A stretch of DNA of 64,000 nucleotides. It comes from a virus. Numbering within the stretch: the stretch's first letter is position 1; each line of letters opens with the position of its first letter. The stretch lies in IMG/VR virus record IMGVR_UViG_3300040801_002721. One strand, given 5' to 3'. This document shows, one piece after another, positions 1 to 64,000 of the stretch. A model generated the notes under the pieces. The model saw nothing but the letters and a program-made list of their open reading frames with translations, ran no database searches and was not told where the DNA came from. Position numbers and translations under genes: made by a program.

Positions 1-792
1 ATGTCTCTCGACGTCGTTTCTCAGTCCGTCGAGTCCGGTACGCGTAAGCTACAGGCTGGTTGGACGATCGAAGCAATGCAGGACCTACAGTCCCAGCATG
101 GTCTAGACATCGAATCCGAAATGACTCAGGCACTTTCCGCTGAGATCGTTCAGGAAATCGACGCAGAAATCATCACCGACCTGCTAACTCTTGCAGGCAC
201 AGTTCAGACGTTCGACGGCAGCTCGGCAACAGGTTACGTTGGTCCAACGTACCAGCCAGCATACGTTGGTGACCGTCTGGCAAACCTCGGTGTTCTGATC
301 AACTACGTTGCAAACGAGATTGCTCGTCGCACGCGCCGTGGCGCAGGTAACTTCATCGTGGTTTCCCCACTTGTCGTTTCTGTTCTACAGTCCGCTGCGA
401 AGTCGGTCTTCGCTCCAGCTGTTGAAGGTTCGTTCCGCGGTCCTAACAACACAGCACTAGTTGGTACTCTGAACGGCACCATCAAGGTCTACTCCTACCT
501 CTGGAACACAGCAGGTTCGGGTGTTGACATGGGTGTTGCTGCACCAGGTACGGATGACGTCATCCTTGTCGGCTACAAAGGCGGCAACGGCGAGACGGAT
601 ACGGGTTACTTCTACTGCCCATACATCCCACTGATGAGCTCCGGCACGGTTGTTCACCCTGAGACGTTCCAGCCTGTCATCTCCCTGATGACTCGCTACG
701 GTAAGACGTTCTTCACGGATCCAGCAACGTCGCTCGGTAACTCCGGTGACTACTACGGTAAGATCAACGTGACGGACCTTTCGTTCGCGTAA
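1..792 (+). CDS. gp23: Major capsid protein, T4 gp23 family (C-terminal part; gene starts before the window)
   Basis: RKLQAGWTIEAMQDLQSQHGLDIESEMTQALSAEIVQEIDAEII and FYCPYIPL...FQPVISLMTRYG are characteristic gp23 motifs. Confidence 0.95.
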   Translation: MSLDVVSQSVESGTRKLQAGWTIEAMQDLQSQHGLDIESEMTQALSAEIVQEIDAEIITDLLTLAGTVQTFDGSSATGYVGPTYQPAYVGDRLANLGVLINYVANEIARRTRRGAGNFIVVSPLVVSVLQSAAKSVFAPAVEGSFRGPNNTALVGTLNGTIKVYSYLWNTAGSGVDMGVAAPGTDDVILVGYKGGNGETDTGYFYCPYIPLMSSGTVVHPETFQPVISLMTRYGKTFFTDPATSLGNSGDYYGKINVTDLSFA

Positions 793-833
793 TCGACACC
801 GTACACCTGAGTATACTCAGTGTAGAAAACGGG

Positions 834-858
834 AGCCCCGCTTTATGCGGGGCTTTCT
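834..858 (+). terminator. Rho-independent terminator after the capsid gene
   Basis: AGCCCCGC-TTTAT-GCGGGGCT stem-loop followed by TTCT. Confidence 0.8.
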
Positions 859-877
859 GTATCTGCACCCTCGAAAC

Positions 878-885
878 TATAAATA
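878..885 (+). promoter_or_regulatory. T4-type late promoter TATAAATA
   Basis: Exact T4 late consensus upstream of the gene at 949; a TAAATA core recurs before most structural genes. Confidence 0.8.
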
Positions 886-948
886 CCCCTGTGTACACAT
901 ACAGACTTCCGTCTGCAACAACCGGTTAATCAATCAAGGAGATATCTA

Positions 949-1893
949 ATGGCAGATCGCAATCGCAACACGGAAAACTACCGTTATCCACAACCAACAG
1001 ATGCATCGACACCAGCTGGTCAGGTACTAGGTGGTACAGTAACAGTCGACTTCGGCTTCGATGCAGGTGCTCTTGAGCTAGTTCAGCTTGAGCTTGACAT
1101 CTTCACCTCAACGCGTGAAACAAACAACGACAAGTTCCAGCTAACGTTCCCAGGACCTGCTGATGCTGTTGTTGCAGCAGCACCATTCAATGGTGACGTA
1201 AACGCATTCCTCGCAGATTACTTCGCAACAGATCCAACTGGACAAGCGCTTGCAGCCCTTGGTTTTGACGCTTCGTTCCGTGGAACGGCAGGCCGTGCTG
1301 TGTGGTCGATCACCATCCCTGGCGATGCAGTTGATTCGCTACCAATCGTTGATGGTACAGCAACAACAATCCTACCAGAAGGTGTAGTTGACTTCTTCAT
1401 CTCTGTGCTGGCAACGGACGGCACCGACACATTCTACTGGGGCGATCAGACGAGTGCGTTTGATGTTCTTCGTCGTGTCTCCCACGTTGTCCCAGCACAA
1501 CGTGACGTGACGGGTAATGGTGTTAATGAGCCAGTGCGTATTCTCGATGCTACTGATCCAAATGCAGAAGTTGTTCTACGACTACGTCCTCTAGGTTCTG
1601 AAGGCGTTGATGCTACGAATGAACTGATTCGTACAGGCACAGGTGCAACCGATGATGAGAAACTACTCTCGACAAACGAGGGTGTCCTCAGATACGGCAA
1701 ATTCGTCTCGACGCTTGGCCCGGTCCAAGTTCCAGGATCCCCATCTGTTTCGGGTGTTCCTGTTCAAGGTACCACACCAGGCAAGAAGGGCGAGATCTGG
1801 GTTGGTGACGACGGCGGCACACCTAAGCTGTTTGTCAACATCGACGGCACACCTGATGGGTGGCAGGAAGCTACGCTTACGCCTGTAGCGTAA
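949..1893 (+). CDS. Hypothetical virion protein, candidate head decoration protein
   Basis: 314 aa ORF directly after gp23, own late promoter and SD (AAGGAG), acidic and beta-rich. Confidence 0.55.
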   Translation: MADRNRNTENYRYPQPTDASTPAGQVLGGTVTVDFGFDAGALELVQLELDIFTSTRETNNDKFQLTFPGPADAVVAAAPFNGDVNAFLADYFATDPTGQALAALGFDASFRGTAGRAVWSITIPGDAVDSLPIVDGTATTILPEGVVDFFISVLATDGTDTFYWGDQTSAFDVLRRVSHVVPAQRDVTGNGVNEPVRILDATDPNAEVVLRLRPLGSEGVDATNELIRTGTGATDDEKLLSTNEGVLRYGKFVSTLGPVQVPGSPSVSGVPVQGTTPGKKGEIWVGDDGGTPKLFVNIDGTPDGWQEATLTPVA

Positions 1894-1921
1894 GAAGACC
1901 TAACAGGTCCGCATCACAGAG

Positions 1922-1948
1922 AACCGGGTCTATATGGCCCGGTTTTTT
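1922..1948 (+). terminator. Rho-independent terminator
   Basis: AACCGGGTC-TATAT-GGCCCGGTT followed by a T-tract. Confidence 0.75.
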
Positions 1949-1949
1949 G

Positions 1950-1978
1950 TTGCCTTGAAGAAAAATACCCCGTATAGT
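1950..1978 (+). promoter_or_regulatory. Sigma70-like early promoter
   Basis: TTGCCT-N17-TATAGT. Confidence 0.5.
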
Positions 1979-2021
1979 ATCTGCTTCCTTTGCGTTTTAG
2001 GTAGCCAAACCAACACCCACC

Positions 2022-2029
2022 AATAAATA
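2022..2029 (+). promoter_or_regulatory. Late promoter (AATAAATA)
   Basis: TAAATA core upstream of 2055. Confidence 0.65.
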
Positions 2030-2054
2030 TCCCTAAACGCCATGAAAGGGTTCG

Positions 2055-2384
2055 ATGAATAAACTAACCTTCAAAGAGTATTACGAGAGCAAACAGCAGC
2101 TGCTGGAAGCACTCAAGAGGACGCCAGAACAGGAAGTGCAGTATGTTGTTCGCAAGTACTGCAAGATTCCCCTTGGCGAATCTAAGGAAGGGAAAGAGTA
2201 CGTTTCGCTAAAACCGAAACAGACCATTGTAGTTAGATGGCTGTACGAAGACATTGAGGATCCTACCCCTCTACAAATCCGCTTTCAAGGAGCGGAAGAG
2301 TTGGAGAACATGACGTTCGAAACTTTTTGGTCGGGCGAGAAGCTCGACAGTTGGCTATCACGAAACGCAAGGGAGCTTTTCTAA
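2055..2384 (+). CDS. Hypothetical protein, candidate internal head protein
   Basis: N-terminus MNKLTFKEYYE resembles the T4 internal-protein capsid-targeting sequence. Confidence 0.6.
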   Translation: MNKLTFKEYYESKQQLLEALKRTPEQEVQYVVRKYCKIPLGESKEGKEYVSLKPKQTIVVRWLYEDIEDPTPLQIRFQGAEELENMTFETFWSGEKLDSWLSRNARELF

Positions 2385-2830
2385 TGTTCGGACTTATCGC
2401 AGAAGCAAATACAACGATTACTGAGATCGACACGCTTGTCGAGGGGCTTCGAGCTTCACACGGTGAGAATGTAACTTTCATTCTCGAGGGTGCAGAGGCA
2501 ATCGTTGGACGAGTGATCGCCAATCTTGGAGCTGGAAAATCTGGATGGGACGGCAGTGGCGTCACCCCCGAAATGATTGCTGGTATCGATCAAGTCTACA
2601 GCCAGCCAGACGTGTTCAACATGGATTCGTCTAAGCTCCGCATGTTCGATGATAAGATTGACAAGAATGCTGCTATGCAGAAGAAACTACACGCCGTAGG
2701 CACAAAAGCGAAGGCTCGTGTCGAACAACTCAAAAGCATGGAACCTGAGATGCTCAAGAGAGAAATGGGCAAGCTGAAGATGAAAACTCAACAGGCAGTA
2801 GCTAAAGCAGCAAGTCAAAAGGCTGCATAA
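2384..2830 (+). CDS. Hypothetical Lys-rich protein, candidate internal head protein (start revised to ATG 2384)
   Basis: TAATG stop/start overlap, SD GGGAG at 2371; N-terminus MFGLIAE-A resembles a gp21 cleavage site. Confidence 0.6.
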   Translation: MFGLIAEANTTITEIDTLVEGLRASHGENVTFILEGAEAIVGRVIANLGAGKSGWDGSGVTPEMIAGIDQVYSQPDVFNMDSSKLRMFDDKIDKNAAMQKKLHAVGTKAKARVEQLKSMEPEMLKREMGKLKMKTQQAVAKAASQKAA

Positions 2831-2885
2831 ACAGACCACTTCAATAAATACACCTGTTCGAAAATTGCGTTAACTGGAGAAACCT

Positions 2886-3500
2886 ATGTATACGTTCAAA
2901 GAATTCTTGATCAACGAGTCGCAGGGTGGCGGACACCGCCAACGCGCTCTCGACAACCTCAAGAAGATGCTCAAGGCTGAGACTGAGGTCACCGAGAAGA
3001 CGGGTGTTGACGCATTCGACATCATCAACGCTTTCGAGATTCTCGAGAAACACTTCGACGAAGCCAAAAAGACTGCTACCGAGAAGGTTCAAACCGATCG
3101 CGGCGAAGTCGACACAAGCAAAGGCCACCGTCGTGGTGAGAAAGAATTCAATGTCACGAAGGACGTAATGGGTGCTGTTGAATCCTTCTTCATGGGTGGT
3201 CCCTCTGATAAGGACGCAGCAGGCAACAAGCGCAAGTATCGTCTGTTCGTCACAATGGTACTCAAGCCGTTCATCCGTTCGTTTGACGGCATGAGCCACG
3301 AAGAGGTCTTCCGCACTTATAAGGGTGCTATTGATGACATGATCAACTTCACACGCACACACGACGAGAATGTCAGCCCTGACGATGCGAAGATGGCGAT
3401 GCGCTCCCTCAAGAATCTTGCTCGCAACGAGAATAAGATTCAGTCCATTGCTCAGAAGATCGCCAAGATGCGCAAGAGCAAAAAGTCCAAGAAGGACTAA
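2886..3500 (+). CDS. Basic hypothetical protein, candidate internal head protein
   Basis: Late promoter AATAAATA at 2843, SD GGAG; N-terminus MYTFKEFLINE-S; basic C-terminus. Confidence 0.7.
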   Translation: MYTFKEFLINESQGGGHRQRALDNLKKMLKAETEVTEKTGVDAFDIINAFEILEKHFDEAKKTATEKVQTDRGEVDTSKGHRRGEKEFNVTKDVMGAVESFFMGGPSDKDAAGNKRKYRLFVTMVLKPFIRSFDGMSHEEVFRTYKGAIDDMINFTRTHDENVSPDDAKMAMRSLKNLARNENKIQSIAQKIAKMRKSKKSKKD

Positions 3501-3524
3501 ACTCCCACAGCCATCCTACCCGCC

Positions 3525-3555
3525 CATAAATACCTCCACATTCGTGGAGGTATTT
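3525..3555 (+). promoter_or_regulatory. Late promoter overlapping an RBS-sequestering hairpin
   Basis: CATAAATA at 3525-3532; perfect 12-bp stem AAATACCTCCAC-attc-GTGGAGGTATTT covering SD GGAGGT. Confidence 0.8.
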
Positions 3556-3559
3556 GGTT

Positions 3560-6553
3560 ATGGGTGTATTTGATCCCAGTACAGACGCACCAGAGAAACT
3601 AAAGCAAGAAGGCGATAACGTTTCTGTCAAGTTTGAGCGTCTTACACCTACAACAGGTCGTGTAAGCTGGAACATTCCAGCACCTGCTGATGGCTGCTCA
3701 GCCGACCAGCAAGCATACGACGGCATCGTTGTAGTTCTTAACACCGTAGCAAATAAGCCTACGGACCGGCCAGTTGACGGCAATCGATACACGGCCGACG
3801 CAACCGGCGACCCCGACCTCCATGCAGGAGACAAGATCGGCGATGCGCTCGTCGTGGGCGCCTTCTACGGCGACAAGACGACGACATCTTTCGACATTAC
3901 TGATCTCGTAGATGGTGCGGCGTACTTCGTCACTGCACATCCTGTAGATCAGCAAAACAGATACTATAATCCGGGTGCAAACGGATATTCGCTACCTCTA
4001 CAATCTAACGAGAAAGAGCCGGACACTAAAGCGTTCCACGAGATTGCGCTGAGTAACCCGGATGGGTCGGATGTTATTGGTACGGATTCAACAGGCCTCA
4101 CGGCTGGCGACGTATACAACTTCTTCTTGTGTGTAGACGGCAAGGAATATGAGATCCTTGTGGATGGTGCTAACGCTCAAACTTACGATGAGCTGATCGC
4201 CGAGATCAACAAACAGCTTCAACTGGTTGGCAATCCATTCCAGGGTCCGCTTGCTCCAAATACTGGTGGCTACTACTACAACCTAGCGACAGGTGAACTG
4301 TTCCAGTGGAATGGCAGCACGAACGTCCCCCTTGAAGTCACGAACCATCCAACCGACCCTTCCCTCGTCGCTGCGGGTGACTATTGGCTAGATTCAGATT
4401 CAGGTTCTAATGACCTGTTTCTCCGCGACCTCACCAACGTATCGTGGATTCTTCAAACACCTACTGTGGAAGCGGGGTTTGATGTTATCAACCCATCCTG
4501 CGATTCATACTGGTACGACAGCGTGCCATGTGACATGTGGAAGTGGAACGGTACAACGTGGTGCAAGCGTGCGCCTGTGTTTGTACAAGAGACGGATCCT
4601 TCGGATCCAGAGTCGCTGTCCTGTGGCTCTTACTGGCTGGATGGGGACGGCATTTTGTCCGTTTGGACACAGAACGGGGAGTGCACTGAATGGGTACAAA
4701 CCGAAGCCATCTCGTGGGATCTTCCGCCTACTCAGATTGTTAGCGGTACGTACTGGTTCAACGACAGCACAAACGAACTGAACCTACGCGTCGGTGCTCT
4801 TTGGGAGGTACAAACCGACGCATTTGTACAAGATGAGGAGCCACTAACCAACGTAGTCGGCGCTCAGTGGTTTGTACCTTCAACTGAACAGCTGTTTGTG
4901 CTGGACCAAACCAACACGTGGGTAGAAACGCCTGTCCTAATCTACGGTACAGATCCTACTAACCCCGAATCTTGTGATTTGTGGTTCAATACAGCAATAG
5001 AACAACTGTTTGTGTGGGACGCGGTTAGCAACGAATGGGATCAAGTAGCGCAGTTCTTCGATCAAGTAGAAGATCCTTCGGCATCAAAAGTTCTACCTGT
5101 CGGTGCTATCTGGGTAAACAATGATGTCTACTACGAGTGGGATGGTGGACAGTGGGTTCTAATCGAAAGCGGCAACGTTGTAGTTTGGCCTAGCGATCCT
5201 ACGCAGATCCCAGTCGGTACTATTTGGTATCAAACAACTCTCGACGCATACTTTGTTTGGGATGGATCGGTATGGAACACAATCGAACCTATCGTCGCTG
5301 ATGAAGATCCAGCAGTACCACAACTTGGTGCGTTCTGGTTTAACACAACAACCAACATTCTCAGTCAATGGAATGGTTCTGCGTGGATTCCGGTCGCTTA
5401 CAGCTCGGCGCCTCTAGCTCCGACTGTAGGTGCTGTGTGGTTCGACACAACACAGGACGTACTACTCACGTGGGATGGTACCGCGTGGGTTCCTGCATCG
5501 CAAGATGTTACGGTTGCCCTGAACGTATCAGAACCAGCTTCGTGCACACATAATCCAACAAGCAACATCGTATTCACGCGCGAAGCCGCCGGTTCGCTGT
5601 TCTCGCTCCGTCTCGGAATGATCACTAACGCGACGCCTCAGATTATACAACCATCAATATCGTACATTTTCAAAGGTGATCTGTTTACAAGTCTAACAGC
5701 TCGCGCGCAGCTACAAGATCCAGTGCCAGGATCTGATGGTCTCGAGTCAATTCCTATGTACGACCAACAGGGGGTCGGTACTGATGGCACAATGGATGAG
5801 CGCCGCGAGCTGGGTGACAGCATTCGTAGACAACTCGGATATCCAACAGTTGAAGTCGAACTGACTCAGAAACAAATCGATGAAGCTATCCAAAGCGCTG
5901 TTGAAGAATTCCGACTCCGTAGTGCGTCGGCATACCGTCGTGTGTATTTCATGATGGACCTTGAGCCAGGCAGACAGCGCTACTCCCTAACAAGTAAAGC
6001 AACTGGGTTCAACACGATTGTTAACATCATGGGAATCTGGCGCATGACAGCAGCGTTCCAGAGTCTTGCTTCTGCGTCGGGCGTATATGGCCAGACGGTG
6101 ATACAGCACTTGTATCACATGGGCACATTCGACCTAGTTAGCTATCACCTCGTCTCTGACTACATCGAGCAGCTAGAGATGATGTTTGCAACACGTGTTA
6201 CGTACACGTGGGATGAGAACACGCGCCAGTTGGACGTATTCCAATCCATTAGACGCCGTGAGCGAGTATTGCTGGATGCTATGATTGAGCGCACGGAACA
6301 AGAACTAATGCAGAACCGCTTCACGAAGAATTGGATTGAGCGTTGGGCGATTGCTCAGTGTCAGCTAACGCTTTCGGAGATCCGCGGCAAGTTTGCGGCA
6401 TTGCCGGGCGCCGGCGGCGGTGTGTCGTTGAATGCAGCAGACCTAGAAGAAAAGGCCCGTTTCAATATGGAACAGTGCTTCCAAGACATCGATAACTTCG
6501 TTGTAAATGACATCGAAAACCTCGGTATGGGTTCGGAGTTCATAATCGGCTAA
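3560..6553 (+). CDS. gp13: Neck protein gp13 with a ~750 aa N-terminal extension (beta domains plus 11 Trp-rich repeats)
   Basis: C-terminal RRQLGYPTVEVELTQKQIDEAIQSAVEEF...WIERWAIAQCQLTLSEIRGKFAALPGAGGGVSLNA is gp13-like; located before gp14/gp15; ATG 3560 fits the SD. Confidence 0.85.
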   Translation: MGVFDPSTDAPEKLKQEGDNVSVKFERLTPTTGRVSWNIPAPADGCSADQQAYDGIVVVLNTVANKPTDRPVDGNRYTADATGDPDLHAGDKIGDALVVGAFYGDKTTTSFDITDLVDGAAYFVTAHPVDQQNRYYNPGANGYSLPLQSNEKEPDTKAFHEIALSNPDGSDVIGTDSTGLTAGDVYNFFLCVDGKEYEILVDGANAQTYDELIAEINKQLQLVGNPFQGPLAPNTGGYYYNLATGELFQWNGSTNVPLEVTNHPTDPSLVAAGDYWLDSDSGSNDLFLRDLTNVSWILQTPTVEAGFDVINPSCDSYWYDSVPCDMWKWNGTTWCKRAPVFVQETDPSDPESLSCGSYWLDGDGILSVWTQNGECTEWVQTEAISWDLPPTQIVSGTYWFNDSTNELNLRVGALWEVQTDAFVQDEEPLTNVVGAQWFVPSTEQLFVLDQTNTWVETPVLIYGTDPTNPESCDLWFNTAIEQLFVWDAVSNEWDQVAQFFDQVEDPSASKVLPVGAIWVNNDVYYEWDGGQWVLIESGNVVVWPSDPTQIPVGTIWYQTTLDAYFVWDGSVWNTIEPIVADEDPAVPQLGAFWFNTTTNILSQWNGSAWIPVAYSSAPLAPTVGAVWFDTTQDVLLTWDGTAWVPASQDVTVALNVSEPASCTHNPTSNIVFTREAAGSLFSLRLGMITNATPQIIQPSISYIFKGDLFTSLTARAQLQDPVPGSDGLESIPMYDQQGVGTDGTMDERRELGDSIRRQLGYPTVEVELTQKQIDEAIQSAVEEFRLRSASAYRRVYFMMDLEPGRQRYSLTSKATGFNTIVNIMGIWRMTAAFQSLASASGVYGQTVIQHLYHMGTFDLVSYHLVSDYIEQLEMMFATRVTYTWDENTRQLDVFQSIRRRERVLLDAMIERTEQELMQNRFTKNWIERWAIAQCQLTLSEIRGKFAALPGAGGGVSLNAADLEEKARFNMEQCFQDIDNFVVNDIENLGMGSEFIIG

Positions 6554-8154
6554 TGAGCACACAAGATACGGTACCAGCAGGGTGCATACAGTTAGGTGAC
6601 GGTACGATCAAGTGCCCCGATACCAATGCGTCAGATGTTTGTAAGCCATGGAAGCTCCAAGATTCCAGAGATGCCTGTATCCAAGAAGACTACGCTAACG
6701 AAGCACTAAACATCGGTGGCGCCACTGCCAACGTATACAAGCTCCTTGGCGTTCATGAACAATCGCGTCTCGTTGATCAGACAGGACGTGGCGAAGCAAT
6801 TTCTGGTGGCGAACTGACAGGCTTTCCTGCTGCAAACGCTTTCACGGATGAATGTACAGTTTGGCGATCATCACAGCGCGGCGACAACGTTACGGCGCAA
6901 TCATACATTGGTTACGACTTTGGCGTAATCAAGATCACAACAGATCGACAGCGCCACGGCGACGCTCGGCCAGAGACTCGCGACATAGCAACGATCCGCA
7001 TCAAACAATTGTCGACGACCAACAATCGCGCAACTAAGGTTCGCATCGAGCGTTCACAGGATGGGCAGAAATGGTATGGCGTTGAGGTGGTTGATCTCGC
7101 TGATGACGACTCGCTCCAGACGCTACATATTCGACGCTCGGTTCCATCAAGATATTGGCGCTTGCGTCCTCTTGAATTCAATGGTGGCCCAGGTGATTTC
7201 TGGGGCGTCGTTGCTCTTGAGATGTCCGACTATGAACTAACGCGTCTCGACAACGTTCAAGATCGACTACTTCTCGAAAACCGTAACCGCGACTATATGG
7301 ACACACCGATCGCGTTGAAGGTGTCTTATGATCTAATCGACGTGCAGACAGAATTGTCTCGCTTCGGAATTGAATTACCGTCGCAGTCGTATTACATGAC
7401 CGTCGGTTTTGCTTCATGCGTCGCCGCGCTCGGTCGTCCTTTTGTTATCGGAGACATTATCGAGCTGCCTAGCGAGGCACAGTACAACACATCACTAGAC
7501 CCAATCAAGAAGTATCTTGAAGTTGTTGATGTGGGTTGGAGTACGGAAGGCTATACAACCGGTTGGAGACCAACACTTCTCCGTATCATTACACAGCCAA
7601 TGCTTGCGTCGCAGGAGACACAGGACATCGTTGGAGACTTTGCTCGTCAGGTAGATGGAACTGGATTGTTCAACATTGACGACGGCAATCACCCAATCTT
7701 CCAAGATTACTCTGAACAGGCGCCCCGCGTTGATGCTGTTTCTCGCAATACCGATAACGTCCCACAGCGTGGGGCGGATGCAAGCAACGAACTGCGGTCT
7801 TTCTCGGAAGATGAACTACAGACAGCTGAAGATGCTGGTGTTAACATTCAGAAGCTGTCATACAATCCAAACGGTCTATATGTTGAAGATGCGGTCCCAC
7901 CAAACAACGAAGATTTCACAATGGGCGACACATACCCTGAGAATCCCTCCGACGGTGATTATCACCGACTGACGTACAGTGGCGTTGCTGAAGATGTGCC
8001 CGCGCGACTATACAGGTATTCTAGCGCTAAAGGTCGTTGGATTTACCTCGAAACTGATCGGCGGTCCGAGTTCGATGGGACGCGCAAGAAGCTACAAGAA
8101 TTCATCACCCATCCTAACGCTGTGGCGAATAACAAGATCCTCGATGATAAATAG
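6553..8154 (+). CDS. gp14: Neck protein gp14 with an inserted discoidin (F5/8 type C)-like domain
   Basis: ELSRFGIELPSQSYYM...GRPFVIGDIIELP is gp14-like; insert has WRS...YIGYDFG...ERSQDGQKW...SRYWRLRP. Confidence 0.8.
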   Translation: MSTQDTVPAGCIQLGDGTIKCPDTNASDVCKPWKLQDSRDACIQEDYANEALNIGGATANVYKLLGVHEQSRLVDQTGRGEAISGGELTGFPAANAFTDECTVWRSSQRGDNVTAQSYIGYDFGVIKITTDRQRHGDARPETRDIATIRIKQLSTTNNRATKVRIERSQDGQKWYGVEVVDLADDDSLQTLHIRRSVPSRYWRLRPLEFNGGPGDFWGVVALEMSDYELTRLDNVQDRLLLENRNRDYMDTPIALKVSYDLIDVQTELSRFGIELPSQSYYMTVGFASCVAALGRPFVIGDIIELPSEAQYNTSLDPIKKYLEVVDVGWSTEGYTTGWRPTLLRIITQPMLASQETQDIVGDFARQVDGTGLFNIDDGNHPIFQDYSEQAPRVDAVSRNTDNVPQRGADASNELRSFSEDELQTAEDAGVNIQKLSYNPNGLYVEDAVPPNNEDFTMGDTYPENPSDGDYHRLTYSGVAEDVPARLYRYSSAKGRWIYLETDRRSEFDGTRKKLQEFITHPNAVANNKILDDK

Positions 8155-8159
8155 TCTTC

Positions 8160-8936
8160 ATGACTAACATTGTTGACGATCCTACCTTCTTCTACGACGA
8201 GCAAATCCGACGCTATGTCCTCCAGTTCATGGCAATCTTCGCTAATATGTACGTTGAGTTTGGTAAGAGTGATGCGCGCGACGAAGCGCTGGTACCTGTT
8301 CACCTTACGTACGGCTACAAGGATCGTGTAGTTGCTCACATCTTTGGTGAGAATACTCAAAACAAGCCGCTGCGACTTCCAGCAATGGCAGCCAATCTGA
8401 TGAATATCAATCTAGCTGCAGACCGCTCGAAAGGACTGCAGATGTCAAGACGCGATACGTATTTGCCCAACCAAGGCATTCTCCCCGATGACATCAAGAC
8501 ACTCGAGCAGCGGATGCCTATTCCATACAACTTTGATTTTGATCTCGCGATCATGACAACAAACCTAGATGAGCATTGGCAGATCCTTGAGCAGATACTA
8601 GTGCTGTTTGATCCAAGCCTTACAATCCAAACCAGCACCGATACGTTTGATTGGAAGAAGTTGCACACGGTCGATCTAACAGGAATCAACTCCGAGCAAA
8701 ACTACCCAGTAGGGGGCGATCGTCGTATCATCGTAACGACCCTACAATTCGTTGCTAAGGGATGGCTTGCGCTGCCGGCTAAGATTCGCAACGACTTCAT
8801 CAAGAATATTCAGCTTCGTGTAGGTTTGGTCAGCACAGCAACGGCAGGATCGGAAGATATTATTGCGGAACTTGATGCGGGTGGGTTTGAGTACAACACT
8901 GAGTTTGATTTTGAAAGCGAAGTTGATTTGCGTTAA
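8160..8936 (+). CDS. gp15: Tail terminator / sheath stabiliser gp15
   Basis: FFYDEQIRRYVLQFMAIF, LRLPAMA, PIPYNFDFDLAI, QILEQILVLFDP motifs and synteny. Confidence 0.9.
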   Translation: MTNIVDDPTFFYDEQIRRYVLQFMAIFANMYVEFGKSDARDEALVPVHLTYGYKDRVVAHIFGENTQNKPLRLPAMAANLMNINLAADRSKGLQMSRRDTYLPNQGILPDDIKTLEQRMPIPYNFDFDLAIMTTNLDEHWQILEQILVLFDPSLTIQTSTDTFDWKKLHTVDLTGINSEQNYPVGGDRRIIVTTLQFVAKGWLALPAKIRNDFIKNIQLRVGLVSTATAGSEDIIAELDAGGFEYNTEFDFESEVDLR

Positions 8937-8950
8937 GTTTGGTATAGTGA

Positions 8951-8958
8951 CATAAATA
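8951..8958 (+). promoter_or_regulatory. Late promoter (CATAAATA) of the sheath gene
   Basis: TAAATA core; SD GGAG precedes 9012. Confidence 0.75.
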
Positions 8959-9011
8959 CCCACGTTATACACTCGCAGTATACAGTTAAGAAGTAATCAG
9001 GAGAAACAAAA

Positions 9012-11804
9012 ATGGCTCTAGTAAGTGCAGGTGTAGAAGTTACAATCGTCGATGAGAGCTTCTTCGTACCAGCCCAGGCACCAACCGTACCGCTGATCTT
9101 CGTCGCGACAGCTGACGAAAAGACACAGCCAGATGGTGAGACCCCAGCGGCTGCTACGTATGAGCACGATGTCGTACGTACCGTAACCTCTCTCAACCAA
9201 AGTCAGGCGCTGTATGGTACACCTCGATTCCTCGAAGATTCGAGCGGCAATCAGCAGCACGGTGATGCTCGCAACGAGTATGGTCTACTCGCCCTCAACT
9301 CTTTCTTGGGTGTAGGTAACCTTGCGTACGTTGTTCGAGCTAACGTCAATCTCAACGACGATCTCGAAGACATCCGTGCGATCTGGGATCGGAAGATGGA
9401 AGAGGCAGCGATTGTCCTAGAAGCTTCAGCGACAGCTTTCATCACCGAGTACAACGAAGTGAACAACTTCGTACCATCGAACCCTAACTTCAAAATCACC
9501 TTGTCCAAAGATGAGTTCTTGTCGCTTGCTCAAGAAGCTACAGATTCTGTTTTCGAAAGTTTCTCCTTCCAGAATTCTGAAGACAACTTCTACGACGATA
9601 ACACAACTCCTGTATCTGCGACGGCCGGCCACCAAGTCATCGACATGGGTGGATCGGTAAACCAGGGTGAGCAGTTCCTTGACTTCTTGGGAACGATTAA
9701 CTCTGCTTCGCAAGTAATCAACGTCGGCGGCGCTGTTGTCGGAGCCACGGCAACGGGTCTTGATAACGATGCAACTGTCTACGATCTGCGTGTTACTGTG
9801 GATGGTACTCTGAACTCCGTCTCGATCACTGGTTCAGCAGCTCAAACGTATTCAGCGCTCATCACAGAGCTCAACGCAGGCCTGACAGGCGCAACTGCTG
9901 AACTTCTGGGTGGAAACGTTCGTATCATCTCCGATGATACGACTTCAGCGTCCTCGATCGGAATCACCGAAGGTGTGGGACCAGATCCACTTCTTGCTGC
10001 ACTAACAGACTTCATCACTGTCGAGTCCTCGACGCTGGGTGGCGCAAATCCAACGGGCCTTCCCGACACGTCGACAACGTTCTCGATGAACGTAGCCGTC
10101 AACGGTGGTGCACCACAGGCTCTTACAGTTCAAGGACAGAACGCTCAAACATTTGGTGAACTGATCGTACAGCTGAACTCACAGCTAGTTGGCGCGACTG
10201 TCACACTCTTCGAGGACGGTAACATCCTCATTGAGTCTGATCTTGTCGACGCAACGTTGTCAGCAATTGCTATCACAGACGTATCGCTCCTATCAGCATT
10301 GTCTGGCTTCAGCGCCGTTGGTGTGGCTACAAACAACATCACAAACCCAACTGGTTTGCCGAATACCGCTAGCCTGCTAACTGCATCAATCACAGTCGAT
10401 GGAATCCCATATGCACTACAGATTGCAGGTAACGCAGCACAGACGTTCGGTACACTGCTGCTAGAACTCAACACCGACCTTGGTGGTGTAGCAACGGCAG
10501 CGATTGGCGATGGCGTTACAGCCACAAACGGTTACGTTGTTCCAAACGGACAACTAGCTGTTGTCAGCGCAACAACTGGTATCGCTTCGGAAGTGTCTAT
10601 CACAGACGTTGACCTGTTCGGCAGTCTACGAGGCTTCAACAGCTTGCTGGTGCCTTCGGTCGGCCTGCCTGCTAACCTAAACCTTCAGGTATTCGGCAAC
10701 GGCTACGATCAACCGGCTACTGGCGTGTACCTTGGACTGGAAGGCATTGCTGCGGAGTGGGAGACAAACCTACTTGGATCTGCAGTGCCAGGTCAGTTCA
10801 CAGCCGAAGAGGCAGCAGCTACATTGCTAACAGCAGCCGACGATTACAAGTTTACGGTCGAGTTCCTCAACGAGACGAGCCTTGGTGCTAACGACGCTGC
10901 GCGCCGCGTTGCTGTTACGACAGCTCTACAGGCATCGATCAACAGCAACACTGAGGTGCGCTCGGAGAACTTCGAGTACAACTTGATTCTTGCTCCAGGC
11001 TACCCTGAGGTAGTTGACGAGCTGATCGCTCTGTCTGTTGACATCAACGAGGAAGCGTTCGTTATCGCGGATACACCAAACAATCTAAATCCTGATCAGG
11101 TTGTCAATTGGTCGAACACGACTGAGCGATTCCGCTCACCAGGCGTAGCTTACTACTACCCATGGGCCCTACAGTCCAACCTAGACGGCACGAACGTTGT
11201 CGGTGCTCCTTCGGGTGTCGCGCTCCGCACATACGCATTCAGCGACAACACTTCCGAGCTCTGGTTCGCTCCAGCAGGAACTCGTCGCGGTCTGATCTCT
11301 GGTGTCTCGGAACTAGGTTACGTACAAGGTACTCTGGGAACGGCAACAACGTTCACACCAGCAAACCTCAACCTGGGTCAGCGTGATAACCTTTACAAGG
11401 ATCTCACGAACCTGAACCCACTGGCGTTCTTCGTCGGCAGAGGATTTGTGGTTTGGGGTCAGAAGACGTCGTCGCCAGACATCAGCGCACGTAACCGTGT
11501 AAACGTTGAGCGCCTGCTGCGCTTCATGAAGCGTCAGCTACGCAAGAGCCTACTATCGTTCGTCTTCGAACCAAACGATACACTAACGCGCGACAACGTC
11601 AAGGCGCTGGTCGACAACTTCCTAGGTGACCTAGTAGTCCGTCGAGCACTGTTCGACTTCGCGACTGTCTGCGATGAGAGCAACAACACGCCTGATCGTA
11701 TCGACCGTAACGAACTATACGTCGACATCGCGATCAAGCCTGTGAAGGCTGCGGAATTCATCTTCGTGCCAATCCGTGTGGTAACAACGGACGCGGATAT
11801 CTAA
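9012..11804 (+). CDS. gp18: Tail sheath protein gp18 with a large internal insertion of three repeats
   Basis: LVSAGVEVTIVDES N-terminus; WFAPAGTRRG, VVWGQKT, RVNVERLLRFMK, FVFEPND, DESNNTPDRIDRNELYVDIAIKPVKAAEFI C-terminus. Confidence 0.95.
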   Translation: MALVSAGVEVTIVDESFFVPAQAPTVPLIFVATADEKTQPDGETPAAATYEHDVVRTVTSLNQSQALYGTPRFLEDSSGNQQHGDARNEYGLLALNSFLGVGNLAYVVRANVNLNDDLEDIRAIWDRKMEEAAIVLEASATAFITEYNEVNNFVPSNPNFKITLSKDEFLSLAQEATDSVFESFSFQNSEDNFYDDNTTPVSATAGHQVIDMGGSVNQGEQFLDFLGTINSASQVINVGGAVVGATATGLDNDATVYDLRVTVDGTLNSVSITGSAAQTYSALITELNAGLTGATAELLGGNVRIISDDTTSASSIGITEGVGPDPLLAALTDFITVESSTLGGANPTGLPDTSTTFSMNVAVNGGAPQALTVQGQNAQTFGELIVQLNSQLVGATVTLFEDGNILIESDLVDATLSAIAITDVSLLSALSGFSAVGVATNNITNPTGLPNTASLLTASITVDGIPYALQIAGNAAQTFGTLLLELNTDLGGVATAAIGDGVTATNGYVVPNGQLAVVSATTGIASEVSITDVDLFGSLRGFNSLLVPSVGLPANLNLQVFGNGYDQPATGVYLGLEGIAAEWETNLLGSAVPGQFTAEEAAATLLTAADDYKFTVEFLNETSLGANDAARRVAVTTALQASINSNTEVRSENFEYNLILAPGYPEVVDELIALSVDINEEAFVIADTPNNLNPDQVVNWSNTTERFRSPGVAYYYPWALQSNLDGTNVVGAPSGVALRTYAFSDNTSELWFAPAGTRRGLISGVSELGYVQGTLGTATTFTPANLNLGQRDNLYKDLTNLNPLAFFVGRGFVVWGQKTSSPDISARNRVNVERLLRFMKRQLRKSLLSFVFEPNDTLTRDNVKALVDNFLGDLVVRRALFDFATVCDESNNTPDRIDRNELYVDIAIKPVKAAEFIFVPIRVVTTDADI

Positions 11805-11813
11805 GGACACCGC

Positions 11814-11821
11814 GATAAATA
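11814..11821 (+). promoter_or_regulatory. Late promoter (GATAAATA) of the tube gene
   Basis: TAAATA core upstream of 11847. Confidence 0.75.
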
Positions 11822-11846
11822 CAGCGTAACTTAAAGGGAAAGTAAT

Positions 11847-12434
11847 ATGGCAACTATCAACGACATCGGAATTCCTGGAGTAGGTACAGGTATCCTACAG
11901 CCAAAACAGAAGAACAAGTGGCGTGTAACCTTCGCTAATTTGGGCGGTGGTGCTGACGCGCAGCCGCTTTCCCTTCAGGCTGTTACGGTAACTCGCCCTT
12001 CGATCACGTTCGATGAAGTACAGCTCGATCGTTACGTTTCGCGTGCGTTCATCGCTGGTAAGTACACGTACGAACCAATGCAGATCACATTCGAAGACGA
12101 TGTAACAGGACAGGCATCGCAGGTCCTACAGGATCAGCTACAGACGCAGCAGTTCTTGATTGGTCAGGAAGGTGCTTTCCTCGCCACATCAGGCGAAGGT
12201 TCGCTGTACAAGTTCGTCACATATCTCGACATGCTGGATGGTAACGATCAGCAAATTGAGCGTTGGACGATTGAAGGCTGCTTCATCGCAAGCATCGATT
12301 ACACAGACCTTGACTACGCAGATGCGGAGAAGGTCCTCATCAACACCACAATTCGTTACGACCACGCTCGCCAGAACCTCGGCGGCTACGACCAGGGTCA
12401 GGGCGTTGCACTTGGTGGTGCTGGTCGAGAGTAA
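11847..12434 (+). CDS. gp19: Tail tube protein gp19
   Basis: ILQPKQKNKWRVTF, AGKYTYEPMQITFEDD, ERWTIEGCFI, IRYDHA; follows the sheath gene. Confidence 0.9.
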   Translation: MATINDIGIPGVGTGILQPKQKNKWRVTFANLGGGADAQPLSLQAVTVTRPSITFDEVQLDRYVSRAFIAGKYTYEPMQITFEDDVTGQASQVLQDQLQTQQFLIGQEGAFLATSGEGSLYKFVTYLDMLDGNDQQIERWTIEGCFIASIDYTDLDYADAEKVLINTTIRYDHARQNLGGYDQGQGVALGGAGRE

Positions 12435-12501
12435 GTTTAGCGTCCATCAGAGGAAATGGAAGTCTAAGTCGAAACACAAGGAAGTTGATTTCTTGGACGC
12501 G

Positions 12502-12528
12502 AAGGGGGCCTGCAGGCCCCCTTTTTTT
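12502..12528 (+). terminator. Rho-independent terminator after gp19
   Basis: AAGGGGGCC-TGCA-GGCCCCCTT followed by a T-tract. Confidence 0.85.
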
Positions 12529-12547
12529 ATCTGCGATAAATACATTC

Positions 12548-13654
12548 ATGGCATCAGATCCGCGAAGATTCTTAACTAACCCTGTAGTCCGCAAGGTTGC
12601 TAACGCTATACCTGGCGGGAATCTTGTCGTTCAAGCGTCCGACACATTAGCAGAACTACAGGATTGTCCTCCTTCGCTGAAAGGCAACAGAGTGACAATT
12701 GGATGTCCTTCGCCATATGCTATCGATCTGATTTCTCGCGCGCCAAAGCATAAGTTCATGTTTGTGATGGAGGTGGTAGTTAGTCCTCCATTCAACGAGG
12801 TGTTCCCTCCTCAAATGCTTGAAGATTTGACGTTTGTTGTTAAGCGACATGCTCGGCCAAATGTCAATATCGACTACGAAGAAGTTAACCTCTACAACTA
12901 CCGCACCAAGGTAGCAAAGCGTATTGAGTACCAGCCAGTAACTGTTGGATTCTATGACGACATCCAATCAGGTGCTCTTGCGTTCATTCAGCGCTATCTT
13001 GAAGTTACTTCTCCGTCCACGCGCATTGGTGCCAATACAGCTTTGTACAAGTCATTCGAAGAACTAGGCATGGCATATGGCGACAATCAAGATGGCCAAG
13101 CAGGCACTACTACATCGGGTCACATTGACGGCTTCTCGATGTTTGGCGATGCTCTAGGAGAACGCGACACGTCGATCATTAGTTACATCAACCTTTACCA
13201 TGTATACAGCGGCGGCACGTTTGTTGATGTGTACACCTATGCGAAGCCTAAAATCACAGAAGTGCAGCTCGACGATCTTGACATGACACAAACTGGCGAT
13301 GGTTCTGAGATCGCGTTCACATTCATGTACGACGCACTAAACATCGAAACGAAAGTACGCGCTGCCGAACTACGTACACGACTGCAGGATCTTACAGATG
13401 CTGGCAGCGAAACTCTCAACGTTCCTCGCTCGCTCGATAACGCTCTCACAAACGGGGGTGTGTTCGGTGCAGGCAATCCTGTCGTCAACCGCGTCACTAA
13501 TGCAGCAAACACGGCAACAGAAATTCTACAGGGTGGCCCAACAAGTCTTAGTGACGTGGCAAACATCTTTGGTGGTGGTAGTGAGTCGGGTGATCAGCCC
13601 GGACCGACACCAGCTGCTGGTGAAGTTGCAAGCTCCAACGATACGATTCCGTAA
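12548..13654 (+). CDS. Tail-tube-like baseplate/tube initiator (gp48/gp54-like); start revised to ATG 12548
   Basis: KHKFMFVMEV...RPNVNIDYEEVNLYNYRTKVAKRIEYQPVTVGFYDD is tube-fold-like; GATAAATA ends 5 nt before the ATG. Confidence 0.7.
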   Translation: MASDPRRFLTNPVVRKVANAIPGGNLVVQASDTLAELQDCPPSLKGNRVTIGCPSPYAIDLISRAPKHKFMFVMEVVVSPPFNEVFPPQMLEDLTFVVKRHARPNVNIDYEEVNLYNYRTKVAKRIEYQPVTVGFYDDIQSGALAFIQRYLEVTSPSTRIGANTALYKSFEELGMAYGDNQDGQAGTTTSGHIDGFSMFGDALGERDTSIISYINLYHVYSGGTFVDVYTYAKPKITEVQLDDLDMTQTGDGSEIAFTFMYDALNIETKVRAAELRTRLQDLTDAGSETLNVPRSLDNALTNGGVFGAGNPVVNRVTNAANTATEILQGGPTSLSDVANIFGGGSESGDQPGPTPAAGEVASSNDTIP

Positions 13655-13668
13655 GCGTAAATAGCCAC

Positions 13669-14103
13669 ATGGCTGGCTCATACAAACAAGGTGTATACAC
13701 ACCTCGCAACCCCGACAAATACGTAGGCGATCCTACCAAGATCGTTTTTCGCAGTTCGTGGGAGTTGTCAATGAACCAGTTTCTCGACAACAACCCTAAC
13801 ATCCTTAGATGGGGGTCTGAAGAGATCGCTATTCCATACGTCAAGCCTACCACAGGTCGAGTGCACAAGTACTACCCTGATTACTGGATCGAATTCAGAG
13901 ATCAAGAAGGAAACATCAAGCAGGAGATCATCGAAGTCAAACCGGATAGTCAAGTCAACGTCAGCAAAAAGAAGCGATTGACGGAATACGACAAGCTGAC
14001 GTACGTCATCAATCTCGCCAAATGGCAAGCCGCCACGGACTTCTGTAACAAGCACGGTATCAAGTTCCGAATTTTGACAGAGAACCAGATGTTTCGGAAG
14101 TGA
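13669..14103 (+). CDS. gp4: Head completion protein gp4 (TnsA-like nuclease fold)
   Basis: YTPRNPDKYVGDPTKIVFRSSWE, WGSEEIAIPY, HKYYPDYWI, IIEVKP, INLAKWQAA. Confidence 0.9.
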   Translation: MAGSYKQGVYTPRNPDKYVGDPTKIVFRSSWELSMNQFLDNNPNILRWGSEEIAIPYVKPTTGRVHKYYPDYWIEFRDQEGNIKQEIIEVKPDSQVNVSKKKRLTEYDKLTYVINLAKWQAATDFCNKHGIKFRILTENQMFRK

Positions 14104-14115
14104 TAAATACCAGCT

Positions 14116-14589
14116 ATGAGCAGCAAAAAAGAAATCGAAGTTCCAACAGAACACCCAATGGAAGATGTCTTTGGTATTGAGAAGGGCACAACGATGGTTC
14201 CCAAAACTGTCGTCAAGGGCGACTTGAAGCCACATGAAACTTACGACGATAAAGATAATGAAATCGACAGGCAGTTTCAGGAAGTATACGATCTGGCGTT
14301 GGGTGCGTTTGATGAGCAGCAAGAAGCTGCCGAAGTAATCGATCCAAAATTCAAAGCTCGGACAGCGGAAGTCGCTGCGCAGTTTCTAACCACGGCGCTA
14401 AATGCAGCTCAATCCAAGATGCAGCTTAAGCAACAGCGCGAGAAGCTTGAGATTTCTAAAGGACGTTTAGCGGGCGGAGTTGTAAATAATGGGAACATGA
14501 TCATTACTGATCGTAATTCCCTTCTCAAGTTGATGGAAGAGGATGACGACTTCGATGAAGCCATCGACGGAGACTACGAAGAGACATGA
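14116..14589 (+). CDS. gp16: Terminase small subunit gp16 (putative)
   Basis: Helical acidic protein (RTAEVAAQFL...NNGNMIITDRNSLLKL) located upstream of the large terminase. Confidence 0.7.
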   Translation: MSSKKEIEVPTEHPMEDVFGIEKGTTMVPKTVVKGDLKPHETYDDKDNEIDRQFQEVYDLALGAFDEQQEAAEVIDPKFKARTAEVAAQFLTTALNAAQSKMQLKQQREKLEISKGRLAGGVVNNGNMIITDRNSLLKLMEEDDDFDEAIDGDYEET

Positions 14590-16079
14590 GCCTGCTCCAC
14601 CAAATTCACATTCTAGCAGAAGCTACAAAGATCAACGTAGAAGAGCTGCTAAAGGTTAACTCAACAACCGGCGAAGAGCGTATCAATATCCTCCTTAAGC
14701 GTATCCAAGGAGGTGAGCCTATTGAGTTGATGAACGATAGCGAAATTGTTGTGGATCAAACGAAGTCGAGAGAGTTCATTAACGTACTGAAATCGGGCAA
14801 CCGTAGCAAGATTCGTGAGTTCATTAAGCAGGGAAACAAGTATCCCAAGATCATCTTTGACAAGCAGGGTAATAGTTATCCGATCACTGCTCTCAAGAAG
14901 GCTGATTATTTCGGTGGCGGCGCTGCCGCTCGCGTGTCTGCTAAGTCTACCGCCGAGCAAGAAGCTACTCAAGCAATGGTAGTTGCGCTCGCAGCCAAAC
15001 TGGGACGTGACCTCAAGGTTGACGATTTGACGATAGAAAACCTCACCAAAGCAAAATCAGGATATGCAATTGACGTTTCTCCAGATGTTGCCGTGCAGTT
15101 TATTTCCGATCGGAAACCAAGCGGCTGGGCCCCGAGCCTCATCAACACAGCAAACAAGCTACGTGGGATGATCGATCTCAAGGGCAAGGTAGCACATCGT
15201 GGATCTAAGTGGGTGAAATCACTTGAAGCAAAGTTCACGGAACTCAACAAGACGCCCGAAGGTAAGGTGTTCGCAGGCAAAGATAAGTGGAATCCTGCGG
15301 ATATTTGGATCGTGACACCAGGCGTAGAGGTGCCTTCTAAGATCAACGACCTTGTTGAACTGAACGCGTGGCTACAGAAGATGTTTGAAGAGGGTAAGGT
15401 CTACGGCATCTCACTGAAGAAAACACCAAAGAACACTAGGGTCAAAACCTACAACAACAAGAAAGATCTCGATGAGCTGCTCACCGTTACCATCAAGGAT
15501 ATTCTTGTTAGCAAAACCAACAAACTTTTCAGCGCTGCAAGCAGCTTCATCATATTCGAGCACTACGAAAGTGTTCGGTCTCTCTTCCTCGAGGATAATA
15601 CAGTTGAAGTTCGTTCGTTCAAAGCAGGAACAGACGTGAACGCCGAACTGAAAGGAAAGTACGCTGCAGGTGGTAAGATTGGCTTTGGTCCGATGAACTC
15701 TCTTCTCCGTCGTATGGGGATTCCTCAACTCACACACCGCAACGACATTGGCAAGCTGCTTAACGTTAAGGTAAAGGAACAAGCCCGCAAGGCAGGAAAG
15801 GATTACGACAGAGTTGAATACTACAAAGACGTGATCAACAAAATCATTGACATGGCGGCACACGTCGACGAGGACATTGCGCAAAAGGCGAGAGGAAATC
15901 TAGAAGAGGTTGCGAAGACATTAAAGTTCCCACAACTAGCAGCCAAATACCAAGCGGTAGAACTTCTAATGAACCTCAAGAAGGCACCAGAGAGCAAGCA
16001 ACGCGACTTCGTGCAGCGGATGATCCAGTACGCATCTTCACAGGATGAACTATCTTCGGTGTTTACGAAGGTCTGGTAA
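14586..16079 (+). CDS. Basic hypothetical protein with a possible PD-(D/E)xK-like nuclease core
   Basis: DKWNPADIWIV...KVYGISLKK motif spacing; N-terminal ILAE-A resembles a head-protease site. Confidence 0.45.
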   Translation: MSLLHQIHILAEATKINVEELLKVNSTTGEERINILLKRIQGGEPIELMNDSEIVVDQTKSREFINVLKSGNRSKIREFIKQGNKYPKIIFDKQGNSYPITALKKADYFGGGAAARVSAKSTAEQEATQAMVVALAAKLGRDLKVDDLTIENLTKAKSGYAIDVSPDVAVQFISDRKPSGWAPSLINTANKLRGMIDLKGKVAHRGSKWVKSLEAKFTELNKTPEGKVFAGKDKWNPADIWIVTPGVEVPSKINDLVELNAWLQKMFEEGKVYGISLKKTPKNTRVKTYNNKKDLDELLTVTIKDILVSKTNKLFSAASSFIIFEHYESVRSLFLEDNTVEVRSFKAGTDVNAELKGKYAAGGKIGFGPMNSLLRRMGIPQLTHRNDIGKLLNVKVKEQARKAGKDYDRVEYYKDVINKIIDMAAHVDEDIAQKARGNLEEVAKTLKFPQLAAKYQAVELLMNLKKAPESKQRDFVQRMIQYASSQDELSSVFTKVW

Positions 16080-16090
16080 CACCATAAAAG

Positions 16091-16111
16091 TACCCCCTTA
16101 AATAGGGGGTA
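16091..16111 (+). promoter_or_regulatory. Late promoter inside a hairpin at the terminase start
   Basis: TACCCCCT-TAAAT-AGGGGGTA stem; TAAATA at 16099-16104; last paired base is the A of ATG 16111. Confidence 0.7.
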
Positions 16112-18663
16112 TGTCAAGAGCGTTCAAAGATCCACAGATCAAGCGAGCAGGTACCGAAACAGAGTACACTGTTCAGCAGATCCGTGAGCTGAAGAAATGT
16201 AAGGCCGATCCAGTTTACTTCATCAGAAAGTACTGTCGCATTCAGCACCCAGTTCGCGGCGCCATTGCCTTTGAGCTGTATGACTATCAGGTTGAAATGA
16301 TTGAGAACTTCTTCAATCATACGAACAATATCGTTCTCTCGGCTCGTCAGACAGGGAAAGCCGTTCGCATCGATACGCGTATCCCAACGCCAGATGGTTG
16401 GACAACAATGGGAGAGGTTGAAGTTGGCGATCAAGTAATTGGCGCAGACGGTAATCCAACAACTGTTTCGTGGACGTCTGATGTCCACACACCGGAAGTG
16501 TGCTATAGGGTACATTTCTCGACTGGCGAGACCATTGACGCGTGTGCTGACCATCAATGGGAAGTTGAGTGGAAACACAAACGAGGCCCCCAAGTTGTAA
16601 CAACCCAACAAATGGTCGATGCGGGTGTTACAATCGGTAACAAAAACGAAAGCAGATTCAAAATCAGAGTTGCAGATGCTATCGAACTTCCAGAAAAGGA
16701 GCTACCAATTGATCCTTATACGCTTGGTGTGTGGCTTGGTGATGGTCATTCAGCACAAGGTAGACTGACCCTACACGAGAGCGATTGTTCAATTCTCGAA
16801 TGGTTGCCATATAACACAAAACAACGCACATATAAATATCAGCCTGGTATCTCAACGATAACCGTGTATGGGCTAGAAAAGCAGCTTCGTGAACTTGGTG
16901 TTCAAAACAACAAGCACATTCCCGTTTCGTATCTACGATCATCACGCGAACAACGGTTTGCTCTTTTGCAAGGGCTAATGGATACAGACGGCACGGTAGA
17001 CGGTATGGGTCGAGGGCAGTGCGACATCACGCTGTCCAACAAAACACTTGCTAATGATGTGTTCCATCTAGTATCGAGTTTGGGCATCAAGGCTACATTC
17101 CGCGAGCGGGTCGTGGGCGGCTTTGCGCGGTACGAAATCAAGTTCTCCGTGTATCGTGATGAATGCCCAGTATTTCGGCTTGAGCGAAAGTTGAACAAAA
17201 TGAAGCAGTCGCCCGACCCTCCGCGACAATTCAGCACCAAAAAGCGCTCCATTCAAAGGATTGAACGCATCGACAGTGTTCCGATGAAGTGTATTGGGGT
17301 GGACAACGCTGATAAGCTATTTCTATTGGGCGATAGTTGCATCCCTACGCACAACAGTACTGTTTCCTCCATGTACCTCCTGTGGTTCGCAATGTTCCAC
17401 TTCGACAAGACGGTTCTGATTGCATCGAACAAGAACAAGGGTGCAATGGAGATGATCGAGCGTATTCAATACGCATACAAGAATCTTCCGCATTGGTTGA
17501 AGCCGGGCGTTACCGACGATGGGTGGAACAAGCACGCTCTGAAGTTTGATAACGACAGCTCAATTGAATCCGAAGCGACATCTGAGAACTCTGGTCGTGG
17601 TCAGTCTATCTCGCTTCTATACCTCGACGAGTTTGCGTTCGTACCTCCTGCAATCGCAGAAGAGTTCTGGGCATCTATCGCACCTACGCTGTCTACAGGT
17701 GGTGACTGTATCATCTCCTCTACACCAAACGGCGACACGAACACGTTTGCTGAACTGTGGCGCGGTGCACAGGTTGAGGCGAACGACTTCATTGCATCAG
17801 AGGTGAGATGGGATCAACCACCAGGCCGCGATGAGCACTTCAAGGAGATGATGATCGCGAAGATAGGTGAGCGCAAGTGGCTACAGGAATACGAATGTGA
17901 GTTCCTCTCGTCTGACGCCCTTCTCATTGACTCAATGGTTCTCGCAAACCTCACGCCAATCGTCAGAAAGAACAAGCCAGAATTTGAGATCAATGATGTG
18001 AAGTTCTGGAAGCGACCACAATCGGGCGTTCAGTATCTTGTTGGTGTTGACCCAGCAACAGGTACAGGCGAAGACTTCACTGTCATCACGGTGTGGGAGT
18101 TCCCGTCAATGGAACAGGTGGCGATGTTTAGATCAAACACAATGTCGTCGGCTACCGTGTATCCAGTTCTCAAAAACTTGTTGAAGTTCCTCGAGCGAAC
18201 GGGCTCAACCGTCTACTTCTCAATCGAGAACAACGGTGTTGGTGAAGGTCTTATCGCTCTGTACGAAGCAGACGAAACGCCACCAATGGCCTCGGAGATG
18301 ATCTCTGAACCAGGCAAGAACCGGCAGGGTGTTACGACGACAGGTAAGTCTAAGATGCGCGCCTGTCTGAACCTGAAGGAGCTTGTCGAGAAGCGCAAGA
18401 TGACCATCAGGAGCGAGCTGTTGCTCAAAGAGATGAAAGAGTTCACACGCCGAGCTGCTGGATACGCGGCACGTCGTGGGAGCACCGATGACATTATATC
18501 GTCCGTCCTAATCGTCCTTCGTATCCTCGAGGAGATCGCATCGTTCGAACAGGAAGCATTTGATAAGATCCGCGCCACAGATGATTACACGTGGTCCGAA
18601 TCTGACGTAGTCCGCTATAATGAGGACGATCCTGACGATGGGCCTATGCCGCTGATCTTCTAG
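16111..18663 (+). CDS. gp17: Terminase large subunit gp17, intein-containing
   Basis: KCKADPVYFIRKY, SARQTGK/S Walker A, RGQSISLLYLDEFAFV Walker B, QEYECEF, YLVGVDPATG, DDIISS. Confidence 0.97.
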   Translation: MSRAFKDPQIKRAGTETEYTVQQIRELKKCKADPVYFIRKYCRIQHPVRGAIAFELYDYQVEMIENFFNHTNNIVLSARQTGKAVRIDTRIPTPDGWTTMGEVEVGDQVIGADGNPTTVSWTSDVHTPEVCYRVHFSTGETIDACADHQWEVEWKHKRGPQVVTTQQMVDAGVTIGNKNESRFKIRVADAIELPEKELPIDPYTLGVWLGDGHSAQGRLTLHESDCSILEWLPYNTKQRTYKYQPGISTITVYGLEKQLRELGVQNNKHIPVSYLRSSREQRFALLQGLMDTDGTVDGMGRGQCDITLSNKTLANDVFHLVSSLGIKATFRERVVGGFARYEIKFSVYRDECPVFRLERKLNKMKQSPDPPRQFSTKKRSIQRIERIDSVPMKCIGVDNADKLFLLGDSCIPTHNSTVSSMYLLWFAMFHFDKTVLIASNKNKGAMEMIERIQYAYKNLPHWLKPGVTDDGWNKHALKFDNDSSIESEATSENSGRGQSISLLYLDEFAFVPPAIAEEFWASIAPTLSTGGDCIISSTPNGDTNTFAELWRGAQVEANDFIASEVRWDQPPGRDEHFKEMMIAKIGERKWLQEYECEFLSSDALLIDSMVLANLTPIVRKNKPEFEINDVKFWKRPQSGVQYLVGVDPATGTGEDFTVITVWEFPSMEQVAMFRSNTMSSATVYPVLKNLLKFLERTGSTVYFSIENNGVGEGLIALYEADETPPMASEMISEPGKNRQGVTTTGKSKMRACLNLKELVEKRKMTIRSELLLKEMKEFTRRAAGYAARRGSTDDIISSVLIVLRILEEIASFEQEAFDKIRATDDYTWSESDVVRYNEDDPDDGPMPLIF
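16360..17355 (+). mobile_element. Class 3 intein (332 aa) with LAGLIDADG homing endonuclease in terminase
   Basis: Starts Ala (AVRIDTRIPTPDGWTTMG); block B ACADHQW; PYTLGVWLGDG and LLQGLMDTDG; block F MKCIGV; ends PTHN before Ser+1. Confidence 0.93.
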
Positions 18664-18665
18664 CG

Positions 18666-18694
18666 TTGACGTCGAGACCATTCTGTAGTATAAA
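18666..18694 (+). promoter_or_regulatory. Sigma70-like early promoter
   Basis: TTGACG-N17-TATAAA. Confidence 0.8.
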
Positions 18695-18733
18695 GAGGGT
18701 GTAGGCATTGGTGCCTCGTGGAGGAACGCAGAA

Positions 18734-18931
18734 ATGGCAACGTATCGCTGGCGGGTTGATATCATCGAATCTGAGCGCGGTTGGGGATCGAAACTCGACG
18801 ATGAGAAGTTCTTCGACACCGAGGCTGAAGCTCGGGCGTTCGTGGAGGACTACAACGCTGAGAATGACCTACCGTACGTCCCCGACTGGTATATGGCTGC
18901 AATGCCCCCAGTATGCGTTAGGGTCGACTAA
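18734..18931 (+). CDS. Small hypothetical early protein
   Basis: 65 aa, SD GGAGG, downstream of a sigma70 promoter. Confidence 0.7.
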   Translation: MATYRWRVDIIESERGWGSKLDDEKFFDTEAEARAFVEDYNAENDLPYVPDWYMAAMPPVCVRVD

Positions 18932-18936
18932 AGATG

Positions 18937-18965
18937 TTGCCCATCTGCTGCTGTTAGGGTATGAT
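18937..18965 (+). promoter_or_regulatory. Sigma70-like early promoter
   Basis: TTGCCC-N17-TATGAT. Confidence 0.7.
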
Positions 18966-18991
18966 GAGCTCATCTGTTTGAGGGAAGACCA

Positions 18992-20110
18992 ATGAACGAG
19001 AACAACCAGATCCGCCAGGCGTTTATCCGGTGGTTCAACAACGACTTCATGAACGATCCGCTGTACCGCGCGATGTGGAATACGGTCGAGGATTCGCCGT
19101 GGCATCGCGAGGCGAACGTCGGCGTCCACACGAACATGGTTGTGGGTGAGTACCTCGTCCGGACCGGTGAGGAGAGATGGTTCGATGTTCGTGGAGCGCT
19201 CGCATGTGCCTTCCATGACGTCGGTAAGCCGCCGTGCGAGATCACCAAGTTCCGTGAGGACCGTGGTGAGTACCGTGCATACCACGGACACGAGCTCGTG
19301 TCCGCACGACTGTGGGAGGACTGGGCGGTCCGTAACTGGGCAGTCCTTCGAGATCAGTTCGCACTGAGCGCCGAGTCGATCTACACGATCGGCTGGATGA
19401 TCGAGCACCACGTTCCGTGGGGTACGAAGAAGGACGCGAAGCTGGACGCACTCGCCGCAACCGCGTACGAGACGACCGTGTACGAACCGACGTGGCCGAA
19501 CGTACTCCGAGCGGACCAGTGGGGACGTATCAGCGATGACTCGCACGTGCGCTTCGAGCAGGCTGAGGAGTGGATCGAAGATCATTTCCTCCGTCGTCGG
19601 ACGCAGGAGTTTCGCTGGGTACCGTACAACCACGACAATGTGATCATGCTAATCGGCCCGCCGGGTGCAGGTAAGTCGACGTACCGACAGAAGCTGCTGG
19701 ATCAGCACGATGACGCTGTCGTGATCAGCATGGATGACCTCCGTGTTGAGTGGTACGGCGGTCCGTACGATCAGGCATTCGCCAAGGCTTCGAAGGATTC
19801 GTCCTTCAACGCCAAGGTGGATCAGGTCTACATCGATGCGCTTCGTAACCACAAGACGGTGATTCTGGACAACACGAACACGTCAGGCAAGGCTCGCAAG
19901 CGATGGATCGCTCCTGCACGAGCTCGTGACTTCCGCCTGACGGCAGTGCTGTTCCCGTCGACGTTGCAGCAGGTCCTTGATCGTCAGCGGACTCGTGACG
20001 ATAAGACGATCCCGGACAAGGTGGTTCGCGATATGTACAACCGTCTGTCGCTGCCGCTGTACGGCGACTTCGACACCATCACGGTGGTGGACTCAAACCT
20101 GCCCGCATAA
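18992..20110 (+). CDS. HD-domain phosphohydrolase fused to an AAA_33/polynucleotide-kinase-like P-loop domain
   Basis: SPWHREANVGVHT, AFHDVGKP, YHGHELVSA, EHH (CCA-enzyme-type HD); GPPGAGKST, ILDNTN, LDRQRTR (PNK-like kinase). Confidence 0.85.
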   Translation: MNENNQIRQAFIRWFNNDFMNDPLYRAMWNTVEDSPWHREANVGVHTNMVVGEYLVRTGEERWFDVRGALACAFHDVGKPPCEITKFREDRGEYRAYHGHELVSARLWEDWAVRNWAVLRDQFALSAESIYTIGWMIEHHVPWGTKKDAKLDALAATAYETTVYEPTWPNVLRADQWGRISDDSHVRFEQAEEWIEDHFLRRRTQEFRWVPYNHDNVIMLIGPPGAGKSTYRQKLLDQHDDAVVISMDDLRVEWYGGPYDQAFAKASKDSSFNAKVDQVYIDALRNHKTVILDNTNTSGKARKRWIAPARARDFRLTAVLFPSTLQQVLDRQRTRDDKTIPDKVVRDMYNRLSLPLYGDFDTITVVDSNLPA

Positions 20111-20118
20111 ATACCTGA

Positions 20119-20670
20119 ATGGACCTCAAGGTATTGCGCGGGCAGCGCATTCAAAATCAGCTCGACGAAGACTCAACGTACAATCAATTGTACACGGGGA
20201 TCGTACAGGGCTTTCCTGGCACACAGAAGCGACAGAACGCGACGGGCTCAGTAATTGTCCGTCGCGTGTCGTACGTTCCATATATCAACGATTCCGTACT
20301 CCGGGTCGAAAGTATAGTTAACAGTGGTCCGAACAAGTATGAACCTGTCATCATGTTTAGGGGTGTTGAGTTCAAGGATACGGCCGTCGGCAACGCTGTT
20401 ACGATTCGAGCTGCCGACGGCCAGGAGTACAATATCACGCCTATCTCACTGGCAGGCTCCCGGCTGAAAGTTCGCTGTGGTTGCCTCGACTTCTACCACC
20501 GTTTCAGCACGCAGAACTTTGCAGATGGTAGTCTGGAAGGAAACCCACCACCTCCGTATCAAGACAGAGATCCGAACAGAGGACCGGCGAATCCGACACA
20601 AACGCCCGGCGTTTGCAAGCATCTAATCAAGTTGGTGCAGGAGATGAAGAAGTCGGGGATCGTTACTTAA
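20119..20670 (+). CDS. SWIM-type zinc-finger protein
   Basis: KVRCGCLDF...PGVCKHLIKL (CxC...CxH); CATAAATA ends 5 nt before the ATG. Confidence 0.7.
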   Translation: MDLKVLRGQRIQNQLDEDSTYNQLYTGIVQGFPGTQKRQNATGSVIVRRVSYVPYINDSVLRVESIVNSGPNKYEPVIMFRGVEFKDTAVGNAVTIRAADGQEYNITPISLAGSRLKVRCGCLDFYHRFSTQNFADGSLEGNPPPPYQDRDPNRGPANPTQTPGVCKHLIKLVQEMKKSGIVT

Positions 20671-21586
20671 CGACCTTCCCGCCCCGCTTAAACTTTGGCG
20701 CTGGGGCGGTTGCTTTTTCTTCCTTGTGAAGACTCTCAAGTACAGCTTTTGCTCGAGCATCGCGTTCGTTATCCTTCTCGGCGATCGGGGTGGATGCCGG
20801 CTCTGGGGGGTTCTGTTTCACCACAGCAGCTGTTTGCTTCCTAGCCCTGGCGTGCTGTTGCGCGAGCTGCTGCTCGCGAAGTTTCTTACGTTCTGCTTCT
20901 TGTTTTTTGTGTTCGCGAATGATATTCTTAACTTTGCTATCATCGGTCTTGGCTAGTGCTGAAGCGCCTGTTTTCTGCTCTTCGGAGAGCAATTTCCTGG
21001 CAACCTTTCGCGCCTCGGCAAGAGGGTCAGCTTCTGGCTTAGCAACCGGCTCTGACTTGGCAACCGGCTTCTGTTCTTCGGTTACATCCTCGGACTTCGT
21101 TAGGCGAGAGATGATATCGCGTACTTGGTCACGAGTAACGTTGTCGCCCTCGTTCGCTGGCTCTTGGATTACACGACCGTTTGTTGAATCTACAGGCTCA
21201 ATCTTTTGCTCTGGTACTGGCTCAGACTTTTTCGGAGCTGGCTTCTCAACTTCTCGTGACTCAACGCGCATCTTCGCATCTTCAGTCTTGACATAGACCT
21301 CAGGCGACTTCTGTACGTTCAGTGTGCCACGGTGAGCTTCAAAATAGTAGCCGTCGATAACAGCTGTAACTTTGAACGTGTACGTACCAGCAGCCATAAA
21401 CTGCATCTTTGGAAGATCAATTCCCCATTTTGTGTCTTCTACGCGCTTGCAGTGAAACTGCATATCGAACGGCTGGGAACACACGCAGAAACATACTTTT
21501 GCATCACTGTCGTCGAGACCTTCGACCTGTAGGTCGAACTCAAAATAGTGTGGGCGACTGTTTGTGATCAAAAGATGTTCGTTCAT
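20663..21586 (-). CDS. Hypothetical late protein: N-terminal beta domain, charged low-complexity C-terminus
   Basis: 307 aa; minus-strand CATAAATA at 21609-21616 and SD AAGAGG. Confidence 0.7.
   Translation of the reverse strand: MNEHLLITNSRPHYFEFDLQVEGLDDSDAKVCFCVCSQPFDMQFHCKRVEDTKWGIDLPKMQFMAAGTYTFKVTAVIDGYYFEAHRGTLNVQKSPEVYVKTEDAKMRVESREVEKPAPKKSEPVPEQKIEPVDSTNGRVIQEPANEGDNVTRDQVRDIISRLTKSEDVTEEQKPVAKSEPVAKPEADPLAEARKVARKLLSEEQKTGASALAKTDDSKVKNIIREHKKQEAERKKLREQQLAQQHARARKQTAAVVKQNPPEPASTPIAEKDNERDARAKAVLESLHKEEKATAPAPKFKRGGKVVK
20679..20720 (+). terminator. Probable terminator at the junction of convergent genes
   Basis: CCGCCCC...GGGGCGG inverted repeat followed by TTGCTTTTTCT; lies within the 3' end of the opposite-strand ORF. 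Confidence 0.5.
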
Positions 21587-21622
21587 GGTGAGCCTCTTAT
21601 ACAGGATGTATTTATGCGGGTC

Positions 21623-22075
21623 TTATCTCTTCTTCCGGAAGTTCAATGCGCGAACAACGTTTTTGGACATACGAGTAAAGTTTGAAGCTGTAGCACGAAA
21701 CTTCTCTTCCGTCTTGTTGAGGAAGTTTATTATACGTACAACCATATTAGCTCTTCGAGGTGTAACAAGGTATTCTTTCTCTGTTTCAAAATCGCCAAGC
21801 TTCACGCGAATTACAACACTTCTAGCATCGTTGAAGAGTTTACGATCTTCGGGACGGACGAGATATGACGGCTCGCCAACAGGCTGATATAGATCGTGGA
21901 TAGCACCTGGCGCAAGAGGGTAGCTACCACCTGTCGGTCCAACAGGTTTGACCACAATCTCAAAGCAACCTGCAAGACTGAAGATGTTAGCTGTTATCAA
22001 CCCACCACTGCATGCTGGCAAGCAGCTAATGCCACCAGTAATGATCTGGGTGCGAACTTGCGCGGGCGTCAACAT
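21623..22075 (-). CDS. Hypothetical virion-associated protein
   Basis: 150 aa ORF translationally coupled to 22075-22653. Confidence 0.65.
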   Translation of the reverse strand: MLTPAQVRTQIITGGISCLPACSGGLITANIFSLAGCFEIVVKPVGPTGGSYPLAPGAIHDLYQPVGEPSYLVRPEDRKLFNDARSVVIRVKLGDFETEKEYLVTPRRANMVVRIINFLNKTEEKFRATASNFTRMSKNVVRALNFRKKR

Positions 22076-22653
22076 TACGGCTGCGGATCTCTCTCACAAA
22101 CCTCAGAAGTGCTGCCAACACCCGAGCTATCCTTCAGATCAAACACAGTCAGTGGTGTAATACCATCGTCATCAAACACAGTAAGCGTTTGCGCGGTCGT
22201 GTCGATACGTGTGCGGTTTGTTGAGTATTTGCGTACAGTGTCGATCAGAGCCTCGACTGTAGCGACATCAATCAACAATTGCTGCACATTATTGAATGTC
22301 GCATTGTGACGCCCACCCATGGTGTTGATGTCAAGGTAGTCAGATTGATCTGCTTCCCATACACCATCAGCAACTTCTTCGGGCTCCGCGGCGCAGCAGG
22401 CACCTTCTTGAAAGCGCTCATAAGGACTGGAAATAGTTACGCCTCCATCTGCGTCGTAGACGAAGTCTTCGCGCGGATCGTATCCATTTGCATCAGTGAA
22501 TTCGTACTTGTACCACCCGTTCGCAACTTCAACCATGACTCCGTCATCCACAACAAGCGTATCATCGCTTAAACGATAGATGTCAATTGTAGGAGACAGA
22601 CCTGTTACAGGCGTGCCATTGTTGCGAAACCTGGCAGCTATGACTTTTGGCAT
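22075..22653 (-). CDS. Hypothetical virion protein, Ig-like N-terminus
   Basis: TPVTGLSPTIDIYRL...NGWYKYEF; minus-strand TATAAATA at 22687-22694. Confidence 0.65.
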   Translation of the reverse strand: MPKVIAARFRNNGTPVTGLSPTIDIYRLSDDTLVVDDGVMVEVANGWYKYEFTDANGYDPREDFVYDADGGVTISSPYERFQEGACCAAEPEEVADGVWEADQSDYLDINTMGGRHNATFNNVQQLLIDVATVEALIDTVRKYSTNRTRIDTTAQTLTVFDDDGITPLTVFDLKDSSGVGSTSEVCERDPQP

Positions 22654-22686
22654 AACCTATTGTGCTCCGTCGATCGCTCTGAAGCG

Positions 22687-22721
22687 TATTTATATCACCT
22701 TCCAAACGCGCTTCATAAATA
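22687..22721. promoter_or_regulatory. Back-to-back divergent late promoters
   Basis: TATTTATA at 22687-22694 (minus-strand TATAAATA) and CATAAATA at 22714-22721 (plus). Confidence 0.75.
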
Positions 22722-22758
22722 GAGGAAACAACCCATACGTCGACCCGGGAGTGATATA

Positions 22759-23004
22759 ATGCCTAAGTTTTCGCTGCTCGCTGCGCTAGATAAGCAGGCT
22801 GCAGAGGACAAAAACAAAGACCCAAATGCCCCAAACATCGTCTATGAGAGATACGAGATTGATGTTCGCGGCAAGCCGATGGGGGTATTAATTCCTGAGC
22901 GTGAAGTCGACAACTTCGAGGCGACTCTATCGGAAGCTGGTGAAATCTCATCACATCAACTAACAAAGATTGTCCGAGCGCATCGCGGCATCGTAGAACG
23001 ATAA
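22759..23004 (+). CDS. Small hypothetical late protein
   Basis: 81 aa, SD GGGAG, late promoter upstream. Confidence 0.7.
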   Translation: MPKFSLLAALDKQAAEDKNKDPNAPNIVYERYEIDVRGKPMGVLIPEREVDNFEATLSEAGEISSHQLTKIVRAHRGIVER

Positions 23005-23018
23005 CCATAAGGTAGACC

Positions 23019-23504
23019 ATGTCAGGAGTAGTACTACTAAGACCAACGGGTGGTGGAAGCAGCACAGGATCGGGCGTCACGATTAGCACGATCAATGGAC
23101 AGCCCGTTCCAACATTCGAAGATCCAACACGAAGCAAGCAACTAAGCATCGCCGACCAACCTGTCACTTGGTCTGAAAACAGACTGACAGATAGAGACTG
23201 GCTACAAGTTGGTAATGCTGGTGATGCTGATAGCGGTTACATCGCCGACTTAAATGGCACCATTGTTGGTTGTGTTGGCCAGTGCGAAGACGCTGGAAGT
23301 AACCAAAAAGAAATTCACGTATACGTAAACGGCACGGATGTTGGGACATTGGGTATTTTAGGTCCGGGTTCAGGCGTCTCCTTCATAAATAACCTTGTAG
23401 ACATTGATTTCAGTCGTGGAGACCTAATTCGCTTACGCGCAATTGACAGCAGCGGGGCCATCCAAGACACCATTGTAAAACTTACGCTTAAATGGAGAGC
23501 ATAA
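23019..23504 (+). CDS. Stand-alone fibre-tip-like domain, paralogous to the C-terminus of 23505-26357
   Basis: EDPTRSKQLSI..WSEN..DWLQVGNA..SGY...LKWRA versus EDTTRANKVLSI..WSEN..DWVQVGNA..SGY...LKWRG. Confidence 0.75.
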   Translation: MSGVVLLRPTGGGSSTGSGVTISTINGQPVPTFEDPTRSKQLSIADQPVTWSENRLTDRDWLQVGNAGDADSGYIADLNGTIVGCVGQCEDAGSNQKEIHVYVNGTDVGTLGILGPGSGVSFINNLVDIDFSRGDLIRLRAIDSSGAIQDTIVKLTLKWRA

Positions 23505-26357
23505 ATGAGTTTCATCGTCCGTAACCTTACAGGTTCAGCAATTTCAATCGACGATCTGGGTCTAACACTCCCAGCATCAGCCGACGTCGACATCGCTTCA
23601 GAACAACCACAAGACGTCGCCCTGTCAGATGATCTCGTCGCCGCGATTCAGGCCAACAGCGTTGTTGTCCTCGATCCACTCGACGGCACGACGCCCCTGA
23701 ACGCCGCCCAGAGTGAAGAAATTGTTCGTGTACATAACGACCCCCATTACCGAATCCGGGGCGGCGCTCTTAACCAGCTCGAGGATGTTGATACGACGGG
23801 CGCAGGACCTAACGACGTTCTCCAACTCAACGGTTCAGGCACGTATGTTCCTGTAACGCCTTCTTCTCTTGCAAGCAACATCAGCCTCGATGACCTAAGT
23901 GACGTTGACGATCCGACACCTCACACACTTGACACAATCTATGTGTTCAAGGGTGATGGTACGAACCTGGATGTAATCGACGCTGCCGCTGATCCAGAAT
24001 TCGCAGAAACGATCGAAGACATTGTTGGAGCGGCGTTCACTGACGGTACCGATACGACATTCGTTTACGACGACGCCAACGGTACTCTCCAGGTCGACGT
24101 TGATGACGTGTTCTTGCGCAACACTGGCGATACGCTCGACAGCGGCACGCTTACAGTTGCGTCTGGCGCAGCAATCAACGTCGCGACCGGCGGCACACTT
24201 ACAATCCAAGATGATCCTATCAACCCCAAGGATGCTGCTAACAAAGAATACGTTGACAGTGTTGCTTCGGGTCTGGATCCTAAAGAATCCGTTCGCGTTG
24301 CTACGACGCCTGCAGGCGGTGATATCGGTGGTACATACAACTCAGCAGGCGGTACGGGTGGTACCGGTAATTTCACAAACGTTGATCTAACATCCGATAC
24401 AATCTTCGATGGTGTGCCTTCTGGCGTTGGTGCTCTACAAGTTGGCGATCGTATCCTCATCAAGAACCAGACGAACGCTACAGAGAACGGTATCTACGTT
24501 GTAACTGTTGCTGGCGCGTCGGGTGCTATTGAGCGTGCTCCTGACCACGATGCGACACCTTCCAACGAGGTATCTGCTGGTAACTTCACATTCGTCGAGA
24601 ATGGTACCGTCAACGCAGGCACGGGTTGGGTTCTTCAGGGCGACGGCGAACAAACACTCAACACAGACCCAATTAACTGGGCACAGTTCAGCGAGAGCAC
24701 AACTCTAACCGCTGGTGAAGGTCTGTCGCAAAGTGGTAGTACAATCGATCTAGATGTTGATGATCTGACAGTTGCGTCAATCGTCAGCACAGACTTCATC
24801 GCGTTCCACGATGCTAATGGTGCTGCACAACCATCTGGATCACAGACGTACAAGATTTCCGCAGCTAACTTCATCAGCGATCTTGGTATTCTAACAGGTG
24901 GTCCTGGCGGCGCTCTGACAGCTTCCGATGGTGTCCTAATCACAGCTGGTAATGATATTCAGCTTGACATCACAGGCCTCACAAACACCCCTGTGACGGC
25001 AGCCGATGAGCTTGTATTTGACGACGGTGCTTCTGGCTCGCACATTAAGCGTACGGCAGGTCAGTTCCTCGACGATCTCGACGTCGTCCGCAACATCGGC
25101 GGTAATGGTTTTGCTGTACAGACAGCACCAGACACATATACAGCTCGCTCCATTGCTGTAGATGGTCTCGGCAACCGCGACGGTCTCGCTGTTACAAACG
25201 GCGACGGTGTCGCTGGCAACCCAACGATCGGTCTTGATATCCAAAACCTGCCTATTCAGACAGGAATTTCGACAACCGACCGTGTTGCTGTATATGATGT
25301 AACAGCAGACGCTAACGTTTACTACACAGTTGGCGACATTGCCGGATCTCTCGCAAACGTTAACTCATTTGAAACTTGGAGTGCGGCGGGTAACACGACT
25401 GGTGATGCAAACATTGTTGCTGACACTGCTACCGACACCGTAACACTCACGGGCGGTGATGGTGTAAACATCGACTTCAACTCGGCATCCGATACTCTGA
25501 TCTTCTCGCTGACAAATGGTGGTCTCGCGGACACAGCCGTAACAGCAGCAGACACAGTTCCGTTCTTCGACGCTTCCAACTCCGATGAGCCAGAGTTCCG
25601 TTCATTCGGCGACATCTTCGATGATCTCGATGTTGTCAACGGCATCACAGCTGACGGTATTCTTGTTCGTACGGCAGCAGACACATATGCTTCTCGCACA
25701 ATCGAAGCTTCTGCAGCTGCCGGTGAAGAAGGTCTCACTGTTACAAACGGCGATGGTGTTGCTGGTAATCCAACTGTTGGCCTGGATATCGACAACCTCA
25801 CAGATAGCGCTGACGACATGGCAGCAACTGATGAGTTTGTCGCATTCGATGGTACCAACAACGTCTCGATGTCTGGTCAGCAAGTTGCTGATGGCGTATC
25901 GACAATCCTAGGTCTAGGCGGACTAACGATCACAACGATTGGTGGTCAGGAAGTTCTAACGCTTGAAGACACGACACGAGCTAACAAAGTGCTATCGATT
26001 GAAACAACAGCAGTCCACTGGTCCGAGAACGTCATTGGTAACAACGACTGGGTTCAGGTCGGTAACGCTGTCGATGCTCTAAGCGGCTACGTTGTTCCTC
26101 TTAACGCTACGATTGTTAAGGTGTCGATGCATACAGAGGATGATAACAACAACTCGAAGGGCATTGATCTGTACATCGACGGTGTTAACACCGGTAACAT
26201 CGCAGCGTTCACGGCCGTGAACGGTGAGAATGAAGTTACGGACGTGACGCTTAACATTGATGTCAACGCAGGTCAGAAACTACGCTTGCGTGGTGATGCG
26301 TCGAGTGGTTCGATTGGTGACACAGTAATCACAGTTTGGCTCAAGTGGAGAGGTTAA
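23505..26357 (+). CDS. Tail/head fibre protein
   Basis: DAANKEYVD, DPKESVR...VGDRILIKNQ...NGIYVV module, repeated VTNGDGVAGNPT and LDDLSDVD motifs typical of trimeric fibres. Confidence 0.8.
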   Translation: MSFIVRNLTGSAISIDDLGLTLPASADVDIASEQPQDVALSDDLVAAIQANSVVVLDPLDGTTPLNAAQSEEIVRVHNDPHYRIRGGALNQLEDVDTTGAGPNDVLQLNGSGTYVPVTPSSLASNISLDDLSDVDDPTPHTLDTIYVFKGDGTNLDVIDAAADPEFAETIEDIVGAAFTDGTDTTFVYDDANGTLQVDVDDVFLRNTGDTLDSGTLTVASGAAINVATGGTLTIQDDPINPKDAANKEYVDSVASGLDPKESVRVATTPAGGDIGGTYNSAGGTGGTGNFTNVDLTSDTIFDGVPSGVGALQVGDRILIKNQTNATENGIYVVTVAGASGAIERAPDHDATPSNEVSAGNFTFVENGTVNAGTGWVLQGDGEQTLNTDPINWAQFSESTTLTAGEGLSQSGSTIDLDVDDLTVASIVSTDFIAFHDANGAAQPSGSQTYKISAANFISDLGILTGGPGGALTASDGVLITAGNDIQLDITGLTNTPVTAADELVFDDGASGSHIKRTAGQFLDDLDVVRNIGGNGFAVQTAPDTYTARSIAVDGLGNRDGLAVTNGDGVAGNPTIGLDIQNLPIQTGISTTDRVAVYDVTADANVYYTVGDIAGSLANVNSFETWSAAGNTTGDANIVADTATDTVTLTGGDGVNIDFNSASDTLIFSLTNGGLADTAVTAADTVPFFDASNSDEPEFRSFGDIFDDLDVVNGITADGILVRTAADTYASRTIEASAAAGEEGLTVTNGDGVAGNPTVGLDIDNLTDSADDMAATDEFVAFDGTNNVSMSGQQVADGVSTILGLGGLTITTIGGQEVLTLEDTTRANKVLSIETTAVHWSENVIGNNDWVQVGNAVDALSGYVVPLNATIVKVSMHTEDDNNNSKGIDLYIDGVNTGNIAAFTAVNGENEVTDVTLNIDVNAGQKLRLRGDASSGSIGDTVITVWLKWRG

Positions 26358-26374
26358 TCTGACAGGTTAACCTC

Positions 26375-26410
26375 TTACTCTCCTAAATACGATATACAGA
26401 CGGAGAGTAA
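26375..26410 (+). promoter_or_regulatory. Late promoter in the loop of an RBS-sequestering inverted repeat
   Basis: TTACTCTCC (26375-83), TAAATA (26384-89), GGAGAGTAA (26402-10, contains the SD of GTG 26417). Confidence 0.7.
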
Positions 26411-26416
26411 CAAAAC

Positions 26417-27820
26417 GTGTTCATAATTCGGAATATCGCCGCCAGCCTCGTAATACTCGATGATTTGGGTATCGAGCTGCAGCCAGCTGAAGAATACAAC
26501 TTCTCGGAGAACGAGAGTCCTAACGACGTTCAGGTCAGTCAGGATCTCCGCGATCGCATTAATGCGGGCGATATCGTTGTACTCGATCCACTTGACAATG
26601 TGACGGCTCTCAACACTGTTCGGAGCCTCGAGGTTGTTGAGTTAGCTAACTCCCCAAATTACCGCATTTTCGGCGCCGATCTCAACCAGCTCGAAGACGT
26701 GACGGTTTCGTCACCGGTTAACGAGCAGTTTCTTCGTTATAATGGCGCGCAGTGGGTAAACGAAACGATTGACATGACAGCAGCAGATTTGGCTTCTGTT
26801 GTTGTTGGACTCAACGCCGACCAGGCAATACCGACGACGTTTACAAATGTAGATTGGGACATCACCCACGTCGAAAATGATACAACCGTTCTCGAAAGAG
26901 ACCTACCTACCAACCCAGATCGCATTCTGATAAAAGAAACAGGTCTGTACTTTCTTGCGTTTTCAATATCCTTCAATGCCGACGCAGGAGAGGAAAACAT
27001 TGAAGGTCGCTTTGTTATTGACGACACGACAGTTGTTCCTGGTAGCCGAAGATTAGCGAGTGAAGATGATGAAATCAATGATCTCAGCAACATAATCGTA
27101 GCAGAGCTTACGGCTGGCACTTATATGACTCTTCAAGTACAAGCTTCTGGTGCCGGTAACCTACTCGAACAGTCGTCGACCGTTATGATTACACGAGCAC
27201 GTGGTATACAAGGGCCACAAGGTCCCACGGGTGCTGGTAGTACAATCATTGTAGAAGACGAAGGAGTAACAGTTCCGGGCGGACCTCACAACACGCTAAA
27301 CTTCGTCGGTCCGGGCGTAGTTGTAACGGACGCCGGTAGTGGCGTGGCGGCAGTAACGATCACGGGCACGGAACAATCCCATTTGTTGCGAACAAATGGG
27401 ATTACTACTCAGACATTTAACACGACCTCAATCACCGTGTTGTTTGGTACAAGCGTACGTACAGACACAGAATTTTCGTACAACGCTGGTGTTGTCACCG
27501 TTAGTGAAGCGGGTTGGTACGATATTGTGTATGACATCACCACGCAAGCAACAACAGGCACAGGATTTTTCTCAACAGCCCAAGCAACAGCCCAGGCGTC
27601 TATTTTCATAAATGGAGTAGAAGACACAGATACAAGAGCATATGGGTGGCATCACGCGTCCGCTGGTACCACAACTACGTTCTCGGGCCGCCTGAAAGCT
27701 AACCTGGCAGCTAACGATGATATAGAAGTGCGCATTATACGGTCAGGTGGAGATAACTTGGGACTACAAACACTAGCACAGGGATGTCGATTGGCCATTC
27801 AATCGATCGACGCACCATAA
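26417..27820 (+). CDS. Fibre/adhesin with two C1q/BclA-like domains and a short collagen motif
   Basis: N-terminus paralogous to 23505 (IRN..SL.ILDDLGIEL); GIQGPQGPTGAG; ILIKETGLY..F and TVSEAGWYDIVY strands. Confidence 0.65.
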   Translation: MFIIRNIAASLVILDDLGIELQPAEEYNFSENESPNDVQVSQDLRDRINAGDIVVLDPLDNVTALNTVRSLEVVELANSPNYRIFGADLNQLEDVTVSSPVNEQFLRYNGAQWVNETIDMTAADLASVVVGLNADQAIPTTFTNVDWDITHVENDTTVLERDLPTNPDRILIKETGLYFLAFSISFNADAGEENIEGRFVIDDTTVVPGSRRLASEDDEINDLSNIIVAELTAGTYMTLQVQASGAGNLLEQSSTVMITRARGIQGPQGPTGAGSTIIVEDEGVTVPGGPHNTLNFVGPGVVVTDAGSGVAAVTITGTEQSHLLRTNGITTQTFNTTSITVLFGTSVRTDTEFSYNAGVVTVSEAGWYDIVYDITTQATTGTGFFSTAQATAQASIFINGVEDTDTRAYGWHHASAGTTTTFSGRLKANLAANDDIEVRIIRSGGDNLGLQTLAQGCRLAIQSIDAP

Positions 27821-27821
27821 T

Positions 27822-29489
27822 ATGGCAGTAACGTATCAAAGAGCATTTACAACAACATGCCCTGGCGCTCTGATCGACGAGATCAACAACGACGGGACGA
27901 TATCGCCTGTCCTCGAGCAAATCACAAACGAGGGGGGGCCGGGCAACTCTACGTTCTATTTCACCTCTGCTCTAACAGGTGGTGAAGAAACAAACTTCGA
28001 TGCTGTGTTGGCTTCGTGGGTATGTCCAACTCCGCCCCAAGATTATGACGACTTCGACGCATTTTCCGACGACGTTCGCGGCTTTGGTATCTACGCTTAT
28101 GCTAAGACAGATGGCGACGGAACGCCCATATCAAGTAATGGTCTGATTGTTTCTCGTACAGGAACTGGCGTATACGAGTACACGTTTACGCAACCATTTG
28201 GATCGAGCGACTACGCTGTTGTTGGTAATCCAATTCTCACCGTAACAGATACTAACCTTCAAGTATCAAACGAAACTTCGACCGGCTTTACTATAACCAT
28301 CGGTCAAGGGGATAATGGAGGTACTGCTGATACACCAACGGACGAACTACATACTGTGGTTGTGTTTGGCGTAGACGGCCCAACAGGTCTTGGAAGTGCT
28401 TATCAATCCTGGCTTGCTGTTGGTAACGTAGGCACAGAGGAGGAGTTCCTTGACGATCTTCGCCCACCACCAACAGATCTTGTTGCTGTTCAGGCGCGAC
28501 GTACTACTGTTCTCAACGATATTCCACTATCGTGGATCGATGTAAACTTCGATACAACAGACTTTGAGAACGACGATACTATTATTGAACACGACGATAC
28601 GAACAGAGACCGCATTCTTATCAAAGAAGACGGCGTATATGAAATCTGGTATTCGCTGACAGTTGACGACGAAACGCAAGCACGTGTGCGAATAAACGAT
28701 AGTGCCATTGTTGCTGGTTCCGAACGTGAGAGCGGTGAAATTTTTGACGCCAATGATGTAGTCGTGTCGCTGAGTGTTAAGACTGTTACTTCTCTAGTGT
28801 CCGGCGATTTCCTAACGGTTCAAATTCAGTCTCGCACGACAGCGGAAAACTTGTTTACAAATGCTACCTTCTCTGTTACAAAACTTGAAGGCTCTCAGGG
28901 TCCTGCTGGACCGCCAGGCGCTGGTTCTTCCGTTGTTCTTGAGGATGAGGGGTCGACGGTTCCAGGTGGTCCACACGGAACACTGAACTTCGTTGGCGAT
29001 GGTGTCAACGTCACCAACGCCGGCAGCGGCGAAGCAACGATCAGCATCCCAGGGTTTGAGGGGAAGGAAATATTCTTCCATCACAACGGAACCACCACAC
29101 AAACACTCACCACAGGCTTTGTGACAGCACTGTTTAACTCAGCAGTACGAACGGATGGTGGGGCGTACTCGTACGCATCTGGAGAAGTGACGGTAACACA
29201 AACTGGTTGGTATGAAATTTCATACGACATAGGAGCTGAGTCAACAAACGGCGACCGTTCTACACTTGAAGCGGTTCTTCAGCGTAACGCAGTTAATGTA
29301 CCAGGTACATTTGCTTATTCATACCACCGAACGTCTGGCGAAGGTGACGATACAGCATCATGTACAGCAGTAGTAAATATCACGGCAAACGATGTGATTA
29401 GAGTGCGAATTCGCATTGAAGGCGGATCTGGTATCCAAACAAAATCTAATGCTTGTCGGTTGAACATTAGACGAGTAGATGGACCTTAA
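27822..29489 (+). CDS. Fibre/adhesin with C1q/BclA-like domains and a collagen motif
   Basis: GSQGPAGPPGAG plus EDEGSTVPGGPHGTLNFVG linker shared with 26417; ILIKEDGVYEIWY, TVTQTGWYEISY. Confidence 0.65.
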   Translation: MAVTYQRAFTTTCPGALIDEINNDGTISPVLEQITNEGGPGNSTFYFTSALTGGEETNFDAVLASWVCPTPPQDYDDFDAFSDDVRGFGIYAYAKTDGDGTPISSNGLIVSRTGTGVYEYTFTQPFGSSDYAVVGNPILTVTDTNLQVSNETSTGFTITIGQGDNGGTADTPTDELHTVVVFGVDGPTGLGSAYQSWLAVGNVGTEEEFLDDLRPPPTDLVAVQARRTTVLNDIPLSWIDVNFDTTDFENDDTIIEHDDTNRDRILIKEDGVYEIWYSLTVDDETQARVRINDSAIVAGSERESGEIFDANDVVVSLSVKTVTSLVSGDFLTVQIQSRTTAENLFTNATFSVTKLEGSQGPAGPPGAGSSVVLEDEGSTVPGGPHGTLNFVGDGVNVTNAGSGEATISIPGFEGKEIFFHHNGTTTQTLTTGFVTALFNSAVRTDGGAYSYASGEVTVTQTGWYEISYDIGAESTNGDRSTLEAVLQRNAVNVPGTFAYSYHRTSGEGDDTASCTAVVNITANDVIRVRIRIEGGSGIQTKSNACRLNIRRVDGP

Positions 29490-29500
29490 TAGAGCATAGT

Positions 29501-30298
29501 ATGGCAAACTACACAAGATCATTTACGACAGCGTGCCCAGCAGATTTGTTGGCCAGCATCAACGCTAACGATAACATCGGTCCAGCCGTACTCCAGATCG
29601 TAAACGTCGGTGGTGGAACATCAATCTTCGAATTCGACGGTGATCTAACTAGTAACGAAGTGACCGAGTTTGACGGCGTTCTTTCCAGCTGGACGTGCCC
29701 AACACCGGAACAAGATGTCGACGGAATGATCGTAACTGATGGGCCACCTGAAGAAGCAACGGACAACACCTTATGGTCATCACAACGAGTTGTTGAGTTT
29801 ATTAACGCTGAAATTGCTGCCGTTTCTGCAGGCGATCCAAACAACGTAAACGGTAAGACGTTTGGTGTTGGGTTCACACATAACTCAAGTTCTGTTTCTA
29901 ATGCTTGGCTTAGACAAGACACAAATGATAGCGGTATGTCATCGGATCGTACACCTTTTGTGCTACCATGGGCCTGTAAAATTATTTCTCTAACTTATGT
30001 TAATGCTGGTGCTCACGCAGACTGCGACATAGAGATCTGGACTGCTCCATATGGGCAAGACCCGTACTACAACAAGACCTGTGTTCACACGACCCACGTT
30101 CGGAATAGTCGGACGGTTGTCACTACAGACTTTGGCGGGACGGTTTCCTTCAGTCGGGGCGACACTGTAGCAGTTTATCTTGTTGACCAAGGATCAAACA
30201 GCAATCACCCAGTCGTTCAACTGACTTTCCTGATCACCGATAACACCATCGGTAATATCAGCGACAACTTCACCAACAACTTCTCATACGACGATTAA
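29501..30298 (+). CDS. Virion protein; N-terminus paralogous to 27822
   Basis: YTRSFTTACPADLLASIN versus YQRAFTTTCPGALIDEIN; both modules end in WxCPTP. Confidence 0.7.
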   Translation: MANYTRSFTTACPADLLASINANDNIGPAVLQIVNVGGGTSIFEFDGDLTSNEVTEFDGVLSSWTCPTPEQDVDGMIVTDGPPEEATDNTLWSSQRVVEFINAEIAAVSAGDPNNVNGKTFGVGFTHNSSSVSNAWLRQDTNDSGMSSDRTPFVLPWACKIISLTYVNAGAHADCDIEIWTAPYGQDPYYNKTCVHTTHVRNSRTVVTTDFGGTVSFSRGDTVAVYLVDQGSNSNHPVVQLTFLITDNTIGNISDNFTNNFSYDD

Positions 30299-30313
30299 CG
30301 GATAAATAACACA

Positions 30314-31345
30314 ATGGCAAGAGTAATCACAATAACAAACGTTTCTGGTCAAGAGAGAACATATGGTGGCCAGACGATCGCTGACACTGAAACGTACATC
30401 GTTGCAAACGAAACAGAACGACAAGCACTCAAACTAGACAGTTCTTTGTTTGGTGCTGTGTCTACAGGCGCCGTTTTGATTGGTGATGGTACGTCGACGT
30501 TTAGTGATCCAGTCAAGGGTTGGGAATGGCTCCAAGGCGCCATTACTGAAGTGCTGATCACACAGAACACGCCCGCTCTCGGTAACAAGGTAGCTGTACA
30601 CTCGTCACCAAAACCTGAACTCGAAGGAACAGAAACATTTGTTGTTTGGACTGGAGCAGGCGACGATCCTAACGCGACCGACGGCTGTGGCCTCGGTGAA
30701 GGAGACCTGCTAAACTTCCTGATGACGATTGGTATACCTGAAGTGACAAAGGATGTTATCTGGAACCAAGCTGCTTTTGGCCGCGTGTGGATTCACGAAG
30801 CATACCTGAAATTCACTAATGGTGGTAACGGCGATTACATCACTGCGTACGTGATGTCTAAACCCTCAAACATTCTTGACGCAGCTACAGTAGCTGCACT
30901 AGAGGGTGCTGGGCAACTGCCTCTAGGCGCTGTAAGTCTGGATCTGGTACAGCACGAGGAAGACGAAACTAGATTTAAGATGGCTCCAGATGGGCCAGGA
31001 ACTGGCACACATGGTTTTGGTGGTACGCCTGTTCTCGTACCCCACACGTTCACAAAGAACGGCGACTGGGATTTTGATGGCACCAATCTCCTACCTAATC
31101 TCACCGGAACGGGCTCGTTTACAATCCACAACGTTGAGAAAATCTGCCATAAGTATGTGAACAAGGTACCTTGTTTCGGCACTTGTGCCACATACTTTAT
31201 GATGTCATCCGACGAGACTGCTGAGATTCGCGACGGGTATTTCGCACGAATTACGTGCTACAACAAATCCAACACGAACTGGCAAGCCTCTGTATTGATG
31301 GAGATCTACCGAGAACAAACTGTCTCTCACGAATGCGACGGCTGA
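30314..31345 (+). CDS. Hypothetical virion protein
   Basis: 343 aa inside the fibre cluster; GATAAATA ends 5 nt before the ATG. Confidence 0.7.
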   Translation: MARVITITNVSGQERTYGGQTIADTETYIVANETERQALKLDSSLFGAVSTGAVLIGDGTSTFSDPVKGWEWLQGAITEVLITQNTPALGNKVAVHSSPKPELEGTETFVVWTGAGDDPNATDGCGLGEGDLLNFLMTIGIPEVTKDVIWNQAAFGRVWIHEAYLKFTNGGNGDYITAYVMSKPSNILDAATVAALEGAGQLPLGAVSLDLVQHEEDETRFKMAPDGPGTGTHGFGGTPVLVPHTFTKNGDWDFDGTNLLPNLTGTGSFTIHNVEKICHKYVNKVPCFGTCATYFMMSSDETAEIRDGYFARITCYNKSNTNWQASVLMEIYREQTVSHECDG

Positions 31346-31382
31346 TAAATACAAGTCATAACGTGTTTGCGAGAGGTCATAC

Positions 31383-34300
31383 ATGAAACTCAACTTCCGT
31401 CAAGGAATTGTTAGCTATCCGCTCCCTGGTAACCCACCAGGTTTCTTGCAGATAAATGCTAATCAAATCGACTTGAGCACAACGAACGGTCCAGTGACCG
31501 TCACATTTGCTCATAAAGATACGGACTACATCTTCTCTGAAGGTGAAAACATCCCACAAGCATGGGGGCCGTTCCCGCCTGCTCAGTCCTATCCAGTTTG
31601 GTTGTATTGGGACATCGATCGTGAAACCGGTCAGCGCACGTTCGGTTACACAGAACTTGAACCAGTCAAAGGTCCACAGGCTCCTAGCAGCCCCGCCGAC
31701 GATCAACATTGGTTCAACACTAATACCACAACACACTTCGTATACCAGAGCGGCGCGTGGAGAGAAGTTATTCGCGTATTCGCCGCTAAGTACGAAGGTG
31801 GGAGTGTCCCACTCACAGCTCTTGGTAGCAATAACCAGCTACCGTTCGCGGGCTCGCAAGTTGGGATCATAAGCGGCACATATTTTGCTGGTACGATACT
31901 ATTTGAGGAATCTGGCGAACCGGTTGTCCGTCCATCTAACGGAACATTCTTCACCACCGAAACTGGTTTCTTTAGTGGTTCTACACGCGTAAACGGCATT
32001 CGTCTCGAAAGCGATTTCCTCACAGGCACGCTGGGTCAAAACGCTGCGGCATACTCGGTTGTTAAATTCGACTCTTCCAACCGTCTGCTGCTAGCAGAGT
32101 ATAACGACTCCGAAAACTCCGCTGTCGCAATAGCAACGCAGCAGGGTCTAACGAACGATGTGATCAACATCGTCGCACAAGGTATCATTGTTAATGAGCA
32201 GTGGAATTGGGGAAATACGGGTGCTGCGCTATACATCAGCACTAATGGCGAGCTAACCGAAAACGATCCTCATATCACCAATCCAGGAACCTTCCCTGTT
32301 GCACGCGTACCAGTAGCGCGAGTAATTGGCCCTAAGACAATCATCTTCCAGCAAGGCTTGGGTGGTGTTGGTCCGACGGGTCCGGCCGGTAGTGTTGACA
32401 ACCTTCCGCTAGCATCGAGCACCCTGCCTGCTGGCGTTACGCTACTTGACGTTGACCCAGCCATCTCTACACTACCCATTGCGGTAGGCGTCAACAGTCC
32501 TCTGCTCGCGGGTGCACCATTTGCTCCGCTATCCCACGTAACGGACACAGAAGCACACGCCGCCGAAGACATCACAGTAACGCCAGCCGGTAACATCTCT
32601 TCAGGTGACGTGCAAGCGGCGCTAGAAGAGCTTGATACACTTATCCAAAGCATCATTGCTGGCTTCGATCCAAAGGAATCTGTACGAGCTGGTACCGACG
32701 GTCCACTAGCTACAGGAACGTACGTTCCTACAGGTGGCACAGGACTAACAGGCGCGTTTACGGGTGCACCTACGGTAATCGATGGTGTGACACTGGCTGT
32801 TGGCGATCGTGTGCTGGTCAAGGATCAAGCCGACCCACTACAGAATGGCATCTACGTTGTAGTTAATACCCTTACGGGAACGTGGGAACGAGCAGCTGAC
32901 CAGAACGGCACTCCAGAAGCAGAAGTGTCAGCTGGCAACTTCACGGTTGTTGAGCAAGGTACGGTCAACACAAACGTCGGCTGGATTCTGTCGGGCGATG
33001 GAATAATCGAATTAAACACCGATCCGCTAGTATGGGTTCGTTTCTCCGGCGGTGTACCACTATCGCACCTAACTGATCCTAATGCCCACGATGCTGTTAA
33101 CATCACAAACACACCTGCCACGTCGACAGTGTTTGGCACACCAACAAGTGCGGCAAACATCATCGCCACAACCACACAAGGTGCAGTAGACGAACTACTT
33201 GATGAGAAGGCACAGAACACGCCAACATACACAGCGTTTGGCGATCTGCCTAATCCGACGACAGTTAGCGGAATGTATGCGTTCGTCTCAGGCGACAACA
33301 AGCACTATGTTTCCGATGGTGTTGACTGGATTGGTATCGTTCGTGAGGACTCAAACCTCGCGTATGATATCCCATTCTTTGTTGGTGGTGATCCAGTAAC
33401 AGTTGCTGACGAGGTCGTCGGTTCGTTCTTAGCAACCCGCACAGTAAACGTCCCAGCAGGAGCACCTGGTTCACAGGCAACCACGATTACACCTCCAGCT
33501 GCCGACACAACATATAGACTCGTGCAAATCTCAGCACCAGGATCGGGCGTCCCAGACTACGAAGTCGGCACAGTTACCTTCTTGGCCGGTGAGAACGTAG
33601 GCACATTTACAGTAGGAGACAACTTTGGTCTTATCGCAGGAGAGCAGTTGCACCTTGTAACTGACAATCCAGCAGACACGGCCATTGCTGGCGTAGCAAT
33701 CAACATTGTTGGTTGTGCACCGCTTGACATTTGTATACCAACGGTGCCAGTCCGCCCCCCGGTAGCGGGCCCTGAGCTACTGATCTTCGGCTACTCGTAT
33801 GATGCTGTTCGGTCAACAGGTGGAGGATTCGAGTTCGTTTCAACGTCTGGTTACCTACCAGATGCTTATGGACTATCAGAAGACTTCCTCACCGGCACAC
33901 CAGCACCGAATACACTAGCCGACGTTATCGCTCAGGGCGTTGACCCAATCACATCTATCACACTTCGTGCGACGCACTACCACACAGCACCTACTCTTTC
34001 CACTCAGGTCGAAAGAGAAACGCCACCCGATTACCCATCGAGCGACTGGTATGAACTTGGTTCCGGGCCAAAGCCAAACTTTGTAGCGGTAATGGCCTAC
34101 AACGGAACGCCACAGACTTATCCAACTTCGTCAACACCTCTTGACATTACAAGTCTAACTGGTTCCTTCCAGTATCTCACAGGAATCGACGGCGGTGGTC
34201 CGATTGCTCCCGAATCAGAGTGGATTCGTTGTGAAATCGTTGCATCCAACGTACTAGGCGGTACGACAACCAAGGCACTATACCTACGTAGTGGAGCTGA

Positions 34301-37300
34301 GCAGGCAGCCAACTCAACAGATCGTCTACTGTCGATTGACGGTTGGGTTGATCAGCACGGCGCACCAACAACAGCGCTTGCACGTAACGCTGGTGACTAC
34401 GATCCAAACGACTTGTATGCTTACGACAGACTGCCAGCAGCTGTCAAGCTATCATATGACGAAGAAACAGTTGGTGCATCTGGTGTAAACGCAACACGAA
34501 TTCGCATTGTCGAAAAGAACACAACTGTCACAACAGACGGCACTCCACCTCCTACGTCAGGTTGGGTTGTCTTTGGCAACACCACAGCTGAGACGGATGG
34601 GTTGGTTGTTGGCGTAACAGGACAGAATCTCGGTGCATCCGCTGATGTTGACAACACAGTAGTTCTCGGTGGTGGTACAGGTCGCGTGGAGCACATTCTT
34701 CGTGCTAAACTAACCGATCTCGATCTCGCCCACCTATTCGCTGAGGCACCAGGATCAACACCAGGTGCGTGGTACCGACTACAGGTCACAGCCGAAGATA
34801 ACACAACCGGCACACCTGGTGTGGTATCAAACACAGTGGTTGTTGCTGTTCGTGTCGGCTCGCCGCCTGTCGGAGCACCAGTGGTTACGATCAACGGTCC
34901 TGTTGACCAGTCTGGCCTTGGTGGTGCAGGTGCATTCGACAATCTCCGTGATGCTGTGTCGATATCGAACGCAGTCGGAGACTACAGCCTCCGATTCGTT
35001 GCAGTCGAATATAACGACACACAAACAGGGCCAGGCGCTCCACCGGTTGCAGGCTGGCAGCCACTAACAATGCCTGATCCGTTTACACTCGCTGGTGGTG
35101 ATACAGAAGCGCTTGTTTGGAACGATGATGGTTACTATGCTCTGGCTAGTGCTGAAACAGTACCAACTAACAGACCTTCGTTTGGTACAGGCGTAGAGAT
35201 ACCTCTACCGCTACCTAATACCAACACATTCCTTGCCCGCCCAGTTGGCGCAACAGAGGGCGGTTGGTTCCGCTACGCTGTGACGGCAACGAACAGCTTG
35301 GGAACATCTGAACCGGCTCTACTAGCAGTTCGTGATACGGGTATTCCAGCGGTTGTAGTGTTTAACATCACTGGATTCATGCACCGCGATTTGCAGGGCG
35401 CAACCGATTCAGCCAACCTGCAATCAAACCCAGGTACGTTTGAATTTAATGAAATCCATAGCACAGGTTCCGCAGGCTCGCACAACTACTCCGTTGTAGC
35501 AACACATTATGCTGAGGAATCGTCAGCACGTAACTTTACGCCTCCATCATACCCAACAGATCCCACGACGACGTGGCACGCTATCGGTACAGGACCATTG
35601 AGTGCCGATACAGTAACGGTTTCGTATGGCGCATCGTCGGCGACGTTCCCAACCGATCCGCCTCTAGCAATCTTCTCGCCATTCGGACCTGCTCCGACTC
35701 TTGAGTTCGATCATGGGTTCTTCAACCCAGGTCGATACGTCTGGTGGCGCTATGAAATCACTGTGGATTACGGCACTGGTCCAGCAACACTGCCACTGTA
35801 TGTGAAGATGGCAGAGAACAACGTGGAGCAGGCACAGCCGCATCTAGTTGTTAACGGATATATCGATCAAACGTTAGGACCAGTCACATGTGACGTTCGT
35901 TACGGTGGTGGTGAGTTCGATCCAACGCAGCTTCGCGGTTACGATTCTATCGCCGACGCTCTCGTTGCTCAAAGATACGAAGTCGGTTCAGCCAAACACG
36001 TCCAAGTTGAGATTCTTGAAAAGAACCTCACAGCCACTGCACCGGGCGATCCACCGCCAACCACTGGGTGGGTGCCTTTTGGTGGTCCGGGCGAAACGGA
36101 CGGTTTGATCATCGGCGCTGGTTACGGAGCAGGCAATCACCCAGCGAACGTAACGATTTTCGACACACAGTACGCCGGGAGCACAGGCAATGGTTCTATC
36201 GCTATTCATGGACCACCCGAGTTCTCGACAAATGATCAGAACTATCCTCTGATCGCTGATCCGCGTGGTGATAATCTGGTAGACAACCCTGCCGCCTTTG
36301 ACGAAACGTCGACACGTAGATATCAGGAGACGAACTACTTTATTGAGTATCCAGGCTCTACGCCGGGGGCGTGGTATCGTGTACGTTTCACACCTGTCAC
36401 ATGGGACGGTACATCACCAGATCCATCACCGGCTAATGATCCAGTAATTCTCGATGTTAAGGCTGGTCCGGCGTCGAACGCGCCTGTGATCACTGTCAAC
36501 GGTCCATTCGATCCTGACGGCACGGGCGGTCCAGGATCGTTCACACAAATTGAGAACGCTTTGAGTGTTGACGCAAACTGCGCGCCATTCCAACTCAAGC
36601 TGACACCAGTACAATACAACTTTACCTCGGTCGGAGACGGTCCGCCTCCGACAACTGGTTGGACGTTGATTCCTTCGTCCGAAACAGATGAAGGACATGA
36701 ATGGGTTGTTGGCGGCGGCAAGTCGGGAGCTGCGATGACGTTCCCAGCTGGCGGTTCGTCGAACGATCAGCCTGGTACAGGTACTCTATCGCTCCATCGC
36801 ACAGGCGAGTCAGCTATCGGTGGTACCGACCTTGACGAAGTAATCTTCCGTGATAGGTTGGCTACAGGCAATCCAACACCGGGTGTGTGGTATCGTTATC
36901 TCGTGACAGCTATATCGGACTCATCACCAGAACCGATTGGCGCTTCCGGTTCGGCAGCGTTTATTGAACTACGTGATGGCGCTGATCCGGCTGCGACAGC
37001 TCCGCTGCTCACACCTACAACTGCGAACGTCTACATTAACCAAGGTCAAGCACCAGACGGCGGCGATCGTGTGCAGTTTATTAGTCAAGCGTTCACTGTG
37101 GATCCGTCGGTCAGAAGCATTAGCTATACGCTGATCGGATGGCAGGGACCGGTAGACACGGAATCAGGTCCACCACCAACGTCCGGGTACAACACATCGT
37201 TTACCGCCGCGCAAGCAGCATTCTTTAACCGCTTGAACTACGCGGCGCCGTTCGGCACGACGTGGGATACTGTGACCCCAGGCGTTCCTGTGCTCAACCC

Positions 37301-37490
37301 TACATGGGATTCTTCATCGACAAGCATAGCAACGGCGCTCCCTGGACCATCGCAGCCGGCGTTCTTCGCGTACACGAGTAATCCAGCATCCGGAACTGGT
37401 TATTGGTACGAAATGGAGCTCACGGTGTCCGATGGTGGAGCGAACACCGAGGTTGTAACGATCTATATGTCTCCGGGTAATATCCCCTGA
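31383..37490 (+). CDS. Giant (2035 aa) fibre/structural protein with an internally duplicated multi-domain C-terminal region
   Basis: Late promoter at 31344-51, SD GAGAGGT; shares the DPKESVR/VGDRVLVKDQ module with 23505; repeated PPTxGW and PGxWYR motifs. Confidence 0.8.
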   Translation: MKLNFRQGIVSYPLPGNPPGFLQINANQIDLSTTNGPVTVTFAHKDTDYIFSEGENIPQAWGPFPPAQSYPVWLYWDIDRETGQRTFGYTELEPVKGPQAPSSPADDQHWFNTNTTTHFVYQSGAWREVIRVFAAKYEGGSVPLTALGSNNQLPFAGSQVGIISGTYFAGTILFEESGEPVVRPSNGTFFTTETGFFSGSTRVNGIRLESDFLTGTLGQNAAAYSVVKFDSSNRLLLAEYNDSENSAVAIATQQGLTNDVINIVAQGIIVNEQWNWGNTGAALYISTNGELTENDPHITNPGTFPVARVPVARVIGPKTIIFQQGLGGVGPTGPAGSVDNLPLASSTLPAGVTLLDVDPAISTLPIAVGVNSPLLAGAPFAPLSHVTDTEAHAAEDITVTPAGNISSGDVQAALEELDTLIQSIIAGFDPKESVRAGTDGPLATGTYVPTGGTGLTGAFTGAPTVIDGVTLAVGDRVLVKDQADPLQNGIYVVVNTLTGTWERAADQNGTPEAEVSAGNFTVVEQGTVNTNVGWILSGDGIIELNTDPLVWVRFSGGVPLSHLTDPNAHDAVNITNTPATSTVFGTPTSAANIIATTTQGAVDELLDEKAQNTPTYTAFGDLPNPTTVSGMYAFVSGDNKHYVSDGVDWIGIVREDSNLAYDIPFFVGGDPVTVADEVVGSFLATRTVNVPAGAPGSQATTITPPAADTTYRLVQISAPGSGVPDYEVGTVTFLAGENVGTFTVGDNFGLIAGEQLHLVTDNPADTAIAGVAINIVGCAPLDICIPTVPVRPPVAGPELLIFGYSYDAVRSTGGGFEFVSTSGYLPDAYGLSEDFLTGTPAPNTLADVIAQGVDPITSITLRATHYHTAPTLSTQVERETPPDYPSSDWYELGSGPKPNFVAVMAYNGTPQTYPTSSTPLDITSLTGSFQYLTGIDGGGPIAPESEWIRCEIVASNVLGGTTTKALYLRSGAEQAANSTDRLLSIDGWVDQHGAPTTALARNAGDYDPNDLYAYDRLPAAVKLSYDEETVGASGVNATRIRIVEKNTTVTTDGTPPPTSGWVVFGNTTAETDGLVVGVTGQNLGASADVDNTVVLGGGTGRVEHILRAKLTDLDLAHLFAEAPGSTPGAWYRLQVTAEDNTTGTPGVVSNTVVVAVRVGSPPVGAPVVTINGPVDQSGLGGAGAFDNLRDAVSISNAVGDYSLRFVAVEYNDTQTGPGAPPVAGWQPLTMPDPFTLAGGDTEALVWNDDGYYALASAETVPTNRPSFGTGVEIPLPLPNTNTFLARPVGATEGGWFRYAVTATNSLGTSEPALLAVRDTGIPAVVVFNITGFMHRDLQGATDSANLQSNPGTFEFNEIHSTGSAGSHNYSVVATHYAEESSARNFTPPSYPTDPTTTWHAIGTGPLSADTVTVSYGASSATFPTDPPLAIFSPFGPAPTLEFDHGFFNPGRYVWWRYEITVDYGTGPATLPLYVKMAENNVEQAQPHLVVNGYIDQTLGPVTCDVRYGGGEFDPTQLRGYDSIADALVAQRYEVGSAKHVQVEILEKNLTATAPGDPPPTTGWVPFGGPGETDGLIIGAGYGAGNHPANVTIFDTQYAGSTGNGSIAIHGPPEFSTNDQNYPLIADPRGDNLVDNPAAFDETSTRRYQETNYFIEYPGSTPGAWYRVRFTPVTWDGTSPDPSPANDPVILDVKAGPASNAPVITVNGPFDPDGTGGPGSFTQIENALSVDANCAPFQLKLTPVQYNFTSVGDGPPPTTGWTLIPSSETDEGHEWVVGGGKSGAAMTFPAGGSSNDQPGTGTLSLHRTGESAIGGTDLDEVIFRDRLATGNPTPGVWYRYLVTAISDSSPEPIGASGSAAFIELRDGADPAATAPLLTPTTANVYINQGQAPDGGDRVQFISQAFTVDPSVRSISYTLIGWQGPVDTESGPPPTSGYNTSFTAAQAAFFNRLNYAAPFGTTWDTVTPGVPVLNPTWDSSSTSIATALPGPSQPAFFAYTSNPASGTGYWYEMELTVSDGGANTEVVTIYMSPGNIP

Positions 37491-37498
37491 GTAAGCAA

Positions 37499-38050
37499 TT
37501 AACCTAGCTCGGCGGCGACGTCGGCTAGGTTGGCTTTCAGAAACGGATCGTAACGCTCTGCGAGGTATTTGTGTGACAAGCTCTTACGCTCACCCATGTC
37601 AATCTTGACGAGCTCGATGCCCGCAGCGGCGTACGCCTCTACCCAGTGCATACCCTGTTGCTGGAACTTGCTAAGTCGGTTGTTCTCTTCGCTCGTCGTG
37701 CGATGAACCTGACGATGGAAATTGAGGTGTTCCCGGAACTCCTCAAACGTGGGAGCACCACCTCTACGGTACGCGAAGAAGTCTAGGATGTCTCTACCCG
37801 ACCGGAGACGTGAGCGGAAGTGTTCGTAACACCCTCTATACACCTTACCATTCTCGAGGCACCTCAATAGGAGGTTAGCGGACATATACCCAGTCCAAAT
37901 TGGAGCCATATCCCAAATCACATGACCGATGTTACGTGCTTTCACGGTCTTCGTGTCTTCGCATCCGTACATATAGTCACGTATCCACCACTCATAGTGG
38001 CTGAGATTCTTGTACATATCGCGCATTGCAATTTCGGTGCGGTCGACCAT
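37499..38050 (-). CDS. Hypothetical protein, possible HNH-like nuclease (start revised to ATG 38050)
   Basis: SD GGAGGG before ATG 38050; YEH...VHRTTSEENNRL resembles beta-beta-alpha-metal motif spacing. Confidence 0.45.
   Translation of the reverse strand: MVDRTEIAMRDMYKNLSHYEWWIRDYMYGCEDTKTVKARNIGHVIWDMAPIWTGYMSANLLLRCLENGKVYRGCYEHFRSRLRSGRDILDFFAYRRGGAPTFEEFREHLNFHRQVHRTTSEENNRLSKFQQQGMHWVEAYAAAGIELVKIDMGERKSLSHKYLAERYDPFLKANLADVAAELG
37501..37531. terminator. Hairpin between convergent genes
   Basis: AACCTAGC...GCTAGGTT stem with an inner GCGA-looped hairpin. Confidence 0.55.
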
Positions 38051-38136
38051 GTCTTGCCCTCCGGTCAAAGTCCGCGTACAGTCTACCCTCTCCACCCACA
38101 AGTCAACATTTTTTTGGCGACTAGGTAAAGGTTGAG

Positions 38137-38252
38137 CATAAATACCTATGTTGAGAACGTTGTCCTCAACATAGAACGGAAGTAAATTAGAACTGAACAA
38201 TCTCCTCCAAAAGAAGAGAACAACTAAAAGAAGAGAACAAAAGGAGGCCACA
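38137..38252 (+). promoter_or_regulatory. gp32 leader: late promoter, 10-bp hairpin, A-rich direct repeats
   Basis: CATAAATA 38137-44; CTATGTTGAG/CTCAACATAG 38146-74; AAAAGAAGAGAACAA twice (38209-23, 38226-40); SD AAGGAGG. Confidence 0.65.
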
Positions 38253-39143
38253 ATGGCACTATCTCTCGAGCAGCTTAAATCTGCATTCAAGACGCCAGAG
38301 CGTTCTGGCAACACCCTACCAAACAACTACTACCCATTCTTCCTGATGAAGACCGGCGAACAGGCAACCGTACGTTTCCTACCCGACGCCAATCAGGACA
38401 ACCCACTGGGATTCCTCGTCGAGAAGCACACGCACGTGCTTGAGATCAACGGCGAGCGCAAGACGGTTCCCTGCCTCAAGATGTACGGCGAAGACTGCCC
38501 GATCTGTGCAGTATCAGCTGCCTACTACAAGGCTGAGGACAAGGAGAACGGCAAGAAGTACTGGCGCAAGAAGTCGCACATTGGCCAGGTTCTCGTTGTC
38601 GAAGATCCGCTGGATGCAGACAAAGACACAGGCGAGACGCACGAAGGCAAAGTCCGCTTCGTCAACCTCGGCTACCAGGTGTATAACGTCATTAAGGATG
38701 CGTTCGAGAGCGGCGAGCTCAACGACGTGCCGTTCGCCTACGAAGGTGGTTGCAACTTCATCATCAAGAAGACACAGCAGGGTGAGTACCCGAACTGGTC
38801 ACTGTCGAAGTTCGCACGTACCGAATCCGACCTTACGGCCGAGGAAATTGAGATCGCCGAAGAAGGCATAATCGATCTCTCAACTCTTCTACCGAAGAAC
38901 CCAGGTCGTGAGAAGCTCGAGGCAATGCTGGAAGCATCTCTGACGGGCGGCGAGTACAGCGCAAGCGACGACACCCCCACGCCACCACCTGCACCAGCAG
39001 CTCCAAAGAAGGAAGCCGCACCAGCACCGAAGGCTGAGAAGCCAGCACCGGCGCCTGTGGCTGAGAGCGAGGACGAAGGCAGCGAAGAAGCTGAGGACAT
39101 CCTAGCGCAGATCCGTGCACGTAAGAAGGCACGCTCTGAGTAA
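38253..39143 (+). CDS. gp32: Single-stranded DNA-binding protein gp32
   Basis: ATVRFLPD, CLKMYGEDCPICA, YWRKKS, GCNFIIKKTQQGEYPNWSLSKF, acidic C-terminal tail. Confidence 0.9.
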   Translation: MALSLEQLKSAFKTPERSGNTLPNNYYPFFLMKTGEQATVRFLPDANQDNPLGFLVEKHTHVLEINGERKTVPCLKMYGEDCPICAVSAAYYKAEDKENGKKYWRKKSHIGQVLVVEDPLDADKDTGETHEGKVRFVNLGYQVYNVIKDAFESGELNDVPFAYEGGCNFIIKKTQQGEYPNWSLSKFARTESDLTAEEIEIAEEGIIDLSTLLPKNPGREKLEAMLEASLTGGEYSASDDTPTPPPAPAAPKKEAAPAPKAEKPAPAPVAESEDEGSEEAEDILAQIRARKKARSE

Positions 39144-39191
39144 TACCCAACGGGCGGCTGAAACATGCCGCCCACCTTCATAGGAGCACAT

Positions 39192-40265
39192 ATGAAATTT
39201 CTCAACGATTTCAAGAAGGATCTCGATAAGATCGGCCTTCAGGAAGGGGCTGCTGAGCCACCAAAGTACTGGTACTCGACTGGTAGTCACGTTCTGAACC
39301 GAATTCTATCAGGCAACTTCATGCGTGGTGTGCCTCAGGGTCGAATACTTGGTCTTGTTGGTCCATCGGGTTCGGGTAAGAGTTTCGTTGCATGTAACAT
39401 CATGCGCGAAGCTCAGCGGGCAGGCGCCATGATCGTAGTTCTTGATAGTGAGAACGCACTGGACGATGACTTCGTTCGGAAGATCGGTGTTGACACTGAG
39501 GATAACTACACTTATGTCTCTGTGGATACGATTCCACAGGTTCAGAAAGTAGTGTCATCGTTTATCACTGGATACAAGAAAGAATACGATGGTGACGCGG
39601 ATGATCCGCAAGTGCTGTTCGTTATTGACAGCCTCGACATGCTTATCACCGAAACGGAAGAAGAGAACTTCCGCAAAGGTGTCACGAAGGGCGATCAAGG
39701 TCAACGCAACAAGCAGTTGAAGGCGATGCTTCGTCAGTTCGTCCAGGCGATCAAGGGATACAACATCGCAATGGTTATCACTGATCAGGTTTACCGAAAC
39801 CAAGACGTGATGAATGGCGAAGGTGTTTGGATGGTCAAGGATGCTGTCAAATATTCTCTCTCACAAATCGTGATGCTCACTAAACTCAAACTCCGCGACA
39901 CAGGATCGCGTGAGGTTGAAGGTATCAGGATGAAGTGTGAAGGATACAAGACTCGCTTCACAAAGCCATTCCAGACAGTTACCTTGGAAGTACCTTACGA
40001 GACAGGTATCGATCCATACAATGGCGTGCTGGATGTTGCTGTCACGCTTGATGTTGTAAGCAAATCAGGATCGTGGTATACGTTCAAGGACAACAAGTTC
40101 CAAGCGAAGAACTTCGCTGAGTACGCTCAAGATGTTCTCGTTGCTTGCGAAGCTAAGAGCGATGCGTTCCTGCAAGCATTGATCACTCCCGACGAGGAAG
40201 TGGTTGAGTCCCAACCGACAGGTAAGGCCCGGCGACAGGAAAAGTTCGCAGAGGACGCGGACTAA
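39192..40265 (+). CDS. uvsX: RecA-like recombinase UvsX (start revised to ATG 39192)
   Basis: STGSHVLNRILSG, GPSGSGKS, LDSENALD, VIDSLDML, KTRFTKPF. Confidence 0.93.
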   Translation: MKFLNDFKKDLDKIGLQEGAAEPPKYWYSTGSHVLNRILSGNFMRGVPQGRILGLVGPSGSGKSFVACNIMREAQRAGAMIVVLDSENALDDDFVRKIGVDTEDNYTYVSVDTIPQVQKVVSSFITGYKKEYDGDADDPQVLFVIDSLDMLITETEEENFRKGVTKGDQGQRNKQLKAMLRQFVQAIKGYNIAMVITDQVYRNQDVMNGEGVWMVKDAVKYSLSQIVMLTKLKLRDTGSREVEGIRMKCEGYKTRFTKPFQTVTLEVPYETGIDPYNGVLDVAVTLDVVSKSGSWYTFKDNKFQAKNFAEYAQDVLVACEAKSDAFLQALITPDEEVVESQPTGKARRQEKFAEDAD

Positions 40266-40292
40266 CCCCACCTGACGGCCTAGCGGTTCTTG

Positions 40293-40321
40293 TTGACCCT
40301 AGGTCGTCATTCCTGTACAAT
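40293..40321 (+). promoter_or_regulatory. Sigma70-like early promoter
   Basis: TTGACC-N17-TACAAT. Confidence 0.8.
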
Positions 40322-40346
40322 GCATCTATTTGGCAGGAGATAATTC

Positions 40347-41063
40347 ATGCGACGCGAACAAATCCTACAAGGTCTGATCGCCCGCCACGTTGCGGGTAGC
40401 CGCGCATACGGTACTAATGGCCCGAACTCGGACATGGATTTCCGTGGGGTCTTCATTGCTCCGAAGGAACAAGTGATCACTCCGTTCTTCGGCAATCACA
40501 AGACGTACGAAGACCCCACAGAAGAGGACACGGTGTACTACGAACTGCGTCACTTCATGGACCTCGCATCGAAGATGAACCCGAATGTCATCGAAACGTT
40601 GTGGGTTCGAGACGAGGATGTTATCGACAGTACACTTGAGTATGGACAATTACGCCGACATCGAGCTGCGTTCATGTCGCGGCGTATTGCTGACACTACG
40701 GTTGGGTTTGCACATTCAGAGCTCGCCAAGTTCAAAAAGAAGCTCGAAGCAGGCACCGCTAAGTGGAAGCATGCAATGCATGTCGTTCGTTTGATGCGGA
40801 TGGGCGTCGAGGCTCTTCGGACTGGTGAACTAGTTGTATATCGACCAGATGCGTCTGAACTTCTCGAAGTAAAGGAGGGCAAGTGGTCGATCGAAACTCT
40901 CAAAGAGTATGCAGCAGACATGACAGCGGACATCGACAGGCTACGCCGTTCATCGCCGTTGCCCGAGAAACCCGATACGCATATACTAGCCGATTTGATG
41001 ATCGAGCTGTATGAAAGTCATTGGGAAACTACAGGTCACTGGGAATTTGGAGGACGACCATGA
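40347..41063 (+). CDS. Pol-beta-superfamily nucleotidyltransferase (T4 NrdC.11/YcgL-like)
   Basis: HVAGSRAYGTNGPNSDMDFRGVF (GS..DxD), NPNVIETLW, KHAMHVVRL. Confidence 0.85.
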   Translation: MRREQILQGLIARHVAGSRAYGTNGPNSDMDFRGVFIAPKEQVITPFFGNHKTYEDPTEEDTVYYELRHFMDLASKMNPNVIETLWVRDEDVIDSTLEYGQLRRHRAAFMSRRIADTTVGFAHSELAKFKKKLEAGTAKWKHAMHVVRLMRMGVEALRTGELVVYRPDASELLEVKEGKWSIETLKEYAADMTADIDRLRRSSPLPEKPDTHILADLMIELYESHWETTGHWEFGGRP

Positions 41064-41551
41064 GCACAGCAACCAAACTACAACAACTATTCGATATTCG
41101 AGCTAAACAGTTCGATAAAATGACAGACCAAATTCAAGCGTTGCTGCGAGTGGCGCTTGAAGGAAGTCTTGATTTCATACGAGAGGCATACAGCGAGCAA
41201 CGGGCCGATCACGTCCGGTGGGTCGGCTTCGCTCTTGTTGGAAGGGACCGCGATCACGTTCTCATCTACGCCAAGCTCGATTATAAAGAGGGTGAAACAT
41301 ATGCTGAACCTGATGGCACATATATTGCTTCTCTATCCGAAACTGAAGCAATGCATCTCTCTCAACCGTTCCAGATCATTATGCCCGTAGAGATCGCTAT
41401 GACGGCAAGCGCCCAAGAGATTGTTGAGTTCTTCCGTAAGAGACAGGAAGATACACAGGAACTGATTGAGTCGTGGCAAGGAGCCCTTGATGACGAGTTC
41501 ATCGTCGCTGGTCCTACCCCCGACGATGACGATGAGCCAATTATCCATTGA
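41060..41551 (+). CDS. Hypothetical protein (start revised to ATG 41060)
   Basis: SD GGAGG; coupled to its neighbours. Confidence 0.7.
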   Translation: MSTATKLQQLFDIRAKQFDKMTDQIQALLRVALEGSLDFIREAYSEQRADHVRWVGFALVGRDRDHVLIYAKLDYKEGETYAEPDGTYIASLSETEAMHLSQPFQIIMPVEIAMTASAQEIVEFFRKRQEDTQELIESWQGALDDEFIVAGPTPDDDDEPIIH

Positions 41552-42012
41552 GTGCACTTGATCGAATCGTAGACAATCTTGGTAAGTTGCCAGAAGTACT
41601 CGAAGAGTATGAGCAGGCGCTTGACACCAAGACCGTTGAAGACAACTTGAGAATCAAAGGTAAAGTTCTCGAGACGGCGAATTCTGAACAGCCAGGCTGG
41701 TTGCTATATTACGACAGCCGCCGAGCTGAACTCTATGCTTTGATGAAGTGGCTTGAGAGCAGACTTGCAGCCGTCCGCGGCAAGTACTTCAAACAATACA
41801 CCGAACACTATTCACGCGAGCTGTCCGACAGACAGAAAGACAAGTACATAGACAACGAACAACAAGTTCAAGTGCAACTGGAATTGTATCTGCAAGTAAA
41901 GGAACTGCACGACAGATTCCAAGCCGTGGTAGATGCATTTCAGGCAAGAGGGTTTGCGCTTAAGAACATCACGGAATTAAGAATAAGAAGTCTTGAAGAC
42001 TCAGTGATTTAA
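41548..42012 (+). CDS. uvsY: Recombination mediator UvsY
   Basis: Coiled-coil protein with YSRELSDRQKDKYIDNE and ARGFALKNITELR, between uvsX and uvsW. Confidence 0.8.
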   Translation: MSALDRIVDNLGKLPEVLEEYEQALDTKTVEDNLRIKGKVLETANSEQPGWLLYYDSRRAELYALMKWLESRLAAVRGKYFKQYTEHYSRELSDRQKDKYIDNEQQVQVQLELYLQVKELHDRFQAVVDAFQARGFALKNITELRIRSLEDSVI

Positions 42013-44564
42013 TGGCGAATGTAAAGGTAAAGATACTAGACGAAGTCAATTGTGTAATCATCGGCCTTAAGCCAGACCACGCTCTATACTTCTGGGAAGA
42101 GTTCGGTCGCCATGCGCCTGGGTATTTCTTCAATCCAAAGTTCAAGATTGGGCAGTGGGATGGTAAGATTCGGTACTTCAGTAAGACCGGTAAAACATAC
42201 GTCTATCTTCTCGACGAGATTATCCCCATGCTCGTCGGTCTCAAGTATAAAGTGCACGTCGAAGACCTCCGCGTACACGACGTCCCCGAAGTCCCTCTGA
42301 TTGATAAGAATTACTTCAAGCACATCTGGCATCCCGAGTGGAACGAGTACATTGAACTCCGAGATCATCAGGTAGATGCTGTCAACACTGTCACTCAAGA
42401 CCCAGGAATCATCATCGCTGGTACCGGTGCTGGTAAGGCACAACCTCTGTATAGCAAGATCCTGACTACGACGGGCTGGAAGCAGATGGGAGACATGTGT
42501 GTTGGCGATGAGTTGGTAGATCCAACAGGTGGCACCACAGGGGTTATCGGTGTGTTTCCGCAACCACAGCGCAAACCCGTATATGAACTGACTTTCCACG
42601 ATGGTGCGAAAACGAGAGCATGCAGTGAGCATTTGTGGGACGCGTACGTTCCGAAGCAACAATACCAGGCCTGGACGGAACGCAAAGTAATCACTACACA
42701 GGATATAGTCGATTTTTACGCTAGGAAAAATGCTGGCGAACTGCATACACCCGGTAACGTGTCCGTTCCGTTAACGGAGCCAGTTGAGATGGTGGAACAG
42801 TCCCTCCCTCTTGACCCCTACACGCTTGGCTTACTGATCGGCGATGGCCACCTGAAAGGCACGCCTGTGTTTACCACAGCCGATCAGGAGTTGTTGATTG
42901 CTCTACAAGAGGGAATATCCACGCTGTCTAACATCAAGGTTCAATATACAGGATATGGATACGATTATCGGTTGTCTAAGCTCAACGAGGTGCACAATCG
43001 TTATGTCTCTAACGAGCTTGTCGACATTCTTAAAACCCTTAATTTGTACGGCACTACCAGCTATACGAAATTCATTCCATCGCTGTATAAAGACGGAAGT
43101 GTTGCTCAACGGCTAGCTTTGATTCAAGGACTGATGGATACAGACGGCACAGTCGACGCTAGGGGGAATACTTCGTTTAGTACAGCAAGTTTGCAGCTAG
43201 CTAATGACGTGCAGCGGATATGCTGGTCCTTGGGTATGACGTGTACGCGTGCCCCAAAAACGTCCAACGTGCACACCATATCATATACCTTACAAATACA
43301 ATGCAAAATGCCCCAGCAACTCTTCCGACTCGAACGGAAACGAGCACGATGCAGAAAAGTACATGGAGACGGCCGCGTTGCCCTGACGCGTCGGGTAACG
43401 AATGTAGAGTTCGTGGGGTACGAAGATACGCAATGTATTGCAGTTGACAGTGATAGCCACTTGTACATCACCGACGACTACGTTGTGACACATAACACGC
43501 TAACGTGTGCAGCACTCTGTGATCTGTACGGCAAGGCTGGACTCTCGACCGTAACAATCGTACCTTCCAAAGACCTAATCGAACAGACGTACAAAGAATA
43601 TGTCATCTGCGAGCTTGACACCGGCAGATACTCCGGCGACAACAAGGACATTAACCACCGACACATTGTGTCCACGTGGCAGTCGCTGAAGAACAACCCG
43701 CTGCTGATGGAACAGTTCGACATGGTAATCGTCGACGAGGTCCACGGCGCGAAAGGCAAGATGTTGCAGAGTCTTCTCGTCGATCATGGTGCTACGATTC
43801 GCCTACGCTTCGGCCTAACTGGCACTCTCCCGAAAGAAGAGACTGATGCAATGGCGGTTCGGATCGGTGTTGGTGATGTGAAGTACACGATCTCTGCGCG
43901 ACAGTTGATGGACCAGGGTCATCTCGCACAGCTTGATATTCAGATCCTTCAACTCGAAGAAGATTTCGACAAGGAATACGCAGAATACAGGCAAGACAAC
44001 CCATTTGATAAACGCACGTTGACTCAATTCAAAGATGGGTACTTCCCTGACTACCAAGCCGAAAAACGGTACCTGCAGTCTAACAACGAACGAATTGAAT
44101 GGATTGCTGACTACATCTCGTTGAAAAGAGATGAGAAAAAAGGTAATGTATTCTGTCTTGTTGATGGTATTCGTTTTGGTAAGAAACTAGCCGAAGCTAT
44201 CCCTGGTGCTGTCTTCGTGCATGGCAAGGACAAGCAGAAAGCTCGACAAGAAATATACCAGATGTTCAAAGACAACGATAACTTGGTTGTCATTGCAACT
44301 GTGCACATTGCGTCAACGGGACTGAGCATTAACCGTATCTTCAACATGATGTTCATTGACGTTGGTAAGTCGTTTATCCGAGTGATTCAAACTATCGGTA
44401 GAGGACTAAGAAAGGCCAAAGATAAGGATAGCGTACTTGTAACGGACATCTGTTCGGACCTCAAGTACGGAAAGCGTCATCTTACAGAGCGAACGAAGTT
44501 CTACAAAGAAGCGCAGTATCCATACAAAAAGAAAAAGGTGAAATACAGCGATGTTGATATATGA
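42012..44564 (+). CDS. uvsW: SF2 helicase UvsW, intein-containing
   Basis: WDGKIRYF, ELRDHQVDAV, GTGAGK/T, IVSTWQSL, VIVDEVH, FGLTGT, IQTIGRGLRK. Confidence 0.95.
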   Translation: MANVKVKILDEVNCVIIGLKPDHALYFWEEFGRHAPGYFFNPKFKIGQWDGKIRYFSKTGKTYVYLLDEIIPMLVGLKYKVHVEDLRVHDVPEVPLIDKNYFKHIWHPEWNEYIELRDHQVDAVNTVTQDPGIIIAGTGAGKAQPLYSKILTTTGWKQMGDMCVGDELVDPTGGTTGVIGVFPQPQRKPVYELTFHDGAKTRACSEHLWDAYVPKQQYQAWTERKVITTQDIVDFYARKNAGELHTPGNVSVPLTEPVEMVEQSLPLDPYTLGLLIGDGHLKGTPVFTTADQELLIALQEGISTLSNIKVQYTGYGYDYRLSKLNEVHNRYVSNELVDILKTLNLYGTTSYTKFIPSLYKDGSVAQRLALIQGLMDTDGTVDARGNTSFSTASLQLANDVQRICWSLGMTCTRAPKTSNVHTISYTLQIQCKMPQQLFRLERKRARCRKVHGDGRVALTRRVTNVEFVGYEDTQCIAVDSDSHLYITDDYVVTHNTLTCAALCDLYGKAGLSTVTIVPSKDLIEQTYKEYVICELDTGRYSGDNKDINHRHIVSTWQSLKNNPLLMEQFDMVIVDEVHGAKGKMLQSLLVDHGATIRLRFGLTGTLPKEETDAMAVRIGVGDVKYTISARQLMDQGHLAQLDIQILQLEEDFDKEYAEYRQDNPFDKRTLTQFKDGYFPDYQAEKRYLQSNNERIEWIADYISLKRDEKKGNVFCLVDGIRFGKKLAEAIPGAVFVHGKDKQKARQEIYQMFKDNDNLVVIATVHIASTGLSINRIFNMMFIDVGKSFIRVIQTIGRGLRKAKDKDSVLVTDICSDLKYGKRHLTERTKFYKEAQYPYKKKKVKYSDVDI
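42438..43496 (+). mobile_element. Class 3 intein (353 aa) with LAGLIDADG endonuclease in UvsW
   Basis: Ala1 (AQPLYSKILTTTGW); block B ACSEHLW; PYTLGLLIGDG and LIQGLMDTDG; block F TQCIAV; ends VTHN before Thr+1. Confidence 0.93.
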
Positions 44565-45045
44565 TGACGAACAACGTGCTATCCTACTAGATAGCATCTA
44601 CAATCCAACACCAACTGAGTATATGTGGGTCCTCGATCTCAACATGATGGATTTTACACTCGCTCCTCTGACAAACCTAGAAGAAATCATTGGTTCGTCG
44701 ATCGAGCTAATGATTAACGGATTTCGATTTCACGTTCCGGGCGCATGGAACATTCTAACGGTGTCTGAAGAAACATCACAGTTAGACGTGATTGCGATCA
44801 AAGATGTCCTCGGTAAGGAGTTCACTGCTCTGGCGATAGGAATGACCGCAACAGGCGCTCTGAAATACCATCCCTTCCCTGTCGTTGCGACCGACTTCAA
44901 AATGGATCACATGAACGTCGCACCACAATTAGGCAAGCACCAAATGCTCTGTCATCCGATCGGACCAACAAGTTGGGTCAATATAGCCCCCTCTGACACG
45001 TACAATAAATATTTCAAAGATGCCGTGGTCGGCGACATTATCTAA
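44551..45045 (+). CDS. Hypothetical protein coupled to uvsW
   Basis: 164 aa overlapping the uvsW stop. Confidence 0.75.
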   Translation: MLIYDDEQRAILLDSIYNPTPTEYMWVLDLNMMDFTLAPLTNLEEIIGSSIELMINGFRFHVPGAWNILTVSEETSQLDVIAIKDVLGKEFTALAIGMTATGALKYHPFPVVATDFKMDHMNVAPQLGKHQMLCHPIGPTSWVNIAPSDTYNKYFKDAVVGDII

Positions 45046-45055
45046 GGAGCGGACG

Positions 45056-45505
45056 ATGGAATACACATACACTTACACATCGGGGAACGGCACAGGCGAT
45101 CTTTACTGGGTCACCGCTAGCGGTAGATACAAATACTTTGACGGCAGCGGATGGGTTGATCTAGGCTGGTATCAAACAGGTAACACCTCGACCTTCGCAC
45201 CCCCGGCCATCGCCGCATCCAAGGAAGTAAACTGCACATGCATCGAAGATCACGATCTTATCACGGCGAGCGAATTCCAGAAGTTTGTTACGAAGCTCGT
45301 ACGTGATAAGAAAGGGGCACTACCTGACGTTGCTGACTGGAAGAAACTCAAGCAACAGATGGATCGGATCTATGATCCTGAAAAGTGCAAGTGTGGCACT
45401 TCCAGGTTACCCGAGGGTGTTGAGGAAGTAGATACAGACACATTAACGGTGCAGAAAATTCTTGACCTCGCAGATAAGATGAGAGAGAATGGTCTGCTAT
45501 ACTGA
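45056..45505 (+). CDS. Hypothetical protein (start revised to ATG 45056)
   Basis: SD AAGGAG. Confidence 0.7.
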   Translation: MEYTYTYTSGNGTGDLYWVTASGRYKYFDGSGWVDLGWYQTGNTSTFAPPAIAASKEVNCTCIEDHDLITASEFQKFVTKLVRDKKGALPDVADWKKLKQQMDRIYDPEKCKCGTSRLPEGVEEVDTDTLTVQKILDLADKMRENGLLY

Positions 45506-45513
45506 GGTTCAGA

Positions 45514-45927
45514 ATGTCAAAAGGTAAACCAACAATAGCAAAACTCAAGGCGCTGCTTGAAGCAATCGACCTGATGTCTGAAGATGACGATTGGACGCCG
45601 ACGGCGCGGCAATGGAAGCGAATCCGTGACATCATTGATGCACTAGACGAAGAGCCAGAACCTGCGCCTATCGTTTCACATGGACCAGCGCCTCGTCCGA
45701 CTACGCACGCAGCACCAGCCGGTGGACACAACCCCTGGAGAACAGGAGAAGCGGCTGCTCTTGTACCAGATGTACCTTCGAAAATTCCTGCTGATGCTCC
45801 ACGAACACCCAATGCCGCACCTGGACAGTCCTCTCTAGCAAGCGTTGCAGGTGGCGGTCGTTCTGGTGTACCATCCGGCAATGGACAACCACCAGGTGAT
45901 AACCCTCCAGCAGGCCCTGAACTGTAA
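45514..45927 (+). CDS. Hypothetical protein with a Pro/Ala-rich tail
   Basis: SD GAGG; helical N-terminus WTPTARQWKRIRDII. Confidence 0.7.
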   Translation: MSKGKPTIAKLKALLEAIDLMSEDDDWTPTARQWKRIRDIIDALDEEPEPAPIVSHGPAPRPTTHAAPAGGHNPWRTGEAAALVPDVPSKIPADAPRTPNAAPGQSSLASVAGGGRSGVPSGNGQPPGDNPPAGPEL

Positions 45928-46468
45928 CTACCTTACCGCTCTCAATGACCGTGTGCTGTTCTTCGACGGCGACACGGTCATCTCCCCCTCCAAGGTCACC
46001 GACTTCCTTGCGTATACCGCGAATGGTCAAATATGTGTAACAGATATAGTGCCGGAGATCGAGGTATACAACCAAGTAGCTGACTGCCCCATCGTCGAGA
46101 AAACAGAATTCAATCAATTCGACCTGAGCTGGAAACTTCCTCAAGAATGGGTAGATTTGGACGTCAATCAATACGTTTTCGACTGTTTTGAACGTCAAGT
46201 TACGATCGAGCCTCACACATTCTCAGATAGAGAGACGCTCGACAAATACATCAATAGGGTAGAAGAAGAGTTGGATACCTATCGGGACCTAAATCTGTAC
46301 CCGTTGCTCCGAGCAGTCATATATACCATACATATGCTTCGTAGCAATCAGATTGTGTGGGGTGTCGGTAGAGGAAGTAGTGTATCCAGCTATGTGTTGT
46401 ATTTAGTGGGGGTGCACGACGTCGACAGTGTTTTCTTTGAACTGGATTACACCGACTTCCTGCGATAA
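45845..46468 (+). CDS. DNA polymerase III alpha (DnaE)-like fragment A (pre-catalytic palm region); start uncertain
   Basis: RVEEEL..Y...LRAVIY....LRSNQIVWGVGRGSSVSSYVLYLVGVHDVDSVFFELDYTDFLR parallels DnaE ..VGPGRGSxAGSLVAYxLxITxxDPxxxxLLFERFL. Confidence 0.85.
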   Translation: MQVAVVLVYHPAMDNHQVITLQQALNCNYLTALNDRVLFFDGDTVISPSKVTDFLAYTANGQICVTDIVPEIEVYNQVADCPIVEKTEFNQFDLSWKLPQEWVDLDVNQYVFDCFERQVTIEPHTFSDRETLDKYINRVEEELDTYRDLNLYPLLRAVIYTIHMLRSNQIVWGVGRGSSVSSYVLYLVGVHDVDSVFFELDYTDFLR

Positions 46469-46481
46469 TAGGGAGATTTTT

Positions 46482-46844
46482 ATGGGAAAGAAAGTCAGAA
46501 GTATGCGCGGTGAGCTCATCGATTGGGATCTCGCAACTGTGAAGAACCAAATGAAAGATAAGCCTGCACCGGTCAATGTGAAGAACCGCCAAGACTTCAT
46601 CGACGCCAAGCTGCGCCGCCGCGTCAAGAAGGTTAAAGACCAACTCGGGCAACTCGAATCATCTAAAGTAGATCGTAAAATTGCCGCTCCACCTGTTGAA
46701 GAGCGAGCTAAGATTGACGAAGCTCCTGTAGAAGCAAATACAACAGAGCAAGTTGAAACACCTGAGGTGGAAAACACAACATCAAAGCGTTCAGTCCGCC
46801 GCAAGTCTTCAACCAGTAAAGCATCTACAGACGATAAGGAATAA
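46482..46844 (+). CDS. Hypothetical basic protein (start revised to ATG 46482)
   Basis: SD GGGAG; MGKKVRSMRGELIDWDL. Confidence 0.7.
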   Translation: MGKKVRSMRGELIDWDLATVKNQMKDKPAPVNVKNRQDFIDAKLRRRVKKVKDQLGQLESSKVDRKIAAPPVEERAKIDEAPVEANTTEQVETPEVENTTSKRSVRRKSSTSKASTDDKE

Positions 46845-46846
46845 CC

Positions 46847-47167
46847 ATGGAACCAACAGTATTCGACGAAATTGAAGTTCTTGAAGGATTCATTCTTTTC
46901 AAGTTCGAAGAAGAGATCGACCCCAGTCGCCACAATGCGTTCACAGAAAAAACACAGAGTGGTATCATCATGCCATCGAATCCACTTACGGCTGGTGACT
47001 ACGCGCGATGGGGTACAGTTGTTGCTGTTGGACCAAACGTGGATGAAGAAATCACTGTAGGTACTCGCGTTCTAATCGAACCGCTGAAGTGGACGAAAGT
47101 CAGTACCTATAAGGGGGAAGAGTTTGCTAGGACGGAGATGGGATTCATTCTGGCAGTAGGAGAATAA
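46847..47167 (+). CDS. GroES-like co-chaperonin
   Basis: KTQSGIIMP mobile loop, WGTVVAVGP, ITVGTRVLI. Confidence 0.85.
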   Translation: MEPTVFDEIEVLEGFILFKFEEEIDPSRHNAFTEKTQSGIIMPSNPLTAGDYARWGTVVAVGPNVDEEITVGTRVLIEPLKWTKVSTYKGEEFARTEMGFILAVGE

Positions 47168-48451
47168 ATGGCTGTATTCATCGCGTTCGTAACGTCAATC
47201 GCTCTGGCTGGCGTCGCAGCATGGTTTAGTATCACGGGCCTCATGGCGATCTTTGCGGCGTTGCCGCTTTCGGTCGCTATCATGGCAGGCGTTCTAGAAG
47301 TAGGTAAACTCGTCACAGCAAGTATTCTGTACCGGAATTGGTCTACAATTCCGGCGTTGATGAAGGGATATCTATCTGCCGCTGTTGTGGTGCTGATGTT
47401 GATCACGTCGCTGGGCATCTTTGGATATCTCAGCAAAGCCCATCTTGAGCAAAACGCTCCTGTATCGAACAATATCGCTAAGATCGAACGGCTCGAACAA
47501 CGCATCGAACGCGAAGAGCGCATTATTGCTGACGCCGAAACTGTTATCGCACAACTGGATGACACTGTTGCCACTCTGATCGAGTACGACAAGATTAGTG
47601 GTCCTGACGGCGCTCGAGCCGTGCGTGATAGTCAGCAGGAACAGCGTAATCTGCTGGACCAAAGCATCGATGAAGCACAGGCTCGCATCGATGAATATCT
47701 CGACGAGAAATTTCAGTTCGAGCAACAAGTCCGTGACTTCGAAACGGAAGTTGGACCGATCAAGTACCTCGCGGCTCTCGCTTACGACAACCCTGCTGAA
47801 CACTACGATACGGCGGTGAGAGCGATCATCCTTCTTCTAATATTCGTATTTGACCCACTTGCTGTTTTGCTACTTATCACAGCAAACCACTTACAGATCA
47901 AACGCGATGGTGAAAAGATCCCAGATCCCCAACCTGCTAGCGACGATGACCTGTTTGACGTAGCCGACTACAAACACGAGCAATCACGTCTTGACCACGA
48001 ACAAGCAGTCGTTGACAACGAGGAATTGAACAATCAACTGGAACGTCTGAGGGCAGTGCTACGCGATGAGCACGAACATCCATCTTTGCCTCAACCAAAA
48101 TGGACAGAGACTGAGGAAGACTTGGGTCCAGTAGAAGAAGCATTCCACGATGCAGAAGAACTACCGTGGCGCATACAAGTGCAAGAAGACTGGGATTCGG
48201 AAGAGGAAGATGAACTACCAGAACCTCCACCAATGCCTGAGAACACAGAGCACCCCGAGCACGAAATACGCCCAACCACTTCACGCGAGGAAACCTTCAG
48301 CCCTCGACAGTCACAACAACGTGCCGCAGTTCAGCGACAGATGGAGGCGCTCAAGCGTGTAGCAGGGTCTACAGACGTTAGTCGCGTAGGCACGAATCCA
48401 CCTAGAAACCCTCTGGCGGATGTATACGAAAAGGGCAAAGACATCGGTTGA
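47168..48451 (+). CDS. Membrane protein with a coiled coil and acidic tail
   Basis: Three N-terminal hydrophobic segments, a long heptad region, a fourth TM (AIILLLIFVFDPLAVLLLI). Confidence 0.75.
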   Translation: MAVFIAFVTSIALAGVAAWFSITGLMAIFAALPLSVAIMAGVLEVGKLVTASILYRNWSTIPALMKGYLSAAVVVLMLITSLGIFGYLSKAHLEQNAPVSNNIAKIERLEQRIEREERIIADAETVIAQLDDTVATLIEYDKISGPDGARAVRDSQQEQRNLLDQSIDEAQARIDEYLDEKFQFEQQVRDFETEVGPIKYLAALAYDNPAEHYDTAVRAIILLLIFVFDPLAVLLLITANHLQIKRDGEKIPDPQPASDDDLFDVADYKHEQSRLDHEQAVVDNEELNNQLERLRAVLRDEHEHPSLPQPKWTETEEDLGPVEEAFHDAEELPWRIQVQEDWDSEEEDELPEPPPMPENTEHPEHEIRPTTSREETFSPRQSQQRAAVQRQMEALKRVAGSTDVSRVGTNPPRNPLADVYEKGKDIG

Positions 48452-48477
48452 CGTTCTTGATACAACTCCAGTATAGT
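48448..48477 (+). promoter_or_regulatory. Possible sigma70-like promoter for the clamp loader
   Basis: TTGACG-N18-TATAGT. Confidence 0.5.
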
Positions 48478-48511
48478 TCTTAGATAATCATAACTATAAG
48501 GGATTAGTTGT

Positions 48512-49432
48512 ATGGCTGGCACTCACGCTTTGTGGGCAGAGAAGTATCGACCTACCGAAATCGAGAACTACATCTTTCACGATGAGTCACATAAGCGCGC
48601 ATTCGCTAGGATGTGTATCGATCAAAGTATCCCCCATCTGCTCCTTTCAGGCGTTCAGGGGTCTGGTAAGACCACCATTGCGAAGATCCTCATTAACGAG
48701 CTCGACATCGACGATACTGACGTTCTGAAGATCAACGCTTCAGAAGAGAACTCAGTTGATACGATTCGCGACAAGATTAAGAGCTTCGTCTCAACGTTTG
48801 CTCTTGGTCCTTTCAAGGTAATCTTGCTAGACGAGGCAGACTACATCACACCAAATGGACAAGCTGTACTCCGTAATCTGATGGAGACATACAACGAAAC
48901 AGCTCGGTTCATCCTAACGTGCAACTACGAACACAAGATTCTACCTGCCATCATCTCCCGCTGTCAGCACTTCCGATTCAAGGCCGGCAATCGCGACGAC
49001 ATCACTGAGTACGTTGCCCAGATCCTCATTGACGAGAATGTGACGTTTGACCTCGACGTACTTGATACGTACGTTAGCATTGGTTACCCCGACGTTCGCA
49101 AGATCATCAACCTTCTTCAGCAGAGTGCGTCTGAGGGAGTGTTGCATGAACCGACTGGCGTCGCTAGCTCCGGAGACTACAAGTTTGATCTTCTCGACAA
49201 GATTAAGGCAGGGGATTGGCACGGCGCACGAGAGCTGTGCTGTGGTCAGGTTGTCGCCGAAGAGTGGGAAGACGTCTACAGGTTCCTCTACGAGAACGCC
49301 GACAAGTGCTTCAAGGGGGAGAAGTGGGAATCGGCTATTGTGGTAATTGCCGAACACTTATACAAGCACAGCATCTGTGCAGATCCAGAAATCAATGCAG
49401 CGGCGATGTTTATCTCATTGTCGACCATATAA
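48512..49432 (+). CDS. gp44: Clamp loader AAA+ subunit (gp44/RFC-small)
   Basis: LWAEKYRP, SGVQGSGKTT, INASEE, VILLDEADY, FILTCNY, AIISRC. Confidence 0.95.
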   Translation: MAGTHALWAEKYRPTEIENYIFHDESHKRAFARMCIDQSIPHLLLSGVQGSGKTTIAKILINELDIDDTDVLKINASEENSVDTIRDKIKSFVSTFALGPFKVILLDEADYITPNGQAVLRNLMETYNETARFILTCNYEHKILPAIISRCQHFRFKAGNRDDITEYVAQILIDENVTFDLDVLDTYVSIGYPDVRKIINLLQQSASEGVLHEPTGVASSGDYKFDLLDKIKAGDWHGARELCCGQVVAEEWEDVYRFLYENADKCFKGEKWESAIVVIAEHLYKHSICADPEINAAAMFISLSTI

Positions 49433-49443
49433 GGAGAATAATA

Positions 49444-50172
49444 ATGGAAGAATGGGCAACACCAGTCACGCGCATCAACACCGACACTATTGTCGCCAAT
49501 GTACCCTCTTCACTAAACGGAGGAGTAACGCTTGGCCCTGTTACGGTCAACGCTTACTTCGTTGTTGACATTCCGAAGTTCAATCCAGCAATCCAGCCAA
49601 TTGAAGCGAATCTGTGGGAGAGTGGGAAGATTGTTGCAACCAAGCCCCCATACCGCGTAGAGCTCGACGAGACAGCCATCACAGAATATGCGATTGACGT
49701 CAGCTTTGAAACCTTGATCGAAGACAAGTCGTCGGTTATGGTTGAGTTGGTGTTCAAGAATCACACCGTCGGTACTCGTAAGTTGTGGAGTCAGATTCAT
49801 ACAGAAGCTGGGATCGCCACCCCTGATCTCAATGGTTGTGACATTATCAATGTTGAGCTTCCGGGCGATATTACAGTTACAGCAACACCTATTGATTCGG
49901 GTCTGATAGGTGGTGGTACTATTTCGATCAATGAACCAATTCAATATCATGAGATCACGTTCTTCAATGGCAATCAAGACATCATGAGAATCGATGCATC
50001 GACCGGTGAAATCGAGTGGTTTATCGAACCGTCTGAAGCCGCCGTACAGGCGTGGAAGATCATGAAGGACGCCTTCCCCCAAGCATTCCAGCTTCCCACA
50101 AAGGAAGTAGAACCTGAAGCCGCAGACATTCTAACGGCATATGAACGAGCAATGAGAGTAGTGGAGAAATAA
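49444..50172 (+). CDS. Hypothetical protein (start revised to ATG 49444)
   Basis: SD AAGGAG. Confidence 0.7.
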   Translation: MEEWATPVTRINTDTIVANVPSSLNGGVTLGPVTVNAYFVVDIPKFNPAIQPIEANLWESGKIVATKPPYRVELDETAITEYAIDVSFETLIEDKSSVMVELVFKNHTVGTRKLWSQIHTEAGIATPDLNGCDIINVELPGDITVTATPIDSGLIGGGTISINEPIQYHEITFFNGNQDIMRIDASTGEIEWFIEPSEAAVQAWKIMKDAFPQAFQLPTKEVEPEAADILTAYERAMRVVEK

Positions 50173-50462
50173 TGGCTTCGAACAAACGACTAGAAAAGAT
50201 CGCTAACACAGCGAACCGCAGCGACAAGGTATCGTGGAATCGCAAGATGGATAATATGGTTCGTCTTGTTGCGCGGATCAACGAGATCCAAGACGAAATC
50301 TGGGATCTTGAAGCAGAAAAGCAGCCACTGTTCGACGAGATGACGGAGCTCCGTGAAGTGATGATCCGTGAGTGCATTCACCCAGTCAACCACCTTATCG
50401 AACACGAAGATCACGTGTATTGTAAGTTCTGTGAGAGACGCATTGCCCCAGCAAACGAATAA
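50172..50462 (+). CDS. Small coiled-coil protein with a C-terminal Cys/His cluster
   Basis: ECIHP...HVYCKFC. Confidence 0.7.
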   Translation: MASNKRLEKIANTANRSDKVSWNRKMDNMVRLVARINEIQDEIWDLEAEKQPLFDEMTELREVMIRECIHPVNHLIEHEDHVYCKFCERRIAPANE

Positions 50463-50934
50463 AGGTCGATCGCTCAACATATTTAACCTCCTATCTCGGA
50501 TCAGTGAGAAGGATGCTGCATACATTGACGTTCTCGACGAGAAAGAGACAAAGGAGTTTCAACCCTTCGTTACGATGAGGTGGCTGACTGGTACATCCGA
50601 TCCGCGTCAGATCTACTTCCTCAACGAGCTCGTCAACCCTCATGTGTTTGAGTTCCGCGATAAGCGACTACTGTACTACCTGCTGACTATAGCAGCATCC
50701 GGTCAGCATCAACGGTACAAATGGAAGAAGCCTGCGTCCCGCAAGGGCGCATCGCTTTCCACAGCCGTAACAGTGATCAAACGTTTCTACGACTACACAA
50801 CGAAACAAGCTGTGGACGTGTTGCCCATTCTCTCTAACGAGCAGATCATGGAACATGCGGAGGATCTTGGTCTTCAGAAGGAGGAGATCAATCAGCTCCG
50901 CAAAGAACTGAAGACCCGAAATGGCAAAGTATAA
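50443..50934 (+). CDS. Putative clamp loader subunit (gp62-like); TTG start proposed
   Basis: IFNLLSRI...FQPFVTMRWL...YFLNELVN; close to gp44. Confidence 0.55.
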   Translation: MPQQTNKGRSLNIFNLLSRISEKDAAYIDVLDEKETKEFQPFVTMRWLTGTSDPRQIYFLNELVNPHVFEFRDKRLLYYLLTIAASGQHQRYKWKKPASRKGASLSTAVTVIKRFYDYTTKQAVDVLPILSNEQIMEHAEDLGLQKEEINQLRKELKTRNGKV

Positions 50935-51601
50935 CTACCGATGCAAATTCTGCGATGCTGGGTTCGTTCGTGAAGATCGATACCTCAAGCATCGCTGCAA
51001 GGCAATGGAGCGTGATGAAGAGATTCGCACACCGATTGGCCAAGCAGCATGGGAGTATTATAAGCTGTGGTTGACCCTACAGCGCCGCCAGGCACCAACA
51101 GTTCAAACTTTCCTTGACTCGCGCTACTATACGGCACTCGTTCGCTTCGCTAAGTTTGCTCAGAAGACTGGAATCCCGAACACTGAGCAATACATCAAGT
51201 ATATGGTACGCAGCGACGTTAGTCCTATGCTGTGGACAAACGATCAGATGTACAGCGACTACCTGCAGTATTTGGACCGCGGTAGGGATCCAATGGCACA
51301 GGTGCAATACACGATCGACTACCTATTCAAGATCGCCGATGCTCTCGAATGTGAAGTAGGTGAAATCTTCGACCATCTCAACGCTGACGAAGTGATTATG
51401 ATGCTTCGTCGCCGCCAACTAACCCCTTGGATTCTGCTGCATAGCTCGAAGTTTAGAGATTTCACACAGAAGAAGATGACTACAGACCAACAGATGGTCT
51501 TCAAAACAATTGTCAAACCTGAGACGTGGGTCTCCCGCCGCAAAGACAATCCTGACATTGTAGCCACTATGAAAGAAATCGTCCGCGAACTCAACTTGTA
51601 A
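50921..51601 (+). CDS. Hypothetical protein with an N-terminal C2H2-like zinc finger
   Basis: YRCKFCDAGFVREDRYLKHRC. Confidence 0.7.
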   Translation: MAKYNYRCKFCDAGFVREDRYLKHRCKAMERDEEIRTPIGQAAWEYYKLWLTLQRRQAPTVQTFLDSRYYTALVRFAKFAQKTGIPNTEQYIKYMVRSDVSPMLWTNDQMYSDYLQYLDRGRDPMAQVQYTIDYLFKIADALECEVGEIFDHLNADEVIMMLRRRQLTPWILLHSSKFRDFTQKKMTTDQQMVFKTIVKPETWVSRRKDNPDIVATMKEIVRELNL

Positions 51602-51640
51602 GGCCGCCTAAATACGGTACAAGTTTTCGCGGATGGATAA

Positions 51641-52942
51641 ATGTCAGACACGTATTTCCTGTATCTCTCAGACGGCACGTTCGAAGCTACAATTGATCCA
51701 GGCACAACAAAATCAGTACGCAATCTGGACCTCGATGGTTTCCAGAAACCTGCCTATGGGGAACGCAGAAACAACAACTACGTACGTCTACTAACGAACT
51801 TCGCCAGCGAAGAAGATCCTTCTAACCCCGGCAACCCGCGACCAGAGGTAATCGCTAATCCGTTGCCAGGGCAGTTGTGGTTCAACAAGACATCCAATCC
51901 GCCAGGATATCCCAACGGACGCTTGAACGTGTTTGATGGTACCTCGTGGCGAGAGATCGGCGAGGACATTTATGCGCTCGATCAAGACGACTTGAGCGCT
52001 ACCGGCGGTTCCATTAACCTTCTTCTGAGCTCCGGCAACCCAGGCGATGAGGTTCGGATCAACAACATAGCTGCGCGTGACGAGGTGCAAGACCACATCA
52101 ATAACGTCGCTGACCTGCATCCTGCGACTGCCATCAGCGTGACGGGGTTTGCACCGCTAGTCAACGTTGATCAAGTGATCGATGATCTAGACAACACGAT
52201 TGATGCTCACATAATCGATACAGTTGATGCACACGACGGTATAAATATTTCAGTAACTCCATCCGGTTTCACATCAACCAACGTTCAAGCAGCGCTCGTT
52301 GAGTTATCTGCTGACATTAACGCACTGTCTGCTCTTGTAGGCGGTTCAAGCACACTCCTTCAAGATCACATTGACGATACAGTTGATGCTCATGATTCGT
52401 CGGCAATTTCTTACAACAACAGCTCCTCGGGATTCGCTGCTACGAACGTACAAGATGCTCTTGTAGAACTAGCAGCTGCTGCAACAGTTACATCATCAAG
52501 TACTATCATTGACAGCATCCGAGTTACTCGCACATCAGCGCAAACGATTTCTGCTGGGGGGACAGTAGTGCTGTTCAACACAGTTGTCAGTGGTATTGGC
52601 GGAATGTCCGGACAGTACAGCACAATTACGGGTAGATATACAGCGGCGTACGATCAGATTGTACGAGTTAGTGCTTGTGTAGGACTGCAGCAGGTATTGT
52701 CAGAAAACTTGATGTTCGTGCAGATCCGCAGAAACGGCGCTGTGCAGCGAAGAGCAAACAAATATCAATGGGGAGAAAACTTCCCCTCACAGGAAGAGGT
52801 TGAATGTTCGTGCCTCGTTGAGCTGGCGGCAGGACAATATATTGACGTGGTCGCGGGGCGAAACCCTTCTGGTTCAACGGGCGTTGTGGCGACTGGACAA
52901 ACAACCTTCATGGAGATTGACATTTTGAGGGATCTATCATGA
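51641..52942 (+). CDS. Baseplate-anchored fibre paralog 1 with a C1q-like tip
   Basis: Late promoter TAAATA 51609-14; YGE..N.N..RLL.NFA...PGQLWF anchor; HI.DTVDAHD repeats; VLFNTV...YTA..DQIVRVSA tip. Confidence 0.75.
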   Translation: MSDTYFLYLSDGTFEATIDPGTTKSVRNLDLDGFQKPAYGERRNNNYVRLLTNFASEEDPSNPGNPRPEVIANPLPGQLWFNKTSNPPGYPNGRLNVFDGTSWREIGEDIYALDQDDLSATGGSINLLLSSGNPGDEVRINNIAARDEVQDHINNVADLHPATAISVTGFAPLVNVDQVIDDLDNTIDAHIIDTVDAHDGINISVTPSGFTSTNVQAALVELSADINALSALVGGSSTLLQDHIDDTVDAHDSSAISYNNSSSGFAATNVQDALVELAAAATVTSSSTIIDSIRVTRTSAQTISAGGTVVLFNTVVSGIGGMSGQYSTITGRYTAAYDQIVRVSACVGLQQVLSENLMFVQIRRNGAVQRRANKYQWGENFPSQEEVECSCLVELAAGQYIDVVAGRNPSGSTGVVATGQTTFMEIDILRDLS

Positions 52943-54249
52943 GTAGAACTAGATACCTGCTAGTCGACGCTGATAGCAACTTCATTGGCTATCTCTCCAA
53001 AGACAGCCTGACGCTAACGGATGGTACGGCAATCACACCTCCTGAACTGGGTGGGTTGTCATTCACGGGTCGTGGTGATACACCTTATGGTGTAGAACGA
53101 AACGAGAATATCTTGCGACTGCTCGACAACTTCGCTTCTGATGAGATTGCCGCTAACACTCCATCGCCAACTGTGATCGATAATCCTCTTGTGGGTCAGC
53201 TCTGGTATAACAGAACTACAGAAACACTTCTGGTATACGGAAATAGTGGCTGGCAAAGTGTTTCAGTCGACCGTCACGTTGAGTCAATTGATGACAGTAG
53301 GCTCGTTTCACAAGGCGAAGTCGATCTTGTGCGGAATGCCGCGTCCGGGTTTCCTCCGATCACGCTTGTAAACATCGCCCACGAGACGGGTGCTGGTGGA
53401 TTCGCAGAACACGTGGGAACATCTCCAAACGCTCACCCAGCTGAGTTTATCACGTATGGTGGCACAGATACACAGAATGCTATCGAGAATCTGTTTACTG
53501 ATGTTTTTGATCACATCAATGACCCTACCGCCGCACACAACGCCACCGCTATCTCGCTGCCAACAGGAATCGGTATCATTGGTGATCCAGACGATGTGCA
53601 AGAGGCGATTGATAATCTACTAGCCGAACTAGCTATCATTGACGGAAACATCACGGGCGACGCACTAACCGATCACATCAACGATCCTGTCGATGCTCAT
53701 GATGCTTCGGCAATCTCTGTTCCAACAGGACTTGGCCTTCCAGGTAACCCAACAGACGTACAAACGGCCATCGAGAACATCAACGCATCTGTTGGTGTTG
53801 GCGGCAGTGGTGTGCTTGGTGTAAGTCGTTTCGTTAAGACCGGGCCGCAGGCTATTGGAACTTCGACCAAGATTGTTTTCCCCTCGATTGAGTTAGACAC
53901 CGGAGGAGGTCAATACTCAACAGGTACAAGTACATACACAGCAACATTCCAACAAGAAGTCAACGTCACGGTTGCTCTTAAATTCACTGCCGTAAATGAA
54001 AGTGAAGGGGAAATACAGATCAGACGCAATGGTGGTATTGTTCGACGATCTCGCTTCACCAACTTCGACAACAGTTTCAGCACGTCGATTCTGACGCAAG
54101 ATTACGCTTTTGAAATCAGCATTAAGCTCCTACTAGCGTTTGGCGATACCGTTGAAGTATATGGAGCAATTTCACCTGGCTCTGGTAACGTCCTTGCCGA
54201 TGCAACAGGCACATTCGTGGAGTTTGACGTAGTGAGGGATTTGTCATAA
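52939..54249 (+). CDS. Fibre paralog 2 with a C1q-like tip
   Basis: Same anchor (YGVERNENILRLLDNFA..VGQLWY), HINDP..AH repeats, KIVFPSIELD..TYTA tip. Confidence 0.75.
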   Translation: MSRTRYLLVDADSNFIGYLSKDSLTLTDGTAITPPELGGLSFTGRGDTPYGVERNENILRLLDNFASDEIAANTPSPTVIDNPLVGQLWYNRTTETLLVYGNSGWQSVSVDRHVESIDDSRLVSQGEVDLVRNAASGFPPITLVNIAHETGAGGFAEHVGTSPNAHPAEFITYGGTDTQNAIENLFTDVFDHINDPTAAHNATAISLPTGIGIIGDPDDVQEAIDNLLAELAIIDGNITGDALTDHINDPVDAHDASAISVPTGLGLPGNPTDVQTAIENINASVGVGGSGVLGVSRFVKTGPQAIGTSTKIVFPSIELDTGGGQYSTGTSTYTATFQQEVNVTVALKFTAVNESEGEIQIRRNGGIVRRSRFTNFDNSFSTSILTQDYAFEISIKLLLAFGDTVEVYGAISPGSGNVLADATGTFVEFDVVRDLS

Positions 54250-56405
54250 TGGCTAACACATATCAACTTAACTTCAGCGACGGTACGCCTGCTTTCAATC
54301 TCAATGAGAATGAACTGCGCGAAGAATATGGTCTTGTATTCGTAGGTCGTGGTGTCGAAGACTACGGCCAAGCGCGCAACCAAAACCTACTGATTCTTCT
54401 TGATAACTTTGCGACAGCATCGACACCATCTCCAGCGCTTGAAGGTCAGCTATGGTACCGCAAGAACGACGGTACGCTGCTCCTTGCTCAAGGTGCGGGG
54501 CCTACGTTTGATGCAATTGGCGACGACATCTATCTTGACGCTGCAACATACACCATCGCTAGCAATTCAGTTACGCTTACTCGGAACGCGGCTGGACCAC
54601 TAACGATTTCCAACATCACCCAGCTAGACGAATACAACGCCCATATCAGTACCAACGGGCACACTGCAGATAACATCAGTTTTGATCCCAGCGCTCTATC
54701 CATTCCAGGCCCTGGTCCTGGTACCGACGTGCAGGATATTTTGGAGCAGATTGACACTGCCTTTTCTAACCACCTTACAGCCGCTGCAGCACACGCTGGG
54801 ACAGCAATAGCATCTACTCCTGAAGGAAACGTTCAGCTTGATCTCGAAGCTATCTGGGACGAGTATCAACTACTCCTTGGACAAGCAGGTGGTGGCTCGG
54901 CCGATATCACAGCCCACATCAACGATCCAACGGCTGCACATCCTGCAAGTGCCATCTCGTTTGTACCAGGGGGTGGCATCACAGCAAACTCCGTACAAAC
55001 TGCAATCGATCAAGTCAAAAACACCATCGACACACTACCAACCGCAACAGGTGTCGTCGACGTTGCCCGTGCATATTCGACATCAGCAACAACTGTAGCA
55101 TCCGGCACATCTGTTGGTGCACTGCCTGCTACGTGGTCCAAGATCAACGTTACAACTGTCTTACTTGGTGACGATCTAGGAAACTTCTCAGGCGGTTCGT
55201 ACACTGCGGATCGAGATATGCGTGTTCGCATTCGAGGATTTGCGAATATCGAAGCAGGAAGCCTAGGACAGTACGTTCACCTCCGTCTAAGACTCAATGG
55301 TAGCACTACGCTTCGTGAGGGTATAACGCTGCGGAACGCAAGCTCCTCGGCGCCGCCTGTAATTGTTTCTGTTGAGGTGTCGACTGTAGTTGACCTTGTA
55401 TTTGGCGATATCATTGACTTAGAAGCTGCACTACGACCAACAATTGTCGGACTCACAGCTTCAGGCACGTGCCAGGCCGGCTTCGACGACAACTCACTCG
55501 AAATAGAAGTGCTCGACGCTGACGTTCCTCCTGTGATACCGCCAGCCGTGCAACCTGACTGGCAAGGGTCTGCAACACAGATTCAGGTGTTCAGCGATAA
55601 CCCCGATCCCGTAGGCACTGCAAGAGCCCAGGTATTTTTCAACAGTGATGGTACTGTTAGCTCGAACACGTTTGGCGATCCGTCCCCAACACAAATTCAC
55701 CCAACAGCATGGATTGCGGGGGCTCCTACGCCTGGCGTCGGCTCTGACTATCAAATCGAAATAGTTCGGACGGGAGGCGATTTCATTACAGGTGAGACAG
55801 GAGCAAACAACTGGCAAGCTCTGCCCCGCACGCTCGATACAGGCAACGTTACCAATCCTCCGTCTCTCCCAGGTAACGATCGAACGTCGAATGGTACAGT
55901 CAGAATTCGCAGCTCGATCAACCCAACGCTTATAACAGCTACAATCAACTGGTTTGTTCGTGCTTCCGTTCCGGATGATCCTTCCGGCTGCTTCGCTGCC
56001 GGAAGTCAGGTGCTGATGAGCGATGGTACAACCAAAGCGATTGAGCACATTGTGATTGGGGATGTTGTTGCTGGAGACAGTGGATATTACAACGAGGTTG
56101 AAGGTGTTGTCGTTGTCAATACAGAACGTCTGTACTCACTGAACCGTGGTAGCTTCTTTGTGACAGCGGCACACCCATTCCTGACAGTTGACGGGTGGAA
56201 AGCAATCGACCCGTCCCTGTCTAACAGCTATCAGGATATCGATGTCGGTACGCTAGAAGTTGGTGATCAACTGATCACCACCACAGGTTATGAAGTTGTC
56301 ACGTCTGTTGAGTCTATCGAAGTGCAGGATACCGTCGTGTATACACTACAAGTTAACGGTAACGATACGTTTATCGTCGATGGCTACGTAGTGCACAACA
56401 AGTAA
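54249..56405 (+). CDS. Fibre paralog 3 ending in a Hint domain
   Basis: Same anchor (YGQARNQNLLILLDNFA..EGQLWY), His repeats, C1q-like domain, beta domain, then a Hint domain. Confidence 0.8.
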   Translation: MANTYQLNFSDGTPAFNLNENELREEYGLVFVGRGVEDYGQARNQNLLILLDNFATASTPSPALEGQLWYRKNDGTLLLAQGAGPTFDAIGDDIYLDAATYTIASNSVTLTRNAAGPLTISNITQLDEYNAHISTNGHTADNISFDPSALSIPGPGPGTDVQDILEQIDTAFSNHLTAAAAHAGTAIASTPEGNVQLDLEAIWDEYQLLLGQAGGGSADITAHINDPTAAHPASAISFVPGGGITANSVQTAIDQVKNTIDTLPTATGVVDVARAYSTSATTVASGTSVGALPATWSKINVTTVLLGDDLGNFSGGSYTADRDMRVRIRGFANIEAGSLGQYVHLRLRLNGSTTLREGITLRNASSSAPPVIVSVEVSTVVDLVFGDIIDLEAALRPTIVGLTASGTCQAGFDDNSLEIEVLDADVPPVIPPAVQPDWQGSATQIQVFSDNPDPVGTARAQVFFNSDGTVSSNTFGDPSPTQIHPTAWIAGAPTPGVGSDYQIEIVRTGGDFITGETGANNWQALPRTLDTGNVTNPPSLPGNDRTSNGTVRIRSSINPTLITATINWFVRASVPDDPSGCFAAGSQVLMSDGTTKAIEHIVIGDVVAGDSGYYNEVEGVVVVNTERLYSLNRGSFFVTAAHPFLTVDGWKAIDPSLSNSYQDIDVGTLEVGDQLITTTGYEVVTSVESIEVQDTVVYTLQVNGNDTFIVDGYVVHNK
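55989..56399 (+). other. C-terminal Hint (intein-like) domain, 137 aa, without endonuclease
   Basis: CFAAGSQVLMSDG (block A), FVTAAHPF (TxxH block B), VYTLQV..NDTFIVDGYVVHN (blocks F/G), then Lys-TAA. Confidence 0.92.
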
Positions 56406-56432
56406 ATACGGTATACCTAAAGAGGAAGGCAG

Positions 56433-59267
56433 ATGTCAAACCCTGAAGATTACATCATTCGATTTACGGATCCGGTACGAGGCGACGGTGAGATTAACAG
56501 TACCACCGAGTCGCCTACGTTTATCATAAAGCCGTTCACAGTGGATGGTCCTCAGCATCCAACCGTAAGTCAATTCTTCACTGACCCCGAGACAGGCACT
56601 GGTATCAGCAAGCGCTCTCCTGTTGTTCTATACGGTAAGGGCATTCCTCAGTACGGCGAGCAGATGGCGAACAACATTCTGCAGATCGCCGAGAACTTCG
56701 CAGGCTCGTCGGCGCCATCTGGCGGCAGCGCGCTTCCAGGCGTGTCGTGGTTCCAAGACCAGCGTTACTGGCTGAATACAACTTCTAATGAACTGTTCGT
56801 CTGGACGGATGTTACGGGCGAATGGGTAAGTGCTGGCACCATTCCAACAGGAACTACTCGTCCTGCTCTACCAGCGCTACCGTCGATGCCATACTTTTAC
56901 GACACTGATGACCAGATCCTCTACCTCTACTACGAGTGGACTGAATACACACCTACGTTTGCTGACTGGCTCGACCGAGCAGCACGACTAGAGACTTCAG
57001 ATCCAACTCTCGGACCCCTCGATCCGGTTGTCAATCGTGATGAGCTTCCGCGCAGAACGCTAAGTGTATACGATCCAACAGTCGGTGTTGAATCATACAA
57101 TAAACTACTTTCGTATCGAGGCAATGATGCTGGCGATCCAATGGGTCCAATCTACCTGGATACGGCAACATATCCTATCACCGATCCTACACAGGTGACG
57201 ACCAAGGACTATGTAGATACGTTGGTCCTCGCCGAAATCGGTAACAACAACCAACTACACGAACTGCTAGATGTCGACACCACAATTGACGCTCGCAACC
57301 CAACGTCTGTCAGTGATGGCTGGGCGCTACTCTTCGACACGAGCCTGGGTGGGACATTCGGCGGTGATGTGTATGACGGTCGTTGGACAGCTCGTCAGCT
57401 TCTAAGCACCGACATCGGGGACTTTAACTCAGCTGTGACTGGACTGGTTGGCTCTATCGCCCTCGACGATCTGTCAGACGTCGACGCACCAACCCCAGGC
57501 ATCAACAACGTCTTGAGATACAACAACGTCTCAGGAAACTGGGAAGCTGCTCAAGAGCGTTATCTTTTGGCTGACGGTGAAACAACTCCGTACTCTGTAA
57601 ATGGCTCGAACCAAATCATCCTTGAGCGGATCGGACCTGGCGCAGGTCTGAACACAGTCACTATCTCTGGCGTGTCGAGCGTAACAGACCTAAACAATCA
57701 CATCGCTGCCGCTTCGGCTCACGATGACATTCAGATCGAATGGACTGGTGGCACGGTCGGTGGCTCAACCGTTAACAACGTTCGGGAAGCAATCGAAGCT
57801 GTCGAAGCCGCCGCTGGTTCGGCTGGCAACATTGGTTACACATCGATTGGTACCGCAGGCACCAACGCTTCAGGGGTCGCCGACTCTAGTACTGGCTTGG
57901 GGTCGATGATCTTCAGTTGTGGAACGGCTGGCCTTGATATCACCGTATCTGACGGCGGTACAAACGACACGGTCGACTTTGCTCTAAATTACACGGCTCT
58001 ACAAAGTAACCTCAACCACGACTTGCTCAGTGGTTTCGTATCCGACGAGCACGTAGACCACGCGAGTGTGCAGATCATCGCAGGTACAGGACTTACAGGC
58101 GGCGGCTTCATCACCGGTAACGTCACACTAAACCTAGGCAACACAGCAGTTACACCCGGATCGTACACCAACGCCGACATCACAGTTGACGCTCAGGGTC
58201 GAATCACGGCAGCGGCAAACGGAACTGGTGGCGGTGGTGGCATCAACAACGTTATCGAAGATACAACACCGCAGCTTGGTGGTGACCTCGATCTAAACGG
58301 TAACGATATCACCGGCTCAGGGGTAATACAGGCTAGTTCCGGATCAGCTGCAACTCCAACATATTCGTTCTCTGGCGACACCAATACAGGGATGTACGCG
58401 AGCGCTGCAGATCAAATCAGCTGGTCATGCGGTGGTAATGAGCGGTTGGTTCTCAGTCCGAGTGGTACGCTAACAGCTGATCAGGCAATGCAGGCTGCCC
58501 CTGGATCTGCTGGAGCTCCAACATTCTCGTTTATTGGTAATACTAACACCGGTATGTACCGTTCGCTGACGAACCGCGTCGCGTTTGCAGCAGCAGGTGC
58601 ACAAAGACTAGAGATCTCCTCAACAGACATTACCGCTACGGTGCCATACCACGGAACCGGCGGATCAGCTGCAGCGCCAACCTTCTCGTTCGACGGTGAT
58701 CCGAACACAGGTATCTACAACTCAGGCGTAGACGTTGTCGGGATCACCTGCGGTGGCACCAACCGCCTATCGATCTCCACAGGTTCGATTACATCGATCG
58801 AGCCATACGTCGGCCCAGCCGGCGCAGGCGGCGCACCAACTTTCACGTTCATCGGCGATCAAGACACCGGCATGTTCAACCGTGGCATCAACGAAATCGG
58901 TTGGTCTTGCGGTGGCAACGAGCGCCTGTTCCTAGACTCTACTGGTAACCTAACCGCTGATGGTAACGTTACGGCTAACTCTGACCGACGTCTGAAGGAA
59001 GACCTCGAGATAATCGAGAACCCGCTCGAAAAGGTTGCTCAGCTAAACGGTTACACATATAAGCGTAAGGATCGTGACGGTCGTCACGCAGGTGTTGTAG
59101 CTCAAGAAGTTGAGGCTGTTCTTCCAGAAGTGGTTCACGAAGATGCCGATACGGGTATGAAGTCTGTAGCTTACGGTAATATGGCTGCTCTGTTCGTCGA
59201 GGCGATCAAAGAACTCCAGGCAGAAGTTGCTTCCCTAAAAGCAGAGCTTGCAGAACTGAAGAAGTGA
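56433..59267 (+). CDS. Fibre paralog 4 with a C-terminal peptidase S74 intramolecular chaperone
   Basis: Anchor YGEQMANNILQIAENFA; four APT(Y/F)(S/T)FxGxxxTG repeats; SDRRLKE...HAGVVAQEVEAVLPEVV. Confidence 0.88.
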   Translation: MSNPEDYIIRFTDPVRGDGEINSTTESPTFIIKPFTVDGPQHPTVSQFFTDPETGTGISKRSPVVLYGKGIPQYGEQMANNILQIAENFAGSSAPSGGSALPGVSWFQDQRYWLNTTSNELFVWTDVTGEWVSAGTIPTGTTRPALPALPSMPYFYDTDDQILYLYYEWTEYTPTFADWLDRAARLETSDPTLGPLDPVVNRDELPRRTLSVYDPTVGVESYNKLLSYRGNDAGDPMGPIYLDTATYPITDPTQVTTKDYVDTLVLAEIGNNNQLHELLDVDTTIDARNPTSVSDGWALLFDTSLGGTFGGDVYDGRWTARQLLSTDIGDFNSAVTGLVGSIALDDLSDVDAPTPGINNVLRYNNVSGNWEAAQERYLLADGETTPYSVNGSNQIILERIGPGAGLNTVTISGVSSVTDLNNHIAAASAHDDIQIEWTGGTVGGSTVNNVREAIEAVEAAAGSAGNIGYTSIGTAGTNASGVADSSTGLGSMIFSCGTAGLDITVSDGGTNDTVDFALNYTALQSNLNHDLLSGFVSDEHVDHASVQIIAGTGLTGGGFITGNVTLNLGNTAVTPGSYTNADITVDAQGRITAAANGTGGGGGINNVIEDTTPQLGGDLDLNGNDITGSGVIQASSGSAATPTYSFSGDTNTGMYASAADQISWSCGGNERLVLSPSGTLTADQAMQAAPGSAGAPTFSFIGNTNTGMYRSLTNRVAFAAAGAQRLEISSTDITATVPYHGTGGSAAAPTFSFDGDPNTGIYNSGVDVVGITCGGTNRLSISTGSITSIEPYVGPAGAGGAPTFTFIGDQDTGMFNRGINEIGWSCGGNERLFLDSTGNLTADGNVTANSDRRLKEDLEIIENPLEKVAQLNGYTYKRKDRDGRHAGVVAQEVEAVLPEVVHEDADTGMKSVAYGNMAALFVEAIKELQAEVASLKAELAELKK

Positions 59268-59285
59268 TAGTATGATATCCATCAG

Positions 59286-59858
59286 ATGGATATTGATATT
59301 GACTTTCCGACAGACTTTGACCCACTGACCATTTTCGACGCAGTTCGTGCGTCAATGGTCAAAGAAGGGAAGCTCGTCAAACACCCTGTTGGAATCTACT
59401 TCCAAAACATGCCAAGAGATTCGGTTACTGGATTGGCTGCGATCCCCTACGATCGTGCACAAGAAGTTGGTTACTACAAGATCGATTTTCTGCACTTGGG
59501 TGTCCTCGACCACTTCGACGACAAAGAACAGATTCGCAAGCTAATCAAGGTACCACCAGACTGGAGTCTTCTCCAAGACGAAGCGATCGTCGCTAAACTA
59601 TTCCAGGTTGGAAGACAGTACCAACTTCTCTCGCGGATTAAACCACAATCGATCCAAGAGCTGGCGGACGTGATCGCTCTGATTCGCCCCGGCAAACGCC
59701 ATCTAGTCGCTGCATACGTGAAGGACAAAGAGGCTGTGAGGCCTGAGCTGTACACCAAGCCGGACAACGGTAAGCAGTATTACAAGAAGTCTCACGCCGT
59801 AGCATATGCGCTGACAATCGTTCTCCAACTACATCTCGCTAAAGGCGGATTGCTATAA
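59286..59858 (+). CDS. DNA polymerase III alpha (DnaE)-like fragment B (catalytic aspartates plus partial fingers)
   Basis: MDIDIDF (PDxDxDF), KHPVGIY (KHAGG), YYKIDFLHL (KFDFLGL), LFQ, IALIRPG (ALYRPG), YYKKSHAVAYA (FNKSHSAAYA). Confidence 0.88.
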   Translation: MDIDIDFPTDFDPLTIFDAVRASMVKEGKLVKHPVGIYFQNMPRDSVTGLAAIPYDRAQEVGYYKIDFLHLGVLDHFDDKEQIRKLIKVPPDWSLLQDEAIVAKLFQVGRQYQLLSRIKPQSIQELADVIALIRPGKRHLVAAYVKDKEAVRPELYTKPDNGKQYYKKSHAVAYALTIVLQLHLAKGGLL

Positions 59859-59883
59859 ATACACTATACGCTTGGAGAACAGC

Positions 59884-60297
59884 ATGACATCCCTACTCGC
59901 TTCGATCAACAAAGTGGTTACCGAGGACCGCAAACCAACAATCCTCAACCTAACTGACAGTATGTCGGAAGTGTTATCTAAGGTCAAAGCAGCGGCGAAT
60001 CCCAAAACTGCAGCTGCTCAAGTGTCCAGGGGCGCCAAGCTCGTCGCGGCACGCGACCAGCTAATCAAGCTCGGCATGCTTTCAATGACCGGCAGCGAAG
60101 TGTCACTTACGTCCAAGGGCGAAGAGCTGATGACTGATAAAGGGCTGACTGACGATACAGGAAGCCTCACCCCGGAAGGTGAAAAGTTTGCTTATGGCAA
60201 GGAAGGAGCTGGTGCTGAGCGATCCGATGCAGAATTTGGTGCATTGGAAGGGTTCGATCTCCTACGATCTATAGCTCGACCTTCTGATTCCGAATGA
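59884..60297 (+). CDS. Hypothetical late protein, possible winged-helix
   Basis: TATAAATA 59854-61, SD GGAG; RDQLIKLGML...VSLTSKGEEL. Confidence 0.65.
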   Translation: MTSLLASINKVVTEDRKPTILNLTDSMSEVLSKVKAAANPKTAAAQVSRGAKLVAARDQLIKLGMLSMTGSEVSLTSKGEELMTDKGLTDDTGSLTPEGEKFAYGKEGAGAERSDAEFGALEGFDLLRSIARPSDSE

Positions 60298-60730
60298 TCT
60301 GAACACCAGCGGGGACTGGTTTTCTACGCCGACGCTTCACACTCCTCGTCTGCTCAATATCGAACTTTGGCAACGGACCAATCACACGAGTAACGAACTC
60401 GGTGTTCAGTGAGCGGTAGACCTTCGACGTCTCGCCAGCGATACCAAGTCGAGCAAACGCAATAGAGATTGGTACTGTCCCACACTCCTCGCTCTGGCTC
60501 CACTCATGCGCGGCCGTGATCAGTAGTTCTTCGTTCACATCCGCGGGCCCGCACAGGTCAAGAACATATGCGCGAATAGCCTTATCGTCGGAGTTGTCGA
60601 CAATATTCAGGGAGTGTCGCTTACGATACTGAATCAATGTAATGAACGGATATCCAGTATAGGTTTCTGGGTGGGGTTCAACGATTAGTGGATATGGATT
60701 TCCGCGTTTTGATCTTGTTCGACCTGACAT
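60269..60730 (-). CDS. Hypothetical protein
   Basis: 153 aa, SD AAGGT; basic C-terminus VKRRRRK. Confidence 0.7.
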   Translation of the reverse strand: MSGRTRSKRGNPYPLIVEPHPETYTGYPFITLIQYRKRHSLNIVDNSDDKAIRAYVLDLCGPADVNEELLITAAHEWSQSEECGTVPISIAFARLGIAGETSKVYRSLNTEFVTRVIGPLPKFDIEQTRSVKRRRRKPVPAGVQIIRNQKVEL

Positions 60731-60789
60731 GAGTTACCTTGTTCCAGCTGTGAGTCATAAATACCGTTGACTCTTAGTACGAGGTATAT

Positions 60790-61104
60790 ATGAGCTGTAA
60801 GCCACAACTAACCTTTATGGATTATATTCTACTTGATGAAAGTGCTAAGAGTCCATGTGATTTCATAAAAGACCCGGAACTTCGCAAGCAATGCAAGAAA
60901 ATGTACCGCAAAACGCCCCGTAATGTAACCTACGGTGCATGGTTTGGTGGTACAAAGGGTCATAGTGGTACTGGATCTGATCCTGGGTCTGGCACTAACG
61001 GGGGTCACGGACCAGGAGATGGGTCAGGCGGTGCAAACGGCGCTGGCGGAACTGCTGGTGGTTCAGGATCTGGTAGCGGGGGCAGTGCAGGTGGAGGTGC
61101 GTAA
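60790..61104 (+). CDS. Small late protein with a Gly/Ser-rich C-terminal tail
   Basis: CATAAATA 60756-63, SD GAGGT. Confidence 0.65.
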   Translation: MSCKPQLTFMDYILLDESAKSPCDFIKDPELRKQCKKMYRKTPRNVTYGAWFGGTKGHSGTGSDPGSGTNGGHGPGDGSGGANGAGGTAGGSGSGSGGSAGGGA

Positions 61105-61112
61105 ATAGTATC

Positions 61113-61643
61113 ATGTTAAAAGAAGCTATTCAAAAGATGATCGATGAGGGGGACATCCCACTAGTTTGGGATCGTAAACTTCCATACGTAGCTCAGAACC
61201 GATTCAACAAGAACGTTCGCAACGACGGCAAAGACCCAGTTGAGAACGAAGAGGAAGACGATTTCCTAGACGACGAAGAAACCATCGCAATGGATAATGA
61301 CGAAGAGATGGGCTTTGATGAAGAAGGGTTTGAAGACATTGATGGTGAAGGCGACTTCTCTGAGCTCGACGACGAAGATGACCCGGATCGTCAAGGTCTA
61401 ATTCGCGTAGTGCCGAACGCCCATCTTGTGTACAAGCGAGCTGCCGAAGACGGTACGTTCGAAGAGCTTTGGATCTATAACACGGGCGATTCTTTCGAAC
61501 CAGAACTCGAAACACGCCGCGCAATTCTAGCAGGTACAGACATCCCAGCGAACCGAATGCATTCCGAAGACGGCAGCCAGAAGTATTCAATCTGGACAGC
61601 CGGTAACGGTCAAATACTACATATTACAGGACTGCCTTCGTAA
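61113..61643 (+). CDS. Acidic late protein
   Basis: GTAAATA ends 5 nt before the ATG; long D/E tract. Confidence 0.7.
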   Translation: MLKEAIQKMIDEGDIPLVWDRKLPYVAQNRFNKNVRNDGKDPVENEEEDDFLDDEETIAMDNDEEMGFDEEGFEDIDGEGDFSELDDEDDPDRQGLIRVVPNAHLVYKRAAEDGTFEELWIYNTGDSFEPELETRRAILAGTDIPANRMHSEDGSQKYSIWTAGNGQILHITGLPS

Positions 61644-61686
61644 GACGTTGTCTTAACCTGAAGGCTCAACTATGCTGGATGGTTAT

Positions 61687-61989
61687 ATGGCAGACAACAA
61701 ACAAGATCCCATTTTCGCTGAATCCAAGAAATCAACAGCCATCTCTGTTGGTGATGGGGAGAACGACGAACTCACTCCCATCACGCAAAAGCCTATCCCC
61801 AAGGTTGACGCCTCGAAGTGGGACGAAATGTCTCTCAGTGAACTGTATGATCAGAAGCTAACGCTTGAGGCAAGACACCAAGCGTGCTTGCAATATGGAC
61901 ACGCAGATGCTGCTAACCAAATCCAACGAGGTCTACAACGCCTCCAACTAGCAATCGATAAAGCCGACCAAGGAGTTAACCTAATATGA
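61687..61989 (+). CDS. Hypothetical protein
   Basis: Coupled to glutaredoxin; start 61672 or 61687. Confidence 0.65.
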   Translation: MADNKQDPIFAESKKSTAISVGDGENDELTPITQKPIPKVDASKWDEMSLSELYDQKLTLEARHQACLQYGHADAANQIQRGLQRLQLAIDKADQGVNLI

Positions 61990-62243
61990 AAGTTACCGTA
62001 TACACGAAAGGCGGATGCCCATTCTGCGTCAAGGCTAAGCGCCTTCTAACAAACGAAGGTATTGCCTTCAGGGAAGTCAACCTAGAGCATCAAGAACGCG
62101 ATGTCGTCGATGCGTTGATTGCCAAAACAAACTATCGTAAAGTCCCTCAAATATTCATCGGTGGGGAGTTCATTGGTGGATTCACCGAGCTTGAAGCAAA
62201 GCACATGAATGGTGAGCTCAACGACCTGAAGCCGATTGACTGA
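61986..62243 (+). CDS. Glutaredoxin
   Basis: VYTKGGCPFCVKAK, KVPQIFIGGEFIGGF. Confidence 0.95.
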   Translation: MKVTVYTKGGCPFCVKAKRLLTNEGIAFREVNLEHQERDVVDALIAKTNYRKVPQIFIGGEFIGGFTELEAKHMNGELNDLKPID

Positions 62244-62244
62244 T

Positions 62245-62604
62245 ATGGTTAATATAGACGTGACCGACGGAACAGAAACAACCGAACAAGAGACTACCGA
62301 AAGCTATAAGCCAGCCTCTCTGGCCGATATGATCGGAGCCGAGCTTCGGGAACTAGCTCTACAGGGCGCATCATATAAGAAGAAGATTGCAGAAGCTAAA
62401 ACAGCTCCCAAGAAGAAGCTGTACAAGAACAAGCTCAAGAAGAACAGCGAACAAGCTGCTCAGCTCATCTTAGCTCTCGAGCGTCTTCAGATCGGTCAAA
62501 AGATCAAAGAGAATCGTCAACAACAAGAACTAATAGATGAAAGGACCGACGATGAACGACAGCTGGCATCTTCTAGAAGAAAAGCGCCACTTCTCTCAGA
62601 CTGA
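62245..62604 (+). CDS. Hypothetical coiled-coil protein
   Basis: Helical and Lys-rich. Confidence 0.65.
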   Translation: MVNIDVTDGTETTEQETTESYKPASLADMIGAELRELALQGASYKKKIAEAKTAPKKKLYKNKLKKNSEQAAQLILALERLQIGQKIKENRQQQELIDERTDDERQLASSRRKAPLLSD

Positions 62605-63001
62605 TAAACACAACATTGACTGGCCAGGAATGGCGTTTTTCGCAGCTGCCGAAGGAGTACCCTTCACAGACGTCGAGGTAGTAACACTCCGGCAGCGATG
62701 TGTTGACCAGCATACAAACGCTTGTTTCCACAACTGCATGGAAACAGATTTGGTTAACCCCATTAAGTGGCTCGACCAACACTTCAAAGAACTGAACGAC
62801 CCTGAAGCTTTTAAGGAGTTCGTTGAAGTACAAACGCACCCTGCTGCTCGTATAGTTGTTGGGGTGAATTACCCGGAAATTACCGATGAAGCTATAGAAC
62901 GTGCTCTGTTTCTGCTTGAGAAAGTTGATAACTACCAGGTGTCCTCGTATAATGAGTTCGGTCCAACTATTCACATCATTCCAAGCGAGGCGTATCGATG
63001 A
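62552..63001 (+). CDS. Hypothetical protein
   Basis: SD AAGGA; coupled to the downstream kinase. Confidence 0.65.
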   Translation: MNDSWHLLEEKRHFSQTDKHNIDWPGMAFFAAAEGVPFTDVEVVTLRQRCVDQHTNACFHNCMETDLVNPIKWLDQHFKELNDPEAFKEFVEVQTHPAARIVVGVNYPEITDEAIERALFLLEKVDNYQVSSYNEFGPTIHIIPSEAYR

Positions 63002-63594
63002 TCATAGCAATAATGGGTAGTCAGGGTTCAGGCAAATCTACTGTCCTGGCTGAGCTTGAGAAGAGAGGATACAATACTGTCGCACGCAAAACGTCACGGT
63101 CTATCCTGGCTGAATGGGGCGTCACACTAAACGAAGTAAATAACAATCCTGAACTGACAACGAAGTTTCAAGACGAGATTCTCGCTCGCAAAAGAGACGA
63201 TGACTTCAAGCACCGCGAAAGCGACGAGCTGTGGTTCACAGAACGAACCTTTGCTGATCTCTTCACGTACGCACTGATCTCTCTTGGAAAGGACAATGGG
63301 TTCAGTCAGTGGCTGGACCAATACTACGTAATGTGTGAGACGGCTCAATCGTTTTACGATGGAATCTTCTACCTCAAAGGTGGATTGTTCGAAGTTGAGC
63401 ACGACGGGGTTCGAGGCTCAAACCAACATTACGCACGAATGGTTGATGTTGTTATGTCGGATATCACTACCGCAATGACCTCTCGGTCGGTGCCCCTGCA
63501 TGAGGTCAGCATCACAGACCTTCCTCAACGTGTTGATTTCATCGAGCGAAACGCGCTAAGATTGGTTAAACAACACGCTGAGGGATATGCATGA
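62998..63594 (+). CDS. P-loop NTPase/nucleotide-kinase-like protein (AAA_28-like)
   Basis: IAIMGSQGSGKSTVL, FTERTFADLFTY. Confidence 0.8.
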   Translation: MIIAIMGSQGSGKSTVLAELEKRGYNTVARKTSRSILAEWGVTLNEVNNNPELTTKFQDEILARKRDDDFKHRESDELWFTERTFADLFTYALISLGKDNGFSQWLDQYYVMCETAQSFYDGIFYLKGGLFEVEHDGVRGSNQHYARMVDVVMSDITTAMTSRSVPLHEVSITDLPQRVDFIERNALRLVKQHAEGYA

Positions 63595-63806
63595 GCGGTC
63601 ACATAATTAGAGGTTCAGGGAACGTAACAGATGAAGTGATCGAGAAGCGCGAGCTTATCATTACCGACATCCGAAACCGTATCGTTGGCCTGACCACAGA
63701 ACAACTTGAGTGCCTGCACATGGTCGTTCGTAATATCAGCGACTTTGAACGCTTTGTGTGGATGCTTGGTCAGTTCGCAAAAAGCAAAACTAAGGAGACA
63801 ATATGA
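63591..63806 (+). CDS. Small hypothetical protein
   Basis: 71 aa, ATGA-coupled. Confidence 0.6.
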   Translation: MSGHIIRGSGNVTDEVIEKRELIITDIRNRIVGLTTEQLECLHMVVRNISDFERFVWMLGQFAKSKTKETI

Positions 63807-64000
63807 AAGACAACTGCTGCCAACAGGGTTGCTGCGACAACATTCACACACACGAACACCAAGCCCCGTCAGGTGAATACAACTTTAACGATTACAGTGA
63901 GAAGATGCCCGATCTTCTTTTCCGCTATGATCAAACGTATTATCCCTGCGACGAAGACCTACCCGATCCTCAGGTAGATCCGATCTTGCCAGGTGCCAAT
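63803..64000 (+). CDS. Partial CDS running off the window; possibly GTP cyclohydrolase FolE2-like
   Basis: SD AAGGAG; manual translation MKDNCCQQGCCDNIHTHEH...YPCDEDLPDPQVDPILPGAN; LPDxQ recalls the FolE2 N-terminus. Confidence 0.35.
   Translation, partial: MKDNCCQQGCCDNIHTHEHQAPSGEYNFNDYSEKMPDLLFRYDQTYYPCDEDLPDPQVDPILPGAN

Follow-up and report, generated by a model that had tools for sequence, protein, structure and literature searches.

The window (the entire 64-kb stretch of viral DNA analysed here, from an uncultured giant relative of T4) carries the hexamer TAAATA 29 times on the + strand and four times on the − strand, compared to an expectation of 5–9 copies. Twenty-three of the + strand copies lie in the sense orientation upstream of genes, including those for sheath, tube, terminase, fibres and a gp13-like protein, and two of the four − strand copies precede − strand genes. 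On the basis of this strand bias and placement we identify TAAATA as the core of the late promoters of this phage. The sequence-only reading had given the box as TATAAATA, which needs correction: the form found here is (A/G/C)TAAATA, and the full TATAAATA is present in only 4 of the 29 copies. The gap between box and start codon is bimodal, with eight genes at 5–6 nt, none at 7–21 nt and 17 at 22–108 nt, and roughly one in three of the window's late promoters (8 of ~25) belongs to the short-gap class. Genes at gaps of 22–108 nt almost all have a Shine-Dalgarno (SD) sequence, as had been suggested for late genes with longer leaders, and the eight pairs of box and ATG positions reported previously were all exact. 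The relevant features are listed below.

3527–3562, + strand: late promoter before the gp13-like gene (from sequence and a PHROG match)
8148–8162, + strand: TAAATA-N6-ATG of the gp15-like tail sheath stabiliser gene 8160–8936 (PHROGs; SD energy +0.3)
8953–9014, + strand: late promoter of the tail sheath gene 9012–11804, with AGGAG in the 53-nt gap between TAAATA and the start, an example of leader plus SD
11816–11849, + strand: late promoter of the tail tube gene 11847–12434, with an SD in the 25-nt gap between TAAATA and the start, an example of leader plus SD
12501–12524, + strand: intrinsic terminator (10-bp stem, 4-nt loop, T-run), 3' of the tube gene and 12 nt before the box at 12537
12537–12550, + strand: TAAATA-N5-ATG of the tail-tube-like (gp48/54-like) gene 12548–13654 (PHROGs; no SD)
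13658–13671, + strand: TAAATA-N5-ATG of the gp4-like head closure gene 13669–14103 (PHROGs)
14104–14118, + strand: TAAATA-N6-ATG of the small terminase gene 14116–14589 (PHROGs)
16099–16113, + strand: TAAATA-N6-ATG of the intein-containing large terminase gene 16111–18663 (PHROGs)
20108–20121, + strand: TAAATA-N5-ATG of the SWIM-like gene 20119–20670 (the upstream ORF ends on the TAA of the box)
30303–30316, + strand: TAAATA-N5-ATG of an unknown 343-aa gene 30314–31345 (from sequence)
61102–61115, + strand: TAAATA-N5-ATG of an unknown acidic 176-aa gene 61113–61643 (the box shares its TAA with the stop of the upstream ORF)

The eight short-gap sites all lie on the + strand, and their ATGs open reading frames of 144–850 codons. 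In dinucleotide shuffles of the window TAAATA-N5-ATG is expected 0.31 times and TAAATA-N6-ATG 0.33 times, compared to five and three observed, counts that none of 100 shuffles reached; over both spacings, eight sites are observed against 0.64 expected. It could still be argued that the arrangement is due to chance, or that the starts are miscalled and the true ones are SD-led codons elsewhere, as no experimental data underlie the start codon assignments and the annotated start of ORF272 in the cultured Xanthomonas phage XacN1 lies 24 codons downstream of a TAAATA-N5-ATG. However, besides the excess over expectation here and the sharp spacing peak in relatives described below, tblastn matches and the large terminase (TerL) alignment extend to residue 1, where M1 is an invariant column, SD-led orthologues begin at the same residue, and four independently annotated XacN1 starts (ORF233, ORF234, ORF267 and ORF300 in GenBank) coincide with short-gap ATGs. 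We regard this explanation as already so unlikely as to be scarcely tenable. At seven of the eight window sites the short-gap ATG is the first start codon of its open frame; at 12548 the sole earlier start is a TTG, and a frame opened there would cross the terminator.

The sequence-only reading had also found no usable SD at any of these sites. This holds for seven, at which the anti-SD duplex energy upstream of the ATG is +1.6 to −4.0 kcal/mol, compared to −5 to −12 for most other genes in the window, but not for 61113, where an energy of −10.6 derives from a GGAGG 13–14 nt upstream, where the preceding ORF ends in Gly-rich sequence. Other genes in the window also lack an SD and are clearly dependent on translational coupling, for example 27822, with an overlapping ATAATG.

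We compiled box-to-start gaps over 88 related loci (918 kb, unique contexts), taking each TAAATA followed by an ATG that opens a frame of 100 codons or more. The peak anticipated for relatives is present, with 88 cases at gap 5 and 21 at gap 6. Gaps of 7–16 nt are at background level (1–5 cases each), and gaps of 17–33 nt, with 6–21 cases each, fall in an SD-led hump spanning 17–35 nt. The control motif TATTTA has a flat gap distribution across the same 88 loci. Many of the 109 short-gap sites are orthologous and hence are not independent events, and they are spread over 58 of 83 loci, with GC of 32–50%. The layout is common to ~60 related contigs and to XacN1, in which the pattern is found 19 times compared to two for the control motif, 13 of the sites lying at gaps of 5–6 nt ahead of ORFs that are 80 codons or longer. 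It was not seen in T4, EJP2, RaK2, Slicko01 or cyanophage B23.

The two gap classes differ in their start sites. At gaps of 5–6 nt the start codons are 109 ATG, one GTG and one TTG, compared to 200, 26 and 28 respectively at gaps of 17–35 nt; the median anti-SD energy in the clade is +0.3 compared to −5.9, and only 6% of the short-gap sites have an energy of −5 or below. A pyrimidine (C or T) stands at −1 of 97 of the 109 short-gap ATGs (89%), the A content of codons 2–11 is 44.7% compared to 36.3% in SD-led genes (p = 1e-10), and the 5' 40 nt of short-gap genes are less folded than those of SD-led genes (p = 0.002). The box, whose TAAATA core is invariant by construction of the count, has the same flanks in both classes, being preceded by A in 57–82% of cases and by T in 0–1%, with C preferred after it.

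Comparison of orthologues reveals conservation of TAAATA, spacing and ATG while the spacer sequence diverges; in other orthologues the layout is TAAATA-N17–26 with AGGAG, the N-terminus being unchanged. The small terminase (TerS), TerL and SWIM-like genes alternate between the short-gap and SD-led layouts and are never found with intermediate gaps. Short gaps occur in 18 of 58 TerS orthologues (16 of the 18 spacers distinct, the other orthologues having an 18–82 nt gap and an SD), in 24 of 77 TerL orthologues (16 of 24 spacers distinct) and in 19 of 36 orthologues of the SWIM-like gene (17 of 19 distinct). They are rare for the gp4-like head closure gene (2/47) and absent for tube (0/33), and all 25 sheath orthologues have a leader plus SD, with a mean SD energy of −8.3. 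The gp15-like site keeps N6 in the related locus L001 and in G004, the closest relative, with an identical spacer in G004, and the 61113 site keeps N5 in L122 and G004, at 59% amino acid identity. The tail-tube-like gene has N5 in L001 and G004, while in L004 and L005 a 21-nt gap with GGGAG precedes the same N-terminus, MALDPRR. The box of the large terminase gene forms the loop of a local hairpin (16091–16111) that is not kept in L001 or G004.

Three of the eight products remain without a PHROGs family. For 30314 neither a PHROGs family nor relatives were found, 61113 had no PHROGs match, and 20119 matched neither Pfam nor PHROGs; the earlier label of SWIM protein for the latter rests on a CxC...CxH motif, in which the spacer is unusually long, and is thus no more than a resemblance, which we retain in the name SWIM-like.

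In T4 the late box TATAAATA occupies −13 to −6 and is read by the sigma factor gp55 with gp33 and the gp45 clamp, and in phage Aeh1 the late box CTAAATA starts at −12, variants at −13/−12 being documented (PMC1524935). The gp55 family (phrog_234) is matched in XacN1 (1.4e-36), G004 (3.2e-29) and G001 (9.1e-24); tblastn detected no gp55 in the window, as expected for a 64-kb piece. By analogy, TAAATA, mostly after A and never after T, would serve as a −10-type late promoter, recognised by the host RNA polymerase once this carries a gp55-like sigma of the phage. With the T4 spacing, five bases after the box would put the start of transcription on the A of the ATG, and six on that A or one base earlier. 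Since the eight genes follow the box by 5–6 nt, at most sites without a ribosome-binding site, the AUG most likely forms the 5' end of their late messages, and ribosomes would recognise this 5'-terminal AUG rather than an SD, while the remaining late promoters would act 22–108 nt upstream of an SD-led start. We consider it probable, in the absence of any 5'-end data, that gp55-type promoters are set such that +1 coincides with the A of the start codon and the late mRNAs are leaderless. The proposal of the sequence-only reading that transcription starts at or next to this A thus gains computational support from the peak at 5–6 nt and the empty zone at 7–16 nt, as well as from the ATG-only, SD-less starts, the pyrimidine at −1, the orthologues that switch layout, the terminators upstream and gp55 in relatives, but both the exact +1, taken from T4, and the translation of leaderless RNA are still inferred.

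Leaderless mRNAs are poorly translated in well-studied Gammaproteobacteria, and no phage homologues of IF1 or IF3 were found in XacN1, G001 or G004. Both points count against the leaderless reading, as do the distant GGAGG at 61113 and two orthologous sites in G004 with gaps of 4 and 8 nt (the latter at the gp4-like gene), which would put the start off the A or leave a leader of 2–3 nt.

It is also conceivable that the boxes are real late promoters whose ATG-start RNA serves only genes further downstream, the first gene being translated from read-through RNA by translational coupling or SD-independent internal initiation. An upstream ORF stops 5–15 nt before the ATG at six of the eight window sites (at 8148 its TAG overlaps the box, and at 20108 and 61102 the stop codon is supplied by the box, as its TAA) and within 20 nt at 26 of the 109 clade sites, and coupling clearly operates at 27822. 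At the six window sites coupling on polycistronic RNA could therefore add to or replace leaderless translation. However, coupling requires neither a fixed distance of 5–6 nt from the box, nor ATG-only starts, nor a pyrimidine at −1; of the 100 clade sites at which an upstream ORF can be identified, 74 are more than 20 nt past its stop, and 12 of the 109 sites follow a terminator-like hairpin. The strongest case is the site at 12537, which has no SD, follows a strong terminator and is 113 nt from the end of the nearest upstream ORF; in L001 its orthologue is likewise preceded by a hairpin and T-run, and in G004 by a T-run, and the SWIM-like gene site of G004 comes after a terminator hairpin. 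We therefore think it unlikely, though not to be dismissed, that read-through accounts for translation of the first gene.

Alternatively, TAAATA could be a non-SD translation signal in the RNA, such as an A/U-rich site for ribosomal protein S1, rather than a promoter: the motif is A/U-rich, is positioned where an enhancer could act and precedes genes without an SD. Yet the same motif with the same flanks lies 17–108 nt before SD-led late genes, sheath and tube among them, where it cannot be a ribosome-binding site, and at several sites it directly follows terminators. It also matches the known gp55 box core (PMC1524935), gp55 is encoded by relatives, and the 5-nt gap equals the T4 distance from box to +1. 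We find this explanation distinctly improbable.

The promoters resemble those of T4 in their TAAATA core, the preference for A before it and their sense position upstream of virion and packaging genes, as well as in the gp55 of the window's relatives. They differ in that about a third of boxes in this phage and its clade abut an ATG, whereas T4 has no TATAAATA 5–6 nt before a long-ORF start, its gaps being 13–41 nt with a mode of 28. We found no paper describing an ATG-abutting, leaderless layout for T4-type promoters. To our knowledge the large myovirus phiYS40 of Thermus does not use a gp55-type sigma. Its middle and late transcripts are mostly leaderless and its infection raises IF2 and lowers IF3, as summarised in PMC3594737, and leaderless mRNAs are common in Deinococcus-Thermus, the phylum of its host (PMC12340547). 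The likeness lies in a large myovirus with later genes largely on leaderless mRNAs, but the phage studied here has only a late subset (about a third of late promoters) in the short-gap class, alongside SD-led genes, and so does not follow a phiYS40-type pattern of most middle and late genes being leaderless. In lambda the cI mRNA from PRM is leaderless, and leaderless translation in E. coli requires a 5'-terminal AUG (Brock et al. 2008, as cited in PMC5312081), which matches the near-exclusive use of ATG at short gaps in the clade; cI is, however, a single regulatory gene read by sigma-70, whereas the short-gap layout extends across a clade and to late structural and packaging genes as a class. 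The jumbo phages phiKZ and AR9 likewise run late transcription programmes of their own, yet neither has leaderless late genes: mapped transcription start sites gave no leaderless transcript in phiKZ (PMC8244752) and 5' UTRs of 26–491 nt in AR9 (PMC5312081).

The purpose of the layout can likewise only be inferred. The sequence-only reading envisaged a two-tier late programme with low-copy assembly proteins on leaderless transcripts; sheath and tube are indeed never short-gap while a short gap is frequent for both terminase subunits and for the SWIM-like gene, but this support is correlative only. Its further suggestion, that the layout might help against defences aimed at the anti-SD or at leaders, is purely conjectural. 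One likely purpose is low output of catalytic or low-copy proteins. Another is a gate, in which an SD-less ORF is silent on read-through RNA and translated only once its late promoter fires. More speculatively, the layout may be a translational gate rather than a mere reduction of output, replacing the hairpins that occlude ribosome-binding sites in T4, and may perhaps also allow translation when SD-dependent initiation is disabled; we hold this only tentatively, with real doubt. If true, the SD-less ORFs would remain silent on early, middle and read-through RNA until gp55-RNA polymerase starts on the AUG, which would keep terminase and certain assembly proteins strictly late in giant T4-related phages, and the genes might stay translatable if host or phage disables SD-dependent initiation.

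In the T4 genes e, soc, 49 and I-TevI, a hairpin in the early read-through RNA masks the ribosome-binding site and confines translation to the late period. The two arrangements would be alike in that protein is made only from the late-promoter transcript, but short-gap genes would be gated by lacking an SD, not by a hairpin. A hairpin of the T4 kind is predicted at the gp13-like gene of the window (3530–3553), its 5' arm pairing with the GGAGG, an inference modelled on the T4 precedent. The predicted +1 (A at 3538) lies inside the 5' arm of this hairpin, which fits a +1 at the sixth base after TAAATA.

Judged from sequence, the hexamer TAAATA is the late-promoter core of the window phage. The + strand carries 29 copies and the - strand four, compared to 5–9 expected under Markov models. 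Of the + strand copies, 23 are found upstream of genes on that strand, and - strand genes follow two of the four - strand copies. The T4 late box TATAAATA spans positions -13 to -6, and its first positions are variable among T4-like phages, Aeh1 for example having CTAAATA (PMC1524935). In the window 20 of the 29 + strand boxes read ATAAATA and only four TATAAATA. The window (GC content 50%) belongs to a phage distantly related to T4 and contains its tail, neck and packaging module; the large terminase (TerL) encoded there shares at most 37% identity with Asteriusvirus, cyanophage and T4-group terminases, and 51% identity over part of its length with that of the cultured Xanthomonas jumbo phage XacN1. 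When the window was searched against the phage collection for DNA at near identity, no near match was obtained. Within 20663–22653 the + strand late module is interrupted by three genes on the opposite strand, two of which have their own TAAATA box, at gaps of 26 and 33 nt, and a Shine-Dalgarno (SD) sequence. Between TerL and the SWIM-like gene lies an SD-led gene without a TAAATA box (18992–20110), whose product has a C-terminal AAA_33/Zeta-toxin-like P-loop kinase domain.

Gaps between box and start codon are bimodal in the window, being 5–6 nt at eight genes and 22–108 nt at 17, with none of 7 to 21 nt. A sequence-only reading had proposed leaderless mRNAs for eight late genes on the basis of eight TAAATA-N5/6-ATG sites, all of which were found where it had placed them (starts at 8160, gp15; 12548, gp48/54-like; 13669, gp4; 14116, small terminase TerS; 16111, TerL; 20119, SWIM-like; 30314 and 61113). 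Five have the N5 spacing, compared to 0.31 expected, and three the N6 spacing, compared to 0.33; all lie on the coding strand and each opens a long ORF. PHROGs assigns five of the eight products (tail sheath stabiliser gp15, a tail-tube-like protein, head closure gp4, and the small and large terminases), leaving those of 20119, 30314 and 61113 without a family match. The name SWIM proposed for the 20119 product rests only on a CxC...CxH motif with a long spacer, a resemblance that no family match backs. No relatives of the 30314 protein were found in viral contigs, and the site at 30303 is thus without comparative support.

Almost all of the 17 long-gap genes, among them sheath, tube and the gp13-like adaptor, have an SD. 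The proposed absence of a usable SD at short-gap starts was borne out at seven sites (energies +1.6 to -4.0), the exception being 61113, where a distant GGAGG lies 13–14 nt upstream of the start, within the preceding coding sequence. That sequence is a small ORF (60790–61104) with a Gly/Ser-rich C-terminal tail, an arrangement conserved in the related locus L122. A TAAATA at 45006, 8 nt before an ATG, was rejected as a short-gap site, an SD-led ATG at 45056 being the likelier start, and was entered in the counts as a long-leader site.

Relatives collected by TerL comprised 7 viral and 80 metagenomic loci, many on contigs of 250–380 kb. In 88 stretches totalling 918 kb, with duplicate contexts removed, TAAATA followed by an ATG opening an ORF of at least 100 codons was counted 88 times at a gap of 5 nt, 21 times at 6 nt, 1–5 times at each gap from 7 to 16 nt and 6–21 times at each gap from 17 to 33 nt, whereas the reverse-complement control motif gave a flat distribution in the same stretches. 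The peak at 5–6 nt that had been predicted for relatives is therefore real and clade-wide. Short-gap sites occur in 58 of 83 loci, across a GC range of 32 to 50%. Their start codons are almost exclusively ATG (109, with one GTG and one TTG; at gaps of 17–35 nt, 200 ATG, 26 GTG and 28 TTG), and their median anti-SD energy is +0.3, compared to -5.9 at gaps of 17–35 nt. Codons 2–11 of short-gap genes are richer in A than those of SD-led genes (44.7% vs 36.3%, p = 1e-10), and folding of the first 40 nt is weaker (p = 0.002). The flanks of the box are alike in the two classes, with A and never T before it and C after it.

Among orthologues, the short-gap layout is found in 18/58 for TerS, 24/77 for TerL, 19/36 for the SWIM-like gene, 2/24 for gp15 and 2/47 for gp4, the remainder having a box 17–82 nt upstream together with an SD, or no box. 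TAAATA, gap and ATG are kept within each family despite divergence of the spacer, which is distinct in 16 of 24 TerL, 16 of 18 TerS and 17 of 19 SWIM-like sites, and the flanks likewise differ almost completely. The first residue is the same in SD-led and short-gap orthologues. The gp48/54-like family was assessed from raw contexts and not by automatic start-finding, tblastn having stopped short of the N-termini. In the closest relative, G004 (60–88% amino acid identity, GC 50%), gp15 and the SWIM-like gene have N6 gaps and the gp48-like gene and TerL N5 gaps, the SWIM-like site being preceded by a terminator; the gaps of gp4 (N8, L131 9771–9787) and TerS (N4, L131 10220–10232; L131 is G004:C1:46001-66000) are off the peak and would imply a 2–3 nt leader or an unusual start. 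The statistics and the conserved N-termini speak against the possibility that the pattern reflects chance or misplaced start calls, which we regard as very improbable indeed.

A box at -11 to -6 followed by a gap of 5 nt, which is four times commoner than one of 6 nt, would make the A of the ATG the +1 position. A pyrimidine directly precedes the short-gap ATG in 89% of cases; bacterial RNA polymerase usually prefers a pyrimidine at -1 and a purine at +1. Very short leaders allow no SD binding and present no 5'-terminal AUG, and the near-empty zone at 7–16 nt would fit a failure of such leaders in translation; the shortest SD-led gaps, 17–18 nt, leave room for only an SD and its spacer. We consider it probable, with some room for doubt, that the short-gap genes are made from leaderless late mRNAs.

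Local structures were noted at three late genes:

Predicted RNA structures near late-gene starts in the window
12501–12524: intrinsic terminator with a 10-bp stem, upstream of the gp48/54-like gene
16091–16111: 8-bp hairpin whose loop contains TAAATA and whose 3' end carries the TerL ATG
3527–3562: 10-bp hairpin in which GGAGG of the gp13-like gene is paired with sequence overlapping the late promoter

Translational coupling could contribute at six of the eight window sites, where an upstream stop lies close to the ATG, but it explains neither the fixed gap, nor the ATG-only rule, nor the sites that follow terminators. Across the clade an upstream ORF ends within 20 nt of only 26 of 109 short-gap sites, and a terminator-like hairpin precedes 12. 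The gp48/54-like gene lies 113 nt from the previous ORF; since it has no SD and no ORF near enough for coupling, a transcript starting at its own AUG is the most plausible route to its product. A role for TAAATA as an RNA-level enhancer of translation is unlikely, as distant copies also serve SD-led genes.

If leaderless mRNAs are indeed used, the purpose of the layout can only be inferred, and the division between sheath and tube (short-gap in 0/25 and 0/33 orthologues, and the two families with the strongest SDs) and terminase fits a low-output tier. ORFs without any SD would also stay silent on read-through RNA, a putative gate resembling the hairpins that occlude ribosome binding sites in T4. 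One hairpin of this kind stands at the gp13-like gene, its 5' arm containing the late +1 predicted there (A at 3538), an arrangement known from T4 late-only genes. The hairpin at the TerL start is absent in locus L001 and in G004, which speaks against a conserved role in blocking translation of read-through RNA, and judged from sequence it is probably a local feature at most. TerL itself (16111–18663) contains an insert of ~330 aa (about aa 85–415) with LAGLIDADG/homing-endonuclease domains, which would fit an intein; loci L001 and L002 share this insert, and L003–L007 and G004 lack it.

The T4-type late sigma factor gp55 (phrog_234) was found in XacN1, G004 and a second relative, G001; none was found in the window, a partial genome of 64 kb. 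In front of the gp55-like gene of G001 stand a consensus-like sigma-70 promoter (TTGACA-N17-TATAAT) and an SD (noted at L091 1414–1476), in keeping with expression before the late phase. Profile searches for IF3_C and IF1 gave no match in XacN1, G001 or G004 (the last two records being only about a third complete), so that an explanation through phage-encoded initiation factors is unsupported. T4 has no TATAAATA 5–6 nt before the start of a long ORF, the short-gap pattern is not enriched in EJP2, RaK2, Slicko01 or Synechococcus phage B23, and enrichment is modest in Pelagibacter phage HTVC008M (19 vs 7).

To our knowledge every known T4 late message has an SD-containing leader, late transcription in T4 being a textbook system. 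We found no paper linking TATAAATA promoters with leaderless mRNAs, the sole co-mention with T4-like late promoters being a gene-finder citation, and promoters, sigma factors, SD sequences and leaderless mRNAs all go unmentioned in the genome paper of XacN1. Leaderless transcripts are absent in phiKZ (PMC8244752) and AR9 (PMC5312081). The nearest precedent for a leaderless programme is Thermus phage phiYS40, as summarised in a review (PMC3594737), in whose host phylum leaderless mRNAs are common (PMC12340547). If our interpretation is true, essential phage functions (terminase, tail parts) rest on leaderless translation in hosts that otherwise use SDs, and late-gene dosage and timing are set by a choice between two translation-initiation routes. 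Orthologues that switch layout while avoiding intermediate gaps also provide a clean natural experiment on how short a working leader can be.

XacN1, which can be cultured on Xanthomonas, allows the choice between two routes to be tested directly. In this genome (384.7 kb, GC 50.4%) there are 19 pattern matches compared to 2 for the control, and ORF-aware gaps have the same shape as in the clade, with 13 sites at 5–6 nt, none at 9–13 nt and a hump at 21–34 nt. The GenBank starts of ORF233, ORF234, ORF267 and ORF300, the last lying between the portal and prohead protease genes, are short-gap ATGs. Should gp55-type promoters start on the AUG across this large and widespread clade, gene callers and start models that depend on SDs would misplace starts. 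XacN1 ORF272 (chitinase; AP018399.1 162627–163334, - strand) is a possible case: it is annotated from 163262, and a start at the TAAATA-N5-ATG at 163334, which follows a terminator, would lengthen it by 24 codons, such that the annotated start may be wrong.

Follow-up and report, generated by a model that had tools for sequence, protein, structure and literature searches.

Two genes of an uncultured phage are, with a probability of about 0.8, to be read as the split minimal core of its DNA polymerase III alpha subunit, which would act as an active, non-covalently assembled heterodimeric polymerase beside a replisome of the family B type. Both genes, referred to as gene A and gene B, reside in a stretch of 64,000 nucleotides, hereafter the window, which is a genome fragment taken from the IMG/VR record IMGVR_UViG_3300040801_002721 and originates from a microbial-mat metagenome. 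Part of this reading is that the pair represents a copy of the family C, Pol-beta-fold split core marking the Rak2/XacN1-like 'group 2.2' jumbo phages. A two-gene, minimised family C core next to a T4-like replisome had been proposed in the original prediction, and this is supported by Pfam, PHROGs, the predicted folds and the gene context. The same two-gene reading was given earlier for Rak2-like phages, in a sequence-based account which ascribes a 'minimal, split DNA polymerase III alpha' to the jumbo phages of group 2.2 (Iyer, Anantharaman, Krishnan, Burroughs and Aravind 2021, Viruses 13:63, PMC7824862; section 3.4.1 and Fig. 3b), and GenBank and RefSeq already label these ORFs 'DNA polymerase' or 'DNA polymerase III alpha'; the caution as to novelty, voiced beforehand, was hence well placed. 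As described in that section, the published enzyme, like the pair reported here, is encoded by distant genes for a stand-alone NTP-binding half and a Mg- and template-binding half, and possesses no other Pol III domains. The published enzyme accompanies a T4-like replisome together with a family B polymerase; T4-like replisome genes are found in the window, too. From the cultured group 2.2 examples the present copy differs in that it belongs to an uncultured phage and is only 35-54% identical, which is not a difference in kind. The pair is thus one more, fairly divergent, uncultured member of a family that comparative genomics had defined before, and not a discovery. Among family C polymerase cores, that of this family would be the smallest by a wide margin, made up of two proteins and devoid of an intein. 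No biochemical or genetic test of the split enzyme was found in the literature searched.

The N-terminal half is encoded by gene A, for which the following features were assigned:

45881-46468, plus strand: gene A (195 aa), predicted to be the half of the split minimal Pol III alpha that binds NTP, based on gene call, homology and fold
45881-46132, plus strand: residues 1-84 of gene A, a small alpha/beta N-terminal domain specific to the phage family, based on conservation and the AlphaFold model
46358-46378, plus strand: codons of W-G-V-G-R-G-S, the Pol-beta-type 'GS' nucleotide-binding motif, aligned to GPGRGS of E. coli DnaE

The ORF 45845-46468, from which the original prediction started, exists together with the motifs listed for it, while its assumed extent has to be corrected, as the ATG at 45881, which is also the start on record in the gene call, is most likely the coding start rather than the TTG at 45845 upstream of it. 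The encoded protein matches the Pfam family PF07733 (DNA_pol3_alpha, E 2.9e-10) and the PHROGs family phrog_11127 ('DNA polymerase', E 1e-32), and residues 85-195 of its AlphaFold model superpose on residues 278-393 of E. coli DnaE with Z 12.4 (rmsd 2.7 A, 108 aligned residues), the best match outside family C reaching only Z 4.0 in an exhaustive fold search of 48,161 chains. Gene A carries the helix of the NTP-binding, GRGS-containing half of the DnaE palm, in which W160, G161, G163, R164, G165 and S166 are unchanged in 40 homologues, and a conserved Asp occupies the position of E. coli DnaE R390. Its product ends with ...WGVGRGSSVSSYVLYLVGVHDVDSVFFELDYTDFLR, the reading frame being closed by two stop codons in a row (TAA TAG), and the last residues, ...DFLR, lie ahead of the DxD motif at the equivalent of DnaE residue 393. 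The N-terminal domain (pLDDT 65-77) possesses conserved residues R24, D29-G30, N64 and K74; homology to the PHP domain was recovered in none of the tests used, and neither the exhaustive structural search nor the ESM Atlas yielded a fold match for it. Resemblances to nucleases found in these searches were weak (TM < 0.5), and a PD-(D/E)xK site was rejected because the candidate acidic/lysine pattern is not conserved.

The C-terminal half is encoded by gene B, with the features:

59286-59858, plus strand: gene B (190 aa), predicted metal- and template-binding half with palm strands and shortened fingers, the thumb being deleted
59289-59303, plus strand: codons of D2-I-D4-I-D6 right after the start codon, forming the DxDxD motif that corresponds to D401/D403/D405 of E. 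coli DnaE
59478-59486, plus strand: codons of K65-I-D67, the KxD motif with the third catalytic aspartate, equivalent to E. coli K553/D555

As had been noted beforehand for the ORF 59286-59858, the protein starts with MDIDIDF and carries KHPVG, KIDFLHL, LFQ, LIRPGK and YKKSHAVAYA. D2, D4 and D6 are invariant among homologues, as are K65 and D67, whose block aligns with KMDFLGL of Thermus aquaticus DnaE, and in 8 cultured phages the DxDxD motif sits 0-17 aa from the N-terminus of B. Matches were obtained to PF17657 (DNA_pol3_finger, E 2.3e-6) and to phrog_11778 (E 1.9e-64). The gene B profile alone gave no match among PDB sequences at E 0.01, and its assignment therefore rests on Pfam, PHROGs and the fold comparison, in which residues 68-190 superpose on DnaE 558-780 with Z 9.9, about 115-120 of these 223 DnaE residues being aligned. 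The whole product covers DnaE 406-780, its C-terminus being the equivalent of residue 780. Two reductions were identified: the spacing from DxD to KHPVG amounts to about 26 residues as compared to about 100 in E. coli, where the thumb is located, and the fingers, though retaining FQ, RPG and KSH, are about half the bacterial size, lacking about 100 residues including the bacterial YQEQ and RRAMGKK blocks. As a consequence of the missing thumb and fingers residues, the enzyme may grip the duplex poorly and be of low processivity, or it may use another substrate than DnaE does. When the fold of gene B is predicted alone, its catalytic N-terminal 70 residues reach a pLDDT of 43-56 only, the remainder exceeding 90, which fits a palm sheet that would be completed by the partner protein. 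The sequence QLHL near the C-terminus was considered as a clamp-binding motif and rejected, as it aligns with the homologous finger helix of DnaE.

Taken together, genes A and B (385 aa in total, in line with the roughly 400 aa estimated beforehand) jointly tile DnaE 278-780, with the break in the chain falling between the counterparts of residues 393 and 401. The superpositions on DnaE hence place the end of A and the start of B within about 8 residues of each other, as the original prediction had anticipated from the motifs: gene A ends 2-3 residues past the DnaE-homologous FL(R/K) and gene B starts at DxD. Like bacterial DnaE (2HNH and 5FKV from E. coli, 2HPI and 3E0D from T. aquaticus) and PolC, the pair possesses a Pol-beta-type palm with the GS loop, DxD and the third Asp, the KxD lysine, RPG and KSH in collinear order; in the pair, this palm is divided between two polypeptides, one with the GS motif and the other with the three catalytic aspartates. 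About 300 homologous residues face about 500 in DnaE over the same span and 1160 in the whole enzyme. PHP, thumb, beta-clamp-binding, OB and tau-binding domains of DnaE have no counterpart in the pair, as had been predicted for PHP, most of the thumb, the beta-binding and the OB domains; no Pfam domain besides PF07733 and PF17657 was matched in A or B, whereas the 84-residue N-terminal domain of A is an addition as compared to DnaE. Reduced DnaE-like phage proteins are also represented by phrog_11165 (a 782-aa profile in which no PHP region was matched) and phrog_13169 (463 aa), which in contrast to A and B are much longer single chains. The matches of A and B to phrog_11165 lie one after the other in its profile (positions 35-111 and 340-380) and are weak (E 7e-4 to 2e-5); on the basis of these sequence matches, they indicate that unsplit phage DnaE forms devoid of PHP exist.

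In the cyanobacteria Synechocystis and Nostoc a family C polymerase is likewise derived from two distant genes. There, the DnaE halves bear the halves of an intein and become ligated into full-length DnaE, the cut falling within the fingers. It was therefore considered whether also the phage halves are joined into one chain, be it by a split intein or by a trans-spliced intron, the more so as the phage uses inteins in its UvsW protein and its large terminase subunit and encodes a fibre-like protein with a Hint domain at the C-terminus. This is hardly credible: the same Pfam library that detects the true inteins of the window found no intein or Hint domain in A or B, which agrees with the lack of intein blocks reported in the original prediction, and as all residues are accounted for by either DnaE-homologous sequence or the N-terminal domain of A, no space is left at the end of A and the start of B for intein halves of about 100 and about 35 residues. 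Moreover, gene A closes with its double stop codon, neither introns nor any other Rfam RNA family were found across the window, and the cut, unlike the cyanobacterial one, lies in the palm just ahead of DxD.

Conservation of the two genes was identified to go far beyond chance. Clustering at 90% identity gave over 2400 clusters of the A type and over 1500 of the B type, all of about 170-215 aa, and the catalytic and NTP-binding residues are invariant both in 38-40 diverse homologues and in the 8 cultured phages. The dN/dS ratio amounts to 0.22 for A (at dS 0.69) and 0.07 for B (at dS 0.91), as estimated from the few informative pairs with dS <1, most pairs being synonymously saturated, and documents purifying selection. 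The idea that the ORFs are decaying relics of a formerly complete DnaE gene, to which they lend themselves as fragments of a much larger ancestral protein, is effectively refuted by these data, i.e., by thousands of intact homologues of the same length, invariant catalytic residues and dN/dS values of 0.07-0.22. The nearest cultured relatives are XacN1 (54% identical in B, 35% in A), whose layout equals that of the window, Xoo-sp13, CM1/RAS14 and RsoM2USA; a match to Methanobacterium virus PhiF1 turned out to be a full-size DnaE of 1176 aa and irrelevant to the split form. Among the RNA runs searched, none contained the A or B sequence.

Exactly one A and one B are present in each of the 8 cultured Rak2/XacN1-like jumbo-phage genomes, and among 18 long uncultured IMG/VR contigs with B, A was identified on 17, the single exception having B at the contig end. 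By tblastn, A was found in 93 and B in 97 phage records, with matching host distributions. The two are always separate genes in these cultured and long uncultured relatives, the gaps ranging from 3.9 to 224 kb as compared to 12.8 kb in the window, where more than 10 genes including clamp loader and fibre genes intervene; the gene order varies between subgroups, and the break point is conserved among the 8 cultured phages. The large distances and the variable order, and also the partly confident fold which each half gives alone, could be taken to mean that A and B are not one enzyme and fulfil separate non-catalytic or regulatory roles, e.g., as replisome accessory factors. Such roles are improbable, as they would explain neither the one-to-one co-occurrence nor the invariance of residues which are meaningful only jointly, namely the GS loop, carried by A, and the Asp triad, carried by B, and as the two genes have been joined in nature, as follows.

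Rare, diverged single-chain A+B proteins of 375-376 aa (P0295, P0391 and P0392) were identified on four contigs from four samples, each consisting of a full A, a linker of about 10 residues and B, with the PF07733 match spanning the junction. A further protein of 336 aa (P0367) is composed of the palm part of A and of B, and its gene is translationally coupled behind that of a PF03090 Rep-type replicase (a primase-type Rep). In a tree of the B halves both fused types are nested within the split forms (SH-aLRT 96, 90, 91 and 98). Judged from these sequences, fusion of A and B would have happened independently twice, and the fusions constitute Rosetta-stone evidence, independent of the other lines, for the halves probably working as one enzyme. 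Single-chain, re-fused variants go unmentioned in the section of Iyer et al. 2021 (PMC7824862) that describes the split enzyme. The 375-aa and 336-aa forms are ready single-chain constructs for biochemistry and structure determination, and the pairing of P0367 with the Rep primase hints at a minimal two-gene replication module.

Considering the preferred reading of a split polymerase core, A and B would be translated separately and would then associate non-covalently, an assembly which is supported by the strict co-occurrence, the conserved break point and the nested, rare fusions. Of the palm, A supplies the helical, NTP-binding half, in which the GRGS loop is located, and in addition the family-specific 84-residue N-terminal domain. 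B contributes the strands that hold all three catalytic aspartates, together with the KxD lysine and the shortened fingers. The palm beta-sheet would be formed only in the heterodimer. The latter is expected to be an active template-dependent DNA polymerase, probably of poor processivity, which may serve beside the T4-type family B replisome, e.g., by filling gaps, in recombination-dependent synthesis or in repair. The primase-like, gap-filling or protein/RNA-priming function put forward in the original prediction is speculative.

The genomic context comprises the following features:

38253-40265, plus strand: gp32-type single-strand DNA-binding protein (38253-39143) and UvsX recombinase (39165-40265), a T4-like replication and recombination module
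42012-44564, plus strand: UvsW-type helicase with a LAGLIDADG intein, upstream of gene A
48512-49432, plus strand: gp44-type clamp-loader ATPase
50368-50934, plus strand: gp62-like small clamp-loader subunit (phrog_225 and phrog_11758)

Gene A is hence placed in the replication module, and the order of A, a small ORF, a GroES-like gene, one further ORF and gp44 is common to the window, XacN1 and RaK2; gene B directly follows the tail-fibre genes, and in RaK2 it is located about 1.4 kb upstream of the genes for the gp61 primase and the gp41 helicase. Sheath, tube and large terminase subunit are also encoded in the window, as are RNA-repair proteins (an RlaP nucleotidyltransferase and a polynucleotide-kinase-like protein). 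A polymerase of family B, whose presence next to the split enzyme had been proposed for examination, is not encoded within the 64-kb window, and was found in all 15 complete or at least 90%-complete genomes of relatives (8/8 cultured, 7/7 near-complete uncultured). A PHP domain (PF02811) is encoded in 0/8 complete related genomes, with the control being positive in 14/14.

The complete family B replicase of the relatives, the absence of thumb, half of the fingers and the clamp-binding region, and the RNA-repair genes of the window also accommodate a heterodimer that is an active Pol-beta-fold nucleotidyltransferase but does not copy a template, being primase- or terminal-transferase-like or acting on RNA or tRNA ends; the Pol-beta fold is indeed common to many non-polymerase enzymes. 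This is considered unlikely, since the fingers elements kept (FQ, RPG, KSH) are invariant and specific to DnaE, DnaE and PolC alone make up the nearest structural matches, the neighbours are DNA-replication genes, and a Rep-type primase accompanies one fused form in the classic arrangement of primer-maker and extender.

For the split polymerase core itself, the position of A in the replication module and of B far away behind the tail-fibre genes tentatively suggests that the split may be functional, with the polymerase forming only when both A and B are expressed. In that case a second polymerase, timed or dosed in this way, might be used for late gap repair or for recombination-primed synthesis before packaging. 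If true, no self-contained family C polymerases smaller than the rare re-fusions and the Rep-paired 336-aa form would be known, and these could be taken as a model of the ancestral enzyme. As a minor observation, gene B is followed by a small convergent ORF which has no sequence similarity to the small ORFs following B in RaK2-like phages and in the fused forms, all of them occupying the same position.

The two open reading frames that the original prediction had read as a minimised Pol III alpha (DnaE) split over two genes were both found in the window, and family matches, folds, co-occurrence and natural fusions support this reading. With a probability of about 0.95, the pair belongs to the family of split minimal Pol III alpha described computationally in Iyer et al. 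2021 (PMC7824862). The window thus adds one case to a kind known computationally, with a predicted activity; no experimental study of split Pol III alpha was found in the literature. As had been anticipated, several GenBank/RefSeq records already name such ORFs DNA polymerase or Pol III alpha. The genes and their direct neighbours are:

45514-45927, plus strand: ORF preceding A, C-terminal half Pro/Ala/Gly-rich and of low complexity, no family match
45845: TTG start of the gene A ORF as listed, 207 aa
45881: ATG start of A in the database gene call (P0001, 195 aa, 100% identical), overlapping the preceding ORF by 47 nt
45881-46132, plus strand: residues 1-84 of A, small alpha/beta domain in which R24, D29-G30, N64 and K74 are conserved
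56433-59267: tail fibre, 944 aa, with Peptidase_S74 chaperone domain, directly ahead of B
59286-59858: gene B, 190 aa, N-terminus M-D-I-D-I-D-F

Gene A, the N-terminal half, ends with ...DYTDFLR, followed by a TAA TAG double stop and the next gene's ribosome-binding site, and B, the C-terminal half, starts 18 nt past the double stop of the tail-fibre gene (TGA TAG, ending 59267). Searched against Pfam, A matches PF07733 DNA_pol3_alpha (E 2.9e-10; residues 128-206 of the TTG-start ORF versus profile 16-94) and B matches PF17657 DNA_pol3_finger (E 2.3e-6); the PHROGs matches, phrog_11127 for A (1e-32) and phrog_11778 for B (1.9e-64), both carry the label 'DNA polymerase'. AlphaFold models built from alignments of 40 (A) and 38 (B) homologues reached a mean pLDDT of 84.6 and 76.8 respectively. 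Over 108 residues, the 85-195 stretch of A overlays E. coli DnaE 278-393 (Z 12.4, rmsd 2.7 A), and when the A model was compared exhaustively with 48,161 PDB representatives, DnaE and PolC alone exceeded Z 7, the next match reaching 4.0. Residues 68-190 of B superpose on DnaE 558-780 (Z 9.9), and B as a whole covers DnaE 406-780. On these models A and B tile DnaE 278-780 with the break falling between 393 and 401, within 'FLNPERVSMPDFDVDF', which puts on the DnaE scale the earlier claim that A stops nearly where B starts. The thumb is gone in B, as DxD and KHPVG lie ~26 residues apart versus roughly 100 in E. coli, and B lacks the clamp-binding, OB and C-terminal domains, since only ~115-120 of 223 finger residues have a counterpart in it and its C-terminal end equals DnaE residue 780; the predicted lack of thumb, beta-binding and OB domains is thereby borne out. 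A PHP domain was detected in none of eight cultured genomes, with all control genomes scoring. The first 70 residues of B, comprising all three aspartates, showed a pLDDT of 43-56 when modelled in isolation (the rest >90), hence they may form a palm sheet which needs A as partner. For residues 1-84 of A, fold searches returned no convincing structural relative.

A word-indexed search gave 2441 A-type and 1529 B-type clusters at 90% identity, with homologue lengths of 170-215 aa among the 120 best matches listed per half, and an exhaustive run of the B-profile HMM over 1.84 billion representatives gave 478 matches, the 150 best listed being almost all 180-230 aa long, shorter fragments aside. 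Invariant columns include W-G-x-G-R-G-S in A and D2, D4, D6, K65-x-D67, F-Q, R134-P135 and H170 in B. In informative pairs dN/dS was 0.22 for A (dS 0.69) and 0.07 for B (dS 0.91); between the window and its closest relative, A gave dN 0.35 and dS 1.7, and B dN 0.18 with saturated synonymous sites. Pseudogene relics, for which eroded aspartates and a dN/dS near 1 had been named as signs, are ruled out by these ratios, the invariant catalytic columns and the kept lengths, and A and B are functional genes.

Among cultured phages, the closest relatives are XacN1 and Xoo-sp13 (Xanthomonas), CM1 and RAS14 (Stenotrophomonas) and RsoM2USA (Ralstonia), with Atu_ph07, Phosso, RaK2, 121Q, PBECO4, GAP32 and PA5oct being more remote. 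Over that range an A-profile search identified a single A copy in each of eight complete genomes, in all of which a B copy was placed by tblastn. Co-occurrence extends to 17 of 18 long IMG/VR contigs with B, the exception having B at the contig end, and tblastn with RaK2-type sequences gave 93 (A) and 97 (B) records with matching host counts. The break point is constant, as A stops 0-3 residues past (D/E)F(L/F)(R/K/N) and B begins 0-17 residues ahead of D-I-D-I-D; the spacing is variable, and at none of these loci do the halves share one reading frame:

Distance between A and B
Shortest IMG/VR loci: 3.9 kb
RsoM2USA: about 4 kb
Window: 12.8 kb
XacN1: 15 kb
RaK2-like phages: about 31-33 kb, B ahead of A
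Atu_ph07: 182 kb
Phosso: 224 kb

Local synteny around A is partly kept: in the window, XacN1 and RaK2 alike, A is followed by a small ORF, a GroES-like gene, a further ORF and the gp44 clamp loader. Public runs with B sequence all came from one microbial-mat metagenome study, in whose paired metatranscriptome none of the sampled B words was found.

Single-chain fusions of both halves occur on metagenomic contigs:

L104:1066-2193, L106:519-1649, L107:1827-2957, L108:1292-2422: fusions of 375-376 aa (P0295, P0392, P0391), four contigs from four samples
L105:1516-4181: P0367 (336 aa) and its upstream gene, a 552-aa PF03090 Rep-type replicase whose stop the P0367 gene overlaps

The exhaustive B-profile search located the B match of P0295 (375 aa) at residues 191-374, and its N-terminal half aligns to the whole of A including the N-terminal domain (hhalign probability 99.2%); its junction reads ...EFIKDNKEGIYNIADFDIDT... 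and is crossed unbroken by a PF07733 match. P0392 and P0391, on independent contigs, are two more versions, 78-81% identical. A small convergent ORF overlaps the 3' end of each 375-376-aa fusion, as at the RaK2-like B locus. P0367 joins the palm part of A, lacking the 84-residue N-terminal domain, to B, and is translationally coupled behind the replicase on an 8-kb contig which also carries endolysin-like, DUF4238 and methyltransferase genes; outside jumbo phages, this may be a minimal module of primase plus polymerase. In an unrooted maximum-likelihood tree built from 121 B halves (midpoint rooting only), the fused trio nests within successive split-length clades (SH-aLRT 96, 90, 91) and P0367 within another (SH-aLRT 98), which would most simply make the fusions secondary. 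Secondary or not, they are Rosetta-stone evidence for A and B as one enzyme. The two very probably act as one heterodimeric nucleotidyltransferase; that this is a template-dependent DNA polymerase appears reasonably likely, and the primase-type Rep paired with P0367 favours one that extends primers.

As to joining, intein blocks would not fit into either half, and Pfam, which finds genuine inteins and Hint domains elsewhere in the window, found no intein or Hint domain in A or B, in agreement with the original prediction; a search of the window with Rfam gave neither an intron nor any other RNA family. The phage hence uses inteins elsewhere, though not in its split polymerase; the two intein-bearing genes and a group of fibre-like genes are:

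16111-18663, plus strand: large terminase subunit, 850 aa, LAGLIDADG intein
42012-44564, plus strand: UvsW-type helicase, 850 aa, LAGLIDADG intein
51641-56405, plus strand: three consecutive paralogous fibre-like genes with overlapping stops, phrog_15511 or phrog_14394 N-terminal module
54249-56405, plus strand: fibre-like protein, 718 aa, terminal Hint domain (PF05203/PF14623, residues about 580-650)

The fibre-like paralogues have repeated 'D..DAH.A.AIS' blocks in common, and the Hint sequence, CFAAGSQ...VVHNK followed by the stop, suggests C-terminal autoprocessing rather than a true intein.

Besides UvsW, the window encodes a gp32-type SSB, UvsX and the gp44/gp62 clamp loader, together with T4-like sheath, tube, large terminase subunit and head genes. 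A family B polymerase was not found within the 64 kb; the separate one looked for in relatives occurs in 8/8 cultured genomes and in 7/7 uncultured ones that are at least 90% complete. The T4 late-promoter consensus TATAAATA occurs five times (878, 16831, 22687 on the minus strand, 52240 and 59854) versus 0.56 expected; none of these copies lies directly ahead of A or B, three lie shortly ahead of ORFs that start at 949, 59872 and, on the minus strand, 22653, and one overlaps the stop codon of B. A further pair of plus-strand genes, encoding an RlaP-type (PF10127) RNA-repair nucleotidyltransferase (40347-41063) and a polynucleotide-kinase-like protein (18992-20110), probably belongs to an RNA-repair system of the phage.
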